Shown here: positions 1-64,000 of the stretch, piece by piece | How the letters are laid out: every line of letters starts with the position of its first letter | Numbering within the stretch: position 1 is the first letter of the stretch | From: Candidatus Saccharimonadales bacterium | GTDB taxonomy: Bacteria; Patescibacteriota; Saccharimonadia; Saccharimonadales; UBA4665 | Length of the DNA: 64,000 nt | NCBI GenBank assembly: GCA_035480575.1 | Contig: DATIHR010000022.1 | Location: forward strand, 750-64,749 | Reading direction: 5' to 3' | Notes under the pieces: model-generated | What the model was told of the DNA's origin: nothing | Databases searched by the model: none | The model's input: the letters and a program-made list of their open reading frames with translations, nothing else | Position numbers and translations under genes: made by a program

Positions 1-3000
1 TCATCCGGCACTATCAATAACGATTGGTTTTACTCTAGATGGTCCGGCTATTTCGTAGCCCCAGCAACTGGCACCTACTACTTCGGCGGTAATAACGACG
101 ATTTACTCAAAGTAACTATCAATGGCCAGCAAGTATACATTAACGGTGGATGCTATACGGGCGTCTGCTATGGCTCGAGTATTACGCTGCAAGCTGGACA
201 AGTTGTGCCCATCGACGTACAACACAAAGAAGTAACCGGCCCGGCGTATGCACATCTATACGTTAAGGGGCCTGTGGACGAACAGGTGGTACCGCAAGCC
301 TGGTTACAGACTGGTGTACGGCCAGTATCCAACCAGCATGGTCTAACCGGCAGCTACTACGGCAAGTTCGACGGCACTAATACTTTCTCAAGCGGTAACG
401 CCCTGGTTATGAAGCGCACAGATACATTCCTGAACTTTGATTGGGGTAGCGGAGCGCCGGTAGCTAACGGCCCGGCAGACTTCCTGGTGCGTTGGTCCGG
501 ATACGTAACTGTACCGGTAAGCGGCACCTATAACTTCGGTACTAACAGTGATGATGGTTCCAAGATTACCGTCGGCACCGGCAATACTGTCGTGTACAAC
601 GATTGGACTACGCATGGCCCGACAGAGGGCTATGGTACGGGATATTTCCTAACCGCCAATCAGCCAGTACCCATTACGATTGAGTACTTCGATCAAGGCG
701 GCCCAGCTAGTTTCCAATTCAAAGTCCAGGGTGCTGTATCGCAGCAGATCGTTCCAAGCGATTGGCTGTCGCCAAAAGCCCAAGTATTACCTGACGGTTG
801 GAATCTGGGCATTGATCCAGATGGCGATCTTAACTATGATCACCTGAAAGCTAATCAAAATAGCGTAGTACTGAGCGATTCCACCGGCGATACGCACGAA
901 TATACCTACGTCAATGGCGGCTACAGACCACCAGTGAATGAAGACGGCCAGCTAGTGCGTAATGCTGACGGCACCTTTACTATGCAGGATACCGACGGCC
1001 GTACCTATGTGTTCGCGGCTGATGGCACACTCAGCTCTGTTACGAACCCAGTAGACGACCGCAAGCCAGCTGCTTTGCAGTATACCTACGGCAGTATCAA
1101 TGGCGGCCCGGCTACGCTAACTCAAATTACTGATGCCGTAGACTCCAGCCGTTGGGCAAAAGTGTACTATAGTGGCGATAGTAACTGCGGCAGCGCCCCA
1201 AGCAGCTTTGACACCAATGCACCCGCTGGTATGCTGTGTGCAGTAAAAACCAATGACGGCCGAGCCACCTACTTTTACTACAATACTGGCCAGTTGGCGC
1301 GTGTGGCCGAGCCAGGCAACCAGTACAATGATTACCAGTACGAAGCAGTAACAAATGGCGGTACAACGATTGGCTATCGTATGATAGGTACTCGCGATAG
1401 CTTGGCCAACGATGCTATTGCTGCCGGGGTTCGTTCAAACGATTCTACTGCTAAGACTGAAATGAGCTACGATGTACTTGGCCGTGTTACTAGCATTACG
1501 CAACCTGCAGCTACTGCTGGTGCCAGCCGTATGCAGCACACAGTTGAATATTTACCAGGCCCACTCGACAAGAGCTACGCGGGTGCTTCGCAGCAGCATA
1601 TAGTTGGAGCTACAGAACCAAATGGCTTCACTCATCGCGTGGAATACGACAATCTATTCAGAACTACTAAAGACACTGACATCACCAATCTCAGCACAAT
1701 TACTGAATGGGACGCCCTTAAAGACCTCCAGTACAGTACGACTGACGCCACTGGCCTTAAATCCACTGCGATTTACGATGACGAAGACCGCCCTACCGAC
1801 AGCTACGGCCCGGCACCAGCCAGCTACTACGGCACCGACCGCAAACCAACCAGTACATATGTGAGTCAAGTACCTCGTACCGAAAGCAAATACGACGAAG
1901 GGATAGTCGGCCCCGCTATAGCCTGGTATGACTACACTAAACAAACAGGCAACACTAACGGTACACTCTTTGGCGCTCCAAAGTTGCATACCACAGGCAT
2001 TAATACGGCTACGCCAGGCACGCTTAGCTACGACTTTGTTAGCCCACCTATTACTGCCAGTAGCGGTACGCAGGGCATTGGCCTGAGCGCTACCGGCAAG
2101 TTGCGACTACCTACCGGCACCTACGCCATTAACGCAGATACCAGCGATGGTGTTCGGGTATGGGTAGACGACCAGCTAGTGCTGGACAGTTGGATAGACA
2201 GTGCCTACCGAACTACTACCACCGGCATCGCCTTTACCGTTAGTGACAGCGTACCAAAACGTTTCCGCGCGGATGTATACCGTCGTACCGGATCTACGGG
2301 CACACTCAACCTCAAGATACAGCAGCAAGGTGGCTTTACCGCTACTACCGATTGGAGCAGTTACCTTAAGTCGGACTACTCGTTAGCCACTTCTGCCAAG
2401 ACTTATGACGCTACCCTTGGCGACAACACTACCACGACCAGCTATGGCAGTAACCCAGAGCTGGGTTTGGCCCAAAGCACTAGCCTCGACCCCACCGGCT
2501 TGAATCTAACTTCCACCAGTACCTACGAAACCCAGGGTGCTACCGGCAGCTACTTGCGCCAGCTAACCAAAACGTTGCCCGGCGGCAACACTACCAGCTA
2601 TAGCTACTACGGCGCAACTGAAACCAAGGACAACCCGTGTACTACCGGGACGACAGAGGCTTACAAACAGGCCGGTATGCTCAAGCTGCGTACTGACCCG
2701 GACCCCGACGGAGCAGGTTCCCAGACCCCTCGCACCACCGAAACAATCTACGATGATGCAGGTAAAGTTGTAGCTACACGCATAAATAGCGATTCGTGGA
2801 CGTGTACCACATACGATTCGCGCGAACGTGTAGCAAGTACAACTATCCCTGCTTACAATGGTGCGGCTGCCCGCACTATACAGAACGATTATGCCGTAGG
2901 CGGCAGCCCCCTGGTAGTAACAAGTTGGGACGATCAAGGCTGGATTGTAACTTGGATGGACCTTTTAGGCCGTAGTACTAAATATCGAGATGTACATGAT

Positions 3001-4788
3001 GACGAAACAACCAGCACTTACGACTCACAGGGCCATTTGACACAGCGGGTCAGCCCCCTCGGTACGGAAACATTCACCTACGACAATTTTGATCGGCTCG
3101 TAGACCAGAAGTTAGATACTGTCACCTATGCTCACATAACCTACGATACGTATAGCCGCATAGACAATGTTACCTACCCAGCCGCTGGTCAGCAAAAGGT
3201 CACCATGGCGCGCGACGCCCTGGGACGGCTCAACAGCCTCACCTATACCCTTGGAGACGGAACGACAACAGTTAACGATGTGGTAACACGCACACAGTCG
3301 AACCAAATCACAAGCGACGTCGTAACTTCCGGCTCTAACAGCCTCTGGTATAACTACAGCTATGACACAGCGGGTCGTATAACCGGCGCTACGGCTGGCC
3401 CGCATTCGTACAGCTACGGATACGGCACCGAATCTTCAACATGTAGCTCGGTAGCTGGTAACAATACAAATGCTGGTAAAAACAGCAATCGCACCACGCA
3501 AACAATTGATGGTACGACAACTACCTTCTGCTACGACCAGGCAGACCGTCTCAAGAGCAGCTCGAATGTGCTCTACAACGGTGGCGACTACGACAGTCAC
3601 GGCAACATGACGAGCGTAGGTACTGGTACCACTCCACTCCGTCTTTGCTTTGACAGTTCTGACAGGAATACCTGCATGACCCAACGTGACAGCAACGGTA
3701 CGGGTACAGCCATGTATTACAATCGCGATGTCCAGGGCCGCATTGTGGCAAGGTTCAAGAATACACTCACCAACTGGACAGCCACAGACGCTGGTGACTA
3801 CTGGTACGGCTTCACCGGCAGCGGTGACACTCCTGACTTTGTCCGTGACGCAGCCTGGAATGTTATCGAGAAGAATCTAGAGCTGCCTGGGGGCGTAATA
3901 GTGACCATAAAACCCCAAGAATCATTAGCCGCAAATAAAGCACTCTACTCGCTGCCGAACGTCCATGGCGATGTATTGCTGACAACCAACGCGAATGGTG
4001 TTAATACCTCTGCCGGTAATGGCCCGTTGAACACCTTTACGTATGATCCCTTTGGCCAAGTGTTAAGCGGTTCCGTCCTCCCCGCTAACGCAGACCATGC
4101 CAGCTATGGCTACGTAGGCCAGCACGAGAAGCTTACTGAGAGTGAGTATGCTCTTACACCCATCCAGATGGGATCGAGAGTGTATATACCAGGACTTGGT
4201 AGGTTCTTACAGGTCGACCCCCAAGAAGGTGGTACACCCAATAACTACGTGTACCCGCCAGATCCGATTAATGACTTTGACCTAAGCGGAGAATTCGGAT
4301 GGAAAAGCTTTGCGAGTATCGCGAGTGTTGGTTCGATGATACCCGGGCCCATAGGCATGGCGAGTGCTGCGGTGTCTGCTGCAGCTTATGCTGCTGCGGG
4401 GGATAAGAAACAGGCTCTGATAATGGCTGGCTGTGTCGCTGCGGCGGCAGTTGGGGCTGGTGCGGCGGTACAAGCCTACAAGATTGCCAAAGACGTTAAG
4501 GCGGTTTCTACGGTCGCTAAACTAGGTCAAATGCAGAAGGTCGCGGGGACGTCTGTACATGCAGCTCAGAGGATGCAGCAACGTAGCATCACGTCGACAA
4601 TGATACAAAAGGCGATACAAAAAGGCGTGAGATACAACGACGCTAAACATCTGAATACATACGCTCACGTTTTGCATGGTGGCATGGCATCGGGTAAGAC
4701 GCTGTATGTATCGACAAACAAATTCACCGGTAAGGTAATCACCGCTATAACGCGAAGGGTATTTAAGCCCGGAAAGAGGTGGTTCTAA
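1..4788 (+). CDS. Rhs/YD-repeat polymorphic toxin with PA14 domains, 5'-partial (frame is open from base 1); C-terminal DUF4258/RelE-like tip
   Basis: Frame 1 has no stop from base 1 ([18 protein letters not shown]...). PA14-like blocks (RWSGY...GTYxFG...DDG) at about 1-260, 340-770 and 1915-2330. YD repeats; Rhs core end GRFLQVDP...[10 protein letters not shown] ending at 4290; tip [12 protein letters not shown]. Confidence 0.9.
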
Positions 4789-4789
4789 A

Positions 4790-5020
4790 ATGAAAAGGAG
4801 AGATGAAGTGAAAGTTACTTATGATAAAGAGGCTGACGCAGCCTATATATACCTAGATGATATCAGTCAAGATGAAGTGTCAGAAACCTTCACTTGTGAC
4901 GATCTCCCCCCCACTGTTAAGGGGGATATTAACCTCGACTTTGACTCAAAGGGAATCTTAAGGGGTATTGAGATCCTTGGCGCATCGAAAGTCCTACCCC
5001 AAAATGCTCTCAAAGGTTAG
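4790..5020 (+). CDS. DUF2283-family protein, probable cognate immunity/antitoxin
   Basis: YDKEADAAYIYL...INLDFDSKGILRGIEILGAS motif; starts 1 nt after the toxin stop. Confidence 0.8.
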   Translation: MKRRDEVKVTYDKEADAAYIYLDDISQDEVSETFTCDDLPPTVKGDINLDFDSKGILRGIEILGASKVLPQNALKG

Positions 5021-5023
5021 ATA

Positions 5024-5500
5024 ATGCCAAAGTACAACATAGATTTTGAGGGCCAACCAACAAAAGGTACACTTGTTTATATAGAAGAAGATCATGCCTT
5101 CAACTTTACCGGCTTTGATAAACGGATGAAGACAGCGGCCATCACCATAAACGAAACACTACAAGTTGAATTTTTAGTTGAGACGGGAAAAGTGGTTTAC
5201 GTATGGGGTTATTATCCAAAAGAGTCCTGGGGCAGTGGCAAGGTTGTGCCTCCCCATCACACCAATGGGGAGGTGTATGTTGACGTGGGCGAAGCTCCTG
5301 ATATGGGGGTTGGTTATGAAGAACCTTCTGTTGTCGGCAAGGCGGTGTTTGATCGGGAGAGCGGCTGGTTTCATATTGGTGCCCCTGAATGCTCTACTTG
5401 CATAGAGGTGGCCGACCATACCGTCCTAGGATTCGATGTAGAGAATCATTTAAGGTCAGTATGGCTCCATCCGGACATTCAGGCAAAAGACGCCCTATAG
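5024..5500 (+). CDS. Putative orphan immunity protein
   Basis: 158-aa ORF 3 nt after DUF2283; beta-rich, ends LRSVWLHP; position in the toxin locus. Confidence 0.5.
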   Translation: MPKYNIDFEGQPTKGTLVYIEEDHAFNFTGFDKRMKTAAITINETLQVEFLVETGKVVYVWGYYPKESWGSGKVVPPHHTNGEVYVDVGEAPDMGVGYEEPSVVGKAVFDRESGWFHIGAPECSTCIEVADHTVLGFDVENHLRSVWLHPDIQAKDAL

Positions 5501-5522
5501 CTTAAGGTACATAGAGATCAGT

Positions 5523-5840
5523 ATGACAGTGAACAACAAAAGTTTTTGGGTGTTTGCCTATCGGCATGAGGGTGAATACGTCCCCGAAGAGATTGTGGGT
5601 GCCCCAGAAGATAGGTTTGCAAATCTTGAATACGGGGACGTCAAAGAGGGTTCATATCAGTTGTGGGAATACCCAAGCGGCAAGATATTCAATATAGCAC
5701 CCGATAGAGAGCTTGGTAAAGACGAGGACTATTATGCGACGCCGTATAACAACAAGGGTAGCGTATGGTTGCCGAAACTTGTGGAAGTGGGTGTTGACCA
5801 AGATAGGGTCGCGAAGGCGTATAGCGGCTTGAAGGTCTAG
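5523..5840 (+). CDS. Hypothetical protein, possible orphan immunity
   Basis: 105-aa acidic ORF, co-oriented and tightly packed in the toxin locus. Confidence 0.5.
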   Translation: MTVNNKSFWVFAYRHEGEYVPEEIVGAPEDRFANLEYGDVKEGSYQLWEYPSGKIFNIAPDRELGKDEDYYATPYNNKGSVWLPKLVEVGVDQDRVAKAYSGLKV

Positions 5841-5842
5841 AC

Positions 5843-6415
5843 TTGATGATAGTTACACCCAAACAAGACATTTTTGAGCCAGGAGACTCTAAAAATCCCC
5901 TAAGGATATTCACCAAAGGTAAAGATTATATTGTCTACGCGCTTTACCTAGAGAAAGATATACCAAAATGGTATTGCTTATTGCACGATGAGGATGCAGG
6001 CTATTATCCGATGGCGCATGAGGCAATCAAGTTTAAGGTAGTTGACAATGACACTACTGCTAACTGGGTCTACTCAAAGAAACGCGGCGTATTCCGCAAA
6101 GAGCAAACCTACTCGTATCCAGAATGGGCAAACGATAAAACCTATTATCAATACCTGGTTGGCGACGACCTCCATCCGGCCGAGAGCAAAAAGGCAGCTA
6201 ACGTATTCCAAGATAAAGTGGCACAGTACACCAAAGATTATGCCATCAAAAAGTTTGGTTCGGTCAAAGCGGCGAAAGAACACGTACTGAAGAAGCGCTA
6301 TGAGGATGAATTAAGACTTCATAAAGAGCGCGGCTTTGACCGCCCGGAGAAGCCGGAAGTTACCGATAAAATCCTTGATAGTCTGCCTTTACGCATGGCG
6401 GATATAGCCGACTAA
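5843..6415 (+). CDS. Putative orphan immunity protein
   Basis: 190 aa; Y..YAL...YPMAHEAIKFKVVD...YSYPEWANDKTYYQYLV pattern recalled from toxin-locus immunity genes. Confidence 0.5.
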   Translation: MMIVTPKQDIFEPGDSKNPLRIFTKGKDYIVYALYLEKDIPKWYCLLHDEDAGYYPMAHEAIKFKVVDNDTTANWVYSKKRGVFRKEQTYSYPEWANDKTYYQYLVGDDLHPAESKKAANVFQDKVAQYTKDYAIKKFGSVKAAKEHVLKKRYEDELRLHKERGFDRPEKPEVTDKILDSLPLRMADIAD

Positions 6416-6745
6416 TCTCGATCTAGACACAGCTCCGTTGGCAGCTTTTGTCGTGCCCCGTGTGTTTAACGGTATGTTCAACGAGAGGTTCGCGGAAGCT
6501 CTTATTGTCGATATGACTTTGACGGCTCGGCCTACATAACTCATAATACTGAGCATTAACAACTAGACCCCGATTCTCATCAGGACACTTGCCAGCGAAG
6601 CGAACGCGTAAACATTTCTTAGACGATGAGAACTAGTAAGTAGTGGACACCACCCACGTAAAAAAGGGATGCTTGCGGACGGATCGTAATTGACCAAAGT
6701 CAAATACACCCCCGCTTTATTTGGCTTTGGGCGAGGAGATCGCTC

Positions 6746-6922
6746 ATGGAGCCTCAAGCAGCTGCTTTGCCGCAAGAAGCGCACGAACCGTCATACGATG
6801 ACCCTGATAGCAATCTTGTTGCGTTTATAGACGAACTACAAAAGATAGATTTAAATAGTCCGTTAGCGAAGTTAAATCCAACATCCATCTCAGATAATAA
6901 TGGCGGTAGGATCGCACTATAG
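6746..6922 (+). CDS. Small 58-aa ORF upstream of the recombinase (MEPQAAALPQEAHEPSYDD...)
   Basis: Read manually; GAGGAG Shine-Dalgarno upstream; stop is 6 nt before the recombinase ATG. Confidence 0.45.
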   Translation: MEPQAAALPQEAHEPSYDDPDSNLVAFIDELQKIDLNSPLAKLNPTSISDNNGGRIAL

Positions 6923-6928
6923 TTTTAG

Positions 6929-8506
6929 ATGTTAAAATGGGGCATGCCTCGCAAAGAATCGATAGACATACGCAAACTCCGATACGTGTTGTACGCCCGC
7001 AAATCAACTGAAGATGAAGCGCGTCAGGTGCGTTCAGTCGGTGACCAGATAAAGGACTGCCAGAAGCTGGCAAAAGATCTTGGGCTGAACGTCGTCGAGA
7101 CAATAAAAGAGACCAAATCTGCCAAGCGTCCGGATCAACGACCTCTTTTCTCGAAGATGATTAAAGACATTGAGGCGAAGAAATACGATGCCATCCTTTG
7201 CTGGCACCCTGACAGGTTGTGTCGAAACATGCTTGAGGGTGGCCGCATTATCAATATGTTGGACGAGAACACGTTAAAAGATATTCGTTTCAACAGCCAC
7301 CAATTTAGCAATGATGCAAACGGCAAAATGCTCCTGGGTATGCTTTTTGTTTTCTCGAAGCAATATTCGGACGACCTATCTGATAAAGTAAATCGCGGTA
7401 TAAGCGGTAATCTGGAAGAAGGTAAATCGGCGGGTGCGCCTAAGCTGGGATACACGCGCAGCGAGGTGACTGGCTATTACGAACCTAACGAATTTTTTGG
7501 TGTAATCGAAGAGGCCTGGCGTAGAAGGCTTACCGGCGAGAGCTTAGATGCAATAACTGCCTACTTACATGAACAGAATGTCCATAGGGTGACGAAGAAT
7601 AAGAAGAAACAGCGAATTCTAAGACCAGGCAAAAGTACCGTCGGTTATATGTTCAGCGACCCATTCTACTACGGCATTTTGATACAGGCTAGCCAAACTG
7701 TTGATTTATGCGAGCTTACACCTTTCAAGAAGATCGTCACCAAAGAGATGTACGAACAGGTGCAGGCCCTGGGTTACGGCAGGACAAAAAGTCATGCCGA
7801 CAAGAAACGGACAACGTTTTTCCCGTTGCGTGGTTTTGTATATTGCGGAGTTTGTAATAGCGATAAATACATGAAGGTGGGCAAAAATAAGACTGGCGGC
7901 GGCACGTACGTCCTTACTTACAGGTGTGACAATAAAGAGTGCACGCGTCAGGTGAAGTCTTTTAGAGCCAAGTACATATTTGAATCGATTTATAAAACAC
8001 TGGATAAGTTTGAACTAGGCGATGAGGCTTATGGCCGCTATAGTGCGAAGATTGACGGCCGCACTGATGAGAAGATAGTTGAAATCAAACAAGCCATTCA
8101 CAGTAAGCGTGGAGTCTTGAGCCACATTAAAAGTGAGCTTAGTGAGCGGGCGTTGGCTGTTGGGCGTATGGAAAAGAAGTCGCCAGCATATCAGCCGAAC
8201 ATGGATAAGCTCGAACAGCTTGCCGATCAACAGGCCGATCTTGAAGAAGAAATTCGCAAGCTGGATGAAAAAGTGGCAAATCCGCGCCAAATAAAGGTAG
8301 GCAGGGAAGAGTTTTTGAACCTGGTGAAAACAGCGTCACAACGGATGAAAGCTGGCTCTGCAGTCGAAAAAGACGTACTTTGTCGCATTTTGTTTTTGAA
8401 CCTACGCGTAGATAACGAAAAAGTGGCCTCCTACCTCTGGCGCGAACCGTTCGCGACGTTGGTAAAGGCCACTGAAATCCAGGATGGTGGGGGTGGATGG
8501 ACTTGA
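6929..8506 (+). CDS. Large serine recombinase/integrase
   Basis: YARKSTE catalytic motif, resolvase domain, recombinase domain, Zn ribbon (CGVC...YRCDNKEC) and coiled coil; 525 aa. Confidence 0.92.
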   Translation: MLKWGMPRKESIDIRKLRYVLYARKSTEDEARQVRSVGDQIKDCQKLAKDLGLNVVETIKETKSAKRPDQRPLFSKMIKDIEAKKYDAILCWHPDRLCRNMLEGGRIINMLDENTLKDIRFNSHQFSNDANGKMLLGMLFVFSKQYSDDLSDKVNRGISGNLEEGKSAGAPKLGYTRSEVTGYYEPNEFFGVIEEAWRRRLTGESLDAITAYLHEQNVHRVTKNKKKQRILRPGKSTVGYMFSDPFYYGILIQASQTVDLCELTPFKKIVTKEMYEQVQALGYGRTKSHADKKRTTFFPLRGFVYCGVCNSDKYMKVGKNKTGGGTYVLTYRCDNKECTRQVKSFRAKYIFESIYKTLDKFELGDEAYGRYSAKIDGRTDEKIVEIKQAIHSKRGVLSHIKSELSERALAVGRMEKKSPAYQPNMDKLEQLADQQADLEEEIRKLDEKVANPRQIKVGREEFLNLVKTASQRMKAGSAVEKDVLCRILFLNLRVDNEKVASYLWREPFATLVKATEIQDGGGGWT

Positions 8507-8560
8507 ACCATCGACCAAAGGATTATGAGTCCTCTGCTCTAACCACTGAGCTACACCCCC
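8485..8560 (-). tRNA. tRNA-Ile2 (CAU, lysidine type), CCA encoded
   Basis: GGGGGTGTAGCTCAGTGGTTAGAGCAGAGGACTCATAATCCTTTGGTCGATGGTTCAAGTCCATCCACCCCCACCA. Ile2 assigned by resemblance and by elimination, since fMet and elongator Met are found elsewhere in the window. Confidence 0.85.
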
Positions 8561-8717
8561 GGAGTGCGCAAGTCTGCGCACGAGTATTCGATAGCTCGGA
8601 TTGGCCATGCAGTCCAACCGTTAGCCCGAATACTGTTCGCGTTACACTCGCTTCAAGCAATGTAACAGAGTGAGTATAGCAGATTTGGTCCCTGTTATAT
8701 AATGGTTATACCTACTT

Positions 8718-9182
8718 ATGGACACAAATATTACAAAATATAGGCAAAAAATCGTTCAATTCCTCGTAAGCCTTAAAGATTTGCGGGTATTGGGGCTGTT
8801 TGTGTTTTTGGTTATTGTGCTGCTGGTAAGCTGGAGCGGCGTGAAGGCTATAGAAACAAACTACACGTTGCAAAAGCAAATTGCCCAGTTGCAGCAAGAA
8901 AACGCCGTGCAGAAACTAGCCAACCAAAACCTGGCGCTAGAGAACGACTACTACAAAACACCCCAGTACCTAGAACTGTCAGCGCGTAAAGATTTTGGCT
9001 TGGCGGCTGCGGGCGAAACAGTGTGGGTCGTGCCGAAGCATGTAGCGCTGGCACATACGGTAGATGTGCCCAAGCCGGTAGGTGTGTCAGCTGTTAAAAC
9101 CGATACCAACAAGCGGCCGGCGTACCAGCGCAATGTAACTGCCTGGCTCGACTTCTTATTCCATCGCCAACCGGCGCAATAA
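8718..9182 (+). CDS. ftsB: Septum formation initiator FtsB/DivIC family
   Basis: Single TM, coiled coil, YLELSARKDFGLAAAGET motif. Confidence 0.8.
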   Translation: MDTNITKYRQKIVQFLVSLKDLRVLGLFVFLVIVLLVSWSGVKAIETNYTLQKQIAQLQQENAVQKLANQNLALENDYYKTPQYLELSARKDFGLAAAGETVWVVPKHVALAHTVDVPKPVGVSAVKTDTNKRPAYQRNVTAWLDFLFHRQPAQ

Positions 9183-9198
9183 CGGTTATTATGATTAC

Positions 9199-9720
9199 GT
9201 GAACGCTTTGAGGCGCTGTGTTGGTTTAGTAGCCGCCGCTGTTTGTATGGCAGTTGGATTTGGCGCTGCCACTGCCCACGCGCACATTAATGGCAAGGCA
9301 CTGGTAAATATTAATGGCATCGACGTTATTGCCAGCACCAATCCGTATTCTATAAACGACCAGGCGCCCGAACTCTACGAGACAAAACAAGTACTGACAT
9401 TTTATATAAATAAAATCGCGCTGCCGGCATCGGTGCCGGCGGACGCAACGTTCCAGTGGTCGTGGGGTGACGACACGCCTGACGAGCAAGGCAGGCTTGC
9501 CCGCCATACCTACACGAAAGCAGGCACCTACCATGTAAAGGTATTGGCTCAAACGAAGGGCAGTACGGAATTTACGCGGCTCGATATAGTAGAGGTAACA
9601 CTGAAGCAACAGCCACGAACGCTGGCTAATGTAATTACCTTGGGCGTAGGTATTCTGGTTATTGGCGGTATTATTGCTGGCTTGCGGTGGGCGCACGCAC
9701 CGCATAAAAAGCGGCGCTAG
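9199..9720 (+). CDS. Secreted/anchored PKD-domain protein
   Basis: Signal peptide ending AHA-H; WSWGDD...HTYTKAGTYHV PKD motif; C-terminal TM. Confidence 0.75.
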   Translation: MNALRRCVGLVAAAVCMAVGFGAATAHAHINGKALVNINGIDVIASTNPYSINDQAPELYETKQVLTFYINKIALPASVPADATFQWSWGDDTPDEQGRLARHTYTKAGTYHVKVLAQTKGSTEFTRLDIVEVTLKQQPRTLANVITLGVGILVIGGIIAGLRWAHAPHKKRR

Positions 9721-9759
9721 CGCTGTGGTAGTATGGAACCATACGCAAGGATAGTAACA

Positions 9760-10128
9760 ATGAAATCTAAATATATCGTGTTTGTTGTCGTGGCTATAGC
9801 CGTACTGGTTGGCCTATTTGTATTGCTTAGGCCAAAAGATTCGACGCAGCCATCCACGTCGGCAACGAAGTCATTTGTACTGGTCGTTAAAGGCAAGCGG
9901 TTAGCGGAAGGCCCACAAACTCTGACGGTTAAAAAGGGTGATGTTGTGGCAATCGCCATTACCTCTGACGAAGAAGAGGAGCTACACCTCCATGGCTACG
10001 ACAAGAGTGTCGACCTAGAGCCAAACAAACAAGCCACGCTGCGTTTTACAGCCGATAAAACCGGCAATTTTCCGTATGAACTAGAGCATTCAAAAACGGA
10101 TATCGGGTCGCTGCAAGTGCAGCCGTAG
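9760..10128 (+). CDS. Membrane-anchored cupredoxin-like protein
   Basis: N-terminal TM; TVKKGDVV...HLHGYD...FTADKTGNFPYELEH. Confidence 0.75.
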   Translation: MKSKYIVFVVVAIAVLVGLFVLLRPKDSTQPSTSATKSFVLVVKGKRLAEGPQTLTVKKGDVVAIAITSDEEEELHLHGYDKSVDLEPNKQATLRFTADKTGNFPYELEHSKTDIGSLQVQP

Positions 10129-10130
10129 CC

Positions 10131-11462
10131 ATGAGCCCAATGCACATCGCCCTGTTTGCACATGCGTTCGGACAACGATACGACTTGCCTGTGCCGCTAT
10201 GGCTATACATATATGGCGGAGCTGCCGCGGTGTTGTTGTCGTTTGTGGTAGTTGGCTATTTTGTAGACAAAAAACGCAGCACTGTGCGACCGCCGGTGTT
10301 TATCTGCATGGTGCCGCATTGGGTACGTGTAGCGCTTGGTGTGTTTGGATGCGCGCTATTGGGCCTTATTGTGCTGGCCGGTTTAGTAGGCGGCCAAGTA
10401 CCCATACAAAACATAACGATTACCTTTTTTTGGATTACCTTTTTGCTTGGATGTACGTACCTGACAGTACTGTTGGGCAACTGGTGGCCGTATATCCGGC
10501 CCACGAGCGTACTAGTGCGTTTAGCGGAGCGGCTTGCCGGTGTACGGTTGGGGCCGTTTGTGCGATACCCTGAACGCTTAGGCTATTACCCCGCGCTTGT
10601 AACGTATATTGGGTTGATATGGCTTGAGCTGTTGTCTACAGGTTTTGGCGTAGTGCCGCAAAACTTGGCTTGGGTGTTAGTTGGGTACAGCGTTGTGTCT
10701 GCCACGGGTGCTATTGTATTCGGCGCCCGCGATTGGTACCGGTATGGCGATTTTTTTAGCGTCTTTTTTAGACTAATTGGCGCAATGGCGCCGTTTGTTC
10801 GCAAAGACGGCAACCTGTACGTGCGGCGGCCGCTGACTGGGCTACTGACGGCGACGCACCTGCGTTTTAGCTTGCTGTTATTTGTGTTATTTATGCTGTC
10901 CTCTACTGCTTTTGATGGCCTGCGCGATACCAAGGTGTTTAACCGTTTGCTTGCAGTAATGCCACAACTGTCTGGTCTAGATTTTTGGCTGTTATTGCTA
11001 CTGCCCTGCGTTTTTTTGGCATTGTACATGGCATGTATGGGGGTAATGTATAAACTTGTGCAGTCGGGGCGCACGGTGCGCGAACTGGCGGTTGTCTTTA
11101 GTGTAACGATTGTGCCCATTGCGTTCGCATACAATGTCGCGCACTATTGGACATTGCTCGTCATTCAGGGGCAGCAACTTATTGCGCTTGTATCCGACCC
11201 ATTAGGCTGGGGCTGGAATGTGTTTGGTACGGCGGGCTATACGGTTAACGTTGGTATCGTTGGCGCGTCCACGGTTTGGTACACCCAGGTGGGACTTATT
11301 GTGTTGGGTCACATTGCAGCGGTCTACCTAGCGCACCGTGTTGCCTTGCGTTTGTACCCCGATACAAAGCAGGCGGTGCGTAGCCAGTACCCAATGCTGG
11401 CACTCATGTTGCTGTATACCATGATCAGCTTGTGGATTATTGCCCAGCCTATTACGGCTTAA
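10131..11462 (+). CDS. Polytopic membrane protein (family often labelled fenitrothion hydrolase-like)
   Basis: AHAFGQRYDLPVPLW N-terminus, about 10 TMs, GHIAAVYLAH and SQYPML C-terminal motifs. Confidence 0.65.
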   Translation: MSPMHIALFAHAFGQRYDLPVPLWLYIYGGAAAVLLSFVVVGYFVDKKRSTVRPPVFICMVPHWVRVALGVFGCALLGLIVLAGLVGGQVPIQNITITFFWITFLLGCTYLTVLLGNWWPYIRPTSVLVRLAERLAGVRLGPFVRYPERLGYYPALVTYIGLIWLELLSTGFGVVPQNLAWVLVGYSVVSATGAIVFGARDWYRYGDFFSVFFRLIGAMAPFVRKDGNLYVRRPLTGLLTATHLRFSLLLFVLFMLSSTAFDGLRDTKVFNRLLAVMPQLSGLDFWLLLLLPCVFLALYMACMGVMYKLVQSGRTVRELAVVFSVTIVPIAFAYNVAHYWTLLVIQGQQLIALVSDPLGWGWNVFGTAGYTVNVGIVGASTVWYTQVGLIVLGHIAAVYLAHRVALRLYPDTKQAVRSQYPMLALMLLYTMISLWIIAQPITA

Positions 11463-11474
11463 GCCACTCGCTAT

Positions 11475-12122
11475 TTAGATGTGCCGTTTTAGGGACGTGC
11501 CAAGTTTTAGTAGTACCCAGCTAACCAAAAAGAACAGCGCCATAATGCCTATGGCGTGCGCAGCAACGCCGCCAAGACCGCCAACTTTATCTGGATTAAG
11601 AAACGGGTACGGGTACCAGCCGGTAGCCGCACCGCGCAGGCACACGTAGATCAGGTATGTGCCGGGGAATACCAACCATACCGTGGCCTGGGTGGCTACC
11701 AAATGCGTGCGCGGTGGCTGGTATAGCCAGTCAATAAGCACGGCAACGGGCATAATGTAGTGCACGACTACATTCACCCAAGGCAGCAGGGTGCCTACGT
11801 CTTCGTTACTGAGTAACAGGCCATATACAATGCCTACCAGCACAATTGCAACCACGGCTGCACCGCGCGCCAGGTCGTCCGAGAGCTTAGGGGTACGGTG
11901 CTTCGCTAAAAAGTATGCGCCGCTTAGTAGTACGCCTGCGGCAAATATGTTGGAAAGATTGGTAAAGTAGCTAAAAAAGTTTACGACACTAAAGCTATTG
12001 GTAACATGCACCGATAGCTGTGCGGTAACGGCTAGCAACCCGAGTACGCCGAAAAATATGCGGTACGCAATAAGTAGCTGCCGTTTGGATGGTGTTTTGT
12101 TTGGGTGTGCTTTTTGCTTCAT
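11475..12122 (-). CDS. Pr6Pr/FAR-17a-like membrane protein
   Basis: FFSYFTNLSN, HYIMPVAVLIDW and WYPYPFLNP motifs. Confidence 0.75.
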   Translation of the reverse strand: MKQKAHPNKTPSKRQLLIAYRIFFGVLGLLAVTAQLSVHVTNSFSVVNFFSYFTNLSNIFAAGVLLSGAYFLAKHRTPKLSDDLARGAAVVAIVLVGIVYGLLLSNEDVGTLLPWVNVVVHYIMPVAVLIDWLYQPPRTHLVATQATVWLVFPGTYLIYVCLRGAATGWYPYPFLNPDKVGGLGGVAAHAIGIMALFFLVSWVLLKLGTSLKRHI

Positions 12123-12124
12123 GG

Positions 12125-12979
12125 TTATTTGCAATAATCACTTGTTTTGCCAGCTTTGGCATCGCCGCCAGGCAGGGCAAGGGCCGCGGTTTTATCGGCT
12201 GCGGGCAGGTCGTTCAGCCAACAAATGCCATAGTACGCTTGCGATTTTACATCCGCGTGGGCAGATGCGTATGCGGCATTTTTGGAAGCTTCGTTGGGCT
12301 TACGCAAATCGTAGACGCCAAAATCCATGCTTACATTTAGGGCAGGGTCGGGGAATCCTACGGCGCTGGCAATACTGTCGCCTGCTTTGAATGGTTTAGG
12401 GGTACTAAAGTTGGTCGTTTGCGATTGGTTTGCTTTCGCCTCTGGTAGTCCATCTGCAAGCTGCTGGAATGCATCGCTTAGCGTCAGCAAGTGGTCGTAA
12501 CGCAGCATAATACCGCAGTCGTTTATAAAGTCGAACAAGTATTGCTCGGTACCGTTTTCTAGGTACCGTACTCCATCGACGGCAGTTGCATCCATAGCCA
12601 GCGACACATCGACGTCGTTATCTGTATTGTTGCCAAACAAAAAGCCACCATGTGGTTTGTACTGGTTACGGGTTTGGCCTGGGTACAATATGGCTGTTGC
12701 TTGGCTAATATCTACCGGACTTTGGCTTAAGAGCGGATCCGGGCATGTCGGTGGTGTTGCCGCCGCTTTCCAGGCCGACCCATCGAATGCCCAGCTGGCC
12801 TGCGAAGTTTTATTGGATTTATTGCTTCTATTAACAGTAATTGCATTTTTAAATTCGCTGTTTTTGCCAAACACATAGTAGCCGGCGTATCCAACCACGC
12901 CCAGCATTACTAAAATAAGGAGCACAAGGAACACATGCCCGAAGCCTGCCTCGGAGCGTAATTGTTGTGTAGTTTTCAT
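12125..12979 (-). CDS. Prepilin-type N-terminus fused to an M23/LytM-like fold
   Basis: RSEAG/FGHV then a hydrophobic helix; PHGGF, RYDHL and FKAGDSIA elements. Confidence 0.55.
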   Translation of the reverse strand: MKTTQQLRSEAGFGHVFLVLLILVMLGVVGYAGYYVFGKNSEFKNAITVNRSNKSNKTSQASWAFDGSAWKAAATPPTCPDPLLSQSPVDISQATAILYPGQTRNQYKPHGGFLFGNNTDNDVDVSLAMDATAVDGVRYLENGTEQYLFDFINDCGIMLRYDHLLTLSDAFQQLADGLPEAKANQSQTTNFSTPKPFKAGDSIASAVGFPDPALNVSMDFGVYDLRKPNEASKNAAYASAHADVKSQAYYGICWLNDLPAADKTAALALPGGDAKAGKTSDYCK

Positions 12980-13095
12980 ATGTGTAACTATAGCGTGCCA
13001 GAGTGAGCAGCACAACGTGCTTGTGGTAATACGATAAAGTAGCGACGTTGTTACGTTGACGTTAGTAGTACTATCTTCTATGATGCGTGTCACAT

Positions 13096-14028
13096 ATGGG
13101 GCATCAGGAATACAACGAGTATTTTGTCGAGACTGCTGCGGGCGTGTTCAAGCCCGCTCCCTTAGTGCTTGCCGAGCAATTAACAGCCGACCAGGTCTGG
13201 GAATATAATCGTAATCCTGCACATCAGGGACCTACGGACCTGCGCTTTGAGCAAGGATCGGCAAACCTAGAGCTAGCACTCTGCTTGCCTCGGCCTGAAA
13301 ATCAAGGAGCATTTGCCCGCGCAAAGACTATTTTTACTGATATATATAGGGGCGTCGATTCTCGCAAGCAATATGCTGCAGGCATTTTTTTGGATTACAT
13401 GCCGGTTTACGCTAGGCGTATGGAGTGTGTATCGATTCCATCGTCCACACGCAGGCAGCTATACGAACGTCTTGGCAGGAAAGCGCTTAGCCAAGCACAC
13501 GGAGAGTCGGGTGCCGCGCTAGGCAATTTTTATGAGACAACGTTTTTAGGCTTATGCGCTGGCATGGAGGACGAGCGATACTTAGCCTTTCCTGCGTCCG
13601 TGCGCGAAGAGGCGTCATCGCCACGGCATAAGAACTATAACCACGACGCCTATTGGGTCCATCCTGCGAAAGTTCCAGTCCAGCTTAAAAGTAGCAAAGA
13701 TAGCGACTCTAAGACCTACGAATCCACAGTGCCCAAAATAGCTGTTCGCGACTATATTATGCGGTCTGCAGTTGATGTGTATGGCCAGGATAGATGGCAG
13801 GCAACGCGGCGCAGTAGCCCGCGACGCTACTCTATGCCTCGCAGTAGTATGGCGCAGCTGTTTCGTTTGACGGGCGAATGCATGATTGCCGACGCCGAGC
13901 AACGGCACCTACCTAAAGATAGGGCAGAGTACCTCGCGCTGCTTGAGTATACGATGCAAAGACGCATCGATACCATCTGGGCTAAGTACTCGCATCGTGC
14001 TGCGCAATCATTAATTTCAGGGGAATGA
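13096..14028 (+). CDS. Hypothetical protein, PD-(D/E)XK-like; paralogue 1
   Basis: NHDAYW...VPVQLKS motif; clear paralogue of the next gene. Confidence 0.55.
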   Translation: MGHQEYNEYFVETAAGVFKPAPLVLAEQLTADQVWEYNRNPAHQGPTDLRFEQGSANLELALCLPRPENQGAFARAKTIFTDIYRGVDSRKQYAAGIFLDYMPVYARRMECVSIPSSTRRQLYERLGRKALSQAHGESGAALGNFYETTFLGLCAGMEDERYLAFPASVREEASSPRHKNYNHDAYWVHPAKVPVQLKSSKDSDSKTYESTVPKIAVRDYIMRSAVDVYGQDRWQATRRSSPRRYSMPRSSMAQLFRLTGECMIADAEQRHLPKDRAEYLALLEYTMQRRIDTIWAKYSHRAAQSLISGE

Positions 14029-14039
14029 GGGGGTAGTAT

Positions 14040-14909
14040 ATGGAAGTACCCCCGCAGCTTTTGCTTGCCGAGCAATTAACAGCCGACCAGGTTTCTGTGC
14101 TTAACCGCTACCCTATCCGTGACGATCATCGCCACGGCAAGGCTTATAGCCGGGCCACGAGATATCTAGAGCTAGCGCTCTGCCTGCCTGAGCCCGAGGA
14201 ACAAGAGGAGGCACTGCGGCGTGCTGCAATTCGTTTTACTAAGCTCCAGGAAAGTAGCCGTACGTATGGGTATATGGCTGGTATTTTTTTGGACTACATG
14301 CCGGTCTACGCGAGGCGAATAGAGCAACTCTCGCAGCCTTCAATGCTTCGCAGGCAATTATACGGGCAATTGGGCAAGAAAGCTCTGGGCCTGGAACTCG
14401 AGCGGCCAGGTCGCGATTTGGGTCGTTTTTATGAAACCGTATTTTTAGGCTTATGCGCTGGCATGGAGGACGAACGTTATTTTGCCTTTCCTGCGTCCGT
14501 GCGCGAAGAGGCTACGTCACCCAAGAGTGCCAACTACAATCACGACGCCTATTGGTTACAGAGCGGCAAAATTCCGGTGCAACTAAAAAGCGCCAGATCC
14601 CACGGTGGACAGGCCTATAAGGTCCCCATTATAAGGGTGCGCGATTGTCTATTACGAAGCGCAATCGATGTGTATGGCAAGGGGCCGCTAGAGGCCCGGC
14701 CACGTGCGGGGCCTGGACGAACCTATACAATGCCTCCTGATCGTATGGGGAAGTTGTTTCGTTTGACCGGCGAGCTGATGGTTGCCGATGCCCAGCAACA
14801 GACGATACCAGAGGCCGACGCAGCGTACCTGACAAGTCTGCAAGGCAATATACAGAAGCGGATACGCACCGTTTGGTCTACGTATTCGCTGCCGGTTATA
14901 GAGGCATGA
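14040..14909 (+). CDS. Hypothetical protein, PD-(D/E)XK-like; paralogue 2
   Basis: NHDAYW...IPVQLKS; shares FLGLCAGMEDERY and FPASVREEA with paralogue 1. Confidence 0.55.
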   Translation: MEVPPQLLLAEQLTADQVSVLNRYPIRDDHRHGKAYSRATRYLELALCLPEPEEQEEALRRAAIRFTKLQESSRTYGYMAGIFLDYMPVYARRIEQLSQPSMLRRQLYGQLGKKALGLELERPGRDLGRFYETVFLGLCAGMEDERYFAFPASVREEATSPKSANYNHDAYWLQSGKIPVQLKSARSHGGQAYKVPIIRVRDCLLRSAIDVYGKGPLEARPRAGPGRTYTMPPDRMGKLFRLTGELMVADAQQQTIPEADAAYLTSLQGNIQKRIRTVWSTYSLPVIEA

Positions 14910-14993
14910 CATCGCTGGACTGTGGGTGAGGGTAATCACAGTACACTATTCGTACAGGCAGTATACTAGTAATAAATATAAGGAGGGGCAGGC

Positions 14994-16157
14994 ATGAAAC
15001 GAGCGCGACTGTTGGTGGGGGCAATTGTTATTACTGCGTTCGCGTTATTGGGCGCGGCCCGTATGGCGAGTGCCTACAGCATACACACTGGCGATGCGGT
15101 GAATGTATCGGGCAATAAGGTTGTACAAGATACGGTATACGCTGCCGGCAGCACCGTGAATATTGCAAGCGAAGTATACGGCGATGTCTTTTGTGCCGGC
15201 CAAACGGTTACGATTACGGGTACCGTGCATGGGGACGTTATATGTGCCGGCCAAACGATTACTATTACCGGCCACGTTACCGGCGATGTACGCCTGGCCG
15301 GCCAAAACGTTACTGTCAGCGCACCGGTTACCGGTAACGCCACGTTAGCAGGCCAAACATTTGTACTGTCGTCTTCTGGTTCTATTGGCGGCGATGCAAC
15401 CGTAGGCTCTAGTAGCAGCACCCTTCGCGGGCCTATTGGGCGCGATTTAGTAGTTGGCGGCGGCACAGTCGTTATAGATAGCAGTGTTGGCCGCGACATA
15501 AAGGCCCAAGCGCAATCTATGGAACTGGCCAGTGGCGCACACGTCGGCGGTTCGATTAGCCTGGTAAGTCAGCAAGACGTCAAGAAGGATAAAGGAGCGG
15601 TTGTTGTTGGCAAAATAAGCCGCACCGAACCCACCCACGAACAGGCACGGTCTAAGCACGGGGCGGTGTTTGGCTTTGGGTTTGGCTGGTTTGTGTACTG
15701 GCTGGTGGCGCTGTTGGTTATGACACTAGCACTGACATTGCTATTCCCACGGCTGTTTGTAGGTGTCAGTGCCCATGCAATACCGCGCCCATGGAAAGCA
15801 TTGCTTGTTGGTTTTGTAGCAAGTTTGGTTGTGCCTATTATTGTGCTCCTGTCGCTGGTAAGTATCGTCGGTATACCGCTCGCGATTGTGGTTGCCTGCT
15901 TGTGGCTTGCAGCGCTGCTTGTAAGTGGCCCGCTTTTTGGGTTTTACCTGGGCAGGCTTATACTGCGTGGCCCGTCTAGCCCACTGCTGATCGCATTAGT
16001 AGGCGTCGGCGCCTTAGTCATTTTGTACTTTATTCCTATTATCGGCGCACTGACGTTAGCGGCAAGTACCTGGATTGGCACCGGCATGTTGCTGTTGCAT
16101 ATATTTCGTAGTACCCCAAAGCCTGCATACGGGGCAATCGAGCACAAGTCTAAGTAA
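14994..16157 (+). CDS. Bactofilin-like beta-helix repeat protein with a C-terminal membrane domain
   Basis: Signal peptide; repeated GDVxxAGQTVTITG units; about 5 C-terminal TMs. Confidence 0.75.
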   Translation: MKRARLLVGAIVITAFALLGAARMASAYSIHTGDAVNVSGNKVVQDTVYAAGSTVNIASEVYGDVFCAGQTVTITGTVHGDVICAGQTITITGHVTGDVRLAGQNVTVSAPVTGNATLAGQTFVLSSSGSIGGDATVGSSSSTLRGPIGRDLVVGGGTVVIDSSVGRDIKAQAQSMELASGAHVGGSISLVSQQDVKKDKGAVVVGKISRTEPTHEQARSKHGAVFGFGFGWFVYWLVALLVMTLALTLLFPRLFVGVSAHAIPRPWKALLVGFVASLVVPIIVLLSLVSIVGIPLAIVVACLWLAALLVSGPLFGFYLGRLILRGPSSPLLIALVGVGALVILYFIPIIGALTLAASTWIGTGMLLLHIFRSTPKPAYGAIEHKSK

Positions 16158-16229
16158 AGTGTCTAAATATTGACGGATTACCTCTGTTTTGGTACTATAT
16201 ATCTAGTTTGCCTATCTAGGCACAGATAT

Positions 16230-16304
16230 CGCGGGGTGGAGCAGCGGCAGCTCGCGTGGCTCATAACCACGAGGTCAGAGGTTCGAGTCCTCTCCCCGCA
16301 ACCA
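16230..16304 (+). tRNA. Initiator tRNA-fMet (CAU)
   Basis: C1:A72 mismatch, CTCATAA loop, CCA encoded; TTGACG-17-TACTAT promoter upstream. Confidence 0.9.
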
Positions 16305-16337
16305 AACAAGGCACCCACTTTCGTGGGTGTTTTGTTT
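16305..16337 (+). terminator. Intrinsic terminator of tRNA-fMet
   Basis: GCACCCAC-TTTC-GTGGGTGT followed by a T-rich tract. Confidence 0.8.
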
Positions 16338-16473
16338 TGGTTTTGAGAGTCGGGCTCAAACCTGCGGTAGCATGTATCACAGACACAGCCTGATATAGTT
16401 AAGCTAATGGCCAATAAAGTGAAAGCCCCGCTTGGTGCAAGTCTTGTAGTATTGTCGTCAATTTTAATATTTT

Positions 16474-17427
16474 TTATCCAAATGTGAATGCGTAGGCCTC
16501 GGCGCCGGGTTCGGCAAATGTGATTGTTAGTGTCGCATCTTGTACTACACCTTGCTGGCGAATAAGTTGGTATAACCGGCCGTACTGCAGCAGGCCTGCT
16601 CCATGCTCGTCGATATCTGCCCCGTGGGCTCTGCCTGGCGCCTTATCGTTCAGGAGCACGCGGAAGGGTATGGGTTTGTGGCTGCCTGGCGACAGCACCA
16701 AGTGCGCATCGCGGGCATGGAAGCGGAAGGCAATACTGCCTCCGGGGCTGGCAAGTACTGCTCGTTCGGCGTCTATGGTCCATGTGCCAGTACATGCCCA
16801 ATGGTTGCGGGCAAGTTGAGCGGGCGCTGTGTAGGTAAGGGGTTGATCTATGAGCGCATTCTCGGGCGAGGCAAAGTTTTGGCCGCGCGCGTACCCCAGG
16901 TATGTCTCGGGCGTGCGCAGGCTGGGCCAATCGGCCTCGGCTTCAATGTTTGCCCCAGTAACGACTACTGGTTTACGTTCCACACCTAATAATTGTTGAA
17001 TAACATGCTCTGATTCCTCGTAGCGTCCCTCGCCGAAGTGTTCGTCGCGAATCACTCCGTTTTTGTTTACAAAGTAGAGCGCGGGCCAGTAGTGGTTAGC
17101 GAACGCGTTCCAAATTGCGTAGTTGCTGTCGACCGCGACGGGGTAGTGAATACCCCGGTCTTTTATTGCTTGCTGCACAGCGGCAACATCTTGTTCAAAC
17201 GAAAATTCTGGCGTGTGCACACCAATAACAACCAGACTATCCTTTTTGTAGGTGTCCGCCCAAGCACGAACGTATGGCTCGGTACGCAGCCAGTTAATAC
17301 ATGTAAGGGTCCAAAAGTTTACCACTACCGCGCTGCCGCGCAATGCATCTACTGTAAGTGGCTTGGTGTTCAGCCATGCAGTTGCTCCGTCCAGCGGGGG
17401 CATATGCAGGCGCTCCGATAGGGCCAT
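16474..17427 (-). CDS. DipZ-like redoxin (thioredoxin fold plus C-terminal beta-sandwich), without a CcdA membrane domain
   Basis: NFWTLTCINWLRT, GVHTPEF, YWPALY, HFGEGRY and TPETYLG motifs. Confidence 0.85.
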   Translation of the reverse strand: MALSERLHMPPLDGATAWLNTKPLTVDALRGSAVVVNFWTLTCINWLRTEPYVRAWADTYKKDSLVVIGVHTPEFSFEQDVAAVQQAIKDRGIHYPVAVDSNYAIWNAFANHYWPALYFVNKNGVIRDEHFGEGRYEESEHVIQQLLGVERKPVVVTGANIEAEADWPSLRTPETYLGYARGQNFASPENALIDQPLTYTAPAQLARNHWACTGTWTIDAERAVLASPGGSIAFRFHARDAHLVLSPGSHKPIPFRVLLNDKAPGRAHGADIDEHGAGLLQYGRLYQLIRQQGVVQDATLTITFAEPGAEAYAFTFG

Positions 17428-17495
17428 GTATTTATTTTATACCTCTTGTGCTAGTCGGCATTGAGCAACAACACCCCTATGTATAATCATTAATT

Positions 17496-18224
17496 ATGAG
17501 TAATGCTATCAAGTACAAGCAGACTTTCGATTTTTTAAGTGCGCCTTTTTTGCCGACCAGTCCCGAGCCGGCGGTTGCATATGGTAGGAGCGACCGGCTG
17601 GTGGCTGTTGCTTTGGGTGATTTAATTGCTGATTCTTTGGTGAGTAAGGCGGTTATTACCGGCGGTGTCGGCAAGGATACGCAAGCTTTACTTACGCAAG
17701 GATACCGCTCTGAAGCTCAATTTTTGAACGCGCAATTGTGGGAGGATTCTTGGGAGCGCGGCTACAAACTGCCCGATGTCTGGCTTGACGAAAAAGCCTT
17801 GCATAGGGGCGAAAATGCACGCAACTCGGTTAAGAGACTTGGCAGATTGTCATCCACGACCGCCGTCGCCCACGCAACCCAATGCCGCAGCCTGGCTGCA
17901 AGCCTTGAGTTTGCGATTGCACAGAAGACTGGTATGCGACCAACAATACACAGGAAGCCGACAGCCTATACATTTAACCCAGAAAATCCTAGCGACCAGG
18001 CCGAGGCAGCACGGGAGCTGTTGATTTTAGCGGATTGGTCAGCAAAGGGCTGGCTGCTCTCGCAGCCTTTCCTGCCCGAAGACCTCATTGATTTTGCCCG
18101 CGACGTACATGGTACCGCGCCAGAACCGGTGTCCTCATTAAAGACAGCAGTATTACATGCCTTACCCAGGCGTTTGCGGCTGCGTGCTATTCAGGCTGCT
18201 GCCAAAGCGCCGGTAGCCAGATAG
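17496..18224 (+). CDS. Divergent YdcF/DUF218-like protein
   Basis: ITGGVG, SEAQ and LDEKALHRGENARNS resemble DUF218 motifs. Confidence 0.55.
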   Translation: MSNAIKYKQTFDFLSAPFLPTSPEPAVAYGRSDRLVAVALGDLIADSLVSKAVITGGVGKDTQALLTQGYRSEAQFLNAQLWEDSWERGYKLPDVWLDEKALHRGENARNSVKRLGRLSSTTAVAHATQCRSLAASLEFAIAQKTGMRPTIHRKPTAYTFNPENPSDQAEAARELLILADWSAKGWLLSQPFLPEDLIDFARDVHGTAPEPVSSLKTAVLHALPRRLRLRAIQAAAKAPVAR

Positions 18225-18268
18225 TACGCCGGCCTTTTGTTTTGGGGAAGGCACGGTACAATAAAGGC

Positions 18269-18682
18269 ATGATTATTACGATTTCCACCCAGGGCCGGCG
18301 CCAGGTCGTAGACCTTACTAAAATGCTTACCGAGCAAGCACGCGGTAAGGACGGCCTTATGAGTTTGTTTGTGTTGCATAGCAGCGCTGCCATTACCACC
18401 GCCAACCTCGACCCAGGTACCGACCTGGACCTGCTTGATGCGCTTGCAGGCATAACGCCGCAATTGCAGTGGCGGCACCCACACAACCCTGCGCATGCGC
18501 CCGACCATTTACTGGCTTCTATTGTTGGCCCTGGTTTAGTGGTGCCGGTTAGCCAGGGCACGGTACGGCTGGGCGAATGGCAGCATATTGTGCTGATCGA
18601 TTTTAACGGCCCCCGGGAATGTGCCGTAGAGGTTACTTTTATAGAGAATTTAAAACGCGACGAGCCGGCATTTCAATTGTAA
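18269..18682 (+). CDS. yjbQ: YjbQ/UPF0047 family protein
   Basis: HSSAAIT, HxHNPAHAPDH and LGEWQHIVLIDFNGPR. Confidence 0.9.
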   Translation: MIITISTQGRRQVVDLTKMLTEQARGKDGLMSLFVLHSSAAITTANLDPGTDLDLLDALAGITPQLQWRHPHNPAHAPDHLLASIVGPGLVVPVSQGTVRLGEWQHIVLIDFNGPRECAVEVTFIENLKRDEPAFQL

Positions 18683-18775
18683 AAACTGTGGATAAACAGA
18701 GGTGTTCGTAAAAGATTCTGCTTGTAAGTTTAGACCATATCGTTACACTAAATAACAAGTGGCGAAAAACACTAA

Positions 18776-18823
18776 TTGACAAAACATAAAAAATATGTAT
18801 AATAATTAGTGTTGTGATCACAA
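18776..18823 (+). promoter_or_regulatory. Sigma70 promoter with a downstream palindromic operator
   Basis: TTGACA(18776)-16-TATAAT(18798); perfect palindrome TTGTGATCACAA at 18812-18823. Confidence 0.7.
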
Positions 18824-18865
18824 ACAAAAACATTCACAAAAAATAAAAATAAAAAAGGTTATGAC

Positions 18866-18961
18866 ATGACAGTCAAAACTAAAAGTGGGCTAAGCTTTGA
18901 GTTCGCAAAAACAAGCGATAAAAAGATACTTGCCCTGGACAGCTTGCTTAGCAAAGTATAG
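18866..18961 (+). CDS. 31-aa small ORF (MTVKTKSGLSFEFAKTSDKKILALDSLLSKV)
   Basis: Only ORF between a consensus promoter and a terminator; AAGG upstream. Confidence 0.45.
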   Translation: MTVKTKSGLSFEFAKTSDKKILALDSLLSKV

Positions 18962-18980
18962 GCAAGTTACCAAAACACCA

Positions 18981-19016
18981 AAGAAAAAGGCCCTACAAAA
19001 CCAGGGCCTTTTTCTT
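18981..19016. terminator. Bidirectional intrinsic terminator
   Basis: 14-bp perfect stem AAGAAAAAGGCCCT/AGGGCCTTTTTCTT between convergent genes. Confidence 0.85.
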
Positions 19017-19031
19017 TTGGTCTTGGATGAC

Positions 19032-19304
19032 TTATTTGCGGTTCGTTGGAACGGCGCGAGCAGACAGTTTGGTAATAACCAGGCTATACAGGAGCGCCCA
19101 AGTAATAGCGTTTACTAAAAAGATACCTAAGCCAATAAAGCAAATGCGTAAAATGGTTCGGCTTGCGTCGTAGTTTAGTAGGCCAACTAGGCCGGCAATG
19201 ATAACGCCACATACACTGACAACAATGTACGTGTGCTGCAGCTTATCGCGCTCGGTGTGCCGACTGTTCCACTTGACAAGCATCGTCTTCAGGGTGCTAA
19301 TCAT
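19032..19304 (-). CDS. Small two-TM membrane protein, apparently leaderless
   Basis: 90 aa; TTGACA-17-TATAAT ends 6 nt before the ATG. Confidence 0.7.
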   Translation of the reverse strand: MISTLKTMLVKWNSRHTERDKLQHTYIVVSVCGVIIAGLVGLLNYDASRTILRICFIGLGIFLVNAITWALLYSLVITKLSARAVPTNRK

Positions 19305-19411
19305 GTGTATATTATAACCTCTTAGCTTTTATATGTCAATTAGTGGCAAATGTTACAGCGTTCAACGTTGTACAGTGCGTATGCTAAAGGAGCCAGGAGG
19401 GTAGGCACAAT

Positions 19412-19519
19412 ATGAGTAAGTTTAGGTACAATATGACGCCAAAAGAGCGCCGCATTGCAGCGTACAAGCACAGCAAATTACACGGTAAGCATGGCGGTTC
19501 TGCACGCTACGCTATGTAG
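19412..19519 (+). CDS. 35-aa basic small protein (MSKFRYNMTPKERRIAAYKHSKLHGKHGGSARYAM)
   Basis: GGAGG upstream; fills the gap exactly and stops 3 nt from the convergent APH stop. Confidence 0.45.
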   Translation: MSKFRYNMTPKERRIAAYKHSKLHGKHGGSARYAM

Positions 19520-19522
19520 ACA

Positions 19523-20446
19523 TTACCAAAGTAGTGCGAGCGTTTTATCGGTAACAGCTTTTAGACCGTCCCAGTTTTGTTGAAAGGCATTCCAGCCTTG
19601 GGCATCAAGCCCGATATGCAGTTTGTAGCACAGCATGCGCTCTTTGAAGTTGTTGACCTGCAGGCCTGTAGCTTCGTAATGGGCGGCCGCTTGTTCGTCC
19701 CAGTTAATGTCTTTCATAGCGTGATACCAGGGCGACCAAAAGGAGAGCCAAGCGAGGTCGTACAAAAAATCGCCGCGCATGGAGTTGCCCCAGTCCAGGA
19801 CGCCAGCAATATGGCCGTCCTCGACAAGCACGTTTTTGTAGAGCAAGTCGCTGTGTATAAGGTGCGGTTCTTCGGGGCAAAAGTGCACGAGTTTTTGCAG
19901 TTGGTCGAGCGCCTGGTTAAAGCCATTCAGGCCAACGGGCGAGGCGGCAAGTTTGTCTTTCCAGCCGTGCATGCGGCTATCTATGTTGTCATTGCCGGCG
20001 TCGGCAATATGTTCTTGCCACGAGCTATATGGCCCTATGCCTTTGCCGTTCCACCGGCCGTAGCCGCTCAGTTCCGCTGTACTGGCATTGCGCAGCCCAT
20101 CCAGCATCTCGAGTACGGCTGGTACGGTGCGCTGCATGTCGGCTTGGTTAAGGCTGTCTAGTATGTGCCCTTGTATGTATTCGGATATGGCAAAATAGCC
20201 ATCCAACGCTTCGCCAACTTCCAGAATGCGCGGGATGGGTAGTTTTTCGCCGGCAAAGCTGGCAGCAAGCTCGTCCTTTAAAAAGTCTTCCTCGCGCTGG
20301 CTAAACCGTATAACGTGCTGGACACCGGAATACATGTAGCAAAAGGCTTGCGACGATGCGCCCCCGTTAATAATGGTTACTTCGTTTACGGCAGGACCAA
20401 TGTGTTCGGTTAAGAATGCAGTTACTTGGTCTATGCTCAGGGCCAT
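19523..20446 (-). CDS. Aminoglycoside phosphotransferase family kinase (APH(4)/hygromycin-kinase-like)
   Basis: HSDLLYKNVLV and GVLDWG motifs; AAGGAG Shine-Dalgarno before the ATG at 20446. Confidence 0.85.
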   Translation of the reverse strand: MALSIDQVTAFLTEHIGPAVNEVTIINGGASSQAFCYMYSGVQHVIRFSQREEDFLKDELAASFAGEKLPIPRILEVGEALDGYFAISEYIQGHILDSLNQADMQRTVPAVLEMLDGLRNASTAELSGYGRWNGKGIGPYSSWQEHIADAGNDNIDSRMHGWKDKLAASPVGLNGFNQALDQLQKLVHFCPEEPHLIHSDLLYKNVLVEDGHIAGVLDWGNSMRGDFLYDLAWLSFWSPWYHAMKDINWDEQAAAHYEATGLQVNNFKERMLCYKLHIGLDAQGWNAFQQNWDGLKAVTDKTLALLW

Positions 20447-20476
20447 GGCGTACTCCTTTCCCCCATTGTATATCAA

Positions 20477-20638
20477 AGAACCCATTTCAAATCTCCCCCC
20501 AGCTACAAAACCACCTGACGGTGCCATATTTCAGTTTTGTTCGTCACCGTAACTACAGTTACGCTTCCTCGCAAGAACTAAAATCTGGCACTCGCCAGCT
20601 GCTTTTTCGCTATCGCGGGGAGATCTGAAATGGGTTCT
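20477..20638. repeat. 162-bp rod-like imperfect palindrome
   Basis: 22-bp terminal inverted repeats (21/22), inner inverted repeat 20521-20537/20575-20591 (14/17) and apical CGTAAC-TACA-GTTACG. Confidence 0.85.
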
Positions 20639-20714
20639 AGGTAAAATACTTCACTGCCAAAGTGCCTGCTTGTTTCTATAGTGCAATGAGCTTACTAATG
20701 TAAGGGGGTGCGCC

Positions 20715-20873
20715 ATGGGTTTTCTAGATGATCTTAAGAGTGATATGAGTGACGAATCGCGCGAGCGCTACGAAGAGCTAAAGCACCGCGAAGCCGCGGG
20801 CGACCTGGACGACCAAGCGCGGGCCGAACTGAACCAGCTTCGTGAGCGGTTCGAATATAGCGAGAGCAGCTAG
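20715..20873 (+). CDS. 52-aa acidic helical small protein (MGFLDDLKSDMSDESRERYEEL...)
   Basis: AAGGGGGT upstream; amphipathic, protein-like composition. Confidence 0.6.
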   Translation: MGFLDDLKSDMSDESRERYEELKHREAAGDLDDQARAELNQLRERFEYSESS

Positions 20874-20912
20874 CCAACAGGTTAAAAATCTGCTATATTT
20901 ACCCTGTTATAC

Positions 20913-20989
20913 GGCAGGGTAGCTCAGCTGGTTAGAGCACAGGACTCATAAGCCTGGGGTCGCGAGTTCAAGTCTCGCCCCTGCTACCA
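20913..20989 (+). tRNA. Elongator tRNA-Met (CAU)
   Basis: GGCAGGG acceptor stem, CTCATAA loop, CCA encoded; A31.G39 mismatch. Confidence 0.85.
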
Positions 20990-21022
20990 AGTAAATGCCC
21001 CACCGCAGGTGGGGTTTTTACT
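20990..21022 (+). terminator. Intrinsic terminator of tRNA-Met
   Basis: CCCCACC-GCA-GGTGGGG followed by TTTTT. Confidence 0.85.
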
Positions 21023-21065
21023 TGGTCAGAGGCCAGGTTAGTTTAATAAGTTATAGTATTTTATT

Positions 21066-21536
21066 ATGCGCATTCACTATGTCTGCCTTGGCAATGCTTA
21101 CCGAAGCCCTATAGCCGAAGCTTACACGAAATTCTACCTAGAGTCTCAAGGGATTGAAGGGATTGCAGTAGTGTCGAGCGGCACGATTGCTAGCGAGGAG
21201 TATGAACATACTCGGCCTGTTGCTGCGAGTACATGCAGGTTTCTTGGTGGCAAGGGCTTGGCAGCATATGCCAAAACAGATTCAGACCAGTTGACGCCGG
21301 AGCTTATTAGGCATGGTGATATTACAGTTTGTATGAACGCAAAGGTGCGCGAAGGGTACGATCAGATTGCACAGCTTCCGAATCAGACAACGTATACCTG
21401 GGACATAACTGATTCAGATGAGTGCGGACAGCCGGCACCAGTACCAGGCGGCGAAAAATGGCTAGAGCACACCGAGCGTATTTACAAGCAAATTACTGAT
21501 TTGGTACACGAGCTAGTGCATCGACAGATTGCGTAG
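21066..21536 (+). CDS. Low-molecular-weight phosphatase/ArsC-like protein
   Basis: P-loop CLGNAYRS, SSGT and D+VCM motifs. Confidence 0.8.
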   Translation: MRIHYVCLGNAYRSPIAEAYTKFYLESQGIEGIAVVSSGTIASEEYEHTRPVAASTCRFLGGKGLAAYAKTDSDQLTPELIRHGDITVCMNAKVREGYDQIAQLPNQTTYTWDITDSDECGQPAPVPGGEKWLEHTERIYKQITDLVHELVHRQIA

Positions 21537-21638
21537 CCAGCAACCTTTCGCAACCACGTACAGTTAGTCGATCCGTGGATAGCATATTGTGTGTAGAAGT
21601 TTAGTTGCTGAAAGCAATAGCAGGTATACTGAATATTT

Positions 21639-22298
21639 GTGACTTCTATTCATACGCTTGATTTGATTGGCGTGTTTGCGTTTGCCATATATGGGGCGCG
21701 CAGGGCGATAATGGCTAAGTTTGATCTGTTCGGCGTGCTGCTGTGTGCGGCGCTTACTGCGGTAGGTGGCGGTACGATTCGCGAGGCAATCCTGCACGGC
21801 ACACCTGCCTACCTGCATGATTACAGCTACGGCATTGCAATAGTGGTTGGGGTGTTCTGCGCAATCGCCATACACGATTATTTTAGGAAGCTCGAAAAAT
21901 ATTTGCTGCGCGTGGATGCGATTGGCGTCGCTGTTTTTGCGTATATTGGAGCGCGCCGGGCAGATGAAGCTGGCTTAGGGCTTCTGGCAATGGTTCTATT
22001 TGCGGTACTAACAGCAGTTGGCGGCGGCACACTAACCGACGTTATTACTCGGCGAAAGCCAGAGGCGCTGTATAAGGATTTTTATCCATTGGCTGCCATA
22101 GTGCTGGCTACTGGGTATTATCTTGTTCGCCCTGCAGCCAGGGAGGTGCCGGTTGCACTGGCGTTGATTGCGCTGGCGTTCGCGGTGCGGCTTGCCTCGT
22201 TGCAGTTTAAATGTAAGCTGTGGCGGCCATATAACGGACTACGCATAAAACTCAAACTGCCGGTGTGGCGCCGCCGGCTTGCGCCCGAAGCCGAGTAA
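21639..22298 (+). CDS. TRIC channel/UPF0126 (YadS-like) membrane protein
   Basis: Duplicated TAVGGGTIR/TAVGGGTLT motifs; DAIGVAVF. Confidence 0.9.
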   Translation: MTSIHTLDLIGVFAFAIYGARRAIMAKFDLFGVLLCAALTAVGGGTIREAILHGTPAYLHDYSYGIAIVVGVFCAIAIHDYFRKLEKYLLRVDAIGVAVFAYIGARRADEAGLGLLAMVLFAVLTAVGGGTLTDVITRRKPEALYKDFYPLAAIVLATGYYLVRPAAREVPVALALIALAFAVRLASLQFKCKLWRPYNGLRIKLKLPVWRRRLAPEAE

Positions 22299-22299
22299 A

Positions 22300-22854
22300 T
22301 TATAAGAGCTGTATAACCTGGGCATGCGGTGGGGTGTCGTGCGGTTTGGGGTCGCGGTACTCGTCGGTGTAGGGTATGTGTTTGATGCTTCGTACGAATG
22401 CGCGGCCAAAGCCACCGTGGCTGACAACCAGGATGTTATTTTCGAAGCGCTCCTGAATGGCCTGCAGGGTATCGCGGGCGCGGTCTTGCAAGACGGCAAC
22501 GGTTTCGGCGCCCTGGATGTAATCGATGTTTTTATACTCGCGGCCGTCGGCATAAAAGAAGTCATACGGCCTGCCCTTTAGCTCGCCAAGCTCGCGCTCG
22601 CGGACGAAGTTGGATAGTTCTATGTGGGCTGTATCTACACCCAGCACTTCAGCAGCAATAGTGGCGGTTTCGCGGGCGCGGGCTAGCGGGGAGGTAATGA
22701 TAAGGTCTATGGTAATGCCTTCGGCTTTGGCGGCTTCGGCTGCGGCGCGAACTTGCAAACGGCCATTGTCGCTCAGTGGTTCGTCATCGGTATTAAACTG
22801 TTGGCTTGCGTCAGCTGCAGTGACGCCATTGCGCATAAAGTAAAGTTTCTGCAT
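22300..22854 (-). CDS. Histidine phosphatase family protein with RHG changed to RNG
   Basis: YFMRNG, TSPLARARETA, ERELGELKG and VVSHGG. Confidence 0.85.
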   Translation of the reverse strand: MQKLYFMRNGVTAADASQQFNTDDEPLSDNGRLQVRAAAEAAKAEGITIDLIITSPLARARETATIAAEVLGVDTAHIELSNFVRERELGELKGRPYDFFYADGREYKNIDYIQGAETVAVLQDRARDTLQAIQERFENNILVVSHGGFGRAFVRSIKHIPYTDEYRDPKPHDTPPHAQVIQLL

Positions 22855-22869
22855 TTGCCTTATTATAGC

Positions 22870-23289
22870 TTACGCGAATAGTTCGGGTTTTATGGCGCGT
22901 AGGTTAGACCAGAAGGGCTCAAAAAGTGGTGCGGGGAGGCTATGTAGCCTGCACCACTGTACCTCGGCTATTTTGTCTGGTTCTTTGCTTCTGGGTTCGT
23001 TAGCTGCCCAGTCGGCGGTTAGCCAAATACTTATGTAGTGCTTGTGGTCGGCCGCAAGCACGTCGTTCGTGACCGCCAAAAAATGGACATTTTTTATTTC
23101 GACGCCCACCTCTTCGAGTGCCTCACGTCGTGCACATGCCTCCCACGATTCGCCAAACTCCAAGTGTCCAGCTGGGATGGCCCAAGTGTTGGCTCCATGC
23201 GACCCCCGCCGTTTAAAGATAATAACCTTGCCGTCGCGCCATACAAGTACGCATACGCCCACCCCTGGGCGGACAGGTCGATGCTGCAT
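22870..23289 (-). CDS. NUDIX hydrolase (MutT/NUDT15-like)
   Basis: Nudix box GHLEFGESWEACARREALEEVG. Confidence 0.9.
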   Translation of the reverse strand: MQHRPVRPGVGVCVLVWRDGKVIIFKRRGSHGANTWAIPAGHLEFGESWEACARREALEEVGVEIKNVHFLAVTNDVLAADHKHYISIWLTADWAANEPRSKEPDKIAEVQWCRLHSLPAPLFEPFWSNLRAIKPELFA

Positions 23290-23308
23290 AGCTGATACTA
23301 TGGTGTAT

Positions 23309-24199
23309 ATGGATATTGCAATCAAGCCTGGTACATACATTGTTGCCGTGTCAGGTGGTGTGGACAGTATGGTGCTCCTTGATCTGCTCGCTCGGCAGAA
23401 AGAGGATTTGCGGCTGATTGTAGCGCATTTCGAACACGGCATTCGGCCGGATTCCGAAGCCGATTTTAAGCTGGTACAGGCTGCCGCTAAAAAATACGGT
23501 CTGCCATTCGCAGCTGCCCACGGCAAACTAGGCCCGGATGCGAGCGAGGCTGCGGCCCGGACTGCCCGCTACGCTTTTCTGGAGCAGCTGCTGGCAGAGG
23601 AAAAAGCCGACGCCATTATTACCGCCCACCATCAAGACGATGTGCTTGAAACGGCTATTTTGAATATGCTGCGCGGCACCGGACGCCTTGGCCTCAGTTC
23701 GTTACGCTCGCGCGATCACCTGCTTCGGCCCTTACTTGGTTATTCTAAGCAGGGCATACTGGATTACGCGGCCCAGCACGATATTGTGTGGCACGAGGAT
23801 AGCACTAATGCCGACGAGCGGTACTTACGTAATTACATTCGTCATAGTATCGTGCCCCGGCTGGGCGTACAGGGTAGGGCTATGCTTTTGGAGCGCATCG
23901 AACAAGCCCGGGCTATTAACGACCAAATTGACGAGTTACTCAATAAAGATATAGACCTCCAGCCGGCACCTGATCAGTTGGGGCGCAAGTGGTTTATACA
24001 ATTGCCTTACGCTGTATCTACCGAGGTTATGGCGACGTGGCTGCGCCGGCAGGGGATTACGCAATTTGACCGCACGCTTATAGATAGTTTAGTAGTACAA
24101 GCCAAAACCAAGGCGTCCGGCAAAATGGCAGATATTGATGCAGGGCATATGTTGAAATTCAGCAAGGAAAATATACATCTGACCACTCGACGGAATTAG
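23309..24199 (+). CDS. tilS: tRNA(Ile)-lysidine synthetase, short form
   Basis: AVSGGVDS, AHHQDD, WHEDSTN and RNYIRH. Confidence 0.95.
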   Translation: MDIAIKPGTYIVAVSGGVDSMVLLDLLARQKEDLRLIVAHFEHGIRPDSEADFKLVQAAAKKYGLPFAAAHGKLGPDASEAAARTARYAFLEQLLAEEKADAIITAHHQDDVLETAILNMLRGTGRLGLSSLRSRDHLLRPLLGYSKQGILDYAAQHDIVWHEDSTNADERYLRNYIRHSIVPRLGVQGRAMLLERIEQARAINDQIDELLNKDIDLQPAPDQLGRKWFIQLPYAVSTEVMATWLRRQGITQFDRTLIDSLVVQAKTKASGKMADIDAGHMLKFSKENIHLTTRRN

Positions 24200-24215
24200 T
24201 GTATAATTTTATGAT

Positions 24216-26090
24216 ATGGACTCATCTAAAAAACCGTTTTCCCGTAATTCTAAGCGCCCCGGTGGTGCAAAGCGTGGCTTTAAAAGCGCTGGCTTTATAG
24301 CGCTGCTTATATTGTTTGGCATGATTGTGTTTGCCTTTTATGGGCAAGCCGGCGGCCAAAAAGCCATTCCAATGACCGACGCCATTCGTGACAGCAATGC
24401 TGGCAAATACAGCAAGCTGGAACTTTCCGGCAATGAGCTGGCCATTACTAAAAAGGGCGAGAGTAAACCAAGCCTCAAGACCTACATAGAGCCAAATGCT
24501 ACTTTGCGCGAAGAAGGCTTTAACCTAAACACCGTTACCGTCGATCCTAAGCCGCAAAGCAGCACAAGTTCTACGATAGCCAGCATTGCGATATCGCTGC
24601 TGCCGGTTATTATTATTGCCGGCCTCTTGTTCTTTATGCTCAGAAGTGCGCAGGGGCAGGGGAACCAAGCGCTGAGCTTTGGCAAGAGCCGTGCCCGCTT
24701 GTACGGTAACGAGAAAGACAAGGTAACATTTACCGACATTGCTGGCAGTGCCGAAGCCAAGCAAGACCTGCAAGAAGTTGTAGAGTTTTTGAAGTTTCCC
24801 AAAAAGTTTGCCCACCTGGGCGCCCGTATTCCAAAGGGCGTTTTGTTAGTTGGCCCTCCGGGTACTGGTAAAACCATGCTCGCCCGCGCTGTTGCTGGCG
24901 AGGCGAACGTACCGTTCTTTAGCATTTCGGGTTCTGAATTTGTGGAGATGTTCGTGGGTGTCGGTGCTAGTCGTGTTCGTGATTTGTTTGCAAAGGCTAA
25001 GAAGAACGCACCATGCATTATATTTGTCGATGAAATTGATGCTGTTGGCCGCAAGCGCGGTAGTGGCATGGGCGGCGGCCACGACGAACGCGAGCAAACT
25101 CTTAACCAGATATTGGTAGAAATGGACGGATTCGAACAAGGCCAAAACGTTATTGTGCTGGCTGCTACCAACCGCGCCGACGTGCTCGACCCTGCCCTGC
25201 TCCGCCCGGGCCGGTTTGACCGTCGTGTTAACATCGACCTGCCTGACCGCAAAGATCGCGCAGCAATCCTTAAGGTGCACTTTGCCAAGAAGCCGGTTAG
25301 CGCCAGTGTCGATATTGACGCGCTTGCCGCAAAATCTGCCGGTTCGTCGGGTGCCGACCTTGCGAACATCGCTAACGAAGCGGCCATTATTGCCGCTCGC
25401 CTCAACCACAAAGAAATCTCCAACGACGACGTTACTGCTGCGTTCGAGAAGGTCGCCATTGGCCCCGAGCGCAAGAGCAAGATAATGAGCGACAAAGAGA
25501 AGGAGCTGACCGCTTACCACGAGGCGGGACACGCGCTCGTCGGCCATGTCATGCCAGACAGTGACCCCATCCATAAAGTTACGATTATTCCCCGTGGCGG
25601 TACCGGCGGTGTTACATGGGCAATTCCACCCGAAGATAAAAGCTACCACAGTATTGTCGAATACAAGGACGTGCTAGCCCGTATGCTGGGCGGCCGTATT
25701 GCTGAAGAAGTTGTATACGGCGCAGACCGTGTAACCACTGGCGCAGGGAGCGACCTGCAAAAGGCAGCCGAACTAGCCCGCGAAATGGTCGTAAACCAGG
25801 GCATGGGCAAACGGTTGCGCGACCAAGTGTTCCATGTAGATGATGGCATGATGCTTGACCGCCTGGTGCACGAACGTGAATATTCCGACGAGACTGCCAA
25901 AGTTATTGACGACGAGGTCGAGGCGCTCATTACCGAAGCCGCCAACCGTGCTCGCTTAGTTATTAAGGCGAACCTAGACAAACTTAGGGCGCTTAAAGAC
26001 CGGTTAATCGAGAAAGAAACGGTCGACGCCGACGAAGTCAAAAAGGTCTTCGCAGGCAGTACTATGCCTAAATCTGCTGCTTTGTACTAA
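24216..26090 (+). CDS. ftsH: ATP-dependent zinc metalloprotease FtsH
   Basis: 2 TMs, GPPGTGKT Walker A, HEAGH zinc motif. Confidence 0.98.
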
Positions 26091-26194
26091 ACTCAGACTA
26101 CTCGTGCAATACGGACTCGGTGGCAAAATACAGGCTAAGTGATATTCCGCTTTAAAACCTATATACTGGAGACAGCTAAAAGCCTCGATTTTCC

Positions 26195-27835
26195 ATGCAA
26201 GAAACCCAGCCAACCAAAACAAAAAAGCGCATCCCGCTCACAAATGTAGCCCTGCTACTCATTGGTGCGGCACTTATTGGACAGCTGTTGGGTTTTTTGC
26301 GGACCAAGCTGGTGAATGGTAACTTCCCGGCTGTTGGACCGGATAGTACCGATGCATACTTTGCGGCGTTTATTATTCCGGATTTCTTTTTTTATACCCT
26401 GGCTGCGGGTGTACTAGGCGTCGCGCTGATACCGGTACTGGCCGACAGGTTACAAAAGGGCGACCGCAAGGGAATGTGGGAAGTGTGCGCCAGCTTACTT
26501 AACTTTCTAAGTATTATTATGGCCTTGGTAGCAATGGTTATTTTTGTGTTTGCCGACCCACTTATGTCGCAGCTTGCCCATAGGTTAACGCCTGAACAGC
26601 ACGATAACGCGGTGACTATTATGCGTTTACTTGCCCTAAACCCCCTGTTATTTACAATCTCGGGCATTTTAACGAGTGTCCAGCAAACTATGGGGCGGTT
26701 TTTCTTTTTTGCCATTGCCCCGCTGTTTTATAACCTGTCTATTATTGTCAGTATTTATGTCTTTCCCTGCCATCAAGTGCATGGTGTGTGCCAGGCGGGT
26801 GGCTTGGGCCTGAAAGGCCTGGGCGTTGGGGCGTTTGTTGGCGGCATACTCCAGCTAGCGGTAGTGTGCTTTGGACTTATTGGCACGCGGTTTACGTGGC
26901 GCCCCAAAATTACGTGGCGCAACGCCGACTTCAGGACAGTACTTAACCAACTGCCGCCGCGTTCGCTCGACCAAGGCATAGACCAAATTCAAACTATGGT
27001 CGAGACTCGTTTAGCAAGCGGTTTGGGGCAGGGTGTTATTACGTACTACAACAACGCCTATATTTTACAGACGGCCCCCACCCTGCTTATTGGTACAGCC
27101 ATTTCTACAGCAGCGTTTCCGCGCCTTGCGCAGCGGCTTAGCCAAGGACGGCCAGATTTATTTAGGCGCGATTTTTTGCGCATTTTACGGTTCATGATTT
27201 GGCTGACTATACCGGTCGCCATTATTTGTTACCTCGGCCGTGGCTACCTCGCGCGTATTATTTTTACGACCGGTGCGCCGCAAATTGCGCTTATTTTCGG
27301 CTTCTTGGCTGCTGCTATATTTTTCAGGACTATTTACACCATTGTGTCGCGTTGGTTTTATGCCCAAAAAGATACCAAAACTCCGCTGTTTGTATCGATG
27401 TTTACCATTGCCTTTAACATTGTCGCAACAGTAATGTTGGCCCGGCCTTCGGCATATGGCATGGCTGGCCTGGCCCTTTCGGTTTCGCTTGCGTCTATGA
27501 TAGAAGTGCTCATATTGGGCGTCATTATGGTGACGCGCGACCGCGCGCTGCTTAATATGCCGTTTTGGGGTGGTGTGGGTCGTATTGTGTCCGTGGGCGG
27601 TTTTAGCATGCTGGCGGGCTACATTGCCGTTAAGTATTTCCCGTTAGGGTTAGCCGATCGAGGTATAACGCTGGGTGTTAAGCTTGGCTTTATCGCACTG
27701 GCAACATTTGTGGTGCACATTGCAGTATCCGGCCTGTTTGGGTTGGAAGAAGCGCGGCCGATTTTCGCTGGCATTAAGCGTATTGTACTCATGCCTATTA
27801 AGGGTATTGCTACCTACTACGACCCGAATAAATAG
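26195..27835 (+). CDS. murJ: Lipid II flippase MurJ/MviN
   Basis: MOP-family membrane protein; DAYFAAFIIPD and RWFYAQKDTKTP. Confidence 0.92.
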   Translation: MQETQPTKTKKRIPLTNVALLLIGAALIGQLLGFLRTKLVNGNFPAVGPDSTDAYFAAFIIPDFFFYTLAAGVLGVALIPVLADRLQKGDRKGMWEVCASLLNFLSIIMALVAMVIFVFADPLMSQLAHRLTPEQHDNAVTIMRLLALNPLLFTISGILTSVQQTMGRFFFFAIAPLFYNLSIIVSIYVFPCHQVHGVCQAGGLGLKGLGVGAFVGGILQLAVVCFGLIGTRFTWRPKITWRNADFRTVLNQLPPRSLDQGIDQIQTMVETRLASGLGQGVITYYNNAYILQTAPTLLIGTAISTAAFPRLAQRLSQGRPDLFRRDFLRILRFMIWLTIPVAIICYLGRGYLARIIFTTGAPQIALIFGFLAAAIFFRTIYTIVSRWFYAQKDTKTPLFVSMFTIAFNIVATVMLARPSAYGMAGLALSVSLASMIEVLILGVIMVTRDRALLNMPFWGGVGRIVSVGGFSMLAGYIAVKYFPLGLADRGITLGVKLGFIALATFVVHIAVSGLFGLEEARPIFAGIKRIVLMPIKGIATYYDPNK

Positions 27836-28840
27836 CTACGGTACGAACTGTGGATCGCGGACCTCAAAATCGATAGACGCTATAAGAGCAGGCCTGGGGC
27901 TTTGTGTGTGCGAGGACGCTTCTGGCCTGTACTCGATCTGAATGGGCGCGTGCAGTGGTTCGCCTGCTGCATTTTCCCATGCTGCGAATAATGCGGTGTC
28001 GCGTACAAGTATGCCTGGCGTAACGCGCGTTGAGCCGTCGCTGTACGCATGTAGTTCTGCGGCTGGCTGTACGAACCGCCTTGGGGGGACTCCTGGGGCG
28101 ACGGCGTTTGTGAAAGATCGGTATGAATGTTCTGCTTTGATGGTGTCTGTTAGTACCCACCCAGTGCTGTTGTTAACCAGATCTTCGCGCCAGGTAAATA
28201 TCGCGCCGGCTTTTTTTTGTTTTTTCTCACCTTGATAAGGGTGCGCGAAGTAGATCGTTACTCTGTCTTCTGGCTTGAGCATAGCGGTAACGCGAGGATC
28301 GTTTATGTCGATTTTGCCGTCGAACATAAACTGTACGTCAAGCTTATCTAGCTCTATTTGTCGGGTTACTTCATTGCCAAGAATGCGTTCTTGCTCTGCG
28401 GTAATATTGCCGGCAACGATGCCTTCGGCACGGGCTAGGATTGCCTTGCGAGCACTGTCGTGCAGCTGTTTAGCTAGTTTTTGATCGGTTTCAACGCGTC
28501 GTTGTACTTCTTGTAAGATATCTGCACCTTGTGTCGCCTCTATATCCGCTAACACTTGTCGGTATAACTCTTGGCGGTGTTGGGCTTCGTAGCGGGCGGC
28601 TAGTTCTTTTTTGGCTTTTTGGGCTTGGCGGAGCATGACATTTTCGTAAGCGATACGGCCAATTTCATCTTTGTGGCCGCCTTGCTGTATTAAACTTTGG
28701 GTCTCGGCATCTAGTTCTTGTGCGAGCGTCAGGAAGCCAAGCAGCGGTTCGATATCAGTATATTGTCGCTGCCAGTAGTCTCGCTCCGTGACTACCTCAT
28801 TGTGTACCTCTCTACTAACCCATGGCCATGGCATATGCAA
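27836..28840 (-). CDS. Hypothetical coiled-coil protein
   Basis: 334-aa ORF with charged heptad-rich N-terminal half. Confidence 0.65.
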   Translation of the reverse strand: MHMPWPWVSREVHNEVVTERDYWQRQYTDIEPLLGFLTLAQELDAETQSLIQQGGHKDEIGRIAYENVMLRQAQKAKKELAARYEAQHRQELYRQVLADIEATQGADILQEVQRRVETDQKLAKQLHDSARKAILARAEGIVAGNITAEQERILGNEVTRQIELDKLDVQFMFDGKIDINDPRVTAMLKPEDRVTIYFAHPYQGEKKQKKAGAIFTWREDLVNNSTGWVLTDTIKAEHSYRSFTNAVAPGVPPRRFVQPAAELHAYSDGSTRVTPGILVRDTALFAAWENAAGEPLHAPIQIEYRPEASSHTQSPRPALIASIDFEVRDPQFVP

Positions 28841-28905
28841 CGTTCCCTATATTGGTAACAATATACTACATGTCGTCAATAATATGGTCTAGGCTATTAT
28901 TTGAG

Positions 28906-29409
28906 CTAAGGCGCGGAGTTGTCGTAGTTATCAATACAAGCCGTGTTATGGCTGCTTGGGTTGTCGGGTTCGATCAGGGTCCATACAACGTATAGGTTGC
29001 GGTCGATATTGCTTCCCGCAACTGGCTCGCCGGCTGTGCCGTTACCGTATTTGTTACACCAATGGGCTTGCTGGACGGCTATGGTGTCCATAGCTGGGAA
29101 GTAGTTGTTGCTTTGGTTACGGTCCCTAAACTCTATGGCGTAGTACTTGGTAAGCTCGGGTGTGTTGTTTTTGAAGGTGTCGAACTCGGCGCTCGTGGTC
29201 GGGTAGTGGCCGTAGGTGTTGTAATATTCGACCAACGCACCACCGATAAGCTCCATGGTGTGTTTGCGCCGGTTGTTGCGTTCGTTGCGTTGCATGGAGG
29301 GCACGGCAATAAACAGTGCCAATATTATGATGCCAACAATAGCCAACACGATAATGACCTCAATAATAGTGAAGCCAGTCATTTGCTTGCGGAGTCGTAA
29401 CTGTTTCAT
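28906..29409 (-). CDS. Type IV pilin/pseudopilin
   Basis: G/FTIIEVIIVLAIVGII methylation motif; C-terminal Cys pair. Confidence 0.9.
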   Translation of the reverse strand: MKQLRLRKQMTGFTIIEVIIVLAIVGIIILALFIAVPSMQRNERNNRRKHTMELIGGALVEYYNTYGHYPTTSAEFDTFKNNTPELTKYYAIEFRDRNQSNNYFPAMDTIAVQQAHWCNKYGNGTAGEPVAGSNIDRNLYVVWTLIEPDNPSSHNTACIDNYDNSAP

Positions 29410-29503
29410 GATTAAAATGCTTATACTTATTAAAGCACAACACTTTCAAAGCCGGTACGTTTGTCGCCTGGTGTACAATGGATCGTAAAGGGCGAGGAGG
29501 GGT

Positions 29504-29827
29504 ATGGACAAACGTAATATGCAATATAGTGCGGTCGCCGGTATCGTAGTACTGGGGGCTATTATTGGTTTGGCTATACACCTGAGTGGTAGTGGCAATG
29601 TGGCACCGACCGCAACCACACAGCCGGATACGCGACCGCCTGTGCTAACGGTTGTACCGGATGGCAGCGGCGTTAGCTCAACCCAGGCTGCTGCAGCGTT
29701 GCAATCGCAATCCAGCCAGTCGTCTACACTTGGGGCATCTACCGGCACGCAGTCATCGCTTATGGGTCAGCCGACCCCTAGCTTGCAGAATGCCGGCAAC
29801 GGCGGTATCACCAACCTATTACGATAA
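29504..29827 (+). CDS. Membrane-anchored S/T/Q-rich protein
   Basis: GAGGAGG Shine-Dalgarno; N-terminal TM, low-complexity tail. Confidence 0.65.
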   Translation: MDKRNMQYSAVAGIVVLGAIIGLAIHLSGSGNVAPTATTQPDTRPPVLTVVPDGSGVSSTQAAAALQSQSSQSSTLGASTGTQSSLMGQPTPSLQNAGNGGITNLLR

Positions 29828-29922
29828 AGAGATTGTGTAACCTGTCTTTTCAGGAAGAACTTGTGGCGATATGGGCATGCCTGTGTTGTTACTACCCTAT
29901 CACCCCTGTATAATCAAGTGCG

Positions 29923-31701
29923 ATGCCGCAAGACCATATTCGAAATTTTTGTATTATCGCGCACATCGACCACGGCAAGTCGACACTTGCCGACCGATTG
30001 CTTGAAGTCACTGGCACGGTAGAGAAGCGCCTCATGAAAGAGCAGCTATTAGACCGCATGGATTTGGAGCGTGAACGCGGTATTACTATTAAGCTGCAAC
30101 CGGTGCGTATGGATTACCAAGGCTATCAGCTCAATCTTATAGACACCCCCGGCCACGTAGATTTTAGCTACGAAGTATCACGCAGCCTAGAAGCGTGCGA
30201 GGGTGCTATTTTAGTGGTCGATGCCACCCAGGGCATGCAGGCCCAAACGCTGGCCAATGTATATCTGGCATTAGCGGCCGACCTTACAATTATTCCGGTG
30301 CTTAACAAAATTGACTTGCCTGCAGCCGATGTGGAACGTGTTGGGGCGGAAATTGTCAGCCTGTTAGGTTGCGCGTTCGAGGATATCCTACAAATTTCGG
30401 CCAAGACCGGGCAGGGGGTGGATGCGGTACTGGAGCGCGTGATTGCCGATGTGCCGCCTCCCAGTGGCGACAAAGATACCGCAACCCGGGCGCTTATTTT
30501 TGATAGTTATTACGATGATTACCGCGGTGTTATTTTGTACATACGCGTGGTAGATGGCCGTATTGGTAAGGGCGATGGCATACATATGATGGCGTCCGGC
30601 GGCAAGGGTCTGGCGTTAGAGGTGGGTGCGCTACGGCCAGATATGTCCCCGCTTGGTGCAATTGAAACCGGCGAGATCGGCTACATTGTAACCAACCTTA
30701 AAAGTACGCGCGAAGCAAAGGTGGGCGACACTATTACGCTTACTAAACTACTCGCTACCACCCCCCTGCCCGGCTACCAAGATGTTAAGCCATTTGTATA
30801 CGCCGGGTTTTTCCCAGATAGCAACGAGCACTATCAAGAGCTAAAGGACGCTATCGAAAAACTTAGCCTCAGTGACTCTGCTCTGCAGTTCGAACCAGAA
30901 AACTCACCGGTGCTTGGCTTTGGGGTGCGGGTTGGGTTTTTGGGGTTACTACACATGGATATTGTGCGTGAACGCTTGGAGCGCGAGTACGACCTTGACC
31001 TCGTGGTCACTAATCCATCTACTGACTACCAAGTGACCATGCAAAATGGCCACGAGCTAGACATTAAAAGCGCGGCCGACTTGCCCGATGTGGCCGGTAT
31101 TGCAGAAATCCGTGAACCCTGGATTAAGGGCGAGATTGTTGCCCCCAAGCCATATGTGGGGCCACTTATACAGCTTATAAACACCAAGCGCGGCCTGCAT
31201 AAAAATCTTAGCTACTTAGACGAGCGAGCGCTCATTACCTTCGAGGCACCGCTCGCTAACTTGTTGACCGATTTTTACGATCAGCTTAAGAGTATTACTA
31301 GCGGCTACGGATCGTTTAACTACGAGCTGGCCGACTACCGCGCCGAAGACCTCGTGCGCGTTGATTTTTACGTAGCCGGCGAGAAGGTAGACAGCCTCAG
31401 TATTATGGTGCACCGTACTGAGGCCGAGCGCCTTGGCCGGAGTATTGTCGAAAAGTTAAAAGAAGTTATTCCTAGGCAGCAGTTTGCCGTTAGCTTACAA
31501 GCCGCCATTGGCGCCCGTTTTATTGCCCGCGAGGATTTGTCGGCCTTCAGGAAGGATGTGACCACCGGCCTGTACGGCGGCGATGTATCACGCAAAAAGA
31601 AGGTGCTTGCTAAGCAAGCCAAAGGTAAAAAGCGTATGAAACGTTTCGGTAAGGTAGATATTCCAGCCGAGGCATTTACCGTAATGCTCAAGCGCGATTA
31701 G
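29923..31701 (+). CDS. lepA: Elongation factor 4
   Basis: IRNFCIIAHIDHGKSTLADR, DTPGHVDF and GGDVSRKKK. Confidence 0.98.
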   Translation: MPQDHIRNFCIIAHIDHGKSTLADRLLEVTGTVEKRLMKEQLLDRMDLERERGITIKLQPVRMDYQGYQLNLIDTPGHVDFSYEVSRSLEACEGAILVVDATQGMQAQTLANVYLALAADLTIIPVLNKIDLPAADVERVGAEIVSLLGCAFEDILQISAKTGQGVDAVLERVIADVPPPSGDKDTATRALIFDSYYDDYRGVILYIRVVDGRIGKGDGIHMMASGGKGLALEVGALRPDMSPLGAIETGEIGYIVTNLKSTREAKVGDTITLTKLLATTPLPGYQDVKPFVYAGFFPDSNEHYQELKDAIEKLSLSDSALQFEPENSPVLGFGVRVGFLGLLHMDIVRERLEREYDLDLVVTNPSTDYQVTMQNGHELDIKSAADLPDVAGIAEIREPWIKGEIVAPKPYVGPLIQLINTKRGLHKNLSYLDERALITFEAPLANLLTDFYDQLKSITSGYGSFNYELADYRAEDLVRVDFYVAGEKVDSLSIMVHRTEAERLGRSIVEKLKEVIPRQQFAVSLQAAIGARFIAREDLSAFRKDVTTGLYGGDVSRKKKVLAKQAKGKKRMKRFGKVDIPAEAFTVMLKRD

Positions 31702-32195
31702 GCTGCTGGCATGAGATTGGCGGCCCTGCGTATGGCGGGCCAGGTTTCTGGAACGTACTGGACTATGCTGCCGCCAGTGGTCCGGTCGGTTGGCTTGATA
31801 TTTGATACGTGCGGTACGAACAACCGTGCGGCATCCATTAGTGGCCGGCCGGCAATAACAACTATCCCGTGGTAGTCCGAAGGGTCAGAGCCCGTCTCGT
31901 GCACGGCGCGGGTGAGTGTGAAGTCTAGATCTACTATGCTGTCAGGATACGCACTGGCGGTGTCTAACGATGGGGCCGCGAGTACGGTGGCGCCGAGCTC
32001 TACGCATATCATGGCGGCCGATTCTTGCTTATATCGTTCGGTGCCGCTCATGACAAGGGCGCGTTCGCCGAGCCCTTGTGCCCGTAGCCAGTCGCCTGCC
32101 CGGGTCATTTGCTCAAGCCCTAGCAAGTTCAATTGTCCTCGGTCAATATCAATAGCCCCACCCTGTACTAGATATACTGGTGATTGTAGCCCCAT
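31698..32195 (-). CDS. Degenerate SixA/histidine-phosphatase-like protein
   Basis: VYLVQGG...LNLLGLEQMTRAGDWLRAQGL...KQESAAMI follows the fold pattern but lacks the catalytic residues. Confidence 0.5.
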   Translation of the reverse strand: MGLQSPVYLVQGGAIDIDRGQLNLLGLEQMTRAGDWLRAQGLGERALVMSGTERYKQESAAMICVELGATVLAAPSLDTASAYPDSIVDLDFTLTRAVHETGSDPSDYHGIVVIAGRPLMDAARLFVPHVSNIKPTDRTTGGSIVQYVPETWPAIRRAANLMPAA

Positions 32196-32276
32196 ACGCG
32201 TTACCTCGTTATTTACATCAATTAAATCTCAAATACAAGATTTTGCAAGACCCGCGCTTGTGCCATAATAGAACAA

Positions 32277-32969
32277 ATGGATGGTACGAACTACACACCG
32301 AATCCGGAGGTATTAGAGCGGCTCAAAGGCATTCACTTCTTAGGCGTGGTGGGGCCGACGGCAGCTGGTAAATCGACACTTATTAAGGAAGCTTTGGCAC
32401 GTGAACCCAGCTTACACATGGTGCGTAACCATACGAGCCGCCCCCCGCGCGAAGGCGAGCAAGATCGTACCGAAGTTATTTTCCACCCGCGCCAAGAAAT
32501 GGAATGGCGGATCGATAAGGGCGAATACGTACAGGTTGCCCCCAGCTTTTTTGGCGATTTGTACGCAACCGGCCCAGACGATTACAGTACCGATGGCATT
32601 GCGGTACTGCCCATACTTGCCGATGCAGTGCCGATTTTTCGCACGCTGCCGTTTAAACAGTTCGATTGTATTTTTGTTGTGCCACCTAGTTGGGACGTAT
32701 GGCTGCGCCGCATTAGCCACCACCACTTTACGCTCGATAAGTTGGAGCGACGCATGCAGGAGGCCGAGCGTTCGCTTGCTTATGCGCTTGTTGACCCCGA
32801 CATCAAAATGCTGATAGATCTAGATGTACAAACAGGTGTCGACGATATGCTGACGCTCGCACTGGGCAAGCCTATGTCGGAACGGCTGAGTGCCGATCAG
32901 CAACGTGGTCGCGAACTAGCCGCCGAACTGCTGATGCGCATGAAACAGAGCGACAGCCAGCGAGAATAA
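32277..32969 (+). CDS. Guanylate kinase-like protein 1
   Basis: GPTAAGKST and HTSRPPREGE. Confidence 0.8.
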   Translation: MDGTNYTPNPEVLERLKGIHFLGVVGPTAAGKSTLIKEALAREPSLHMVRNHTSRPPREGEQDRTEVIFHPRQEMEWRIDKGEYVQVAPSFFGDLYATGPDDYSTDGIAVLPILADAVPIFRTLPFKQFDCIFVVPPSWDVWLRRISHHHFTLDKLERRMQEAERSLAYALVDPDIKMLIDLDVQTGVDDMLTLALGKPMSERLSADQQRGRELAAELLMRMKQSDSQRE

Positions 32970-33038
32970 CACGCCGAATACTTATCATGTTAAGTATATT
33001 GTGCTGGAAAATTCGTCATTTTCCTGTATAGTGTACCT

Positions 33039-33839
33039 ATGGAACCGCACGGGCCTATTCTTTTAGGTAGTATGCAAACGGGCACTCCCGCGCAGCCCGG
33101 TACAACGCCGCACCTTGTGCGGCGTTTAGAGTTTAAAGAGGCCCTGTACAATTACAAACCTAGCCCCGAAGCCCGTACGGTCGTACAGGCAACACCTATG
33201 GTGCTGCTCGTTGGCCCCAGTGCCTCTGGCCGTAATACCATCATTACCGAGTTACTTAAGACCGGCCGGTACCACTTTATTGTTTCCGATACGACCCGGC
33301 CGCCGCGGGTAAACAACGGCATCCTCGAGCGTAACGGGGTAGAGTACTGGTTTATTAGCGAAGACGACATGCTAGAGGGTATTCAGCAGGGCGAATACCT
33401 CGAGGCCGAGATTGTATTTGGCCAGCAAGTTTCCGGTACGAGTGTGCGCGAGTTACGTAAGACGCAGCAAGAGGGCCGTATTGCAATTACCGACATCGAC
33501 GTTGGCGGCATAAATGCCATTATGCACACGAAGCCTGACACCATCGCCCTATTACTGCTACCTCCCAGTTTCGAAATATGGCAGCAACGTCTTCACCAGC
33601 GTGGTGACATGACCTTAGATGAAAAACGTCGCCGCTTCGAAACGGCATGCCGCATATTCGCAGCATGCGCTAACGACCACCGGGTAACCATTATCATTAA
33701 CGATAACCTAGAGCGGGCTGTACAGCAGGTGCGTCGTATTGCCGAAGATGGGGCGGTAGATGCTGCTGAGCAAGCCCGTGGCCGCGCTATAGCCGAACGG
33801 CTACTGATCGACACGCAAACATTGCTAAAACGTATGTAG
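33039..33839 (+). CDS. gmk: Guanylate kinase-like protein 2
   Basis: GPSASGRNT, TTRPPR, GVEYWFIS and LLPPSFEIW. Confidence 0.8.
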   Translation: MEPHGPILLGSMQTGTPAQPGTTPHLVRRLEFKEALYNYKPSPEARTVVQATPMVLLVGPSASGRNTIITELLKTGRYHFIVSDTTRPPRVNNGILERNGVEYWFISEDDMLEGIQQGEYLEAEIVFGQQVSGTSVRELRKTQQEGRIAITDIDVGGINAIMHTKPDTIALLLLPPSFEIWQQRLHQRGDMTLDEKRRRFETACRIFAACANDHRVTIIINDNLERAVQQVRRIAEDGAVDAAEQARGRAIAERLLIDTQTLLKRM

Positions 33840-33851
33840 TACACTACGCGT

Positions 33852-34361
33852 ATGAAAGAGCAAGATTTTAGGACCGCGTTTCAAGATAAGTTGAAGGAGT
33901 TTGACCACGTGCACCATGTAAGTGGCTACATTAACTCTGGTCACGAGAGAGGGCTGCGCATTGGTGCGTTTTGGTATATCCAAAAAGAACCGCGCAAAAT
34001 GAGGGCCCATATTTTGTTGTCAGATACGCTTTCCAACGACAGGCTAGCCGTCTATGAAGGCGTGCCAGCAAAATATGATTATCAAGGCAGTTCGCAGTAC
34101 AAAGCCCAGATTCCCGTAAACCAAGACTTGGCACCAGTTGCACCAGCCCAGATGCTGGCAGAGTTTGAATATATTGGTCCTGATGGGCGCATGATTAGAC
34201 CAACGTGTGCAGAAGGCGCACGGCCTCGAACGATAGTGGGTGCGTTGCCGCGGGGCACACGACTTATACTGTCTACACAGTTCCGAGAACCGAGATGGAA
34301 TCTTGGCGGTGTACCGTTTTCGGTGGTCGACCCGGTTGTGCTGCCTAGCTCGCACGTTTGA
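33852..34361 (+). CDS. Hypothetical protein
   Basis: 169-aa ORF filling the gap between gmk and hrcA. Confidence 0.55.
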   Translation: MKEQDFRTAFQDKLKEFDHVHHVSGYINSGHERGLRIGAFWYIQKEPRKMRAHILLSDTLSNDRLAVYEGVPAKYDYQGSSQYKAQIPVNQDLAPVAPAQMLAEFEYIGPDGRMIRPTCAEGARPRTIVGALPRGTRLILSTQFREPRWNLGGVPFSVVDPVVLPSSHV

Positions 34362-34431
34362 TGTAGTGCTAAGCGAGAAGGTTCTAGCACTCTTGACTCG
34401 CAGTGCTCTATGTTGGCTATCTTGAGGTTTG

Positions 34432-34469
34432 CTAGCACTCTTGACGCTGGACTGCTAATCTTTTACTAT
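34432..34469 (+). promoter_or_regulatory. CIRCE operator overlapping the hrcA promoter
   Basis: CTAGCACTC-TTGACGCTG-GACTGCTAA; -35 TTGACG lies in the spacer and -10 TACTAT is at 34464. A more degenerate copy (8-nt spacer) is at 34384-34409. Confidence 0.85.
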
Positions 34470-34478
34470 AAGAGCAAT

Positions 34479-35213
34479 ATGACGGAGCGTCAGAAGCAGA
34501 TTTTATGTTCGATTGTCGAGCAGTATGCCGAAGTGGCCAGCCCGGTTGGTTCTAACCTGCTTGCTAAAGCGTTTGGGGTTAGTAGTGCCACCATTCGTGC
34601 CGAAATGGCTGAACTAGAGCGTATGGGGTATATTGCACAACCGCACACCAGCGCCGGCCGCGTGCCAACCGATAAAGGCTACCGGTTTTACGTCAATACA
34701 CTAGCCGAAGAAAAGGGTAGTGTGCCCAACGCCAACGCCCAGCGTGCCCTGAGTGCCCGGGTGCACGATGCCGGTATGCCGGAGCGTACCATTCGCAACG
34801 CCGTCGATACGCTCGTAGAACTAACCCATAACCTTGGCCTTGCAACCATTGGCAACCAGCTGTACATGAGCGGCCTGTCTAATTTGTTTGGCCAGCCGGA
34901 GTTTATGCAGGCGGGGCAGGTGCGCCAGGTAGCCGAATTACTTGATAACTTAGAGCCATGGCTCCGCGAAGCTGCACCCAACCAGCCGCTGAGTGTATAC
35001 ATAGGTCGCGAGAATCCCATTGGCCGTAGCGCGGGCTGTTCGCTTATTATCAGCCGATTCGTTAGCCCATATAGCGACCGCAGTTATATAGGCGTGCTCG
35101 GGCCGACTCGCCAAAATTACCGCGATGTTATGACGCTGGTAGGGCGTGCCGGTAAAACGCTCGAAGAAGTATTGTATGATGGACCTGTCGCTCCCCAAGG
35201 ACTCCTTAATTGA
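34479..35213 (+). CDS. hrcA: Heat-inducible transcription repressor, short form
   Basis: MTERQKQIL, SSATIRAEMAELE, PHTSAGRVPTDKGYRFYV and GVLGPTR. Confidence 0.95.
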   Translation: MTERQKQILCSIVEQYAEVASPVGSNLLAKAFGVSSATIRAEMAELERMGYIAQPHTSAGRVPTDKGYRFYVNTLAEEKGSVPNANAQRALSARVHDAGMPERTIRNAVDTLVELTHNLGLATIGNQLYMSGLSNLFGQPEFMQAGQVRQVAELLDNLEPWLREAAPNQPLSVYIGRENPIGRSAGCSLIISRFVSPYSDRSYIGVLGPTRQNYRDVMTLVGRAGKTLEEVLYDGPVAPQGLLN

Positions 35214-35242
35214 TTTAAAAAGCGCGAAAGTACGAAAAGACG

Positions 35243-35725
35243 ATGGCAAAGAAACAACCCGACGAACCACTCGAAGACGAACTATTACACCTCCAGCAAC
35301 AGGTGACCGATTTAACCGATGCGCTGCAGCGCGAACGCGCTGATGCAACAAATATCCGCCGCCACCACGAACAGCAGTTTGCGAGCGTACGTACACTTGC
35401 CAAGGTTGGTGTAGTACGCGATCTTTTGCCGGTTATTGATAATTTTGAGCGCGCCTTAAAGCACGTTCCGAAAGATCTAGAAGGCAACGATTTCGTAAAA
35501 GGCGTGCAGGGCGTTGTAAAGCAATTTGACGCAACGCTTGCCGGTATGGGCGTGCAAAAGATTAAAACCGTGGGCGAGCCGTTTGACCCACGCTACCACG
35601 AAGCAGTCAGCATGGACGAGGGCGATGGTGGCGACCAAGAGGTTGTAAGCGAAGAGCTACAATCCGGCTACACCATGGGCGACGAAGTTATACGCCACGC
35701 CATGGTGCGGGTAACGCTCCAGTAA
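35243..35725 (+). CDS. grpE: Nucleotide exchange factor GrpE
   Basis: LLPVIDNFERAL, FDPRYHEAV and GYTMGDEVIRHAMV. Confidence 0.95.
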   Translation: MAKKQPDEPLEDELLHLQQQVTDLTDALQRERADATNIRRHHEQQFASVRTLAKVGVVRDLLPVIDNFERALKHVPKDLEGNDFVKGVQGVVKQFDATLAGMGVQKIKTVGEPFDPRYHEAVSMDEGDGGDQEVVSEELQSGYTMGDEVIRHAMVRVTLQ

Positions 35726-35737
35726 TATCAAATACAC

Positions 35738-36307
35738 TTAGGTACGTTCCCGGAATACTACCGGCGCTGGTAGTTCTTGGCTGTCGGGCACGGCAGGCAT
35801 ACCGCGGCTGTGCGTAAACGTTAAGACCGCAAGACTGGTAGCCGCGAGGCCTAGGCCTATATATCCGAAGGCTTCTGCGGTTAGGGGAGAGGTACCAACC
35901 ACACCGGTACCGATAACAAGCAACCCGCCGCCTATGCGGTTTACGGTTCGCTGCTGTTTGGCGCGGCGCCGGAGTAATAGCTCGAGTGCGACACCTTTCG
36001 TTACGTCATTTTGGACAACGTCAGAATGTGGCAGAGTTACTACCAGGTCATCCTTGTATTGGAAGTCTATGCCAGTCTCGCGGGCGAGATTTATGACCAG
36101 CCGGTGATCGTCTGCGCCCACATGCAATGCTTCCCCTGTATTGACAATAACGATCCGGGGTTGTCTGGGAAGCGGTACCTTGAGTTGTTCGGCTAATGCA
36201 GCCAGGGCAAGGGCCTCGGGTTCTAGGGTTACATTGCGTGCCGCTATTAACCACTCGATGCTCGGACTGGCTGCTACAGTTAGTGTGTTTGGTGATTGTT
36301 CGGGCAT
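35738..36307 (-). CDS. Hypothetical protein with two C-terminal TMs
   Basis: ORF on the opposite strand between grpE and dnaK. Confidence 0.6.
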   Translation of the reverse strand: MPEQSPNTLTVAASPSIEWLIAARNVTLEPEALALAALAEQLKVPLPRQPRIVIVNTGEALHVGADDHRLVINLARETGIDFQYKDDLVVTLPHSDVVQNDVTKGVALELLLRRRAKQQRTVNRIGGGLLVIGTGVVGTSPLTAEAFGYIGLGLAATSLAVLTFTHSRGMPAVPDSQELPAPVVFRERT

Positions 36308-36345
36308 AGGACTATTATAGGCGCAGAAAGCAAGTCGGAAGTTTA

Positions 36346-36419
36346 TTAGCACTCTTGACAGCCGAGTGCTAAAAAATTATGCTAGAATGGTCTTAGCACT
36401 CAACCAACTATACTGCTAA
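36346..36419 (+). promoter_or_regulatory. Tandem CIRCE operators and dnaK promoter
   Basis: Perfect TTAGCACTC-TTGACAGCC-GAGTGCTAA (36346-36372) and TTAGCACTC-N9-TACTGCTAA (36393-36419); TTGACA-17-TATGCT. Confidence 0.92.
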
Positions 36420-36435
36420 AAAGGAGCGATGAATT

Positions 36436-38346
36436 ATGGGAAAGATTATAGGTATCGACTTAGGGACAACCAACTCGGCTATGGCTGTTATGCAAAGCGG
36501 CAAGCCGGATATTATTGCCAACAGCGAAGGCGCACGCACCACGCCAAGTGTCGTGGCTATTAACAAAAACGGCGAACGTTTAGTGGGCCAGGTTGCCCGC
36601 CGCCAGCAGGTTACGAACTCTAAGAACACTATTTACGAAGTGAAGCGTCTTATTGGCCGTCGCTGGGAAGACAAAGAAGTCCAGCGCGACCTTAAACTTA
36701 TGGGCTACGAGATCGTTAAGAGTGGCAATGCTGTAAAGGTTAAAATGGGCGATAAAGAGTACAGCCCCGAGGAAATTAGCGCCATGGTACTTGGCAAGCT
36801 AAAGGCCGACGCCGAGGCATTCCTTGGCCAGCCGGTAAGCGAAGCGGTTATTACCGTGCCAGCGTACTTTGATGACAGCCAACGCCAGGCCACCAAAGAC
36901 GCCGGTAAAATTGCTGGCTTGGAAGTGAAGCGCATTATTAACGAGCCGACTGCCGCAGCCCTAGCCTACGGCCTGGACAAGGGCAATAAGAAAGACGAAA
37001 AGATTGCCGTATACGACCTTGGCGGTGGCACATTTGACGTTTCGATTCTAGAGCTAGGCGAGGGTGTGTTTGAAGTAAAAAGCACTAATGGCGATACGCA
37101 TCTTGGTGGCGCCGACTTCGACCGCGTGCTTGTCAACTACTTTGCTGACGAATTTAAGAAAGAGCATGGTATAGATATTAGCGACGACAAAGCCGCCATG
37201 CAGCGCCTACGCGACGAAGCCGAAAAAGCTAAGATTGAGTTGTCTACCGCACAAGAAGTAGACATTAACCTGCCATTCTTAACCGCCGACGCCGACGGGC
37301 CGAAGCACTTCGAGCACAAGTTGAGCCGCGCCAAACTTGAGAGCCTGGTTGCAGAGCTTATTAGTAAGACTGCCGATCCTTGCGAGAAGGCACTTAAAGA
37401 CGCGGGGCTGAGCGCCAGCGACATTAACGCTGTGGTATTGGTTGGTGGTATGACCCGCATGCCAGCCGTACAAGAGAAGGTAAAGCAGATCTTTGGCAAA
37501 GACCCTATGAAGGGCGTTAACCCGGACGAAGTCGTCGCCATTGGCGCAGCTATCCAAGGTGGCGTACTGCAGGGCGATGTTAAGGATGTGTTGCTGCTGG
37601 ACGTTACCCCGCTGTCTTTGGGTATTGAGACCATGGGCGGTGTTATGACCAAGCTTATTGACCGCAACACAACCATTCCTACCAGCAAGAGCGAAGTCTT
37701 CAGCACGGCTGCCGACAATCAACCCCAGGTAGAGGTACACGTACTGCAGGGCGAACGCGGCATGGCCGGCGACAATAAGAGCTTGGGCCGGTTTATCTTA
37801 GATGGCATTCCCCCCGCGCCACGTGGCATTCCACAAATTGAAGTTACCTTTAACATCGACGCCAACGGTATTTTGAACGTCACTGCCAAGGATAAAGGTA
37901 CTAGCAAAGAGCAGAGCATTACCATCAGTGGCAGTGGCAACCTGGATAAGACCGAGGTGGAAAAAATGGCCAAAGAGGCCGAAGCCAACGCAGAGGAAGA
38001 CCGCAAGAAGCGCGACGCCGTAGAAGCCCGCAACGTGCTCGAAAATTCTATCTATCAGGCCGAGAAGCTCAAGAGCGACTACAAGGACAAGCTGGCCGAA
38101 GAAGACGTAAAAGGCTTAGACGAAGCCATCGAAGCAGCCAAAAAGGTAGCTAAAGACGAAAAGGCCGATAAAGATGCGCTAGAAGCAGCCGCTAAGGCGC
38201 TGAACGACAAGATTATGCCCATTGGCGCCAAAATGTACGAATCCGCCAAGGACGAAGCTCCGGCCGAAGACGCTGAAGCTGCGGCTGACAAAAAGAAAGA
38301 CAAAGATGACGATGCCGTAGAGGGCGAAGTCGTCGACGAAAAATAA
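36436..38346 (+). CDS. dnaK: Chaperone DnaK
   Basis: [19 protein letters not shown] and the Hsp70 layout. Confidence 0.98.
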
Positions 38347-38364
38347 AAAAGTAAGTTCTTTACC

Positions 38365-38793
38365 ATGGAACTCCATAAGGAATATTGGCCGGATGTACAA
38401 CAGTACTGTGCCACTATTCTTGATGGAATACAGGCAAAGCGGCAATGGGTGTTGTGGCCTGTTGCCCGCACTGTATGTATCAAATACAGTTGGCGAGCTG
38501 ACCAGCCTACCCCACCACACGACGAGCAGCTAGGGCTGTATAAAGATCAGCTCTTGCTGCTCGGGTGGACCACGCTTACACACGAACTGACAATTCCGGA
38601 TTATCCGTATCCGCGTGTCATGCGTTTTAATCCAGACGAGGAACGAGTGTACGATGCACTTCCTTGGAAGGGATGGCACGCTCCTCGGGGCTGGCGGCAG
38701 TTAGGTCAGGAACATTACGATTTAATGTACGATGCCCTTGCCCGCGGCGCTGCTGCCAGGCAGCAAGAGCGGCAAGGGGGAAGCGCGCTTTGA
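38365..38793 (+). CDS. Hypothetical protein
   Basis: 142-aa ORF directly after dnaK. Confidence 0.55.
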   Translation: MELHKEYWPDVQQYCATILDGIQAKRQWVLWPVARTVCIKYSWRADQPTPPHDEQLGLYKDQLLLLGWTTLTHELTIPDYPYPRVMRFNPDEERVYDALPWKGWHAPRGWRQLGQEHYDLMYDALARGAAARQQERQGGSAL

Positions 38794-38827
38794 CAAACCA
38801 AAAGTGGCAGGCGACAATAGGAGTACT

Positions 38828-39196
38828 ATGTTAGGACTAACCCATAAAGACGCAAATGCAGATAAGCTAACCGTGCAGGTGCATACCATAGCCGGTAGTG
38901 AAGTGTTTGGGTTGGCCCAAAAAATCTGGGGCGAAAATGTTCGCTCGCTGCGCGTAGACCCGGAATCTGGCAAGGAATTCCTGCATTTCGGCTACGCTAA
39001 CCCAAAGTGCGTGGTTTGGCTGCAGCACGATAAGGGGCGGAACGACATTTACGAGCTTATCGTAAACTGGCAAAGCACTGGTACGCACGAGGTATATGTT
39101 ATTATTGCCGGCGACGCCCAGCCAGTGGGCGACGACACAAGGGCCAAGGCCGTATTAAACAGTATGCTCATTACCCCTTCGGTGGTATTGACCTAA
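38828..39196 (+). CDS. Hypothetical protein
   Basis: Start reassigned to the ATG at 38828, which follows TTGACA-17-GACAAT and AGGAG. Confidence 0.6.
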   Translation: MLGLTHKDANADKLTVQVHTIAGSEVFGLAQKIWGENVRSLRVDPESGKEFLHFGYANPKCVVWLQHDKGRNDIYELIVNWQSTGTHEVYVIIAGDAQPVGDDTRAKAVLNSMLITPSVVLT

Positions 39197-39215
39197 AAGG
39201 CTCTAATTTACACTT

Positions 39216-40307
39216 ATGGCAAAACGAGATTATTACGAAGTACTAGGTGTTGGTAAAAACGCGAGCGCAGACGAGATTAAAAAAGCGTTTCGCCGTTTAG
39301 CCGTGCAGCATCACCCCGACAAAGAGGGTGGTGACGAAACCAAGTTCAAGGAAATTAACGAAGCCTACGAGGTATTAAAGGACCAATCTAAGCGCCAGCG
39401 CTACGATCAGTTCGGCCATGCCGGCGTCGGAGGTAGTGCCGCAAGCGATGGTAATCCGTTCGGCGGTGGCTTTAATGGCCAAAACGTAAACTTCGATTTT
39501 GGCGACCTGGGCGATATATTCAGCAACTTTTTTGGTGGCGGCCAACAACAGCGCAGTACCCGCCAGAATCGCGGGCGCGATGTTGAGGTGCGCATTGAGC
39601 TAACCTTCGAACAGGCAGTATTTGGCACCGAAAAAAACATAGCACTCAATATTGACGACACGTGCGAACACTGCAAGGGCACGACTGCGGAGCCAGGACA
39701 CGAACTCAAAACTTGCGAAACCTGTAAAGGCAGCGGGCAAGTGGTGCAGGTAATGCGCACCATATTTGGCAACATTCAGCAGGCCTCTATTTGCCCTACC
39801 TGTAAGGGCCGGGGCAAGATACCCGAAAAGGTATGCACGGTGTGCCACGGCTCGGGCACGCAGCGCAAAGTGCAAGAGTTGACCATTAAGGTGCCGGCCG
39901 GCATAGACGACGGTGCGGTTATACGCTTGCGTGAGCGCGGCGAGGCGGTTGCAGATGGCCCCAAGGGCGATTTGTACGTTAATGTTCGGGTTAAAGCCCA
40001 CAAAAAGTTTACGCGTGAAGGCGATTTAATTTTAAGTGAAGAACATATAGGCATGGTCGAGGCGGCCCTGGGCACTGAAATTGATGTCGATACTGTAGAC
40101 GGCCCCGTACGCATGAAGGTGCCCACTGGTACACAAAGCGGCACCGATTTTAAACTATCCGGCCATGGCGTACCGCATTTGCGTTCCGAGGCGCGCGGTG
40201 CACATATTGTAACGATTATTGTGGATACGCCCACTAAGCTCACGAAGCAGCAGCGTGAACTGCTTGAACAGTTCACAAAAGACACTGGCAAACGCCGTTT
40301 TTGGTAG
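39216..40307 (+). CDS. dnaJ: Chaperone DnaJ
   Basis: J domain with HPD; four CxxCxGxG repeats. Confidence 0.98.
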   Translation: MAKRDYYEVLGVGKNASADEIKKAFRRLAVQHHPDKEGGDETKFKEINEAYEVLKDQSKRQRYDQFGHAGVGGSAASDGNPFGGGFNGQNVNFDFGDLGDIFSNFFGGGQQQRSTRQNRGRDVEVRIELTFEQAVFGTEKNIALNIDDTCEHCKGTTAEPGHELKTCETCKGSGQVVQVMRTIFGNIQQASICPTCKGRGKIPEKVCTVCHGSGTQRKVQELTIKVPAGIDDGAVIRLRERGEAVADGPKGDLYVNVRVKAHKKFTREGDLILSEEHIGMVEAALGTEIDVDTVDGPVRMKVPTGTQSGTDFKLSGHGVPHLRSEARGAHIVTIIVDTPTKLTKQQRELLEQFTKDTGKRRFW

Positions 40308-40314
40308 GGTATCT

Positions 40315-41217
40315 ATGAAAAAGATTCTTATCATTGCTTCCAATGCACCTAAAGATTCGCCAGCCGTCCAGCGTTACCACGAGTTTGCCCCCAAAGATTC
40401 CGAAATTACTGTGCGCTGGCTGTCTGATTTCTTTGCAATATGGGACGGCCAGGCACTGCGGGTAATCGATGCTATTACTGGCGAAGAGCCTACCGGCTAC
40501 GACGTTGTGCATATTGCGGGCTGGAAAAGTCATGCCGACATTGCTTTTGCTCTAGCTACATGGTTAGAGCACCAACAGGTACCATTCGTGGGGCATACGC
40601 TGCTGGACTGGTACGCGGACTCTAAATTGGGCGAGCTTGTCCGGTTAACGACCGCTGGCCTGCCACACCCGCGTAGTTTTTACGCTGACGATAATACTCG
40701 CTTGTTACAACTATACGATTGGGCCGTAGTGCGGTGCGGTTTGCAACTGCCTGTGGTGGTCAAAAGTACGCTTGCATCGCGCGGGGAGCACAACTACTTG
40801 GTGCGCTCCCGCGATGAGCTGGCGGCCTTGCCACTCGATGCAGGCCATCGCTACCTGATTCAGGAATGTATACCGAATAAATGCGACTATCGGTTAGTCG
40901 TACTAGGCGGCAAAACGAAGATAATTATTAGACGCACGCGCCTGAGTGACGACACGCACTTGAATAATATTTCTCAGGGCGCAGATGCAACTTTGGTCGA
41001 CCTAGCAGATTTTCCAGCCGAGGCAATTGCCGTTGCCGAACAGGCTGCTAAAGCATTGGGCCGTGAGGATATTGCGGGTGTGGACTTGCTGCTAGACGAG
41101 CAAACGAATAAGCCATATGTACTTGAGGTTAATCGTACGCCGCATATGTCGCTCGGCGAACCCGCTGCAGTGGCCGCCAAAATGCAGGCATTATTTGCCT
41201 ATCTTGAGAGCGTATAG
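40315..41217 (+). CDS. RimK-like ATP-grasp ligase A (divergent N-terminus)
   Basis: PVVVKS, LIQECI, DYRLVV, HLNNISQG, AGVDL and LEVNRTP. Confidence 0.85.
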   Translation: MKKILIIASNAPKDSPAVQRYHEFAPKDSEITVRWLSDFFAIWDGQALRVIDAITGEEPTGYDVVHIAGWKSHADIAFALATWLEHQQVPFVGHTLLDWYADSKLGELVRLTTAGLPHPRSFYADDNTRLLQLYDWAVVRCGLQLPVVVKSTLASRGEHNYLVRSRDELAALPLDAGHRYLIQECIPNKCDYRLVVLGGKTKIIIRRTRLSDDTHLNNISQGADATLVDLADFPAEAIAVAEQAAKALGREDIAGVDLLLDEQTNKPYVLEVNRTPHMSLGEPAAVAAKMQALFAYLESV

Positions 41218-41252
41218 ACGTAGAAACGGCATAGTTCTGGTACGCTAGGTGT

Positions 41253-42155
41253 ATGAAACAAGTGCTCGTTATTGGCGGTGTTAGTACCGATCCGGCCGAC
41301 GTCGATGAAATAACTGCATTTACGGCTGGAGTCCACTCGCATGCTGGCGATGCGGCCGTGCAGTTTGCGCATCTCGACCAGCTGCAATTTGTGTTTGCGC
41401 CAGGCGATTTTAGAGTGTTTGATGCTAACAATAATTGCCCGCTCAGCGACTACAACCTGGTTATCCTACGTAGCAAAATGCGGACCTATGCGACGCTTGC
41501 CTATTGCCTGAGCCGCTACCTAACAAATGCCGGCATCCCGTTCTTTAATGATTACAGCACGTACTTTACCGGCACTAAACTGGGGCAGACGGTATTGTTC
41601 TACGAGCAGCGGGTGCCATTCTTAAAAACGGTTTATTCGCTGCATCCGGACCTTTTGGTGGCGGCAGCCGAGCAAGAACTGGGACTGCCGTTTATCTTAA
41701 AAGATAGCCGTGGTGCGCAGGGCAAGGCGAACTATCTGGTGCATTCCCTGGACGAAGCGCGCAGCATACTTGCTAGCGGACCAGACATGCAATTTTTGGC
41801 CCAGGAATATTGCCCCACCGACCGTGACTACCGCGTGCTTATTGCCGGGGGTGCAAATATGGTGTTTAGCAGACAGGGTAATCTAGATACGCATTTGCAT
41901 AACACCTCACAGGGCGCATCGGCACGGGTTGCCACCGACGAACTGCCGGAATCGGTTATTGCGGACGCCCGCAAGCTGGCTCGGCGTTTGGGCCTGAGTA
42001 CCGCTGGTATCGATGTCATACCGGGATCACGTGAACATGGCGCAGCGTTTTACTTTTTAGAGATCAACTCTCAGCCGCAGATTTTTACCGGTACGCTCTT
42101 GCCCGAAAAAGCAGCGTTATTTGAGCGCTTTATTGCTCGTCATCTTGGCCAATAG
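41253..42155 (+). CDS. RimK-like ATP-grasp ligase B (divergent N-terminus)
   Basis: PFILKD, LAQEYC, DYRVLI, HLHNTSQG, AGIDV and LEINSQP. Confidence 0.85.
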   Translation: MKQVLVIGGVSTDPADVDEITAFTAGVHSHAGDAAVQFAHLDQLQFVFAPGDFRVFDANNNCPLSDYNLVILRSKMRTYATLAYCLSRYLTNAGIPFFNDYSTYFTGTKLGQTVLFYEQRVPFLKTVYSLHPDLLVAAAEQELGLPFILKDSRGAQGKANYLVHSLDEARSILASGPDMQFLAQEYCPTDRDYRVLIAGGANMVFSRQGNLDTHLHNTSQGASARVATDELPESVIADARKLARRLGLSTAGIDVIPGSREHGAAFYFLEINSQPQIFTGTLLPEKAALFERFIARHLGQ

Positions 42156-43083
42156 GTTTAAACGGTGTCTGGCTCATGATGTACAGCACATTACGGTGCT
42201 CGGACGCTGCAAAGGACATTTTGGTAGCTGTTTTGGCGTGCGCGTTGTGGCGGTCTATTAAGAACGTGCCTTCCTCGCTTACTGATTGTTGGCACTCATC
42301 TTCTATGCGACCGGTTAGTTTATCGGCAAAGTCGGCCAGCCGGCAGCAGACTAAAAACTCCAGCTTGTTGTCTAGGCTAATGCGGTCGTAGTGCTTGGTT
42401 ATTATCTTCTGCATACGTTTCAGCATTTTGACGTATGTTGGCAAGGCGAACTCGGGCAGTTTATGTTCGTAAAAATTAGACTCGGCAATAATGCAGTGGG
42501 TGTAAAAGTATAGACACAGTCGCAGTTCTTCGTCGTCTTTTAAGTTGTAGCCTTTGCCTATTTTGTACAAACGCTTAAGCTTGATGGCATCTTTGCCGTC
42601 CTGACGCAACATAACGCGTTCGTACAGGTATATAAAGTTGATGGCATACGTGGACAGCATGCGCAAGGCATCGGCATCGCGCAGTAGCTTTTTCTCTAGC
42701 GCAGTCAGTTTGTCTTCGTCGACTGCATTAAACAGCGCGTCGCGGGCGTCGATGTCGTAAATTGCCAGCCAGTGCCGTACCCGGAACAAGGCAAGTTCTA
42801 TGCCGCGCAGGCTGGGGTAACGTGTAAAGTACGGCGCACGCAGCTCGTGCCCGTTAACGGCGGTAGTGGGCGCATTGTGTACGATATTTTCTAGCGCCTC
42901 GCGCAGTACGCCGTCGGCGGGAAATTCGGGAACGTACTGTGGACGCAGGCTGTGCAGTACTGCCGTGGCGCGCTCGTCTTGATACCAGGCGTGCAGGCGG
43001 GCCGCATAATGAAACTGTTTTTCTGTGGGCAACTGCGTCAGATAACCGAAGTAATAATCGCGAATACGACCGGCTAGATCCAT
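42130..43083 (-). CDS. DUF3541-like alpha-helical protein
   Basis: KQFHYAARL, YFYTHCIIAESNFY and EHRNVLYIM resemble DUF3541 motifs as recalled; not searched. Confidence 0.5.
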   Translation of the reverse strand: MDLAGRIRDYYFGYLTQLPTEKQFHYAARLHAWYQDERATAVLHSLRPQYVPEFPADGVLREALENIVHNAPTTAVNGHELRAPYFTRYPSLRGIELALFRVRHWLAIYDIDARDALFNAVDEDKLTALEKKLLRDADALRMLSTYAINFIYLYERVMLRQDGKDAIKLKRLYKIGKGYNLKDDEELRLCLYFYTHCIIAESNFYEHKLPEFALPTYVKMLKRMQKIITKHYDRISLDNKLEFLVCCRLADFADKLTGRIEDECQQSVSEEGTFLIDRHNAHAKTATKMSFAASEHRNVLYIMSQTPFKPIGQDDEQ

Positions 43084-43154
43084 ATCGGTATAATAGCATG
43101 AGAAGTACTATGGGTATTGAAGCATAACGGTTTTTATGTTATAGTTAACAGTCT

Positions 43155-43649
43155 ATGCCAAGTAGCATTCCAAAGAAAAAAATTATCGGCCGCGTTGAAC
43201 AAGTCATTTTCCCTTTTATAGGGCAGCAGCCGGTGCACGCACGCATTGATACGGGCGCGCAGACATCGGCTATCTGGGCGTCGGTTATCACGCAGCAAGA
43301 TGGACGGCTGGGCGTCGTCTTTTTTGGCAAGGGGCACCCGCTGTACGACGGAGTCGTGCATTATTTTGATGATTTTACGTACGGCATGGTGACAAGTTCT
43401 AATGGCCAGGCCGAGCCACGGTACAAAATACGGCTGTCTATTAAGCTGGGCGGCAAGCGTATCCGCGCAAGATTTACGCTTGCCGATCGCAGCACCCAAG
43501 TGTACCCTGTGCTTATCGGCCGTAATATCTTGCGTGGCAAGTTTGTTGTTGATGTCAAGCAAGGTACAGCACTGAAAACCGCAGAGCGTATACATTCTGC
43601 AGCCCTCCAGTCCCGCCTTGAGCGGCCGGTGAAAGAAATAGATTCATGA
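43155..43649 (+). CDS. RimB-like retropepsin-type aspartic protease (DUF785/ATP-dependent zinc protease family)
   Basis: ARIDTGA, FTLADRS and YPVLIGRN; overlaps the rimK start. Confidence 0.85.
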   Translation: MPSSIPKKKIIGRVEQVIFPFIGQQPVHARIDTGAQTSAIWASVITQQDGRLGVVFFGKGHPLYDGVVHYFDDFTYGMVTSSNGQAEPRYKIRLSIKLGGKRIRARFTLADRSTQVYPVLIGRNILRGKFVVDVKQGTALKTAERIHSAALQSRLERPVKEIDS

Positions 43650-44551
43650 AGATAGCAATTTTATCTAAAGGTGCCGCTAACTACACCACGAAGCGACTCA
43701 AGGAAGAGGCGATTAAGCGTGGGCACGACGTTAAGGTTATTAACTACGCCAAGTGCTACATGATTATCGAAAAGGGCCACCCCAAGGTGTACTACAAGGG
43801 GAAAGTTCTTGAGGGCTTCGATGCTATTATTCCGCGCATTGCCCAAAGTTACACCAAGTATGGTGGCGCAGTTGTCCGGCAGTTCGAAGTGCAGGACGTC
43901 TACACCACTGCTAAGTCTATTGCTATCGACCGCTCCCGCAACAAGTTGCGCGCTTACCAAATACTTGCAAAAGCCGGTGTTGGTGTACCTAAGACGGTGT
44001 TCGCTCGTGAAACCGCCGACCTAGAGGACGTTATTGCCAAGGCTGGTGGTGCCCCCTTAATTGTTAAAGTCGCCCGTGGCACGCATGGCAATGGTGTGGT
44101 GCTCGCTGAAACGCATAAGGCCGCCAAGGCTGTAATGCAGGCATTTTACGTCGAGGGCGTGACGTTCTTGGTGCAGGAATTCATTAAAGAATCTGCCGGT
44201 ACCGATATCCGTGCCATTGTCGTTGGCAGCCAGGTCGTAGCAAGCATTAAACGTCAAAGCCTGGACGACGATTTCCGTTCCAATACCCACCAAGGCGGCG
44301 TAGGTAAAACAGTTAAGCTAACGCCTGAGGAAGAGCGCACGGCAATTAAGGCGGCCAAGGCTATGGGCCTGCCGGTATGTGCTGTTGATATGATGCGTTC
44401 GGCTCGCGGGCCACTCGTTTTAGAGGTTAACTCGTCAGGTAGTATTAAGACGCCAGAACTACTTACAAAACGCAACTTAGCTGGTAAAATTATTGAGTAT
44501 ATAGAGCAGAACGCGAAACAACGCAACCGCAAAGATCGCGTTGGCGCATAA
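43646..44551 (+). CDS. rimK: Alpha-L-glutamate ligase RimK
   Basis: MKIAILS...YTTKRL, DAIIPRI, VQEFIKE, FRSNTHQGG and LEVNSS. Confidence 0.92.
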   Translation: MKIAILSKGAANYTTKRLKEEAIKRGHDVKVINYAKCYMIIEKGHPKVYYKGKVLEGFDAIIPRIAQSYTKYGGAVVRQFEVQDVYTTAKSIAIDRSRNKLRAYQILAKAGVGVPKTVFARETADLEDVIAKAGGAPLIVKVARGTHGNGVVLAETHKAAKAVMQAFYVEGVTFLVQEFIKESAGTDIRAIVVGSQVVASIKRQSLDDDFRSNTHQGGVGKTVKLTPEEERTAIKAAKAMGLPVCAVDMMRSARGPLVLEVNSSGSIKTPELLTKRNLAGKIIEYIEQNAKQRNRKDRVGA

Positions 44552-44577
44552 CATCCGTTGCACGGAGGAATAATTAG

Positions 44578-45015
44578 GTGTCCACGTTTAACTGGCGACC
44601 CTTACTGGTTGCCTGGATTGTTGTAGCAGTAGTGGTTTGGGAGGCTTGGCCACGCCAGGCGACAACGGTGCTGGCAGTGGGCACCCAGCGGTACAAACTC
44701 GAAACCATCACTACTCCCCAGGCAATGATTAAAGGTTTGGGTGGTAGAACCAGTTTGGCTAGAAATGCAGGTATGTTGTTCGCGTACGATCAATCGGCAC
44801 CAAACCGCTGTTTCTGGATGCGCGGTATGCGTTTCCCGCTCGACATTATGTGGCTGGATACGTATAAGCGCGTGGTGCACGTCGAGCAAGGCTTGTCGCC
44901 AAAAACCTACCCGAAAGAATTCTGTGCACCCCAAACATCACAATACGTCATAGAGCTCAACGCAGGCGAAGTACACCGTAGCCATATTGGCATTGGCCAG
45001 ACCCTCTCCTTCTAG
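44578..45015 (+). CDS. DUF192 family protein
   Basis: GLGGR...GMLF...FWMRGMRFPLDI...YVIELNAG. Confidence 0.9.
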   Translation: MSTFNWRPLLVAWIVVAVVVWEAWPRQATTVLAVGTQRYKLETITTPQAMIKGLGGRTSLARNAGMLFAYDQSAPNRCFWMRGMRFPLDIMWLDTYKRVVHVEQGLSPKTYPKEFCAPQTSQYVIELNAGEVHRSHIGIGQTLSF

Positions 45016-45052
45016 TTATCGCGGTAGAGACGCGTGATATTATAAGCATAAG

Positions 45053-45550
45053 ATGGATGCTAACATCAGCCTGATTGTTGCGCTTGCCGTGCCTGCTGTT
45101 TTACTTCTAGCGCTTCGTATAAACGCCGCCATGGTGTTTTTGAGCTTGTGTCTTGGGCAAGTGATGGTGCTGTATGTGGCCACTGCAGCTACTGACATAC
45201 TAAAGGGGTCAATTCACGGTATTAGCCAGGCGAGTACCAGTACTATGCAACTTGCAGTGCTATTGGCGCCTGCGGCAGTTACGGCCATTCTTGGCGCGCT
45301 CAGTGTACATGGCAAGCTTAAAAATATTGGCAATTTTTTCCCGGCCGTGGGGGCAAGTGCGCTTGCCGTCTTGCTGGCAGTGCCGCTCTTGCCGACTACG
45401 GTTCGCCTGGCAGTCCAGTCCGAACCGGCATGGGATATATTAGCGAATGCTGAGGCGCTTGTTGTCGGTGTGGGCGGTTTAGTAAGCCTGATGTTTTTGT
45501 GGAGTATGCGCCGCCATTTAAAATCGCCAGAGAAACACAAAAAACATTAA
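45053..45550 (+). CDS. Integral membrane protein
   Basis: 165 aa, about 5 hydrophobic helices. Confidence 0.7.
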   Translation: MDANISLIVALAVPAVLLLALRINAAMVFLSLCLGQVMVLYVATAATDILKGSIHGISQASTSTMQLAVLLAPAAVTAILGALSVHGKLKNIGNFFPAVGASALAVLLAVPLLPTTVRLAVQSEPAWDILANAEALVVGVGGLVSLMFLWSMRRHLKSPEKHKKH

Positions 45551-45591
45551 TATGGCACCTGGGGATTGCCAGGCGGGTTGTTGCAGGAAAG

Positions 45592-45855
45592 TTAGTAATG
45601 AAACCGGCAGCCGATAACCTGGATTTCGGTATCGGTAACCGCATACACGAGCCTGTTCTTTTCGTCTACGCGTCTTGACCAAAATCCGGAATAGTTTTCC
45701 TTGAGGGGCTCCGGCTTGCCTATTCCATTAAATGGATCCCGCCCAGTATCGGCGATGAGCTTGTTGATTTTTTTAAGTGTCTTTTTATCTTGGTTGGCCC
45801 AGAATTGGTAATCATCCCACCCTTGGGGTGTAAACAATATATTTCGCTGTGCCAT
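45592..45855 (-). CDS. yoeB: Txe/YoeB toxin
   Basis: GIGKPEPLK, GFWSRRVDEKNRLVY and C-terminal RFHY. Confidence 0.95.
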   Translation of the reverse strand: MAQRNILFTPQGWDDYQFWANQDKKTLKKINKLIADTGRDPFNGIGKPEPLKENYSGFWSRRVDEKNRLVYAVTDTEIQVIGCRFHY

Positions 45856-45856
45856 C

Positions 45857-46111
45857 TTAGTTTTCTACAAGGTTGTGCTTTTCCAGTTCGCCTTTACGTA
45901 GTGCAGCGATGGAATGTTCTAGGTGTTTGCGGTTAGCGGGACTGCTGTTTAAATAATCGGTTTCTGCTTTGGAATTGTATTCATCCAGAGTCATGACCAC
46001 CACTGTTTGGCCGTCGTTGCGGGTAATAAGTAATACGTCTCGGTCCTCGATAACTTTATCGAAATAACCCTTAGTGTCTTTGCGAAATTTAGAAATAGAT
46101 GTGACGTTCAT
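45857..46111 (-). CDS. yefM: Phd/YefM antitoxin
   Basis: Phd fold; ETDYLNSSPANRKHL. Confidence 0.92.
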   Translation of the reverse strand: MNVTSISKFRKDTKGYFDKVIEDRDVLLITRNDGQTVVVMTLDEYNSKAETDYLNSSPANRKHLEHSIAALRKGELEKHNLVEN

Positions 46112-46150
46112 AGTACTTTATATAGTACTTTAGGGCGTACGTTGTGTCAA
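46111..46150 (-). promoter_or_regulatory. yefM-yoeB promoter and operator
   Basis: TTGACA-17-TACTAT; two TAAAGTACTA direct repeats 12 bp apart, each with a palindromic AGTACT core. Confidence 0.8.
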
Positions 46151-46360
46151 TGGTCGTAGAAGTGGAATAGTGGCCTTTGGCCTTTTCCGTTGTGGCGTGC
46201 TCGGTGCAGCAATTTAGCACTGATCGTAGACAAGCATTCTTACCTCGCTTTGCTCGGATAGCTCGCTCACGGCTAAAGCCTACCGCTTGGCCAAGCTAAG
46301 AAAACTCACCATGCCACTGGCATGGTTCGACCTACGGTTCGAATCCCACTGGCGCGACCA
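46151..46360. repeat. Palindrome-rich element ending in an inverted tRNA 3'-end copy
   Basis: GGTTCGAATCCCACTGGCGCGACCA at 46336-46360; imperfect complement at 46151-46169; internal small hairpins. Confidence 0.7.
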
Positions 46361-46395
46361 ATAAAAAAGCCCCAGCTTTGCTGAGGCGTTTTTAT
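46361..46395. terminator. Bidirectional-type terminator downstream of tRNA-Lys
   Basis: ATAAAAAAGCCCCAGC-TTT-GCTGAGGCGTTTTTAT. Confidence 0.8.
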
Positions 46396-46472
46396 TGGAG
46401 GGCCCAGTGGGATTCGAACCCACGACACGCGGCTTAAAAGGCCGCTGCTCTAACCTGCTGAGCTATGGGCCC
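46396..46472 (-). tRNA. tRNA-Lys (UUU)
   Basis: GGGCCCATAGCTCAGCAGGTTAGAGCAGCGGCCTTTTAAGCCGCGTGTCGTGGGTTCGAATCCCACTGGGCCCTCCA; TTGACT-17-GATAAT promoter. Confidence 0.95.
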
Positions 46473-46558
46473 ATTCTTGACGAAGCCAAAAATGGCGAGC
46501 AAATAACAGGGTACATTATCCTAAAAACAGAGGCAAAAGTCAATCCGTGTTGGTTTTT

Positions 46559-46945
46559 TTATGACTTCTTAATTTTCTCTAGCAGCCACGCAGTGGCGGC
46601 GTCGCGGTCTTCGAAATACCGTACTCGGTAACTTTGGCCGACTGCCCGTAGCATGAGGTTGGTGCCAAAGCGCATGATAAGGCCTTTGCCAAGCATGGCC
46701 GCGCGGTCGTAGTCCAGCCGTTTGGCTAGCTCCACAACTAGGTTGCGCCCGTCGGCACCAACGGCACCAAGCCCCAGCAGATTGTCTAATATAAGGGCGG
46801 GTTTGCCCGTTGCCCTTTGGCTGGTTATGAGTGCGTCGACCTCGCGGCCCATGAGTTCAATAGAGGTTGCGGTTTGCGGTCCGGAGGTTACGATTTCTAT
46901 AATTCCATCTTCGTTTAGGATTACTTTATTTTGCAGCATACCCAT
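46559..46945 (-). CDS. SpoIIAA/STAS-SEC14-like protein
   Basis: LILDNL..LG...RAAMLG...VRYFEDRDAATAWL. Confidence 0.7.
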   Translation of the reverse strand: MGMLQNKVILNEDGIIEIVTSGPQTATSIELMGREVDALITSQRATGKPALILDNLLGLGAVGADGRNLVVELAKRLDYDRAAMLGKGLIMRFGTNLMLRAVGQSYRVRYFEDRDAATAWLLEKIKKS

Positions 46946-47006
46946 ATAGTAAAAGTCATTGCAGTGGGTCGTCTAGTCGGAAACATTTTGGTATGATGGG
47001 CGATAT

Positions 47007-47339
47007 ATGGGTGGTGCCTCATACGACCTAGACTTTGTAACCAGCAGCCTTACCTGGGGCGAGGGGTTATACACAGAATTTGGGTATGACAAATCGGCCC
47101 CCACTAACAGCGTTGATTGGTGGACCGACCACATACATCCTAACGATGCCATGATATTAAATTATGCCATGGACAAGTTGCTTGATCCGTATGCGCAAAA
47201 CTGGCTTGTCGAGTACCGGTTTAGAAAAGCAGATAACAGCTATGTAGTAGTCGAAGACCAGGCAACGATACACCGCGATAGTGTCGGTAAGGCGATACGG
47301 CTAACGGGTACGCTGACACCACTTGCAACCTATTCGTGA
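47007..47339 (+). CDS. Stand-alone PAS_3 domain protein
   Basis: WWTDHIHPND, EYRFRKADNSYVVVEDQA and IRLTGT. Confidence 0.85.
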   Translation: MGGASYDLDFVTSSLTWGEGLYTEFGYDKSAPTNSVDWWTDHIHPNDAMILNYAMDKLLDPYAQNWLVEYRFRKADNSYVVVEDQATIHRDSVGKAIRLTGTLTPLATYS

Positions 47340-47387
47340 TAGGGTGTTTTTGGTTTAAACACGGCGAGCTGTTGCTACAATGCTCGC

Positions 47388-48821
47388 GTGCTGCAAAAAA
47401 TATATGCCAGGCGCCTAAAACGGGCGCCAATTGTTATCTCGGTTTGTTTGGCTCTATTTGCCGGTATTGGACTGGCTCGATATTACCCCGGCGTGTCTTT
47501 TGGTTGGCTTTGGCCTGTTGGCGTTTTGGTGGCGGTAACGCTGCGCAAGCACAATGTGGCTACGTTGCTTTGTTTAGCGCTGCTTGGCTTTGGTATTGGC
47601 TGGTGGCGGGGTTCGGTGGTTATGTACCGTATGGCGCCTTATAGCCAGCTGGCACTAACCAAGGTGACAGTCGTGGGTAGGGCAACGGACGATGCGGTGT
47701 ACGGCGAGCAATCGCAGTTGACATTTGGGTTAAGTGTCGTGCATGTAGTACAGCCAGTGCAGACTGCCTTGCCGGGGACACTTAAAGTATCCGGTTATGG
47801 GGTTGGTGGTGTATATCGGGGTGACAGAGTGGTGGTGTCCGGCAAGTTATACCCAACTCGTGGGAGTAACCAGGCGAGTATCAGTTTTGCCGAGCTAAAG
47901 ATTGTGGAGCGGGGGAGTTCTGGCATTGATGCGTTCCGGCGTAACTTTGCAGCGGGGTTGCAGTCGGCATTGCCCGAACCTTTGGCATCACTGGGCTTGG
48001 GCCTCCTTATTGGGCAGCGCAGCACGTTGCCGGCGGAAGTAACGAGCGTGCTGCTAACTGTTGGCCTAACGCACATAATTGCGGTGTCGGGATACAACCT
48101 GACGATTATTATCCAGGCAGTGCGGCGTCTTATGGGCAAGCGTTCTAAGTTTCAAACTATGGCGGTGTGCTTGCTATTAATGGGTACGTTTTTGTTGATT
48201 ACAGGCAGTAGCCCCTCAATTGTACGCGCTAGCATAATTAGCATGTTAAGTTTAGGTGTTTGGTATTACGGGCGGACCATTAAGCCATTGGTATTGCTGC
48301 TAACAGCAGGCGCGATAAGTGTGCTGCTAACGCCACTATACTTGTGGGGTAACGTTAGCTGGTATTTATCTTTTTTGGCATTTTTTGGTGTGCTGGTGTT
48401 AGCCCCATTGGTGACAAAGCGGCTGTATGGCAGGCGCACTCCAAAAATAATTGGGCAGATCGTTATAGAAAGCTCGTGTGCGCAAATAATGACCGTGCCC
48501 TACGTGCTGTATATATTTGGGCATATTTCATTTGTAGCATTGCCGGCAAATGTGTTGGTGGTGGCTGCTGTGCCGCTGGCAATGCTACTGTCCCTTATTG
48601 CAGGCCTCGCAGGTATGTTCATGCCAATTGTGGCCGGCTGGCTTGCTTGGCCGGCAGCCTGCGTACTGTTGTATATGCTGGATGTTTCCAGCTTACTTGC
48701 CGAGTTGCCATTTGCCGCTAGGAATAACACCTACAGTACTGCTACTGCCATGGCGTGTGCTTATGGCGTTATCGGGTTTGTGGCAGTGCTACTGTGGCGG
48801 CGGGCTGGGTCGGCCAGTTAG
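47388..48821 (+). CDS. comEC: ComEC/Rec2 DNA uptake channel (OB and competence domains, no beta-lactamase domain)
   Basis: GLTHIIAVSGYN, SIVRAS, LSFLAF and SLPANV-type motifs. Confidence 0.92.
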   Translation: MLQKIYARRLKRAPIVISVCLALFAGIGLARYYPGVSFGWLWPVGVLVAVTLRKHNVATLLCLALLGFGIGWWRGSVVMYRMAPYSQLALTKVTVVGRATDDAVYGEQSQLTFGLSVVHVVQPVQTALPGTLKVSGYGVGGVYRGDRVVVSGKLYPTRGSNQASISFAELKIVERGSSGIDAFRRNFAAGLQSALPEPLASLGLGLLIGQRSTLPAEVTSVLLTVGLTHIIAVSGYNLTIIIQAVRRLMGKRSKFQTMAVCLLLMGTFLLITGSSPSIVRASIISMLSLGVWYYGRTIKPLVLLLTAGAISVLLTPLYLWGNVSWYLSFLAFFGVLVLAPLVTKRLYGRRTPKIIGQIVIESSCAQIMTVPYVLYIFGHISFVALPANVLVVAAVPLAMLLSLIAGLAGMFMPIVAGWLAWPAACVLLYMLDVSSLLAELPFAARNNTYSTATAMACAYGVIGFVAVLLWRRAGSAS

Positions 48822-49436
48822 GTAGTCTATTTCGTCACCTTGTCGTGCCCGGCGAATGTAGCCAAACGTTAGCACGGTATCCGGCGGAATATGCTGGTTG
48901 GCTACTGCTTGTAGCGCGACTTCAAGGCTTGGAGGGCATTCGGTGTAAAATTTGAGCCAACCCACATGTATCTGAGGATGTTTATTCGATTTTGATTTAT
49001 TGCCGAGTCTTTTGACTGTTTCTTGGCTGACCTGACGCTCTTGGTGCATACTTGAGCGTGCAAGCTGCCCGCAGAATATTTTGCGATCTGGCTGGCCGCC
49101 CTGCAGTGAGTGGTTGAGACAGGCTGTCCCCACTTTTTTGCTGAACGATGGCAGTGAAGCAAGTTGTTCGTGTATACGATCTGCTATCTCGTCATAGCCC
49201 AGATATGTCAGCTCTGAGTCTGGCGCTGCATTCTGGACGGAGTGCTCGATAAAATTGCCACCAACGATTGGTATGGAAATTTTGTTAGGATCCATAAAGC
49301 GTACCGTGTTGTCGCTAATGGGCATATATTTGGTGACGGTATGCATAAGGGCTACGCTGAGTGCACTAATTACCTCTGGCTTGGGCAATGAAAGGTCTCG
49401 TTTAAAAACAACAATGTCCGGCGAGTGGTTAGGCAT
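48789..49436 (-). CDS. Tandem paralogue C, unknown function
   Basis: Shares IVGGN, PDSxL, PDR, QLA, HIPP and RQG with the next two; start inferred from the shared upstream motif. Confidence 0.65.
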   Translation of the reverse strand: MPNHSPDIVVFKRDLSLPKPEVISALSVALMHTVTKYMPISDNTVRFMDPNKISIPIVGGNFIEHSVQNAAPDSELTYLGYDEIADRIHEQLASLPSFSKKVGTACLNHSLQGGQPDRKIFCGQLARSSMHQERQVSQETVKRLGNKSKSNKHPQIHVGWLKFYTECPPSLEVALQAVANQHIPPDTVLTFGYIRRARQGDEIDYLTGRPSPPPQ

Positions 49437-49487
49437 GCAGCCGAATATAGCATACATTGCCGCTACTGGCTATACGGGGCCTCAGTC

Positions 49488-50120
49488 TTAAAGTCTCAGA
49501 TACTTATCTTGTTCGCTACCTTGCCGTATGCGTTTGACGGGGTCAAATATGAGTTGGCTGTTCGGCGGAATATGTTCGTTCGTTACCTTTATTAAATCCT
49601 CTTCCAATGATTTGGGGCATTGCGTAAGGAACTTTATCCAACGCAAGGCGTGCCGTCGAGAGTATGGAGGTGGCGTTAGGACACCCCCGAGTGCCGTCAA
49701 CGCTGCCTTGCCTAGATGGCGCTCTTCTAGGATGCTGGACTCGGCCAATTGTGTGCCGTACATTTTACGATCGGGTTTTCTGCCTTGTAGCTTATGAGCC
49801 AAAACAGAAATAGTTGTTGGGTCGGCGTACATGGGCGTGGCTGATATTTCTTCTTCTATGGCATCGGCTATTTGATCGTACGTAAGATGTACGAGTTCTG
49901 AATCGGGGTGGGCGGTCCTCATGGCATATGCTATGGCATTACCGCCAACTATACTTATGGCGCACTTTGCCGGATGGCTAAAACGCACCGAGTTTTTGTC
50001 GATAGGCATGTACTGCCCCACGACCCCAATAAGGTTGGCTTGGAGTTCACCAATAACCTGTGGCTCGGGCCAAACAAGCGGCCGCTTAAAGGTAATAATG
50101 TCAGGCGACAGTTCGGGCAT
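49488..50120 (-). CDS. Tandem paralogue B, unknown function
   Basis: Same motifs as paralogue C; ATG follows TATATTCGGCTGC. Confidence 0.65.
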   Translation of the reverse strand: MPELSPDIITFKRPLVWPEPQVIGELQANLIGVVGQYMPIDKNSVRFSHPAKCAISIVGGNAIAYAMRTAHPDSELVHLTYDQIADAIEEEISATPMYADPTTISVLAHKLQGRKPDRKMYGTQLAESSILEERHLGKAALTALGGVLTPPPYSRRHALRWIKFLTQCPKSLEEDLIKVTNEHIPPNSQLIFDPVKRIRQGSEQDKYLRL

Positions 50121-50161
50121 GCAGCCGAATATACCACATACCGCCACTACAGGGCTATACG

Positions 50162-50796
50162 TTACGTTATTTCTAAGTACCGATTTTTTTCGTCGCCCTG
50201 CCTCATTGATCTAACGCGGTCAAATACCATTGGCGTCCCTGGTGGAATGTGATCATTAGTGACTGTTATTAATTCGTTCACTAGAGGTTCGGGGCAGTCA
50301 ACTGCAAACTGTATCCAGGATACGGCATGCCAGGGAACGCGCCTACGTGGCAATGGAATATTGCCAAGCATTCTGAGTGCTGCTTGGCCTATAAAGCGCT
50401 CGTCTAGTATGGGCGATTCAGCTAGCTGTGTGCCGAACACTCTGCGGTCGGGCCGTCCGCCTACCATGCTGTGGGCAAAAGCGTGCGTAGCTAGTGGTTT
50501 GGTGTAGGTGGGAAGGATTGACACCTTTTCTTCTATGGCATCGGCGATCTGGTGCGGGGTTATGTTTGCGAGTGCCGAATCGGGGTCTGCGGTTTTAACG
50601 GCATGTTCAATGACATTGCCGCCTACAATACTTATGGCACAGTTGTTCGGGTTGCTAAAGAGTGCCGAATTCGAATGTATCGACATATAGCCTTTGACAA
50701 CTTGGATAAGGTCGGCCTGAAGCCTGCCGACCACGTCGGCTTCAGGCGAGAGGAGCTGACGTTAAAGACGACAAGATTAGGAGACAGATCGGACAT
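50162..50796 (-). pseudogene. Tandem paralogue A with an apparent 1-nt deletion near 50762
   Basis: The ATG at 50796 gives MSDLSPNLVVF, homologous to MPELSPDIITF; homology then continues in another frame (RQLLSPEADVVGRLQ). Span is 635 nt. Confidence 0.6.
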
Positions 50797-50894
50797 GTAG
50801 CCGAATATACCACACTTGGCTGTTGTTGGCTACAACAGATTGTAAATGGTATAATTATAGCTAGTACAACAGGTGTAAAGGAGTAGAGGCACAC

Positions 50895-51620
50895 GTGAGC
50901 GGACATTCAAAGTGGTCGACCATTAAGCGGGAAAAGGGCGCCAAAGACGCGGCTCGTGGGGCAGTTTTTACTAAACTTGGCAATGCTATTGCCATTGCCG
51001 CACGCAGCGGCACCGACCCAACTACTAACTTTGCCCTTCGCCTGGCAATCGATAAAGCCAAGGCTGCAAACATGCCTCTGGCTAACATTGACCGCGCTAT
51101 TCAACGGGTGGCCGATAAAAACGCCGCACAACTACAAGAGGTTTTGTACGAAGGCTACGGCCCCGGTGGTGTCGCCATTTTGGTAGAAGTAGCCACGGAC
51201 AATATTAACCGCACATATCCCGAGGTAAAACTGGCGTTCAGTAAGCATGGCGGCAATATTGCCGAAAAGGGCGCCGTTGCCTTCCAGTTTGACCACAAAG
51301 GCATGATTCGGGTAACCGGCAGCGGCGATGACCTTATGCTCCAAGCCCTGGACGCGGGTGCCGAAGACGTGCAAGAGGAAGGCGCTGAATCGGTCGTATA
51401 TACCGAGCCCACCGACCTTGCTAAAGTACGCGACACCCTGCGTGAGCAAGGCATAGAGGTCAAAGAAGCAGAGCTCACCTACGTGCCTAATACAACAGTG
51501 GAAGTTACTGATGCAGCAACCGCTGGCAAGATCATGCGCCTCATGGACGCGCTTGATGCTATAGACGACGTAACCAACACGCACGTCAATTTCGATATTG
51601 ACGAATCGTTATTAGGGTAG
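50895..51620 (+). CDS. yebC: YebC/PmpR family protein
   Basis: MSGHSKWSTIK and YEGYGPGGVA. Confidence 0.97.
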   Translation: MSGHSKWSTIKREKGAKDAARGAVFTKLGNAIAIAARSGTDPTTNFALRLAIDKAKAANMPLANIDRAIQRVADKNAAQLQEVLYEGYGPGGVAILVEVATDNINRTYPEVKLAFSKHGGNIAEKGAVAFQFDHKGMIRVTGSGDDLMLQALDAGAEDVQEEGAESVVYTEPTDLAKVRDTLREQGIEVKEAELTYVPNTTVEVTDAATAGKIMRLMDALDAIDDVTNTHVNFDIDESLLG

Positions 51621-51672
51621 ACATGAGTCAATCCAAAACACTACAACTGAACCCCGGTGTTCACATGCACGT

Positions 51673-52140
51673 ATGCGCATTCTAGGCATTGACCCCGGCA
51701 CTGGCATTTTGGGTTTTGGCGTTGTAGACATACAGGGCACAAAATCGCAGCTGGTAGATGCTGGCGTGATCCGTACGCCCGTTAAGGAAGACGATGCTGT
51801 ACGCCTGCAAACTATTTACGACGAGCTAACCGATATTATTGCCGCCACCAAACCCGCCATTATGTCGGTAGAAAAACTGTTTTTTGCCCGTAATGTTACT
51901 ACCGCTATGACTGTTGCGCAGGCTCGTGGCGTGGTGCTCTTGTGTGCTCGTCAGGCGGGGCTGGAGATTTTTGAATACACCCCCTTACAGATCAAGCAGG
52001 CCATTACCGGCTATGGCAAGGCCGACAAAAAACAAATGCAAGAGATGGTCCGAGTACTGTTGGGTCTTAGCGAAGTGCCCAAGCCGGACGATTGCGCGGA
52101 TGCTCTGGCGGCAGCCCTTACCTATGGCATGTATCGGTAG
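51673..52140 (+). CDS. ruvC: Holliday junction resolvase RuvC
   Basis: ILGIDPG, GYGKADKKQ and DDCADALA. Confidence 0.97.
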   Translation: MRILGIDPGTGILGFGVVDIQGTKSQLVDAGVIRTPVKEDDAVRLQTIYDELTDIIAATKPAIMSVEKLFFARNVTTAMTVAQARGVVLLCARQAGLEIFEYTPLQIKQAITGYGKADKKQMQEMVRVLLGLSEVPKPDDCADALAAALTYGMYR

Positions 52141-52185
52141 CTAGGCGTAGTTTGCAATATGCGCCAGGTACGCTAGTCTGATAGT

Positions 52186-52758
52186 ATGTTGCCACAAGAA
52201 GTTTGCGAAGAATTGAGTCACAATTTAGCCGGGCTCAGCCAGCAACTGGCATTGCACAATGCGCAAGATTATCCCCTTCGAGAGCTGTCGCAGTGCGTCC
52301 CGTTCGATACCGAACCCCTGGCCTTTTTACTGGATGAAAAAATTGAGGAGGCAGAACGGGACGCCTACTTGGAAGCAATGGGTAGCATTGCCACCTGGAG
52401 GGTCGGGGTATCAGAAGAAAAGCCGTCTGATACGCATTGGGTGGGTTTGTACGCCAAATACGACGAAACCATAGCTGCTGCACTCGGTTTGAACCGGGGT
52501 TTAATTATCGAAGAGCGCAGGTGCGATTCAGCGGACGAGCCAGACGTTTCGGTACGGTTATTCGCGGAGATGTTTAGTCGTGTAGATGGCGAGTTGCGCA
52601 GCCAAGAAATACTGCTTCTGGACGCACAGGTGGTCGGCGATCCCAATCCCGAGCAGGGAACAAGTACGCCCACTGCCGAGCAGGCCTTAGCTGTTAACGC
52701 ATTGGTAACTGTCGCTCGCGGCATCCTGACATCTGTGTCGGAAGATGATGTACAATAA
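52186..52758 (+). CDS. Hypothetical acidic protein
   Basis: 190-aa ORF between ruvC and ruvA. Confidence 0.6.
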   Translation: MLPQEVCEELSHNLAGLSQQLALHNAQDYPLRELSQCVPFDTEPLAFLLDEKIEEAERDAYLEAMGSIATWRVGVSEEKPSDTHWVGLYAKYDETIAAALGLNRGLIIEERRCDSADEPDVSVRLFAEMFSRVDGELRSQEILLLDAQVVGDPNPEQGTSTPTAEQALAVNALVTVARGILTSVSEDDVQ

Positions 52759-52764
52759 GCCCCT

Positions 52765-53343
52765 ATGATTGCGACACTTACAGGCACGGTTGCCGAAAAA
52801 ACGCTTGACCAGATTGTGCTGGATGTCGGGGGGGTCGGTTATGGGCTACTCGTGCCTGTCGAGGATTATGGCAGTTTAGCAATAGGTAATACATCCAAGC
52901 TGTATATTTACGAGCATATTCGTGAAAATGCACACGACTTATTTGGTTTTTTGACGCAAGATACAAAGCAGTTATTCGAGCAGTTATTGGGCGTCAATGG
53001 TGTGGGGCCAAAAATGGCGCTCAGCGTCTTGAATACGGGTTCTGCTGGCGCGGTACGGACGGCTATTGCTGGTGGCGACACAAAATCCATCCAGAAAGCC
53101 AGCGGTGTTGGCAAGCGGGTTGCAGAACGGATTGTGGTAGACCTTAAGGATAAGGTGGGGTTGGCCGGCGTAGATCTCAGCACGACCGGCATGCTGCAAT
53201 CCGAAAGTATGCTTATTGCCGACGAAGCCGTAGAAGCACTCGTAGCACTTGGTTATACGCCCCAGGATGCCGCTGCTGCGTTACTAAAAGTAGACGAAAC
53301 ATTGCCTACCCCAGAGCGTATTAAACAGGCACTAAAAAGGTAG
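52765..53343 (+). CDS. ruvA: Holliday junction binding protein RuvA
   Basis: VGGVGY, LFGF, GVGPKMAL and ALVALGY. Confidence 0.97.
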   Translation: MIATLTGTVAEKTLDQIVLDVGGVGYGLLVPVEDYGSLAIGNTSKLYIYEHIRENAHDLFGFLTQDTKQLFEQLLGVNGVGPKMALSVLNTGSAGAVRTAIAGGDTKSIQKASGVGKRVAERIVVDLKDKVGLAGVDLSTTGMLQSESMLIADEAVEALVALGYTPQDAAAALLKVDETLPTPERIKQALKR

Positions 53344-53349
53344 CATGGC

Positions 53350-53823
53350 ATGGCAGCAACATCGGAAACATTATGGAAGCCCCACATCGATAATCTTACT
53401 TCTAGTATTGAACGTAGGAGAATCGCACATGACGTTGCCATGGGCGCCGCTACTACGATAATTAAAGACCTCGTGCGTACAGGTTCATTGCCAGACTTTG
53501 CCGTGTTACAACAGTATCTAGACGAAGAAGAAAAAATAATGCAGCTAACTGCCGTACCGTTCCGGACGGAACAATGGAAGCCGCCAAACGTCATTGAATG
53601 CCGGGATATCGTAACTAGTGAACCACGAGGGCATTGGTTGAATATAACAATAGGCAACGATACGTCGAACCGTGGTTTGTGGTTAGCGGCCGCCCGTTGG
53701 GAAAGAGAACGCAACCTAGACTTGTTAAGGACGGATACGGGTTATCCGGTATTGCCCTGTGGCACTGGATACAGGGAGCATGATGTCAGTGTTTCCGATG
53801 CGCTACCAATACCTCGCCGCTAA
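53350..53823 (+). CDS. Hypothetical protein
   Basis: 157-aa ORF between ruvA and ruvB. Confidence 0.55.
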   Translation: MAATSETLWKPHIDNLTSSIERRRIAHDVAMGAATTIIKDLVRTGSLPDFAVLQQYLDEEEKIMQLTAVPFRTEQWKPPNVIECRDIVTSEPRGHWLNITIGNDTSNRGLWLAAARWERERNLDLLRTDTGYPVLPCGTGYREHDVSVSDALPIPRR

Positions 53824-53859
53824 GGTACTTTCTGCGAGGGTGATAAGATAGGTATACAT

Positions 53860-54894
53860 ATGGCAGTGGAGCGGATAGTTACTACGAGTGTTTCTGGTGA
53901 TGACCAGCAAGAGCAAGAGCTGGAGAATACACTGCGCCCCAAGGACTTCGCGAGTTACATTGGCCAGGGGCGCATTAAGCGTAATCTGCGGCTTGCCATA
54001 GAGGCCGCCAAAAAGCGTGGGGAATCGTTGGATCATGTGCTGTTGTACGGCCCGCCGGGCCTGGGCAAGACGACGCTTGCGAGTGTGATTGCTAACGAAA
54101 TGGGTGCCCACATATGCATTACGTCTGGGCCGGCCATCGAGCGGGCGGGCGACTTGGCTAGTTTACTGACCAACCTCGAAGACGGCGACGTATTGTTTAT
54201 CGATGAAATTCACCGCTTGAACCCAACGGTCGAAGAAAAGTTATATTCGGCCATGGAGGATTTTGCCCTTGATATTGTCATTGGTAAGGGGCCGAGCGCT
54301 CGCGCCCTACGGCTGGATGTGCCGAAGTTTACGCTTATAGGCGCAACCACTCGGGCGGGCAGTTTGGCGGCGCCCCTAAGGGACCGGTTTGGCATGATAC
54401 ACCGGCTGGAGTTTTACACGCCCGAAGAGATCCGCCAGATCATCGAGCGCGCGGCCGGCATTTTGCGTGTCACGATCCACCCCGAGGCGGCAGGCGAGCT
54501 GTCGCATAGGTCGCGCCTTACACCGCGTATAGCCAACCGACTCTTAAAACGGGTGCGCGATTATGCCGATGTAAACGGTGACGGTATTATTGACACGTCC
54601 ATTAGCCGCCAAGCGCTGGACCTGCTAGAAGTAGACGCACTGGGCCTTGACCCGGCCGATCGCATGCTGCTGGCAGCGATTATTGAAAACTACAATGGTG
54701 GTCCGGTAGGCATAGAAACCATCGCCGCCCTTACGGCCGAAGAGCGGAGCACTATAGAAGATTTTTACGAACCGTATTTAATGCAAATCGGGCTGCTGGA
54801 GCGAACCCCGCGCGGCCGCAAGGTAACGCCAAAAACGTACAAACATCTCGGCAAGCCGGCTCCTAGGGATGCAGACCAATCAAAACTGCTATAA
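53860..54894 (+). CDS. ruvB: Holliday junction helicase RuvB
   Basis: [17 protein letters not shown] and [10 protein letters not shown]. Confidence 0.98.
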
Positions 54895-54903
54895 TGCAGT
54901 GAT

Positions 54904-55758
54904 ATGGACTACAATACACCAGACGCAGGCGCTGATAATTTCGGCCGTCCGCAGCCACCATACCAGTTCCCACCGCACCCTGGCCAGCCAAGCAAGGCTC
55001 CCCAGTATGGCGCCCAGCAACAGCACCCGCAGAATCCGTATCAGCCAGTTGCATACGACAACCAAGGCCGTCCTTTGTACGCTCACCCGTCGAATCAACC
55101 GCAAATGATGTACTTTGCCCGGCCCCTCGACGCCAAGCCACAGCCCTTAAGTGAGTACATACAGCGTCGCCATGCAGAATCAGTCAAGAACTTCCCTTCC
55201 CTTAATTTAAGTAATGGCGAGTACATTATTAGTGCCGTCAGTCGCCACCCCATTGGTATTCTGCGCATTTGGGCGGCTGCTTTTTTGGTTATTTTGGCGC
55301 TTATTGGTTTGTTCTCGGTATTATTTACACAAAATACTGGATCTTCGGTGGACACAGCATTTGGTACCGATGTCAGCTCTTTTAACGCCATAGGCATTGG
55401 TGTTATTGCCATTATGATGATTTTAGCCGCTATAGGCGCGCTCATTGGCACCTACGTGTACAATAACAACCGGTTTTATCTAACTAACGAAAGCGTTATC
55501 CAGGAAATACAAAATTCGTTATTTTCCAAGCACGAGCAAACAGTTAGCCTGGCAAACATAGAAGACGCTAGTTTTGAGCAGAGTGGCATTATCCCGACAT
55601 TGCTTAATTATGGACGTATCCGGCTTAGTACCGAGGGCGACGAGACGACATATCGTTTTAACTATGTTGCCGACCCTAAAAAGCACATCGCTGTTCTTAA
55701 TAATGCGGTCGAGGCGTTTAAGAACGGCCGGCCAGTAGACCCCAACGAGGAGGATTGA
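54904..55758 (+). CDS. Membrane protein with a bacterial PH (bPH_2) domain
   Basis: P/Q-rich N-terminus, 2 TMs, FYLTNES...NYGRIRLST. Confidence 0.8.
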   Translation: MDYNTPDAGADNFGRPQPPYQFPPHPGQPSKAPQYGAQQQHPQNPYQPVAYDNQGRPLYAHPSNQPQMMYFARPLDAKPQPLSEYIQRRHAESVKNFPSLNLSNGEYIISAVSRHPIGILRIWAAAFLVILALIGLFSVLFTQNTGSSVDTAFGTDVSSFNAIGIGVIAIMMILAAIGALIGTYVYNNNRFYLTNESVIQEIQNSLFSKHEQTVSLANIEDASFEQSGIIPTLLNYGRIRLSTEGDETTYRFNYVADPKKHIAVLNNAVEAFKNGRPVDPNEED

Positions 55759-55795
55759 CCCCAGGCCCACGTCTTACCGTAGGGGCAAAAAGGCG

Positions 55796-56341
55796 TTAGT
55801 TTATGATGCGTACAAAGGGTGCGTATCTGTTGCGGTGGCCTTTGGGTAGGACAAGTCTGTGCTGCACGGTTTGTGCGCCTGCCCGCATAATTTCTAGGCC
55901 GGTAGCCATGGCTGCTGGAAAATCTTCACTGGGGTCCTCTGGAAAGTTTGTCGGCCTGTTATTGTTGCGCTGGTGGCTGGCTGGAATGTATGGTTGTTCG
56001 GCAGAAGCTCGACGGAAGGTAAATGTATCGTACACCGGGTTCCTGCCTAATGAGCTCTGACTAATTTTTAGTTCGCCGGCGGAAACGCGAAGGTCGCCGC
56101 ATATGGCATGGATCGTTGCGCTGCCAGCGGCTTGCTGTAGATCGTCCGGGCCAAAGATAACGCCTATTGCCAGGTTGCCGGCGTGTAGTTTGGCCTGTAT
56201 GTCCGGATAGATTTTTGTCTCGATGGCAGCGGCAACAACTGTGTTTGCCCATGTCTCTGGGGCATGCGCTAGGCGTTCGCGGCCTGAGCGGGTGGGAATA
56301 TGTAAATTGATATGTTTTTGCGAAAAGTCAAAATCAGCCAT
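55796..56341 (-). CDS. Hypothetical protein
   Basis: 181-aa ORF; TGCTATAGT extended -10 just upstream. Confidence 0.6.
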   Translation of the reverse strand: MADFDFSQKHINLHIPTRSGRERLAHAPETWANTVVAAAIETKIYPDIQAKLHAGNLAIGVIFGPDDLQQAAGSATIHAICGDLRVSAGELKISQSSLGRNPVYDTFTFRRASAEQPYIPASHQRNNNRPTNFPEDPSEDFPAAMATGLEIMRAGAQTVQHRLVLPKGHRNRYAPFVRIIN

Positions 56342-56386
56342 AAGAACTGACTATAGCATCCTTTCGTTGCGAGTGTAACCTGTTGG

Positions 56387-56437
56387 TTAGTTTAGGCTGG
56401 AGCGGGTGTATTTTTCGCCGCCCTCAATCATGACGAC
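56387..56437 (-). repeat. Second copy of the pilin gene 3' end (att-like direct repeat)
   Basis: 49/51 identical to 57995-58045; the first 41 bp are identical. Confidence 0.95.
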
Positions 56438-56516
56438 TTGTACCGCTCCCTCCGTTCCTCGCGAAAATACGCACGCAGCACCCTAGGCACCCGCTTATTG
56501 CAGGCGCAAACCCTGC

Positions 56517-56543
56517 GTCATTCCGGACTTGATCCGGAATCCA
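56517..56543. repeat. REP-like hairpin GTCATTCCGGACTTGATCCGGAATCCA
   Basis: Perfect 8-bp stem ATTCCGGA/TCCGGAAT preceded by GTC. Confidence 0.7.
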
Positions 56544-56554
56544 GGACTAGCCCT

Positions 56555-57286
56555 CTAGTTTGATGAGTTGCCTAAATAACTCTGACCCAAGAAGAACTTA
56601 CCCTTTTCTGTTAAGCCAATTCTTTCGCCCTCTACCTGTACCAGATCGTTTGTGTGCGCCACTGCAATCCCGTCTTTAGGGAGGTCAATACCGACGCGCC
56701 TTCCGAGATCTTTGTCATAGTAAGTGGTAACCCTGCCGCCGTGTTTATAGACCGATTCGGCAATTTCGCCCAAAAAATGGACTAATCCGTTTTTAGCAAA
56801 GGCATTGTATTCTTTTTGCCACACGATCCTCGGGTCCTGTTTGGCGGCTTGTTGTTCCTTTTTTGCCGTGTTAATCTCTGCTTCAAGCGTTCTTTGCGCC
56901 TGGAGCGCTAGGCGCTCCTTTTTGATTTCAATTTTCTCTTCTTCCTCAATCTTTACACGACGTTTATCAACCTTATGCCTTTGTTCTTGCCGATAGGCAT
57001 GTATAAGAACATATTTTGGGACAGGCCATATAAATACGATGGTCAATAACAGTGGCAAAAGATATGCGGGTACTGATGACCAGCCGTGCCAACCAAAAAA
57101 GTATGTGTTTACGTACTCGTTTTTTAAGAGACCGAACTTATCATAGATTTTGTCCTCGCCAGTAAAAAGCGTAGTATAGATGCCTTGCCAATGAAAGGCT
57201 GCCCAAAAGAAAAAATAGGTACCCAACGCGGCCGAGACTACTCTTTTCCGAATCGCTTCTGCTATAGAATCTGTTAGCTCACTCAC
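56555..57286 (-). CDS. Island cargo 2: two TMs, coiled coil and C-terminal winged-helix-like region
   Basis: 243 aa; ends IGLTEKGKFFL; starts 6 nt after cargo 1. Confidence 0.7.
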   Translation of the reverse strand: MSELTDSIAEAIRKRVVSAALGTYFFFWAAFHWQGIYTTLFTGEDKIYDKFGLLKNEYVNTYFFGWHGWSSVPAYLLPLLLTIVFIWPVPKYVLIHAYRQEQRHKVDKRRVKIEEEEKIEIKKERLALQAQRTLEAEINTAKKEQQAAKQDPRIVWQKEYNAFAKNGLVHFLGEIAESVYKHGGRVTTYYDKDLGRRVGIDLPKDGIAVAHTNDLVQVEGERIGLTEKGKFFLGQSYLGNSSN

Positions 57287-57292
57287 TCTTAA

Positions 57293-57846
57293 CTACTGTC
57301 CACCCATGAATTTTTTTAGAACTTCAGATAACACAGATCCTGATACTGTAGCGAATGTTGGATTGGCAAGGATATCCTTTAAACTGTCCAAGATTCCATG
57401 TTTATCCGTACCCTCGGGCATAGCCTCAACTTCCTTAAGTAGGCCGGCCATGAACTCGCCAACCGTAATTTGGCAATGGAGCTGTTATCACCAAATGTGG
57501 CGTCGCCGTGGACGGTAACTTGACTAAATTTTGATTGTAGAGTGGCGCGGGCTTCGGCTTGTTTCTGATTTATTAAAGCATCCTGTGCCCGGGCGTCTTC
57601 TGGCATGCGTTCATTCAGGACAACTAAGAGTTCATTGACGGCATCGATTGCGTCGTCGTTATAGTTAGGTCCATCCATTATTACAATGCCCGACTCTAGC
57701 GCACGTTCAAGTATAGACATATTACCATCTCCGTAGGGTTTCACGGCTGCCCTTACATCGTTGGCCCACACGGCAAATTTTGCTGACCCCATTTTGGTGC
57801 CTCGAAGCTCGTTACCTTCTTTTATTAGTGCCTCGAATTCTGACAC
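57293..57846 (-). pseudogene. Island cargo 1, about 184 aa, with an apparent 1-nt frameshift at 57467-57484
   Basis: A protein-like tail QITVGEFMAGLLKEVEAMP...LKKFMGGQ lies in another frame and stops at 57293; span is 554 nt. Confidence 0.65.
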
Positions 57847-57917
57847 TTGACCCTCTTTTCTCCCACATCGCGGTTTTTATTCCTTGGTGCTATCCCCGCA
57901 CAGCAGTATTTAGCCAG

Positions 57918-57946
57918 ATTGTATTATTAGGAAACTATATTGTCAA
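57918..57946 (-). promoter_or_regulatory. Sigma70 promoter of the island cargo
   Basis: TTGACA-17-TACAAT on the minus strand. Confidence 0.75.
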
Positions 57947-57994
57947 TGAAAAAATAATATGCTTATTTTAACCGGTTTAACGATAGTAATTGAA

Positions 57995-58474
57995 TTAGTT
58001 TAGGCTGGAGCGGGTGTATTTTTCGCCGCCCTCAAGCATGGCGACGAGAGTGTAATGTGCGCAGGGGTTCTTTTTGTTGTCACAGGCCGAGCCGTCGGTG
58101 CCGGTCACTTGGTAACTGTAGCATTCGTTGGTGGCTTTGACGGCAAAGCTGGCTTGGTCTTTTTCTTTGCAGGCGGTATTGGCAATTTTCCAGCTTGGGT
58201 CTTGTATAGCATCGTCCTTAAGTCGTTTAAGGTTCGTGCTACGCCAGTTGTTGCTTGCTAGGTTGGCAAATGTGGGGTAGGTATTAGTCTGCGCGTAGTA
58301 TGCCTCTAGTTGGCCTTTTATGGTGTCTATATCTGCTTTGCGCTCGGCATTACGGTTTTTAGCCTGTACGCCGCTGTACGTAAAGGCAATCAGGCTGGCT
58401 AAAATGAACAGTACAATAAGCACCACAAGTAGTTCGATAATGGTAAAACCGGAGGATTTGTGAGGAATTTTCAT
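57995..58474 (-). CDS. Type IV pilin/GspG-like pilin
   Basis: G/FTIIELLVVLIVL; RNAERKADI...LEAYY...YP. Confidence 0.92.
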   Translation of the reverse strand: MKIPHKSSGFTIIELLVVLIVLFILASLIAFTYSGVQAKNRNAERKADIDTIKGQLEAYYAQTNTYPTFANLASNNWRSTNLKRLKDDAIQDPSWKIANTACKEKDQASFAVKATNECYSYQVTGTDGSACDNKKNPCAHYTLVAMLEGGEKYTRSSLN

Positions 58475-58510
58475 AACTTATGTAATTTTACGGCTAGAAC
58501 GTACCTATAA

Positions 58511-59791
58511 TCAAGCCACGGTATGTACTGCCCGTAATACCTCAGTAATGGTGGTTTGCCCGCGCAGTGCTTTAATAAGGCCATCTAGACCCATGGGGAT
58601 AAACCCTTCTTTAATAGCGGCTGTTTGTATGGTTGGCACAGCGTGCATGTCGCGGTCCATAAGGAGTTTGTGTAAGGCGCTGGTGTTTTCTAGTACCTCG
58701 GTAATGGCGGTACGGCCGACATAGCTGCTGCGATCGCAGGTATCGCAGCCTGCTTCGCTTGGCCGCCATAGGTGGGTAATGCTTGTTGGTGTGCTGTTTA
58801 ATTGTTTTACATCACCAAAAATAGCTGGTGCGGCCTGGCTTTCTAGCTCGTAGATTCTTTTGTAGGCATTGGCACCTGTAATACCAAAACTTTCGGCAAG
58901 CTCACGTTGTTCGTCGCGACTGAGGGCGTAGCGCTCACGACAATCGGGGCAGAGCGTTCGCACTAAGCGTTGCCCGACGCTTGCGCGGAGGCAGGTTATG
59001 AGTAAAAACGGTTCTATACCTGCTGCCCGTACGCGTAAGACGGCTCGAACGCTGTTGTCGGCGTGCATGCCACTCAGCAGTAGGTGGCCGCTCGTTGCGG
59101 CATGGACGGCCTGGGCGGCGGTGTCGCTGTCCGGTACATCGCCCAGCATAATGATGTTTGGGTCTTGTTTTAATGCAGCCCGTAGGCCTGTACTCATGGT
59201 CATGGCGCTACTGTCGCCCAGGTAGGTTTGGTTGACACCGGGCAAACGATGTTTGCGCTGCGTCTCGACGGTGGCAATGCTGACGAGCGGGCTGTTTAAG
59301 GCGTGCACCATGCTAAACAGCGTCGTGGCGGTCCCGCCGTGCCGTGGCCCTGCGACTAGCACTAGCCCGGCAGGACTGGTAAGCACGTGCTGCAATGTTT
59401 GCAGGCCTTTGCCCCAAAACCCAAGGTCCGCCAGCGCGGGTGGGGCGCCCCGCCTAATGCTTAGGTGCAGCACTGCTTTCTCGCCGCCAAATACAGGCAT
59501 AGTGGCCACGCGTACCGTCACGTGTCCGCCCTCGGCGTCGGCGACATAGGTACCCTCTTGGGGTGCGCGCGTTTCATTAACGTTCAGGTCGGCAAGTGTT
59601 TTAAGCTGGGCCATTACGCCGCTTAATGAGTCGCGGGGCAGTTTATGGATACCCCGTAAACTGCCATCTATGCGGTAGCGCACCAGCACGAACCGTTCGT
59701 GCGGTTCAATGTGTATATCGCTGGCACCGCGCTTAACGCCCATTGCAACAAGCATGGCGAGCGTTTCCGCAACTTGCTTATCCTTCCTCAT
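58511..59791 (-). CDS. PilB/GspE-family protein with degenerate ATPase motifs
   Basis: [14 protein letters not shown] and [10 protein letters not shown] are present. Walker A reads [10 protein letters not shown] and Walker B reads MLGDVPD. Confidence 0.88.
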
Positions 59792-59946
59792 TTCCCTTTA
59801 TTATATACGAAACCGTAAGCGGTTTTTTTAGGTTTACTTATTATCCGAGACTTTGGTATAACATATATCGCATAACACTTAAGTTTCTGGTATACTATAT
59901 TGATACGGATAAATCAGTGGGACGAAAGACGATTGGAGGGTACGCT

Positions 59947-60999
59947 ATGGCAGCTGATAAAACTAAAGACTCTAAAGCAACCAAAGAGGCCAAGGCCGCG
60001 GAAATGGCAGGCGGCAGTGACGGTAAAACCAAAGCGCTGGGGATGGCGCTGGAGCAAATCGAAAAGCAGTTTGGTAAAGGCTCCATAATGAAACTGGGCG
60101 AAGGCTACGCCCAAAAGGTAGAGACAACATCTACCGGCAGTATTTCGCTCGACCTTGCCCTTGGCGGCGGTATTCCAAAAGGACGGATTGTAGAAATTTA
60201 TGGCCCGGAGAGCTCGGGCAAGACGACCCTAATGCTCCATGCTATTGCCGAAGTCCAAAGACTGGGCGGCACCGCAGCGTTTATTGATGCCGAGCACGCC
60301 CTAGACCCGGCTTATGCCAAGCGCATTGGTGTCGATGTCGATAACCTGCTGCTTAGCCAACCCGATAACGGCGAGCAAGCACTCGAAATTACCGAAACAC
60401 TGGTGCGCAGCAACGCAGTCGACATTATCGTTGTCGACTCCGTGGCAGCACTCGTACCTCGTGCCGAAATAGAAGGCGACATGGGCGACAGCCTGCCCGG
60501 TCTGCAAGCGCGGCTCATGAGCCAAGCATTACGCAAGCTGACAGGTGTCATTAACCGTAGTAAAGCTACCGTCGTGTTTATTAACCAAATACGCATGAAG
60601 ATTGGCGTTATGTTTGGTAACCCCGAAACCACCACCGGCGGTAATGCGCTCAAGTTTTATGCCAGCGTGCGTATGGATATTCGGCGCATTGGCCAAATTA
60701 AGCAGGCCGAAAGTGTCATTGGCAACCGTACGCGCGTTAAGGTAGTAAAGAACAAGATTGCGCCACCCTTTAGGGAAGCCGAATTCGACATTATGTACAA
60801 CCAGGGCATTAGTAAAAGCGGCGACATCCTGGACCTTGCCACGCAAAACAACATTGTCGAAAAATCCGGCGCCTGGTATGCGTATAACGAACAGAAAATA
60901 GGCCAAGGCCGCGAAGCAGCCAAAGCCTATCTGCAAGAAAACCCCAGCGTCATGGAAGAAATTGCCGTCAAGGTACGCGAAACCGCCAGCAAAGACTAG
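59947..60999 (+). CDS. recA: Recombinase A
   Basis: [17 protein letters not shown] and [10 protein letters not shown]; ATG at 59947. Confidence 0.98.
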
Positions 61000-61013
61000 T
61001 ACAATATATACCC

Positions 61014-61541
61014 ATGGCAAACCAGTACCCCCCGGTTGTTATTGTTGATGGCGAAGATCAGATAATTGGTGCGGCTACATTGGCCGACGCTTGGGCTAAG
61101 AGCCTGCGGCATCGGATTGTGATTGTTATTGTCGAGGATTACGACGGCCGTATTTTACTGCACCGCCGCGCACCAGACATGCAGTTATTTCCGGGGCGGT
61201 GGGATACCGCCGGCGGGCACGTGGATGTAACGCCAGCGTACTTACGATCTGCGCGCCTAGAACTTTGGGAAGAGGTAGGTGTTCGCGACCTGCCCCTTAA
61301 GCAGGTTGGTTATGTGTACACCGAAGACCCGTACGACAATGGGGTGCGCGCCAAGCGGTTTATTAAAATATATTGGGCACGCTACGATGGCCAAGCGGTA
61401 ACACCTGGCGCGGGCGAAGTAACCGAAACCGGCTGGTTCACACACGATGAAATCGCCAAGCTCGCTGGCGAGCACCCGGAACTAGTCAGCGAGTGCCTCT
61501 ACCGTAGCTTGCCATATATATTGGGCAGTGGAGCGTCATGA
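61014..61541 (+). CDS. NUDIX hydrolase (IDI-like)
   Basis: HRIV...WDTAGGHV...ARLELWEEVG. Confidence 0.85.
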   Translation: MANQYPPVVIVDGEDQIIGAATLADAWAKSLRHRIVIVIVEDYDGRILLHRRAPDMQLFPGRWDTAGGHVDVTPAYLRSARLELWEEVGVRDLPLKQVGYVYTEDPYDNGVRAKRFIKIYWARYDGQAVTPGAGEVTETGWFTHDEIAKLAGEHPELVSECLYRSLPYILGSGAS

Positions 61542-62134
61542 AAGTTACCAACATATTGCAACAGGTTAAACAGCCGGGACGGTATTCGGTATATGTAGAC
61601 GGCAAGTTTGCTTTTGGGCTTAGCGAGTCGGGGTTGCTACAGAGCGGCCTTGCCAGTGGGCAGGAGCTGACCACTACAGAGCTAGCTGCACACAAAAAAG
61701 CCGCCGGCTTAGATAAAGCCTATGGCAATGCGCTGCGCTACGTTGCCATGCGCCCACGCAGCGAATGGGAGTTAACGGAATATTTCAGGCGTAAAGGCAT
61801 AGATGGCGAGGCCACCGCGGTAATTATTAACCGGTTACGGGGTCTTGACCTGCTAAACGACGCCGCATTTGCAAAGGCATGGGTTGCCAACCGGCAAGCC
61901 CTTAAGCCAATCAGTAAGCGTCGGTTGGTGCTAGAACTCAAGCAAAAACACGTAGCAGAAGACATTATAACATCGGCGGTTACGCAAGATAGTAAAGATG
62001 AGCGAAATGCAATAAAAAAGCTTATAGAAAAAAAGCGTAAAAGCTATACAGACCCGCAAAAGCTGCTACAATACTTAGCAAGACAAGGATTTAGCTACGA
62101 TGACATTAAATCCGTCTTGTATAACGATAACTAG
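61538..62134 (+). CDS. recX: RecX regulator
   Basis: RPRSEWEL, LNDAAFAKAW and YLARQGFSYD. Confidence 0.92.
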   Translation: MKVTNILQQVKQPGRYSVYVDGKFAFGLSESGLLQSGLASGQELTTTELAAHKKAAGLDKAYGNALRYVAMRPRSEWELTEYFRRKGIDGEATAVIINRLRGLDLLNDAAFAKAWVANRQALKPISKRRLVLELKQKHVAEDIITSAVTQDSKDERNAIKKLIEKKRKSYTDPQKLLQYLARQGFSYDDIKSVLYNDN

Positions 62135-62203
62135 TTCGATCTTGACGTATGTTCCGATTAGGAATATGATCATTTTTTAACTAATCGACACAAGGGCAGG
62201 GCA

Positions 62204-62536
62204 ATGCAAGAGTATAGTGCTGATAGTGGCAATAGCTTAGTAGAGGACAATGATTGGAAAGATACTGACACATCAGTAGTGTCTGTGCATGATAATCCTT
62301 ACTGGAAGGGACGGATGTGGGCCAAAAATCTGAGAATACAGCAACATGCTGTCGATCCAACAAAACCTGTTATTTGCACGGACGCATTGGGGGCTGTCGC
62401 TTCAGCAGGGCACCTTGAGTTGCCGGTTGCGCCTAACGACTGTAGCGAACTTACCCCACTTAGTCCTATGGGACGCCCTGAATTGCCTCTTGTCGCGGTT
62501 GAACCTGCTCGCGAACTTGTCAGCGCTAACTCCTAG
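62204..62536 (+). CDS. Hypothetical protein
   Basis: TTGACG-17-TATGAT promoter and purine-rich RBS upstream; no recognisable domain. Confidence 0.4.
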   Translation: MQEYSADSGNSLVEDNDWKDTDTSVVSVHDNPYWKGRMWAKNLRIQQHAVDPTKPVICTDALGAVASAGHLELPVAPNDCSELTPLSPMGRPELPLVAVEPARELVSANS

Positions 62537-62544
62537 TTGGCGAA

Positions 62545-63063
62545 TTATGCTGGTACTACACCGGCGTGCGCGTGTACTTTTTGGCGCAGGTCTTGCACGA
62601 CAATCTTTTTGTCGGTAATTTCTACAATTTGCGTGCGGTCTATACCTAAGTTGCCGCCACTGAAGTTCTTAAAAATAGATTGCGTGACGTACATTTTTTG
62701 CACATACATACTGCCGGTTTCGACGGCATAGTCGCTCACCTTGCCTAGTTTTGTTTTATCGGTGGTTTCGACATGCTTGCCGATGAGCTCGAAATTAGCA
62801 GCAAGCACATCTTTCATGCGTACAAGTTCTTCGGGTTCGGTCAGGACGTCTTGGTCGTTTACGACAACTCCTTGAGGCAGCACATCGCGGATATCTTGCG
62901 ACACTAAAATAAGCTCGCGCTTAGAACTGTCTTCGCGGCAAAAAAAGCCTTCTATTTTAAGATTATTCGGGTTAATAATAGGCGTTTCCACAACACCTAC
63001 CTGAGTACCTGTGCGCAAACTAAGCAAAGGGTGGTTAATAATCATGCCACTCAACTGCAACAT
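62545..63063 (-). CDS. Tandem PRC-barrel protein
   Basis: LLSLRTGTQVG...IINPNNLKIEGF and VETTDKTKLGKVSDY. Confidence 0.8.
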   Translation of the reverse strand: MLQLSGMIINHPLLSLRTGTQVGVVETPIINPNNLKIEGFFCREDSSKRELILVSQDIRDVLPQGVVVNDQDVLTEPEELVRMKDVLAANFELIGKHVETTDKTKLGKVSDYAVETGSMYVQKMYVTQSIFKNFSGGNLGIDRTQIVEITDKKIVVQDLRQKVHAHAGVVPA

Positions 63064-63155
63064 ATCACTTAGTATACAACGGGGGCATACAAAGCAGCTA
63101 TATATAATCGTAAAGCTACTTGAGGTTTCGGGGAACATTCGCTACGCTCACCGCT

Positions 63156-64000
63156 GTGTATAAGCCTAGTCTCTATTTTGTCACCCTGTTGCTATTGTGC
63201 CTGGGTTCGTCGACTGTTCCGTTAGTAACTGCCGCGCCGGTAGGGTTGCGCATTAGCGCCTTGCAAACCGGCAGTAGTACGAGCGCGGCCGAAGAGTATA
63301 TAGAGTTGCGTAGCATGGCCGCAGGGCCGATAGATCTGAGCGCATATCGCGTGCAGTTTGCAAGTTCTAGCGCCGTGGATTGGACGGCGCCATCGCGTAC
63401 CGTACCTCTTACGGGTACCGTTGCACCTGGCGCTTCGGTACTCATTGCTAGTAAATATCTGCAAAATGGCACAGAAATTCGCTACAAGGCAGACGTAGCT
63501 AGTACTTGGTTTAGTGCGGGTGTAGCCGCAAAAGGTGGCCGGGCAAGGCTGACCTATACGGCCAATATGCTGCAAGCAGATGGCGGCTGCGCGCCCATAG
63601 TTACGGTGATAGACGAAGTAACTTGGACAAACATGCCGCCTGGCCCTAATGTCCAACTTACTCATGTGTCGCCGGGCGTGGGTGTACTGCCGGACGCTAC
63701 CTGTACGCCCCCGTCCGCACCGGCCTCCCCTCCGCCTACCGGCGCGAGTACGCCAAAGCAACCGCCGAGTATTCCGGCAATGGATACAGGGTTGCTGGCA
63801 CCGCAAATAAGCGAGCTATTCCCTAACCCTGCTGCACCAGCAACCGATACAGCCGACGAATACGTAGAGGTATATAATCCAAACGACGCGCCGTTCGAGC
63901 TGAGCGGCTTTGTGCTTAAGACTGGCCTAAAGGGTACCTATTCGTTTACGTTTTCGCAGGGTACGGTGCTTGCGCCCCATGGTTTTAGCGGGTTTTTAGC
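63156..64000 (+). CDS. Secreted lamin-tail-domain protein, 3'-partial (start may be the TTG at 63120)
   Basis: Signal peptide; EEYIELRS...IDLSAY and ISELFPNP...DEYVEVYNP...ELSGF, i.e. two LTDs. Confidence 0.8.
   Translation, partial: MYKPSLYFVTLLLLCLGSSTVPLVTAAPVGLRISALQTGSSTSAAEEYIELRSMAAGPIDLSAYRVQFASSSAVDWTAPSRTVPLTGTVAPGASVLIASKYLQNGTEIRYKADVASTWFSAGVAAKGGRARLTYTANMLQADGGCAPIVTVIDEVTWTNMPPGPNVQLTHVSPGVGVLPDATCTPPSAPASPPPTGASTPKQPPSIPAMDTGLLAPQISELFPNPAAPATDTADEYVEVYNPNDAPFELSGFVLKTGLKGTYSFTFSQGTVLAPHGFSGFL

Follow-up and report, generated by a model that had tools for sequence, protein, structure and literature searches.

A probable Sec-exported Rhs polymorphic toxin tipped with DUF4258 and flanked by a DUF2283 gene in a Saccharibacterium

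The 64,000-nucleotide stretch of DNA analysed here (the window; Candidatus Saccharimonadales bacterium, GCA_035480575.1 DATIHR010000022.1:750-64749) begins inside an Rhs/YD polymorphic-toxin gene, the last 4.8 kb of which form a single open frame on the plus strand (1..4788). As originally predicted, this gene belongs to the Rhs polymorphic toxins, its product ends in a DUF4258 tip, and a DUF2283 partner gene abuts it; the pairing recurs in independent loci. All features named in that prediction for positions 1-5020 were found where it had placed them or close by. Taken together, the locus probably encodes a Sec-exported, WapA-like polymorphic toxin of a soil Saccharibacterium along with its immunity gene. 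In the proposed mechanism, the Rhs protein would leave the cell through the Sec pathway and form a YD-repeat shell from which three PA14 (lectin-type) domains face outward, probably binding the surface of a neighbouring cell. The shell would enclose the last 165 residues of the protein, and cleavage after the core-end motif would free them. Within the released piece, a hydrophobic Ala/Gly module, which probably folds as a helical hairpin, would aid crossing of the target membrane, while the following DUF4258 domain of approximately 90 amino acids, assigned to the RelE/ParE (BECR) superfamily, would most likely act as an RNase. In the producer and its kin, the DUF2283 protein would bind and neutralize the tip. 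The target cells may be other Saccharibacteria or actinobacterial hosts.

The tip spans approximately 90-91 residues (4513..4785, plus strand). When positions 4501-4785 were scanned alone, DUF4258 (PF14076) was matched with 27.2 bits (E 5e-6), which exceeds the cut-off of 25 bits; the cut-off was missed within the long protein (21.0-21.3 bits), and a search of the genome gave 26.8 bits. The sequence SVHAAQRM is present, bearing out the assignment of a HAAQRM tip to this family, and at least 90% of the sequences in a 37-member alignment retain its histidine; a conserved HA motif is a feature of the DUF4258 family. All near-invariant residues of the tip subfamily are kept: H16 (codon at 4558-4560), R24, D43, S60, T77, and R89. 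Among the matches listed, each of the 89 tip relatives scored carries its DUF4258 domain within 21 residues of the C-terminus, and Rhs cores or signal peptides occur in several tip relatives. Both the single DUF4258 match and the single DUF2283 match in the 1.29-Mb genome fall at the Rhs locus. A word-based search returned no short relatives of the tip, plasmids yielded no match to it, and a locus search with a narrowed tip alignment retrieved two genome loci only.

A confident AlphaFold model of the tip (pLDDT 86) displays two helices followed by four strands, an order consistent with RelE/BECR folds. No similar solved structure was found in the PDB, either by Foldseek with the model (best E 0.77) or by sequence and profile searches. 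The best matches in BFVD (TM 0.68/0.88) include a DUF4258 phage protein; models of phage proteins of the DUF4258 type align with TM 0.55-0.68, and a phage model labelled Colicin D is matched weakly (TM 0.51-0.54). Since no solved structure matched, the BECR fold is a putative assignment from Pfam membership and helix/strand order. DUF4258 has been placed in the BECR RelE/ParE superfamily, no DUF4258 member having a demonstrated activity (PMC11980606), and it is listed as an Escherichia coli CdiA-CT type marked "tRNase (?)" (PMC11630599). The tip is most likely an RNase. It is possible, if doubtful, that it acts instead by poisoning gyrase in the manner of ParE, or as some other toxin that is not a nuclease, with the delivery scheme unchanged, given that the RelE/ParE superfamily includes gyrase inhibitors, that DUF4258 has no known activity (PMC11980606), and that the tip model matched no RNase structure. 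However, the conserved His/Arg/Asp/Thr pattern fits acid-base catalysis, the CdiA-CT entry from the same Pfam family is tentatively a tRNase (PMC11630599), and the match to the Colicin D-labelled model, weak as it is, also speaks for an RNase.

The gene for the presumed cognate immunity protein (76 amino acids; 4790..5020, plus strand) matches DUF2283 (PF10049) with 54.7 bits, well above the cut-off of 23. As had been claimed, it abuts the toxin gene: its ATG is located one base past the Rhs stop codon and is preceded by AGAGGTGG, a position that suggests translational coupling of the two genes. A gene of 74-79 codons lies directly 3′ of a related tip in seven out of eight further loci; its product exceeds the DUF2283 cut-off in five of these, scores 20.7 bits in one, and resembles DUF2283 by alignment only in another. 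The exception is a tip relative from Caulobacter (L003), which is followed by an unrelated helical protein of 96 amino acids. The retention of a neighbouring gene in seven of the eight loci supports the prediction that tip and DUF2283 protein form a cognate toxin/immunity pair. In one locus (L008), an apparently Rhs-free pair of tip and DUF2283-like protein adjoins an AbiE system. The 76-residue protein yielded no match to a DNA-binding domain, and neither sequence and profile searches nor Foldseek of its model against the PDB revealed a solved structure for DUF2283. The original prediction had treated DUF4258-DUF2283 as a known stand-alone toxin-antitoxin pairing; no such pairing was found in the literature searched, and the toxin of the one plasmid example is itself secreted. 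Neither family has a known activity, and the pair is small and testable.

Upstream of the tip, at least three PA14-like domains had been expected, one of them inside the YD region, and three stretches scanned separately indeed exceed the Pfam cut-off for PA14 (24 bits). The first domain (1..273, starting approximately 125 nucleotides upstream of the window) scores 55.2 bits and the second (334..714) 64.1 bits. The third resides in a segment between YD regions (1852..2403; Pfam core approximately 2053-2235) and is matched with 31.8 bits over profile positions 38-90 of 147; all three are encoded on the plus strand. Domains 1 and 2 also exceed the cut-off for GLEYA (26.6 and 36.8 bits) and bear a DD motif—NDD at window position 94 and SDD at 547—while domain 3 has SDG. 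The DD motif is the calcium/sugar motif of GLEYA/Flo5-type PA14 domains. WapA-type cell-wall-binding repeats had no Pfam match in the 1,844 available residues, the PA14 domains being present instead. The best-scoring RHS/YD repeat lies at 3019..3102 (plus strand; PF05593 53 bits in a fragment scan, TIGR01643 33.9 bits), and the Rhs-associated core at 4042..4290 (plus strand; residues 1348-1430 of the open reading frame; TIGR03696 45.9 bits, cut-off 32.5). This core terminates in the predicted motif (4261-4290), a DLSG variant of the PxxxxDPxGL-type end that is common to the family and presumably serves as the autoproteolysis site, marking where the conserved body gives way to a variable C-terminus. 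In 120 homologues with 52-83% identity in the body, the C-termini are unrelated after YVYPxDPxNxFDLxG.

The Rhs family comprises more than 557 homologues. Its closest named members belong to Candidatus Saccharimonadales, in agreement with the proposed CPR (Saccharibacteria) affiliation of the genome; genomes of relatives in this class measure 0.7-1.7 Mb. No 16S gene was detected in the assembly with universal primers and TM7 primers and probes, and the taxonomic placement is accordingly based on named homologues and the genome sizes of relatives. Among the 401 genomes of the class, the Rhs body occurs in 34. It is also present, with 53-56% identity, in Actinomycetota, to which the known hosts of Saccharibacteria belong. 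A paralogue on another contig of the assembly (C35; 50-63% identity to the Rhs gene) starts with a Sec-type signal peptide and is accompanied by an immunity-like membrane gene of its own as well as an orphan cassette for an Rhs C-terminus.

Teneurin-like YD shells act in adhesion. It is unlikely, though conceivable, that the protein described here is mainly an adhesin, in which the PA14 shell attaches the epibiont to the host cell wall and the tip is secondary or vestigial. The three PA14 domains, two of them with GLEYA-type scores and a DD motif, and the patchy yet recurrent occurrence of the family in the class would suit such a role, as would the host-attached life of Saccharibacteria (PMC13622651). 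Against it stands a pattern more typical of antagonism than of adhesion—a hypervariable C-terminus past a fixed cleavage motif, orphan cassettes, and immunity-like genes—together with a tip that retains every residue conserved in its subfamily and has a dedicated partner gene.

The proposal that the N-terminus could be recovered from the flanking contig held in part: the frame continues for 747 nucleotides upstream of the window, adding 249 residues and extending the protein to at least 1,844 amino acids, but it is still open where the contig ends. Judging from homologues, approximately 480-530 N-terminal residues are predicted to be absent, a Sec signal peptide among them. Neither the other contigs of the assembly nor public runs extend the 5′ end; contigs from four soil runs that hold the Rhs locus stop short of the first bases of the source contig, and the first 520 residues of the paralogue match no other contig of the assembly. 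The absent 5′ end, which no contig or public run extends, could be read as the mark of a decaying or truncated remnant without current function. Such a reading is very unlikely, as the 1,844 codons are free of stops, the subfamily-conserved residues of the tip are all kept, and the end of the contig is compatible with a collapse of the assembly at the paralogue.

The original prediction had also held that CPR bacteria are not known to have a type VI secretion system (T6SS) and that the delivery route is unknown. The former is borne out: no match to PAAR, TssC, VgrG or Hcp (PF05488, PF05943, PF05954, PF05638) was obtained in the 93%-complete genome, and delivery by a T6SS is rejected on these grounds. 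The latter holds only in part, since the paralogue begins with a Sec-type signal peptide, as do 104 of 112 full-length homologues according to a crude rule. The presence of signal peptides in paralogue and homologues, combined with the absence of T6SS parts, points to Sec export similar to that of WapA, a Sec-exported YD/Rhs toxin of monoderm bacteria such as Streptococcus suis (PMC12704120). The signal peptide of the copy described here, which would lie off the contig, is predicted from its relatives.

The predicted Ala/Gly-rich linker between core and tip is present at 4291..4524 (plus strand), where comparison of homologues delineates a conserved hydrophobic module whose two segments are linked by AGDKK (...AAGDKK...VGAGAAV). 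The module has no Pfam match and is common to many Rhs proteins, in which it precedes other small tips that in part resemble nucleases; the tips of linker-bearing relatives measure 51-87 amino acids, and two of ten scanned are GIY-YIG-like, one above the cut-off. With a Kyte-Doolittle hydropathy of approximately 1.2-1.8, the linker is borderline for membrane insertion, and it is a candidate for a membrane-entry module and/or a region of recombination homology. In the former role, it may account for the entry of Rhs toxins into target cells where no T6SS is involved. More speculatively, and with a low probability of being correct, the Ala/Gly module may be self-contained and allow a Sec-exported, PA14-targeted Rhs cocoon to bring enzymes into monoderm cytoplasm with no need of an injection machine; this platform may have moved between Saccharimonadia and Actinomycetota, and could thus be turned by the epibiont against host cells.

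Downstream of the DUF2283 gene, three close-packed genes without a family match (5024..6415, plus strand; 158, 105, and 190 amino acids) are candidates for orphan immunity or accessory genes, two of them having homologues located in other arrays of Rhs genes or orphan cassettes. They are followed by a large serine recombinase gene (6929..8506, plus strand), the 3′ end of which overlaps a tRNA(CAT) gene on the minus strand (8485-8560) and which possibly delimits a mobile element. The assembly contains no further copy of the tRNA 3′ end such as an att repeat would provide, so that an island holding the toxin locus is conjectural. The G+C content, 0.52 in the Rhs body, drops to 0.43-0.48 over the tip, the DUF2283 gene, the downstream genes, and the recombinase gene; the shift at the tip is modest and no proof of recent transfer. 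That the tip and DUF2283 constitute an addiction (toxin-antitoxin) module stabilizing a recombinase-bounded mobile island, and no exported weapon, is highly improbable: the drop in G+C, the recombinase abutting a tRNA gene, and the apparently Rhs-free pair beside AbiE would fit, but the tip continues the reading frame of an Rhs core and a conserved linker, forms the C-terminal domain in all 89 relatives scored among the matches listed, has several relatives with Rhs cores or signal peptides, and is accompanied by no tRNA att repeat.

Little is understood of the means by which Saccharibacteria and other ultra-small epibionts damage their hosts, control them or compete over them; the usual injection systems are absent from these bacteria. 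Some Saccharibacteria appear to carry a complete Sec-exported Rhs weapon set consisting of toxin, immunity gene, and spare cassettes. The combination of PA14, Rhs, and immunity gene is not unique: it belongs to a large annotated family with one earlier case in Saccharibacteria, a 2,487-amino acid PA14/RHS protein, termed a "possible secreted toxin", with a neighbouring immunity gene in the rhizosphere bacterium Candidatus Teamsevenus rhizospherense (Starr et al. 2018, PMC6031116). Compared by description only, both systems combine RHS/YD repeats, PA14, and an immunity gene in a soil or rhizosphere Saccharibacterium with polymorphic-toxin domains; the earlier toxin is mentioned in a single sentence that covers neither tip, immunity family, linker, and export signal nor distribution (PMC6031116).

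The Rhs protein shares with T6SS Rhs effectors the predicted β-cocoon that would enclose a toxin, the C-terminal autocleavage motif, and the orphan cassettes (PMC8636562, PMC11461821), but its family employs a Sec signal in place of a PAAR or clade domain and its genome is devoid of T6SS parts. In E. coli CdiA-CT class 8 (PMC11630599), a DUF4258 tip likewise resides on a contact-dependent polymorphic toxin and an entry module precedes the catalytic domain, whereas CdiA relies on two-partner secretion in a diderm and its activity is marked "tRNase (?)". Type II RelE/ParE toxin-antitoxin systems (PMC11980606) similarly pair a toxin domain assigned to this superfamily with a small adjoining partner gene. 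Here, in contrast, the toxin domain is the C-terminus of a probably exported protein of the 2,300-residue class, the partner lacks a recognizable DNA-binding domain, and the order is toxin-then-partner rather than the antitoxin-toxin order of the DUF4258 modules in PMC11980606. Type II systems are defined by a stand-alone cytoplasmic toxin and an autoregulating antitoxin; at the present locus, the toxin instead forms part of an Rhs protein. The plasmid pCM2 of the actinobacterium Clavibacter capsici exemplifies the same order of toxin and DUF2283 gene, with a gap of 4 nucleotides and a DUF2283 protein 48% identical to that of the window. Its toxin is a secreted DUF4258 protein of 274 amino acids with a Sec signal peptide, but has no Rhs shell, PA14 or linker.

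A close parallel in architecture is WapA/WapI of Bacillus subtilis, reportedly the subject of Koskiniemi et al. 2013. Both systems feature a signal peptide in the family, a YD shell, an Rhs core, a polymorphic C-terminal toxin, and an immunity gene directly downstream, and both do without a T6SS. In contrast to WapA with its cell-wall-binding repeats, the Saccharibacteria protein bears three PA14 domains and, in front of its tip, a conserved hydrophobic module, and its host is an ultra-small epibiont.

An Rhs core, a C-terminal DUF4258 toxin domain (the tip; 4513-4785) and an abutting DUF2283 gene, the arrangement put forward in the original prediction, are all present by scans with Pfam and NCBIfam profiles. 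The Rhs gene is one uninterrupted open reading frame (window 1-4788, +) in a 1.29 Mb assembly of 36 contigs. The window starts at base 750 of contig C22, and recovery of the N-terminus from the flanking contig had been proposed; the frame could indeed be extended to the contig's first bases, giving 1,844 residues (P0001), but no start codon is reached, and the N-terminus was found neither on other contigs nor in four soil runs holding the locus. Three PA14 stretches and RHS/YD repeats were recognized. When scanned piecewise, the three PA14 stretches reach 55.2, 64.1 and 31.8 bits; domains 1 and 2 exceed the GLEYA cut-off as well and retain the NDD/SDD motif, and domain 3 is flanked by YD regions, as predicted. 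The Rhs-associated core (TIGR03696, 45.9 bits vs a cut-off of 32.5) is closed by a motif at 4261-4290. The 206 residues preceding the first PA14 domain (C22, 3-620) have no Pfam match and contain GPVDVDLATGNL..., similar to the strands with which Rhs shells begin. If these are shell strands, PA14 domains 1 and 2 would be shell insertions as well.

The DUF4258 match is weak within the long Rhs protein, and the last 95 residues scanned alone score 27.2 bits against a cut-off of 25 (E 5e-6). An exhaustive search returned 250 relatives, whose matches split the query into two modules, residues 1-88 (the linker) and 86-160 (the tip). Among the 150 matches listed, 87 are confined to the tip and 61 to the linker, 2 span both modules, and the tip ends at most 21 residues from the C-terminus in every listed case. 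Tip carriers include Rhs proteins from other phyla and short signal-peptide proteins; among 401 species genomes of the class, the tip is restricted to the window's genome, where profile search of the whole assembly gave no second DUF4258 and no second DUF2283 match. H16, R24, D43, S60, T77 and R89 are nearly invariant in an alignment of 37 sequences. The AlphaFold model of the tip (pLDDT 86, pTM 0.75) consists of two helices followed by four strands, an order that fits RelE/ParE-type folds. This order is consistent with the predicted RelE-like character of the tip; however, Foldseek matched no solved structure (best E 0.77). Its matches are predicted phage proteins only (TM up to 0.68/0.88), one of which is a DUF4258 protein and another a weak model that bears the label Colicin D. 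DUF4258 (PF14076) has been assigned to the BECR RelE/ParE superfamily with activity unknown (PMC11980606), and is listed among the E. coli CdiA-CT classes with the label 'tRNase (?)' (PMC11630599). The tip would most likely act as an RNase.

The DUF2283 gene (4790-5020, +; 54.7 bits) has its ATG one base past the Rhs stop codon, preceded by AGAGGTGG. A gene of 74-77 aa directly follows a tip of the same subfamily (about 40-57% identical) in six metagenomic loci; it lies above the DUF2283 cut-off in five (23.7-58.3 bits) and, at 20.7 bits, under the cut-off of 23 in the sixth. In a Gemmatimonadales locus, a 79-aa gene without Pfam match aligns with the partner family, and in a Caulobacter locus the partner is replaced by an unrelated helical protein. 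In two of these loci the pair is an orphan cassette located behind a PA14-Rhs gene, which in one case is annotated within the locus and in the other is suggested by a contig equal in length to that of the homologue P0192. Plasmid pCM2 of Clavibacter capsici (L014, 687-1749) encodes a DUF4258 protein of 274 aa that starts with a Sec signal peptide, and a DUF2283 gene 4 nt behind it; this arrangement resembles a secreted toxin with its immunity protein more than a classical cytoplasmic toxin-antitoxin module. The DUF4258-DUF2283 pairing is thus found in several settings, in most of them with an exported toxin. The model of the DUF2283 protein (pLDDT 76) has four strands and matched no solved structure. 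On a 2.5-kb metagenome contig (L008, 109-2275), a 134-aa tip-subfamily protein without Rhs part and a DUF2283 gene (30.4 bits, above the Pfam cut-off) directly adjoin an AbiEi/AbiEii pair.

Three packed genes follow on the + strand, at 5024-5500 (158 aa, gap of 3 nt), 5523-5840 (22 nt) and 5843-6415 (190 aa, 2 nt); that strand carries no terminator-like site among them, and they match no Pfam or NCBIfam family. Since homologues of the 158-aa protein (41% identity) and the 190-aa protein (30%) lie, respectively, in an orphan array (L004) and downstream of a DUF2283 gene (L005), these are candidate orphan immunity genes. Beyond them, the gene of a large serine recombinase (6929-8506) runs into an oppositely oriented tRNA(CAT) gene, its stop codon lying inside the 3' part of the latter, and the two together span 6929-8560; neither an att repeat nor a second copy of the tRNA end turned up in the rest of the assembly.

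The Ala/Gly-rich linker (4291-4524) proved to be a conserved stretch some 75 residues long that belongs to no Pfam family, xFGWKSFAxIASxGSxIPGPIGM...AAGDKK...VGAGxAV (VGAGAAV in the window), with two moderately hydrophobic segments separated by AGDKK. Among the 40 best matches, 24 have it behind the Rhs motif; it occurs in 19/120 Rhs family members, some with Actinomycetota-like composition, and is common to at least 61 other listed proteins with differing small C-terminal tips. The tail after it always measures 51-87 residues; ten tails scanned include two GIY-YIG-like ones (one above cut-off) and one weakly resembling a restriction-endonuclease fold. A role in membrane entry is proposed. As the starts of some predicted orphan genes fall inside the linker, it may also serve as homology for cassette exchange.

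More than 557 homologues of the Rhs protein were found, their C-termini mutually unrelated after the fixed motif YVYPxDPxNxFDLxG. The assembly yielded no detectable 16S sequence; the closest named homologue (83% identity) and at least six others are labelled 'Candidatus Saccharimonadales bacterium'. The Rhs body occurs in 34/401 species genomes of the class (0.7-1.7 Mb) and 27/187 genera, and a binning artefact is excluded by carriers that are single-contig genomes of 0.9-1.3 Mb. Full-length PA14-Rhs homologues of 53-56% identity exist in Allorhizocola, Kibdelosporangium, Actinokineospora and Kribbella (P0194, P0225, P0256, P0258). In a FastTree phylogeny of 121 sequences, these Actinomycetota proteins and others of high-G+C amino-acid composition fall in one 23-sequence clade (support 98), interleaved with sequences that have Saccharimonadales-type signal peptides and composition. 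Of the 14 relatives of the DUF2283 protein on plasmids, 12 come from actinobacteria. Sequence comparison thus suggests that genes passed, in either direction, between the epibiont class and the phylum of its hosts; the tree is unrooted and query-biased.

Profile search of the 93%-complete genome found no PAAR, TssC, VgrG (Phage_GPD) or Hcp; PAAR/VgrG had been set beforehand as the refuting test. A second Rhs locus on contig C35 of the same assembly (29779-39945, -) is complete and holds a paralogue of 2,326 codons, 50% identical to the window's protein. The paralogue's N-terminus, basic residues, then AAGLLLLLFITTIAMPPAAVFA, then AEQD, is a typical Sec signal, and its C-terminus is glycine-zipper-like. 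Behind it lie, in this order, a 121-aa membrane protein, an orphan cassette for an Rhs C-terminus and a 98-aa membrane protein; the cassette has 840 codons and matches residues 1001-1815 of the window's protein at 63% identity. Tip and partners are of membrane type on C35, whereas the window encodes a soluble DUF4258/DUF2283 pair. By a crude rule, 104/112 full-length homologues carry a signal peptide, which indicates that the family is exported by Sec; the signal peptide of the window's copy would lie off the contig. The delivery route is therefore not the complete blank originally assumed, and the question narrows to entry of the tip into the target cell.

Public annotation lists the family as 'PA14 domain-containing protein' or 'RHS repeat-associated protein', and a literature search found no paper naming both DUF4258 and DUF2283. 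In a rhizosphere Saccharibacterium, Starr et al. 2018 (PMC6031116) had noted a possible secreted toxin of 2,487 aa that carries RHS/YD repeats and a PA14 domain, along with a neighbouring immunity gene. The present analysis adds the pairing of tip and immunity gene and the conservation of that pairing, the inference of Sec export, the linker module, the distribution of the family in the class and its link to Actinomycetota. In its export by Sec, the family resembles WapA of Bacillus.

Follow-up and report, generated by a model that had tools for sequence, protein, structure and literature searches.

Results

An integrase gene runs into a convergent tRNA-Ile2

The window, i.e. the whole 64,000-nt stretch analysed here, lies at positions 750-64749 of contig C22 in a 1.29-Mb genome assembled in 36 contigs (G000). 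Its features are summarized in Table 1. The 525-residue product of the integrase gene (int) was assigned to the large serine recombinases (LSRs) because of Pfam matches to Resolvase (PF00239, 8.2e-23, residues 20-166) and Recombinase (PF07508, 1.3e-7), together with a weak match to Zn_ribbon_recom (PF13408, 0.002; 18.9 bits, under the 25.3 cut-off). The PHROG integrase match had a value of 1.6e-63. Catalytic-domain residues R24, S26, D95, R96 and R99 are invariant in our LSR alignment (A1), in which Cys 306, 309, 333 and 338 are all four conserved, and an AF2 model of a 64%-identical long form of the enzyme (described below) contains a beta ribbon (300-342) and helices (361-446), as expected of the zinc ribbon and coiled coil of this class. 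Pfam returned serine-recombinase domains only, with no indication of a tyrosine recombinase fold. Identity to phage LSRs is at most 25%, and the best solved matches are TP901-1 and SPbeta SprA. Judged by every sequence feature that could be tested, the enzyme belongs to the LSRs, albeit at a distance from their characterised members. A scan by consensus marked 7 terminator-like hairpins on the minus strand within int, and 9 on both strands of positions 6300-8800, where 2.3 were expected.

Table 1. Features of the int/tRNA-Ile2 locus and of the adjoining cargo (window coordinates unless a contig is named)
Feature	Position	Strand	Basis or remark
Cargo between attL and attR	1..6415	+	placed inside the element from the C1 attL and the Dus - tRNA-Ile2 - DivIC synteny
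5'-open Rhs/PA14 toxin	1-4788	+	cargo
DUF2283 protein, partner of the Rhs/PA14 toxin	4790-5020	+	cargo
Three small ORFs without assigned function	5024-6415	+	cargo
Promoter-like site TTGACG-17-CATAAT	6519..6547	+	consensus match only (10/12); precedes small ORF and int
58-aa acidic protein ending ...LNPTSISDNNGGRIAL	6746..6922	+	conserved int companion in the clade
LSR, integrated short form, 525 aa	6929..8506	+	ORF, Pfam, PHROG
attR	8455..8514	.	P arm (last int codons, to 8484), core, then B' arm
Common core TGGTGGGG	8485..8492; attL copy C1:4153-4146	.	antisense of tRNA nt 69-76; putative crossover within
tRNA-Ile2, anticodon CAT, lysidine type	8485..8560	-	ARAGORN; Rfam 77 bits
Stop codon TGA	8504..8506	+	antisense of T55-C56-A57 in the tRNA T-loop

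The first-pass annotation described an integrase ending in GGGGWT, with its TGA in the T-loop and 22 nt of overlap with the tRNA. The ORF, ARAGORN and Rfam bear this out: int and the convergent tRNA share positions 8485-8506, and the protein ends in ...ATEIQDGGGGWT (also given as ...DGGGGWT). Residues 1-521 are encoded by the element or by the core discussed below, while the antisense strand of the tRNA supplies the final GGWT (522-525) and the stop. The assembly contains exactly three CAT tRNAs. One of the other two carries the initiator C1xA72 mismatch, whereas the window tRNA has a paired G1-C72 and so is without that mismatch. Its closest E. coli matches are annotated as tRNA-Ile (85-87% identity), and the genome encodes TilS (177 bits, above the cut-off). 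By all of these features the gene is a tRNA-Ile2, predicted to depend on lysidine. Convergent transcription might disturb this essential tRNA, as the first-pass annotation proposed, a possibility supported by geometry only.

The overlap recurs with different tRNAs

This genome has three LSR genes, each of which ends within the 3' end of a convergent tRNA (Ile2, Leu-TAG and Gly-GCC). The second, on C8, is 55% identical to the first, overlaps tRNA-Leu(TAG) by 22 nt and ends in ...SGARERT; this copy has lost its N-terminal half and adjoins an ORF that is transposase-like by eye, without a Pfam run. The third, on C21, is 22% identical and overlaps tRNA-Gly(GCC) by 12 nt. Among 61 related genomes, every close homologue stops exactly 22 nt into an Ile2/Met-CAT, Leu or Pro tRNA, and in more distant homologues the overlap, with other tRNAs, is 12-99 nt. 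Integrases 60-69% identical to that of the window are found at Ile2/Met-CAT, Pro or Leu tRNAs. The survey of recombinase-tRNA overlaps that the first-pass annotation proposed was extended across GTDB, yielding 80 loci, mostly from Saccharibacteria and Microgenomates. In 65/80 of these int ends inside a convergent tRNA, and in 55/80 the stop lies at the T-loop, 22 nt into the tRNA, or 20 nt if CCA is not encoded. In JGI metagenomes 38/58 loci displayed the 22-nt overlap, which was the only overlap counted there. Two survey rows (L022 and L031) derive from unpublished genomes (G023 and G035), and no claim is based on either. Since all three LSRs of the genome and 65 of the 80 GTDB loci end in convergent tRNAs, the overlap is not a matter of chance.

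The frame of int is set relative to TGGT, the antisense of ACCA, and a T-loop bearing A57 then yields TGA in frame, which explains the constant length of the overlap. Where the T-loop bears G57, int reads on by at least 58 nt (L173, L215 and L158). The short C-terminal tails accordingly vary with the tRNA (GGWT, RERT or GDRT), with longer read-through if the T-loop lacks a TGA.

The missing end of int lies at an attL on another contig

When tail peptides from the two nearest relatives at tRNA-CAT were used as queries, positions 4152-4018 (minus strand) of contig C1 matched with identities of 60% (E 6e-17) and 56% (E 1e-13); the query for the 60% match came from a relative 68% identical to the window integrase. 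At this site, an attL at C1:4153 (minus strand) comprises a P'-type arm together with the 45 terminal codons that the window int lacks (GGAEDTTFELMM...EQVYRY and stop). It reads ...ggttcaatTGGTGGGGCAGAAGATACAACTTTTGAGC..., then GGAEDTTFELMMADLAEWFMDHPSVSWRQELNEAAGVTHEQVYRY and the stop. A scan of the window itself gave no attL pattern. The host flank beside the C1 attL contains a small hairpin and then a run rich in T, which is what a displaced tRNA terminator would be expected to show.

The attL and attR of the window element share just 8 nt, TGGTGGGG, and among the 37 tRNAs of the assembly this ending is present in tRNA-Ile2 only. Using a scan that imposed no core match, we found an attL, with a like layout, in 39 of 55 related integrated loci. 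Across the family, attL/attR identity was 0.97-1.0 at nt 3-6 of the core (tRNA 74-71), 0.15-0.33 at nt 7, 9 and 10, and 0.70 at nt 8, so that the part always shared comprises 4 nt, GT(C/G)(G/C), corresponding to tRNA 71-74. As near-complete identity is confined to these positions, crossover is placed within GT(C/G)(G/C), i.e. in the discriminator and first acceptor pairs. By this comparison the core is as short as the LSR class demands, and the crossover is resolved to 4 nt rather than to a dinucleotide. The att site thus does lie inside the integrase gene, as the first-pass annotation proposed, although its crossover point must be moved from the stop in the T-loop to the CCA/discriminator end of the tRNA. 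A crossover there leaves the tRNA gene itself uninterrupted.

The B' arm of attR is formed by the acceptor 3' strand and T arm of the tRNA and carries TTGAAC at 8503-8508, 18 nt after TGGT. In the 39 loci and in the window element, the TGGT-to-TTGAAC spacing is 23 nt in P' arms compared to 18 nt in the B' arms within tRNAs. For LI integrase and other LSRs, the distal motif recognised by the zinc-ribbon domain lies 5 bp nearer the core in attB than in attP half-sites (PMC3783163). The spacings measured here match this published shift, and the TTGAAC of the T-loop is likely to be the distal, zinc-ribbon-domain motif. A matching symmetric motif was not recognised in the P and B arms, the latter being displaced tRNA trailers.

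A crossover within the T-loop, of the kind associated with class-II tyrosine-integrase islands, would have the element bring its own 22-nt tRNA 3' end, which would encode the integrase C-terminus and leave the protein unchanged. It would account for a stop positioned exactly in the T-loop, where the T arm forms a natural inverted repeat, and we took up this candidate because one genome (G055) contains, 5.3 kb upstream of a tRNA-Leu, a direct copy of that tRNA's 3' end with 20/22 matches. Locating the genuine attL sites led to its rejection: the G055 copy falls outside the attL of that element (L115:6385), at a distance of 165 nt, and identity between attL and attR ends after nt 6-8. No direct repeat of the tRNA 3' end is present in the window or in the whole assembly, nor was a displaced tRNA 3' fragment found in this genome or at five other loci. 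Furthermore, tRNAs at occupied sites are identical to those at the empty sites of sister genomes, indicating that the tRNA body is host DNA. We consider a T-loop crossover highly improbable.

Empty sites exist within the genus

The gene order Dus - tRNA-Ile2 (convergent) - DivIC is kept across the genus. Two genomes of the genus have empty sites, with tRNAs identical to that of the window at 76/76 (G018) and 75/76 (G007) positions, a terminator hairpin directly after the tRNA and no LSR. An LSR is present at tRNA-Ile2 in only 3/23 genomes of the genus (G000, G017 and G011), and a further genome (G020) retains an int-less remnant. The arrangement is therefore not fixed across relatives, a prospect that the first-pass annotation had itself raised against its reading.

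These distributions bear on the view that the overlap is a fixed and immobile product of genome compaction, involving a domesticated recombinase. The genomes are small, a free form of the element was not seen, and the P' arm of the window element carries a changed motif, TTGAGC where nearly all relatives have TTGAAC, each of which is in keeping with that view. It is nonetheless at odds with the 3/23 distribution and the int-less remnant, as well as with the occurrence, in many lineages, of related integrases at various tRNAs, Leu, Pro and Ile2/Met among them, and with the tandem arrays described below, and there is very little chance that it is correct.

The detached tail is a coding segment under selection

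Joined to the C1 tail through the core, int remains in frame and would encode a free form of 564 aa, compared to 525 aa for the integrated form. The two forms diverge after residue 521, where the last 43 residues of the long form (AEDTTFELMMADLAEWF...EQVYRY), encoded at the C1 attL, are replaced by GGWT and the tRNA-derived stop. The suggestion that integration could change the C-terminus of the enzyme is thereby upheld.

Detached tails are not restricted to the window element. At least 18 integrated loci gave same-strand tblastn matches to long-form tail peptides 3-7 kb upstream of int, and each detached tail begins at TGGT(C/G)(G/C) after unrelated host flank, often with a terminator hairpin. 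The tails, 44-55 aa long, have no match in Pfam or PHROG. They conform to a G-x-x-E/K-x-x-x-F/L-E...I-A-D/E-W-L/F type of pattern and terminate in Y-x-Y/F/L. Comparison of 11 pairs of related tails gave dN/dS values of 0.08-0.40. By this measure the detached tail is a real coding segment under purifying selection.

In five loci (L083, L087, L156, L161 and L212) the long form can be read directly, the ORF extending a further 44-54 residues across TGGT + 19 nt + T(T/C)GAAC. An AF2 model of one such natural long form (L083; 567 aa, 60-row alignment) was confident for the LSR body. The tail was modelled as three short helices (pLDDT 45-65) after a disordered, core-encoded linker, and the model did not indicate a docking place for it. 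All five genes are on chromosomal-type contigs. Four of them (L083, L087, L161 and L212) are contiguous long-form genes located in tandem arrays, at inner junctions, the arrays being arranged as attL - element 1 - int1 - P1/P'2 junction - element 2. Beyond the junction, L083, L161 and L212 have a second int, with the tRNA itself visible in L161 only; in L087 the contig ends 1.4 kb beyond the junction. The long-form gene of L156 ends 250 bp before the contig end and was not placed in an array. Since natural B arms are not conserved, attR is a plausible target for a second element, and the arrays fit such targeting, in which the resident P arm together with the intact B' arm of the tRNA would serve as the site.

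Three database long-form proteins (P0003-P0005), encoded on contigs of 4.7-6.0 kb, have nearly the same tail on bodies that by eye, without quantification, are highly divergent, which points to exchange of modules at att sites. As for free circular forms, none was seen: neither the L156 contig nor any metagenome contig had a terminal overlap, and a pattern scan of viral contigs returned 0 matches.

Extent and cargo of the window element

The attL and tail on C1, the matching core and the position of Dus, the conserved left neighbour of tRNA-Ile2, which C1 also carries, together place the element between C1:4153 and window position 8492. Its path runs from C1:4153 to C1:1, through a gap, and from C22:1 to window position 8492, giving a length of at least 13.4 kb. 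The element is thus spread over two contigs separated by a gap, and their contiguity rests on synteny and the matching core. Because both contig ends lie inside open reading frames, namely an ORF without assigned function at the end of C1 and the 5'-open Rhs gene at the start of C22, the gap is real. In addition to the cargo listed in Table 1, the element encodes a DUF4145/phrog_1305 DNA-binding protein (Pfam/PHROG). Related elements are 2.9-10.4 kb long (median 5.4 kb). Given its TTGAGC motif and its size relative to this range, the window copy may be decaying. A spare inverted copy of attP was not found in the window element, and such copies are not systematic in its subclade.

The 58-aa protein encoded directly upstream of int gave no Pfam or PHROG match. 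Its LNPTSISDNNGGRIAL motif occurs upstream of int in 42/80 loci, in 26 of them at most 120 nt from the int start. LSRs carry out attP x attB integration and need a directionality factor to excise; this NGGR-motif protein is a candidate directionality factor or regulator.

Discussion

The findings discussed above are very probably explained if the int/tRNA overlap is the attR of an integrative element that is moved by an LSR with an attP situated within the gene that encodes it, 45 codons ahead of the stop. Recombination would take place at the last bases of tRNA-Ile2, with the acceptor 3' strand and T arm of the tRNA acting as the B' half-site. Integration would keep the whole tRNA while separating it from its terminator, which would come to lie at the element's opposite end, and would cut int in two, leaving a short gene that stops at the T-loop TGA and a tail that stays at attL. 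Excision would reunite the body with the C1 tail to give the 564-aa enzyme, and the circle junction (attP) would read ...GAAATCCAGGATGGTGGGGCAGAAGATACAAC.... The mapping of attP and attB that the first-pass annotation called for was carried out by sequence, yielding the attL, attR and core coordinates given above. We infer that the element is still mobile.

Phage- and island-borne LSRs (Listeria A118/LI Int, SPbeta SprA, TP901-1 Int, phiC31 and Bxb1) have the same resolvase and recombinase domains, zinc ribbon and long inserted coiled coil as the enzyme described here, whose sites are likewise short, have few bases in common and display the 5-bp shift of the distal motif. The enzyme differs from them in targeting the CCA end of a tRNA instead of a protein-coding gene, in moving very small elements (median 5.4 kb) and in having attP inside the int reading frame, hence an enzyme with two C-termini. 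Our literature search found no paper on an LSR whose gene includes attP or whose target is a tRNA CCA end, although this does not in itself prove that none exists.

Tycheposons and related cryptic elements integrate at tRNA genes. An LSR was reported in 27/937 tycheposons and related cryptic elements (10.1101/2020.12.28.424599). The family described here resembles tycheposons, and tRNA-targeting islands with tyrosine integrases, in its use of tRNA 3' ends and in its tandem arrays at tRNA hotspots. Unlike islands that duplicate a 3' segment of the tRNA, its att sites share 4-8 nt and the tRNA body is never replaced.

Two further systems place attP inside the integrase gene. The integrases of SSV-type archaeal viruses, members of the tyrosine family, have attP within int, and integration at a tRNA gene partitions that gene. 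The SSV-type arrangement involves a long block of tRNA identity and two large gene parts, in contrast to the loss of a short tail observed here. The Mx8 integrase is likewise a tyrosine recombinase. In the Mx8 IntP/IntX system attP lies in the int coding sequence, and integration makes a new int 3' end with changed properties (PMC6070905). Replacement of the int 3' end is common to Mx8 and to the present system, in which the tail at C1:4152-4018 is in frame via the core. Unlike Mx8, the enzyme here is a serine recombinase, and both mechanism and att anatomy differ. By this likeness it is a serine-integrase analogue of Mx8 IntP/IntX, not a member of that group.

What the exchange of tails does for the enzyme is less certain. 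Integration presumably is the task of the long form, and the short form, perhaps together with the NGGR-motif protein, may be the prophage or excision form. Extending this idea, we tentatively propose that the tail swap is a directionality device. The 564-aa form, with its conserved helical tail and terminal Y-x-Y, would be licensed for attP x attB recombination, integration would remove the tail, and the 525-aa form would differ in behaviour, being perhaps protected from re-excision or else made accessible to the NGGR-motif protein as a directionality factor. We give a chance only slightly short of even to the alternative that the split is real yet functionally neutral, with the tail kept for the free-form enzyme and the short form a tolerated truncation, or inactive, without any role in directionality. 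Purifying selection on the tail requires only that the long form be used at some stage, and the short tail varies freely with the tRNA, both of which are compatible with a neutral split. An inactive short form, on the other hand, would leave integrated single copies unable to excise, yet the family is widespread and polymorphic, and the Mx8 tyrosine integrase provides a precedent in which an altered C-terminus alters activity (PMC6070905).

Serine integrases are the main tools for the insertion of large DNA, and the control of their directionality is an active structural question. The window enzyme represents a large natural family that, on the proposed reading, uses tRNA ends as attB, switches its target tRNA between close relatives and changes its own C-terminus on integration. 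This family offers a natural experiment on how a tail beside the zinc-ribbon/coiled-coil region affects directionality, as well as a source of compact integration modules. If the directionality reading is true, it would amount to a self-contained module of ~3 kb for the conserved CCA/T-arm end of chosen tRNA genes. For the Patescibacteria, such elements would represent a main route by which small islands enter reduced genomes, and the island described here appears to carry an Rhs toxin locus.

Apparent cargo of the element and terminator-like hairpins within int

Between attL and attR, the serine-integrase element of the window contains an Rhs/PA14 toxin gene, whose 5' end is absent and falls in an assembly gap, and its DUF2283 partner (coordinates of this and other features are collected in the table). 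Because they lie between the two attachment sites, toxin and partner appear to be mobile cargo of this element.

A consensus scan of both strands of 6300-8800 returned 9 terminator-like hairpins compared to 2.3 expected from shuffled sequence. The 7 on the minus strand inside int could limit read-through from the tRNA. One arm of a 20-nt inverted repeat lies in the 5' part of int and the other, 90% complementary to it, upstream of the tRNA promoter; this repeat may be due to chance.

Features discussed in the text
Feature	Location	Strand	Remarks
Rhs/PA14 toxin and DUF2283 partner	window 1-5020
Terminator-like hairpins (n=7)	window 7057-8289	-	inside int; consensus scan only
Inverted repeat arms	window 7103-7122 and 8679-8698
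TGGT... sequences	window 16305-16370 and 20990-21045		downstream of tRNA-fMet and tRNA-Met
Second element (L221)	C8:232-3937		at tRNA-Leu(TAG)
ORF adjoining L221 int	C8:1179-2021
attL of L221	C8:3937-3805		intact 44-aa tail
Third LSR (L003)	C21:4620-6180		22% identity
P' arm and tail, G020	L068:11657		intact 45-aa tail

Other LSR elements of the same genome

The int gene of the second element lacks its N-terminal half and adjoins an ORF that, judged by eye, looks transposase-like; despite this loss, attL and the tail are retained. The third LSR is distant and ends in ...DIWCG*, with its TGA within the acceptor stem of tRNA-Gly(GCC) and its reading frame in another register relative to TGGT. 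No attL was found for it in the 4.6 kb available upstream.

In the window, a terminator hairpin and then TGGT... sequences follow two further tRNA genes. These bear a loose likeness to an antisense tRNA 3' end, and inspection of both sequences found neither P'-type spacing nor a tail ORF.

Arms, remnants and tails in related genomes

A viral contig (L076) encodes an LSR similar to that third enzyme, with a P'-type arm only 1 kb upstream of int; TCAAAC lies 23 nt after TGGT in this arm, whereas TCTAAC lies at 18 nt in the tRNA. In G055 (L072/L115), the host flank contains, 165 nt outside attL, a sequence that has B'-type spacing and matches the 3' end of tRNA-Leu(CAG) at 20 of 22 positions; it may be the scar of an earlier occupant. 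In G020, of the same genus as the genome of the window, 1.4 kb separates a P' arm and tail from tRNA-Ile2, and this interval lacks an integrase gene; the locus is an int-less remnant.

Several contigs (L124, L126, L138, L141, L145 and L148, among others) pair an LSR of this Patescibacteria type with a CCA-less tRNA-Pro. Their records assign them to Gammaproteobacteria, Salinisphaerales or Pseudomonadales, probably through mis-binning or mislabelling of MAG contigs.

Finally, three long-form integrases (P0003, P0004 and P0005) belong to different subclades and share a near-identical tail (GRVGAINLEQLD...AYEL), which suggests that elements swap tails at att junctions.

Follow-up and report, generated by a model that had tools for sequence, protein, structure and literature searches.

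Do the hairpins found behind several genes of this soil Saccharibacteria genome mark a system that captures cassettes at gene 3' ends? The question is raised by four loci (tRNA-fMet, tRNA-Met, tRNA-Lys and a type IV pilin gene) of the window, that is the whole stretch of 64,000 nucleotides analysed here. Comparison with 80 related Saccharimonadales species indicates that the four loci probably do not belong to a single cassette-capture system and that three separate things are present instead. The finding is of known kinds, namely predicted terminators and ordinary insertion hotspots, in a genome with gene gain and loss at many junctions. The features are listed in Table 1.

Table 1. Position, strand and supporting evidence of the features discussed in the text
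Feature	Position	Strand	Evidence
Large serine recombinase, 525 aa	6929-8506	+	ORF scan
tRNA-Met at island junction	8485-8560	-	ARAGORN
tRNA-fMet: tRNA-Met (CAU), initiator-like (C1 opposite A72), encoded CCA	16230-16304	+	ARAGORN, Rfam, sequence
Predicted intrinsic bidirectional terminator of tRNA-fMet, stem into the ACCA of the tRNA	16300-16341 (hairpin 16304-16337)	+	Terminator scan, hairpin census
APH-family kinase	19523-20527	-	Pfam, NCBIfam
tRNA-Met (CAU), elongator-type	20913-20989	+	ARAGORN, Rfam
Predicted intrinsic terminator of tRNA-Met, CCA paired	20986-21026	+	Terminator scan, hairpin census, fold
yefM-yoeB, type II toxin-antitoxin pair (yefM 45857-46111, yoeB 45592-45855)	45592-46111	-	Pfam, NCBIfam
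Predicted promoter of yefM-yoeB	46150-46122	-	Promoter scan
Element X, non-coding module of sporadic occurrence, flanked by the yefM promoter and the tRNA-like fragment	46150-46335	+	Sequence comparison
Inverted tRNA-like 3' fragment, GGTTCGAATCCCACTGG-CGCGA-CCA	46336-46360	+	Sequence comparison
Predicted terminator of tRNA-Lys	46358-46398	-	Terminator scan, hairpin census, relatives
tRNA-Lys (UUU), orientation inverted relative to most relatives	46396-46472	-	ARAGORN, Rfam, relatives
181-aa ORF between g54904 and the pilin remnant, absent from 80/80 relatives	55796-56341	-	ORF scan
Left copy of the 51-nt direct repeat, displaced pilin 3'-end remnant (ending in VVMIEGGEKYTRSSLN and stop)	56387-56437	-	Sequence comparison
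Inserted segment, 1,557 bp, GC 45.3% (window 51%)	56438-57994	-	Sequence, promoter scan
REP-like hairpin in insert	~56510-56545	-	Sequence
ORF-B, 243 aa, membrane and coiled coil, N-terminus matching phrog_4780	56555-57286	-	Profile match
ORF-A, with a frameshift in the window; run X2 has an intact version of 183 aa	57379-57846	-	ORF comparison
Predicted promoter of the insert	57946-57918	-	Promoter scan
Type IV pilin gene, ending in the right copy of the 51-nt repeat (57995-58045)	57995-58474	-	Pfam, NCBIfam, sequence

Predicted terminators behind tRNA genes

A census of the whole 64-kb window retrieved only five hairpins of 13 or more pairs, whereas five shuffled versions gave none. Three of them lie directly 3' of tRNA-fMet, tRNA-Met and tRNA-Lys, and a fourth of like design (CCAAAG...CTTTTGG) is located downstream of a 31-codon ORF; all these long hairpins were recovered by the terminator scan. 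The sequences are AACCAAACAA-GGCACCCAC-TTTC-GTGGGTG-TTTTGTTTTGGTT behind tRNA-fMet, ACCAAGTAAA-tg-CCCCACC-GCA-GGTGGGG-t-TTTACTTGGT behind tRNA-Met (19-nt arms, 89% complementary) and CCAATAAAAA-c-GCCTCAGC-AAA-GCTGGGGC-t-TTTTTATTGG behind tRNA-Lys, the core of the latter being also present in relatives L010, L041, L057 and L072. All three display a G+C-rich stem-loop and a T run directly 3' of the gene, and the structure is kept at orthologous positions in relatives, with compensatory changes. They are predicted to be Rho-independent terminators acting in both directions.

In these predicted terminators, the stem starts from the encoded CCA, and its G+C core is bordered by A-rich and T-rich stretches that complement each other. 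A hairpin follows 49 of 55 tRNA genes of the relatives, and for 20 of the 55 the fold prediction pairs the whole CCA; stems starting at the encoded CCA characterise about one quarter of the tRNA genes across the 80 species. Moreover, the A/T extensions of the tRNA hairpins of relatives are species-specific yet complementary (ACTAAAA/TTTTAGT, TACAAAA/TTTTGTA and CGAAAAAA/TTTTTTCG). The initial annotation had taken such hairpins as the marks of one capture system associated with variable cargo. They are, however, kept in relatives whatever adjoins them, and the size of the variable region next to a tRNA gene shows no relation to whether the stem takes in the CCA (Mann-Whitney p = 0.93), so that neither the role as marks nor the link to cargo is borne out.

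The resemblance between a hairpin arm and the 3' end of the adjacent gene is exact over 17 nt at tRNA-Lys, but at tRNA-fMet and tRNA-Met the distal arm is complementary only to the final four to five bases of the tRNA (ACCA) and to an A-rich spacer, a likeness that can be regarded as trivial. Polymerase template switching at quasi-palindromes, a process documented to create and expand hairpin arms (PMC8794818, PMC13100816), would lengthen such stems and keep their arms perfect. Since the tRNA arm would be fixed by selection and the downstream arm free, the latter would drift toward likeness with the tRNA end.

The tRNA-Lys locus and its variable flank

Among the three tRNA hairpins, real gene-end mimicry is found only at tRNA-Lys. 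There, 17 of 17 bases of an inverted tRNA-like fragment are those of the T arm of tRNA-Lys, the acceptor part being different, and the locus forms an inverted repeat with 41-nt arms (46336-46376 and 46380-46420, 85% complementary; DNA fold z-score of -8.5). We know of no earlier description of terminator stems starting at the CCA, with a T-arm copy at tRNA-Lys. The inverted T-arm copies track the tRNA variant proper to each species, as seen in the window and in L031, L072, L082 and L093. However, the copy of the window contains five adjacent acceptor mismatches (CGCGA versus GCCCT) between two perfect stretches, which copying by template switching followed by simple decay, the explanation that we favour, would not predict.

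The flank of tRNA-Lys (junction g45053-g47388) is the most variable backbone junction and the strongest hotspot of gene flux: in 11 of 12 relatives it is longer than 1 kb, and such lengths are reached in 23 of 76 for YebC-RuvC, 9 of 63 for RuvA-RuvB and 5 of 19 for the pilin flank. By the variability test set in the initial annotation, the pilin flank is unexceptional. The 124 ORFs found in the tRNA-Lys gaps of relatives include 79 Pfam families. Furthermore, direct repeats of 16-22 nt that copy the 3' end of tRNA-Lys from within the T loop onward occur in L031, L041, L057, L061 and L082 and, by their sequence, resemble the footprint of serine-recombinase islands; the window itself has only the inverted 17-nt copy and a degenerate direct copy. 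Since the tRNA-Lys gaps of some 30 relatives yielded no integrase or recombinase, these footprints occur without a local enzyme. They may be decayed footprints of islands that integrated in the T loop and rebuilt the tRNA end, yefM-yoeB and element X being possible leftovers of this traffic.

ORFs scanned around the four loci (range 16280-58045) include no recombinase gene. The serine recombinase that had been put forward as a candidate does reach a tRNA-Met 3' end, which its last 22 nt overlap, but it lies outside this range; the island at this junction (6929-8560) also bears an RHS/PA14 protein. Another large serine recombinase converges on tRNA-Lys in relative L022.

It is possible, albeit doubtful, that template switching played no part and that both element X and the tRNA-Lys palindrome are what remains of attachment sites, or of a convergent tRNA gene, left by integrative elements of the serine recombinase type that target the T loop and bear the tRNA 3' ends of earlier targets. 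The acceptor part of the fragment (TGGCGCG-A-CCA), unlike that of tRNA-Lys, looks as though it came from another tRNA, and in relatives inserts of 50-170 nt split the 3' third of the tRNA in the T loop, on the tRNA strand. In addition, the conserved 44-nt block of element X (46160-46203) is sporadic (4 of 86 sources) and occurs in tandem in L092, beside Fic, NYN and methylase genes, and the Dehalococcoides islands discussed below offer a precedent. This is opposed by the agreement of the inverted copies with the T-arm variant of each species and by their continuity with the terminator stem, both of which fit copying in cis, as well as by the gaps devoid of recombinase and by the lack of any match to the tRNA-like fragment and X motifs in viral contigs. 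Copying in cis by template switching remains our preferred explanation of the inverted copy.

Cargo genes

The initial annotation had placed resistance, toxin-antitoxin and defence-like cargo at three loci. The toxin-antitoxin assignment stands: yefM and yoeB score above curated cut-offs with Pfam (57.7 bits for a cut-off of 29.8 and 135.6 bits for a cut-off of 27) and TIGR02116 (114 bits for a cut-off of 51.8). The GC content of the pair is 44% versus 51% for the window, and a tandem 12-nt repeat (46110-46133) is probably its operator. The two other labels are unproven. The gene next to tRNA-Met reaches 125.8 bits with APH(4)-Ia (cut-off 725) and 28.8 bits with APH(3') (cut-off 205), far below every resistance cut-off, so that it can be named an APH-family kinase only and not an aminoglycoside-resistance phosphotransferase; it is 5' of tRNA-Met and divergent from it, and hence not at the tRNA 3' end. 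The ORF-A/ORF-B pair of the pilin locus has no match in PADLOC at E <= 0.1, which led us to reject a known anti-phage defence system, nor in Pfam; its sole match is that of the ORF-B N-terminus.

Probable insertion at the end of the pilin gene

The last 51 nt of the pilin gene and its displaced left copy are 96% identical (blastn E = 4e-21), share an identical core of 42 nt and constitute the only direct repeat of at least 28 nt in the window, paralogous genes aside. The left copy differs by two substitutions, each of which hits a residue that the pilin family conserves. From its sequence, the locus appears to have received one foreign segment of 1.56 kb inside the last 51 nt of the pilin gene, the pilin end being intact. 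The hairpin proposed to mimic the gene end is weak (z = -2.4); the copy of the gene end is real, but it is a direct repeat. This two-gene insertion was not found in the 80 relatives, several of which have the pilin gene adjoining g54904, and L089-L091 have an ORF-B homologue immediately behind tRNA-Lys. Conservation of the pilin C-terminus extends across the lineage, and a single crossover, whether mediated by RecA or site-specific in trans, may have inserted a circular molecule bearing a copy of this end. Since 22 relatives carry additional DNA at the 3' end of the pilin gene and none of them repeats this end, the event is a single case and its mechanism is not generalisable.

It is very unlikely that the repeat, rather than being an insertion footprint, is what is left of another pilin gene that stood in tandem and lost its 5' part. 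The left copy is indeed in frame with its stop codon and encodes a pilin-like C-terminus, but the locus contains a single pilin gene in all 17 relatives examined, the similarity covers precisely the 51 nt, the sequence upstream being unlike the pilin gene, and the DNA between the copies has a low GC content and its own promoter.

Element X

Element X is conserved across genomes, with a sporadic distribution of its block. The hairpin of the 44-nt block covaries (GGCC/GGCC, GGGC/GCCC, GCAC/GUGC, GGAC/GUCC), another hairpin is found at 46308-46326, and in soil runs the depth at >=85% identity over 46236-46367 is three to six times that of the flanking genes. Rfam models and the ARAGORN tmRNA search gave no match to the element, relaxed ARAGORN thresholds yielding noise only.

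It is very unlikely indeed that X is a functional small RNA convergent to the tRNA (a guide or bridge-like RNA, or a tRNA regulator), whose 3' end resembles a T arm and two segments of which are antisense to the 3' third of the adjacent tRNA. The covariation, the read depth and the match of the complementary segments to the own tRNA of each species speak for it; its sporadic distribution, the failed Rfam and ARAGORN searches, the absence of a promoter call on its strand and a 5' segment that in the window is unlike tRNA-Lys speak against it, and the sequence reads equally well as DNA-level duplication scars. It is highly improbable that X and its relatives form a family of small guide or bridge-like RNAs (or DNA sites) that direct an in-trans recombinase to tRNA T loops in Saccharimonadales; such RNAs would be encoded convergently to tRNA genes and would match, by complementary split segments, the 3' third of the adjacent tRNA. 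If true, this would be a programmable version of the proposal of the initial annotation, and the same logic would have been applied separately in the insertion at the pilin end.

One system or several

It is extremely improbable that hairpins mimicking gene ends, likened to folded attC sites and the attP hairpin of CTX phage, are the recombination sites of one system that inserts small cassettes at gene 3' ends through a recombinase in trans or single-strand uptake: duplicated gene ends flank inserted DNA at two loci (pilin, and tRNA-Lys in relatives) with no recombinase gene beside the loci, ORF-B relatives occur at both places, ComEC and RecA are encoded nearby and natural competence is reported for the lineage (PMC10633639), but the tRNA hairpins are predicted terminators, present in relatives irrespective of cargo, the pilin feature is a direct repeat with a weak hairpin, and no att-type repeat of tRNA-fMet or of either tRNA-Met gene exists anywhere in the window. 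Moreover, the sequence comparison set beforehand as the refuting test found no loop, stem or spacing motif common to the four loci. Variable cargo is also found in relatives at junctions without tRNA or pilin ends, above which the variability of the pilin flank does not rise. The data do speak for insertion at conserved gene 3' ends with no adjoining recombinase gene, but in the form of events of ordinary, known kinds.

Comparison with known systems

Integron gene cassettes and their attC sites share with these loci small inserts of one or two genes without their own recombinase and imperfect inverted repeats nearby. However, the pilin insert bears its own promoter and is bounded by a 51-nt direct repeat of the host gene, no GTTRRRY core was read by eye at the boundaries, and no integron integrase or attI was found among about 50 ORFs scanned around the loci; this identity was therefore rejected. 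The pilin insertion is also comparable to e14 and phage 21, both in the icd gene of E. coli, which integrate into the 3' end of a protein gene and bring a replacement end. As in these elements, the gene 3' end is duplicated, the gene is intact and the displaced copy is at the far end of the insert; unlike them, the insert is just 1.56 kb, has no integrase and targets a type IV pilin gene.

The tRNA-Lys flank is comparable to tRNA/tmRNA-targeted integrative and mobilizable elements, including cis-mobilizable elements (PMC5704250), and in particular to the ssrA genomic islands of Dehalococcoides (PMC3146451). The shared features are the direct repetition of some 20 bp from the RNA-gene 3' end, insertion within the T loop, remnants accreted in tandem, highly variable cargo downstream, and a serine recombinase of about 525-540 residues whose gene reaches the attachment site. 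In contrast, the tRNA-Lys locus of the window keeps only the inverted copy and the degenerate direct copy, the remnants measure just 100-250 nt, and the tRNA-Lys gaps of some 30 relatives are devoid of recombinase.

Finally, the tRNA hairpins resemble Rho-independent bidirectional terminators with arms extended by template switching at quasi-palindromes (PMC8794818, PMC13100816) in their G+C stem-loop, T run and complementary upstream A tract, in their position directly behind the gene and in the compensatory changes between species. They differ from them by stems for which the encoded CCA is often the exact starting point (about one quarter of the tRNA genes of the lineage) and, at tRNA-Lys, by a stem that runs on into the T-arm copy.

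Hairpins behind tRNA genes

The initial annotation had proposed that hairpins at four loci (tRNA-fMet, the tRNA-Met adjacent to an APH-family gene, tRNA-Lys adjacent to yefM-yoeB, and a pilin gene) mimic the end of the neighbouring gene and mark a single cassette-capture system. A hairpin census of the whole window (at least 13 pairs, at most two mismatches) returned five long hairpins, against none in five shuffles. The hairpins are thus real; three of them are located directly behind tRNA genes, a fourth follows a 31-codon ORF with a perfect consensus promoter, and the fifth is intragenic (see the table). All three tRNA-adjacent hairpins have a G+C core, an A-rich gene side with a complementary T-rich far side and a T run, and they are called by a terminator scan on one or both strands. 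In the predicted trailer folds of tRNA-Met and tRNA-Lys, the first paired bases of the stem would be those of the encoded CCA; the tRNA-fMet stem would begin at A76. Mimicry of the adjacent gene holds for tRNA-Lys, whose T arm is matched at 17/17 positions, but not for tRNA-fMet and tRNA-Met, where the overlap of arm and tRNA is limited to ACCA. The terminator behind the 31-codon ORF, which has no tRNA, closes in the same way (CCAAAG...CTTTTGG); therefore, such closing reflects terminator construction in this genome.

Of 55 tRNA genes in relatives, 49 are followed by a hairpin and 20 have their CCA completely paired in the predicted fold; according to our reading of the folds, about 13-15 of these CCA-paired stems continue directly from CCA:TGG. 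The A/T extensions of tRNA terminators vary by species with complementarity kept, and the core of the window tRNA-Lys terminator was found again in L010, L041, L057 and L072. This terminator design is characteristic of the lineage. Inclusion of the CCA in the stem does not go with a larger or smaller variable region alongside (medians of 3.3 and 2.9 kb, p = 0.93). The initial observation was confirmed in part. The hairpins are probably terminators rather than marks of one cassette-capture system, and the unifying interpretation also fails on motifs common to the four loci. The main outcome is the removal of an attractive but unsupported idea: the likeness of a hairpin to the end of its neighbour can arise merely from a terminator stem abutting a conserved gene. 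Following an idea taken from published work (PMC8794818, PMC13100816), template switching may lengthen terminator arms; the five-base mismatch block of the tRNA-Lys palindrome is not easily explained in this way.

The 31-codon ORF and a 90-aa membrane ORF, each with a perfect consensus promoter, are convergent on one long bidirectional terminator.

Coordinates of features in the window and in loci of related Saccharimonadales (L numbers)
Feature	Sequence	Position	Strand
Island ending at tRNA-Met	window	205-8560	
PA14/RHS protein gene (1527 aa, C-terminal DUF4258)	window	205-4788	
DUF2283 gene	window	4790-5020	
Large serine recombinase (525 aa, XisF/Ccr-like)	window	6929-8506	
tRNA-Met	window	8485-8560	-
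Two tandem paralogues	window	13087-14909	
Initiator-like tRNA-Met (tRNA-fMet)	window	16230-16304	+
Hairpin directly behind tRNA-fMet	window	16304-16337	
Promoter of 31-codon ORF	window	18776-18803	+
31-codon ORF	window	18866-18961	
Bidirectional terminator	window	18964-19033	
Hairpin behind 31-codon ORF	window	18978-19019	
90-aa membrane ORF	window	19032-19304	
Promoter of 90-aa membrane ORF	window	19339-19311	-
Inverted repeat at APH-family gene start	window	20477-20498 / 20617-20638	
tRNA-Met	window	20913-20989	+
Hairpin directly behind tRNA-Met	window	20986-21026	
Block yoeB, yefM, tRNA-Lys, SpoIIAA-like gene	window	45592-47339	
Tandem 12-nt repeats	window	46110-46133	
X block	window	46160-46203	
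Region of raised soil-run depth	window	46236-46367	
Hairpin directly behind tRNA-Lys	window	46358-46398	
tRNA-Lys	window	46396-46472	-
Three tandem paralogous genes	window	48789-50734	-
Pilin direct repeat	window	56387-56437 / 57995-58045	
REP-like hairpin	window	56497-56547	
tRNA-Lys flank	L041	6570-6790	
tRNA-Lys flank	L061	3559-4010	
tRNA-Lys flank	L082	1783-1929	
tRNA-Lys flank	L023	3880-4130	
tRNA-Met flank	L093	1823-2000	
Serine recombinase gene	L022	387-2086	
45-nt direct repeat	L092	3605-3649 / 4848-4892	

Gene turnover at backbone junctions

The window is matched by a Saccharibacteria MAG contig and by Logan contigs from soil metagenomes. It contains four tRNA genes, and an Rfam scan of the window found no RNA families beyond them. 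A RuvC scan provided 80 Saccharimonadales species with 10-kb flanks, which share a conserved backbone: RimK, DUF192, g45053, tRNA-Lys with variable DNA, ComEC, YebC, RuvC, RuvA, RuvB, g54904, pilin, PilB, RecA and RecX. More than 1 kb is present at the tRNA-Lys junction (between backbone genes g45053 and g47388) in 11 of 12 relatives. The unifying interpretation fails here too, as the pilin locus is not special: the g54904-pilin junction exceeds 1 kb in 5/19 relatives, versus 23/76 for YebC-RuvC and 9/63 for RuvA-RuvB, and the value for ComEC-YebC is 8/51. Junction variability is widespread, beyond tRNA or pilin ends. Insertion at conserved gene 3' ends is retained in a general sense only, for tRNA-Lys above all, and not as a hairpin-marked system. 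Gene turnover in soil Saccharimonadales is very high and affects many junctions of the conserved backbone, the main hotspot being tRNA-Lys.

The tRNA-Lys gaps of relatives contain 124 ORFs and 79 Pfam families, including transporters, DNA repair proteins, HAD and NUDIX hydrolases and zeta-like kinases; no integrase or recombinase was found there among the top families or the 20 largest ORFs (at least 281 aa). For tRNA-Met loci, a TilS metagenome scan yielded one locus only, L093, and variability around tRNA-fMet and tRNA-Met was judged from L093 and L033 alone.

Two sets of tandem paralogues, namely three genes between ComEC and YebC and two genes with a common exact 31-nt repeat, both sit at junctions variable among relatives.

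Cargo genes

Some of the loci had been described as carrying resistance, TA or defence-like cargo. This was confirmed for yefM/yoeB, but the APH-family gene, located upstream of tRNA-Met and divergent from it, scores far under resistance cut-offs, and the pair found in the pilin insert (ORF-A and ORF-B) has no match in Pfam, PADLOC or NCBIfam. The sole match of this pair is phrog_4780 (function not known), to the N-terminus of ORF-B. ORF-A has a 1-nt frameshift relative to soil run X2, which carries an extra T at 57468; the intact form in X2 would be 183 aa, joined to a further frame and ending at about 57297. The window ORF-A is either a frameshifted copy or an assembly variant. Forty-one homologues of ORF-B, mostly from Saccharibacteria, occur singly and in contexts unrelated to one another; in L089-L091, one immediately follows tRNA-Lys and its terminator. 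A defined mobile cassette with ORF-B as a component was rejected, since the ORF-B homologues are solitary, homology is confined to the coding region and flanking repeats were not found.

The start codon and leader of the APH-family gene are enclosed by a 22-nt inverted repeat (95% complementary, arms 118 nt apart), which could be a regulatory structure. Tandem 12-nt repeats, ATAGTACTTTAT / ATAGTACTTTAG, overlap the yefM start and promoter and are the probable YefM-YoeB operator.

The pilin locus

The hairpin claimed at the pilin locus is weak, its modelled fold being only slightly better than those of shuffles (z = -2.4); instead, the locus carries a 51-nt direct repeat, 96% identical, that corresponds to the final 16 codons of pilin and its stop. 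Paralogous genes aside, the window has no repeats of at least 28 nt other than this one and the tRNA-Lys palindrome. In many relatives, pilin adjoins g54904 with a gap of 8-111 nt, and others have 0.3-6 kb in between. None of the 22 relatives' loci with extra DNA there has a pilin-end repeat, and neither g181 (a 181-aa ORF), ORF-A nor ORF-B was found in any of the 80 relatives. Tandem pilin genes were rejected as an explanation, all relatives examined having a single pilin gene. The pilin C-terminus (..YTLTAxLEGGEKYVKSSLN) is unusually conserved and its DNA is therefore a plausible recombination anchor. The left repeat copy has two differences, each replacing a conserved residue (A by V, L by I), and judging by these substitutions would fit a displaced, unselected remnant.

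The insert has a GC content of 45.3%, versus 51% for the window, and carries its own predicted promoter. It also contains a REP-like hairpin, GTCATTCCGGACTTGATCCGGAATCCAGG, whose depth in soil runs is about 20 times that of its flanks, which does not occur in 1.3 Mb of loci from related Saccharimonadales and which is matched in a Sphingopyxis plasmid (31 nt, 97%); its appearance is that of a repeat from unrelated bacteria. A circular molecule with a copy of the pilin end may have been inserted by a single crossover. In the search for an empty site or circle, Logan contigs end within the 42-nt identical core and coverage in run X5 is near nil. Run X3 includes a low-depth contig in which the end of g54904 is followed immediately by the 3' end of pilin, with both g181 and the insert missing. 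This joint (55742 to 58016) was rejected as an excision product, as the co-occurring strain it comes from is divergent and has the ancestral order of g54904 and pilin. The pilin locus provides a single clear example of a small insert, lacking an integrase, that rebuilt a type IV pilin gene at its end.

Element X

The 250 nt from the tRNA-Lys terminator to the yefM promoter, the region of the non-coding element X, are not a random spacer. They include a 44-nt block (X block) forming a covarying hairpin that occurs again in L023 and L061, convergent to tRNA-Lys. Two tandem copies, with no tRNA nearby, are found in L092, next to Fic, NYN, methylase and ORF-B homologue genes. A covariance model of the block, searched against 1.33 Mb, found its own five training copies only. 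Soil-run depth over 46236-46367 is 3-6 times that of flanking genes. The identity of element X and of the tRNA-like fragment with tmRNA, RNase P RNA, SRP RNA or another known RNA was rejected, as neither Rfam (gathering and E-value thresholds) nor ARAGORN gave a match; the acceptor of the fragment, by our reading of its sequence, lacks G3:U70, which also counts against a known RNA. A phage origin was rejected as well: IMG/VR contains no exact copy of the tRNA-like fragment, of the pilin repeat or of two X motifs. The sporadic distribution of element X would favour a mobile-element remnant rather than a housekeeping RNA.

In L092, a 45-nt direct repeat (80%) surrounds a single NYN-domain gene just upstream of the ORF-B homologue, and the region also carries Fic, DUF1508 and DNA methylase genes.

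att-like footprints and serine recombinases

The tRNA-Lys inverted repeat has arms of 41 nt with 85% complementarity and a DNA fold z-score of -8.5. Its far arm is GGTTCGAATCCCACTGG-CGCGA-CCA, in which the T-arm match is followed by a differing acceptor sequence. Significant inverted copies of the tRNA's own T arm were found just past the terminator at 4 of 54 tRNA loci, and L093 has a further one at tRNA-Met (18/18 identity). Moreover, five relatives carry the 3' end of their own tRNA-Lys as an exact 16-22-nt direct repeat 106-250 nt downstream (up to about 430 nt in L061). In several relatives, an insert of 50-170 nt in the T loop, on the tRNA strand, splits the 3' third of the tRNA.

In the flanks of L041, L061, L082, L093 and L023, the order is terminator, inverted T-arm copy, small palindrome and direct copy of the tRNA 3' third split at the T loop by 50-170 nt, sometimes followed by a second terminator; that of L041 is identical to the first terminator of L082. 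The block from yoeB to the SpoIIAA-like gene is inverted in the window relative to most relatives, tRNA-Lys and the backbone are on opposite strands in about 12 of 40 relatives, and yefM-yoeB lies downstream of tRNA-Lys in L035 and L051, in the same relative order as in the window.

No recombinase gene lies near any of the four loci. The only one found among the window ORFs scanned is the large serine recombinase, whose gene shares its final 22 nt with the 3' end of the minus-strand tRNA-Met. The same layout occurs in L022, where a serine recombinase gene (26% identity to that of the window) converges on tRNA-Lys, running into its terminator and 3' end. The window recombinase belongs to an island that ends at this tRNA-Met and also encodes the PA14/RHS protein, followed by the DUF2283 gene. 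No repeat of the tRNA-Met 3' end was found in the window and therefore the far end of the island lies beyond position 1.

Footprints and recombinase genes are consistent with T-loop-targeted serine-recombinase islands in a lineage of the candidate phyla radiation. The footprints at conserved gene 3' ends, above all tRNA-Lys, fit known islands of this type together with homologous exchange within a group that is naturally competent (PMC10633639). Gene turnover, footprints, the pilin insert and the tRNA-side non-coding module are all relevant to the question of how accessory genes are gained by ultra-small, naturally competent episymbionts. The islands suggested here by the footprints and recombinase genes of Saccharimonadales resemble the T-loop-targeted serine-recombinase islands of Dehalococcoides.

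Follow-up and report, generated by a model that had tools for sequence, protein, structure and literature searches.

The 162-bp palindrome at 20477-20638 of the window (the whole 64,000-nucleotide stretch analysed here) is very probably a MITE: a non-coding element that arose by internal deletion from an IS5-family insertion sequence (IS) of ~0.9 kb, which circulates in Saccharibacteria (Saccharimonadales), and that was inserted between an ORF of 52 aa and an APH-family phosphotransferase gene. The original prediction had described a MITE-like unit, and this part is borne out. The element has terminal inverted repeats in common with an autonomous IS5-family IS, is small and without transposase coding, belongs to a dispersed, multi-copy family, and shows a presence/absence polymorphism, as it is missing from the orthologous spacer of relatives. 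The feature of MITEs that is absent at the window copy is a target-site duplication: the element is flanked by AAA at one end and by TAG at the other, and the duplication has either decayed or never formed. Of the observations that the original prediction had named as speaking against it (a single copy, conservation in place across relatives, and a position away from an indel boundary), none was found to hold, where copy number was judged via metagenome contigs only.

The features of the locus are as follows.

20477..20638, no strand: very probably a MITE, a non-autonomous IS5-family derivative (palindrome, family termini, full-length ISs with the same termini)
20477..20498, + strand: left terminal inverted repeat, AGAACCCATTTCAAATCTCCCC
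20617..20638, - strand: right terminal inverted repeat, reverse complement AGAACCCATTTCAGATCTCCCC, with 1 mismatch to the left repeat
20521..20591, no strand: inner stem (20521-20536 / 20576-20591), internal loop and apical 6-bp hairpin (20548-20563), with weak likeness to the leader hairpin of the parent IS
19523..20446, - strand: APH-family phosphotransferase gene, hygromycin-B-kinase-like, PF01636; start codon at 20446, 30 nt from the MITE
20715..20873, + strand: 52-aa ORF, divergent to APH, the pair being kept in relatives; the MITE lies within their common spacer
20913..20989, + strand: tRNA-Met (CAT), context only, outside the element

The palindrome is near-perfect. Its outer arms (20477-20498 / 20617-20638) pair at 21 of 22 positions, the inner stem pairs at 14 of 16 according to the inverted-repeat tool, and the apical stem of 6 bp (20548-20553 / 20558-20563) encloses the loop TACA. 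Three nested inverted repeats had been described before; the outer arms and the apical stem stand as they were given, while the middle stem is 14/16 and not 14/17. When 20477-20638 is folded as RNA, the energy is -69 kcal/mol for the + strand (z -8.7) and -94.7 kcal/mol for the - strand (z -13), and none of 200 shuffles reaches the fold energy of the element. An argument for strand asymmetry based on G-U pairs was rejected: one strand has only 3 wobble pairs vs 2 for the other, and the better-folding strand is not fixed with respect to the neighbouring genes. The element proper is probably 20478-20637 (GAACCC...GGGTTC). Tentatively, the + strand is the orientation of the parent IS.

A terminus of 21 nt, (A/T)GAACCCATTTCAAATCTCC, bounds the window element, a set of hairpin elements of 78-323 bp and the full-length ISs. 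The hairpin elements occupy many unrelated sites in Saccharibacteria-type contigs. To collect them, the terminus AGAACCCATTTCARATCTCC was scanned in one genome per species and then in metagenomes, and the fetched loci were searched allowing mismatches. The scan of one genome per species returned two true relatives, L007 (a Saccharimonadales MAG) and L008, together with two chance matches, and the metagenome scan returned 10 loci. L009 and L010 were rejected as family members, being chance matches within coding sequence, and L018 has a single terminus to which no partner arm belongs. In viral contigs the terminus gave no match.

The terminus AGAACCCATTTCARATCTCC recurs on the hairpin elements of L011, L012, L013, L014, L016 and L007. 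In total at least nine distinct copies are present in the fetched loci, and their flanks vary from copy to copy. The L011 element is 162 bp long and, when aligned with the window rod from end to end, shows 77% identity. Two copies (163 and 227 bp) are found in L013, and a 4-kb section (8801-12710) of L014 holds three (141, 90 and 168 bp); L014 is a 14-kb Saccharibacteria-type contig that carries a sortase with its best named relatives in Candidatus Saccharibacteria. The element of L016 is 78 bp, and that of L012 is 323 bp with an apparent nested insertion at the apex. Near-identical copies are found in differing contexts, for instance L012 vs L014c, and the 64-kb window itself contains a single copy only. 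When the MITEs are read as GAACCC..GGGTTC, 3-bp direct repeats flank some of them: TTA in L014a and L014c, and TAT in L016.

Two of these loci have features of their own. L012 8775-9097 (identical to L020 1644-1966) matches L014 12543-12710 but has about 155 extra bases in the apical loop. The extra stretch is bounded by inverted repeats of its own (CCGTTAACTTAAG...CTTAAGTTAACGG), with a repeated CCCGT(T)AGG on its flanks, and has the look of another small element sitting inside the first. L008 (DATHJH010000035.1) was binned as 'Candidatus Limnocylindria' (Chloroflexota). Over the element and the preceding 40 nt it does not differ from metagenome contig L013; its G+C content is 51-52%, and it carries two or three MITEs of this family. 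The binning may be wrong; if not, the MITE family crosses phyla.

The same termini bound full-length ISs of 886-908 bp, whose product is a DDE transposase of the IS5 family with a length of 264-267 aa. Four of them were delimited:

L015, 93-1000: full-length IS
L021, 424-1320: full-length IS
L022, 2918-3814: full-length IS
L023, 2915-3800: full-length IS

The L015 IS is 908 bp long and has the domains DUF4096 and DDE_Tnp_1. The other three are 886-897 bp, with an intact single ORF, termini that carry 2-4 mismatches, and a stop codon inside the right repeat. The IS transposase scores 123.9 bits against NCBIfam NF033580 'IS5 family transposase' (cut-off 110) and 54 bits against PF01609 (cut-off 23). 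Direct repeats of 3 bp flank the ISs as well, ATA in L022 and GAT in L023. The L015 transposase has hundreds of relatives of 264-270 aa, mostly on contigs of ~0.9-1.2 kb, as is expected of repeated ISs. A tblastn search of the 64-kb window with the IS transposase found no transposase gene.

In L015 (147-990) the transposase is split into two overlapping frames of 85 aa and 236 aa, while in relatives that are 72-84% identical it is a single ORF of 264-267 aa. The split may be programmed frameshifting of the IS427-group kind, or else the copy is broken.

Each of the four ISs has a hairpin in its 5' leader (L021 460-512, L022, L015, L023), for example GGGTAGTATTC...GGAATACTACCC followed by ATG, so that the 3' arm abuts the start codon. 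The stem varies in sequence between ISs with the pairing kept. The hairpin would sequester the start codon, and its function is probably translational control of the transposase. The interior of the L014a MITE matches the IS leader hairpin ending at the transposase start codon at 36 of 48 positions (z 5.8 vs shuffles). For the other copies the likeness of the interior to the IS leader is weak, with a few scores just above z 3. Given this weak homology of the interior, a descent of the MITE as 'left repeat + leader hairpin + right repeat' is what we infer rather than what is directly seen.

The position of the element can be compared with that in relatives. It is contained in the 268-bp spacer between the divergent APH and 52-aa ORF, with 30 nt between its end and the start codon of APH, which agrees with the earlier description of it as immediately 5' of APH. 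The closest named relative of the APH protein is from Candidatus Saccharimonadales. The pair of 52-aa ORF and APH is retained in L001-L003, where APH is 77% identical, and in L004 (70%). At the orthologous spacer L001-L004 have no such element, and the spacer is 121 or 118 bp. When 20478-20637 is removed from the window spacer, 108 bp are left, and these align with L004 and L001 on either side of the junction. At an APH protein identity of 70-77% the junction is not base-exact. Orthologous spacers without the rod, together with the alignment of the flanks, indicate that the rod is an insertion/deletion difference and not a conserved feature of the locus. The element sits at an AT-rich site between a conserved TATAGT box that belongs to the 52-aa ORF and a conserved GATATACAAT block before APH. 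In the source metagenomes the empty-site joint was not seen; the sole joint there is that of a shorter family member from elsewhere. For how the neighbouring APH gene is read, it matters that the spacer beside it has received an insertion; the gene pair is also kept in relatives without the element.

The 52-aa ORF is acidic (MGFLDDLKSDMSDESRERYEELKHRE...) and has no Pfam match. It lies divergently beside APH in all the relatives examined (L001-L005).

Four soil runs contain the window flanks at 98% of the sampled words. In one of these source runs, 24 Logan contigs carry rod-like pieces (at least 85% likeness) with other flanks, and the summed depth over the rod core is about 370 vs 21.8 on the flanks. 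Three rod-bearing contigs, at depths of 21.1, 21.0 and 19.4, match the window contig. One of these three tracks the depth of the window contig closely in three of the four runs and less so in the fourth (6.86/6.64, 21.1/21.8, 9.3/9.27 and 5.98/4.09). Judged solely by depth-matched metagenome contigs, the same organism likely has several copies. In further soil and root metagenomes the rod is found at 87-96% likeness without the APH flank.

Contigs repeatedly end inside the element. The Logan contigs of all four source runs stop at the hairpin apex (20561, 20550), the MAG contigs L007 and L008 end 9-16 nt inside the terminus, and the contig end of L006 is also at the element. An element of this type fragments assemblies and breaks metagenome contigs.

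The most likely history of the window element is as follows. From a full-length IS it would have retained the terminal inverted repeats of ~21 bp, the ones that the IS transposase is expected to recognise, and a self-complementary interior that would descend from the 5' leader hairpin. The DDE transposase of a full-length IS would have mobilised it in trans, and it would have been inserted into the AT-rich site of the spacer between the 52-aa ORF and APH. There it would now be a passive passenger, and any effect that it has is likely limited to the transcription or translation of the flanking genes.

A different origin had been proposed originally, namely that the left arm copies the 3' end of the neighbouring tRNA-Met and that the element is derived from it. 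The count given was numerically correct: 20486-20508 matches 20967-20989 of the tRNA at 19 of 23 positions, ungapped, in direct orientation and 480 bp apart. Such a match to the tRNA 3' end could mean a recombination site derived from a tRNA end, be it what is left of the att site of an integrated island or a repeat of tRNA origin, and the third copy of L014 (12543-12710), which starts 20 nt after a tRNA-Leu (12438-12522), would be in line with this. However, a scan of all tRNAs against the whole window gives a second, unrelated match of 19/23 at 38611, which means that the arm is not clearly above background. Further, the likeness is confined to one arm of the window copy: the right arm matches at 13/23, other arms of the family at 10-17/23 and the ends of the parent ISs at 11-15/23. 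The conserved terminus includes only the T-loop-like TTCAAATC(TCC) of the match, and the remaining matches are in the variable part of the arm. Neither are the elements systematically close to tRNAs: among about 13 elements, one is adjacent to a tRNA, a second has one within 300 nt and no tRNA is close to any of the others, and 8 of 10 element loci have no tRNA within 800 nt. In addition, the fragment is upstream of the tRNA, unlike a displaced attB half, which is downstream, and there is no adjacent integrase, the neighbours being APH, the 52-aa ORF and an LMW phosphatase. With 19/23 in one arm of one copy, an equal-score chance match and no systematic proximity to tRNAs, a derivation from a tRNA is unsupported, and we regard it as very improbable; the likeness looks like a coincidence built on the T-loop-like octamer. 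The proposed role as a folded recombination substrate finds no support if an att or attC site is meant: no integrase lies close by, integron core sites are absent and the partial copy is upstream of the tRNA. An integron attC was also rejected on its ends, AGAACCC / GGGTTCT, which do not fit the RYYYAAC / GTTRRRY cores, and on the position of the element upstream of the ORF, not downstream.

The other readings concern RNA. When the window element is compared with that of L011 (77% identity), 8 base pairs have changed on both sides and are still paired, 6 have changed on one side and are paired, and 5 are broken; for L013a vs L014c the numbers are 8, 1 and 3. The apical stems vary in sequence between copies and all pair. 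This excess of both-sided changes over broken pairs may reflect selection on the hairpin, but it may also have arisen if the copies go back to different parent ISs in which the leader hairpins covary, or by template switching inside the palindromes. The compensatory changes, together with the stronger fold of the - strand (the sense strand of APH), would fit a MITE that has been exapted as, or also acts as, a structured RNA: a hairpin in the APH 5' leader that modulates mRNA stability, processing (e.g. by RNase III) or translation. Such a role would not conflict with a MITE origin, and yet we consider it quite unlikely. An Rfam 15 covariance-model scan of 19500-21500 at E<=1 found tRNA only and no family for the palindrome. 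None of the RNA sequencing runs was found to contain the stretch. On the - strand there is no recognisable sigma-70-like promoter between the element and APH, where the TTGAAA of the terminus is only 14 nt from a TACAAT box and unconvincing. Moreover, the better-folding strand varies between copies relative to the neighbouring genes, and relatives that lack the element express this gene pair too. A wider proposal is that the family is not mere decaying junk and that its full-length hairpin is actively maintained, for mobilisation or for an RNA role, that the window copy has been co-opted to control APH from its 5' leader, and that this is the first MITE family described for the reduced Saccharibacteria genomes; from the pattern of pair changes we find this conceivable but unlikely as a whole. 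A strongly folded rod between genes could also be a free-standing small RNA gene (of the 6S, SRP or Y-RNA type) or a bidirectional terminator, which would not be mobile DNA. This is extremely improbable: in addition to the lack of an Rfam match, the flanking genes diverge and leave nothing to terminate, the element is missing at the site in relatives and occurs several times per contig elsewhere, and its ends are common to a transposase-bearing IS. As candidates, 6S, SRP, Y-RNA and riboswitches were rejected on the same scan.

Another tRNA-like piece is found elsewhere in the window. At 46330-46360 (+) there is a tRNA-like 3' end, GGTTCGAATCCCACTGGCGCGACCA, with 19/23 likeness to the 3' part of tRNA-Lys; it is inverted and lies about 35 nt past the 3' end of tRNA-Lys 46396-46472 (-). 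It could be a terminator hairpin built from a tRNA end, or a tRNA fragment.

With the reading as a MITE, the tempting 'tRNA-derived recombination element' is explained away as what is very probably ordinary mobile DNA, a routine MITE. What is gained, with modest value for annotation, is the definition of an IS5-type family of ISs and MITEs, with termini GAACCCATTTCAAATCTCC and a 3-bp duplication, that is abundant in soil Saccharibacteria and lies beside gene starts. It also shows that transposons which are active, or were so recently, are present in these small epibiont genomes.

Among known systems, the Correia elements of Neisseria, ERIC and RUP are near-palindromic intergenic MITEs of ~100-160 bp. 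They are often found beside gene starts and co-transcribed as long stem-loops, and effects at the RNA level are documented for them. The window element is a hairpin-forming intergenic MITE like these, with no sequence relationship to them. A literature search for MITEs in Saccharibacteria or Patescibacteria gave nothing relevant. As no description of a MITE for either was found in the literature searched, the present family is itself probably undescribed, while the IS5-derived MITE is already known as a type.

The parent ISs resemble the small IS5-family ISs (IS427 / IS1031 / ISL2-like groups) in their length of 886-908 bp, in a DUF4096 + DDE_Tnp_1 transposase that matches NF033580, in terminal inverted repeats of ~20 bp that begin with GA, and in target duplications of 3 bp. 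In the IS427 group the gene is split into two overlapping frames (PMC3281130). The split gene of L015 recalls this layout, whereas most of the IS relatives here have a single unbroken ORF. The window element differs from all such ISs in that it is without a transposase.

Parallels are also seen with bacterial MITEs such as BrickBuilt, MITE293 and MITE700 of Porphyromonas gingivalis and ATR of Neisseria. These are short elements without coding capacity, and their terminal inverted repeats agree fully or almost fully with those of IS5-family ISs in the same host; they occur between genes in multiple copies, with target duplications that vary or are absent (PMC4596501). The present family is likewise short, non-coding, multi-copy and intergenic, with target duplications on some copies only, and has IS5-family termini, as the P. 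gingivalis MITEs have termini in common with ISPg elements. In contrast, its sequence is unrelated and its host belongs to another phylum (Saccharibacteria / Patescibacteria). Further, the present family, with copies of 78-323 bp, is self-complementary along nearly its whole length.
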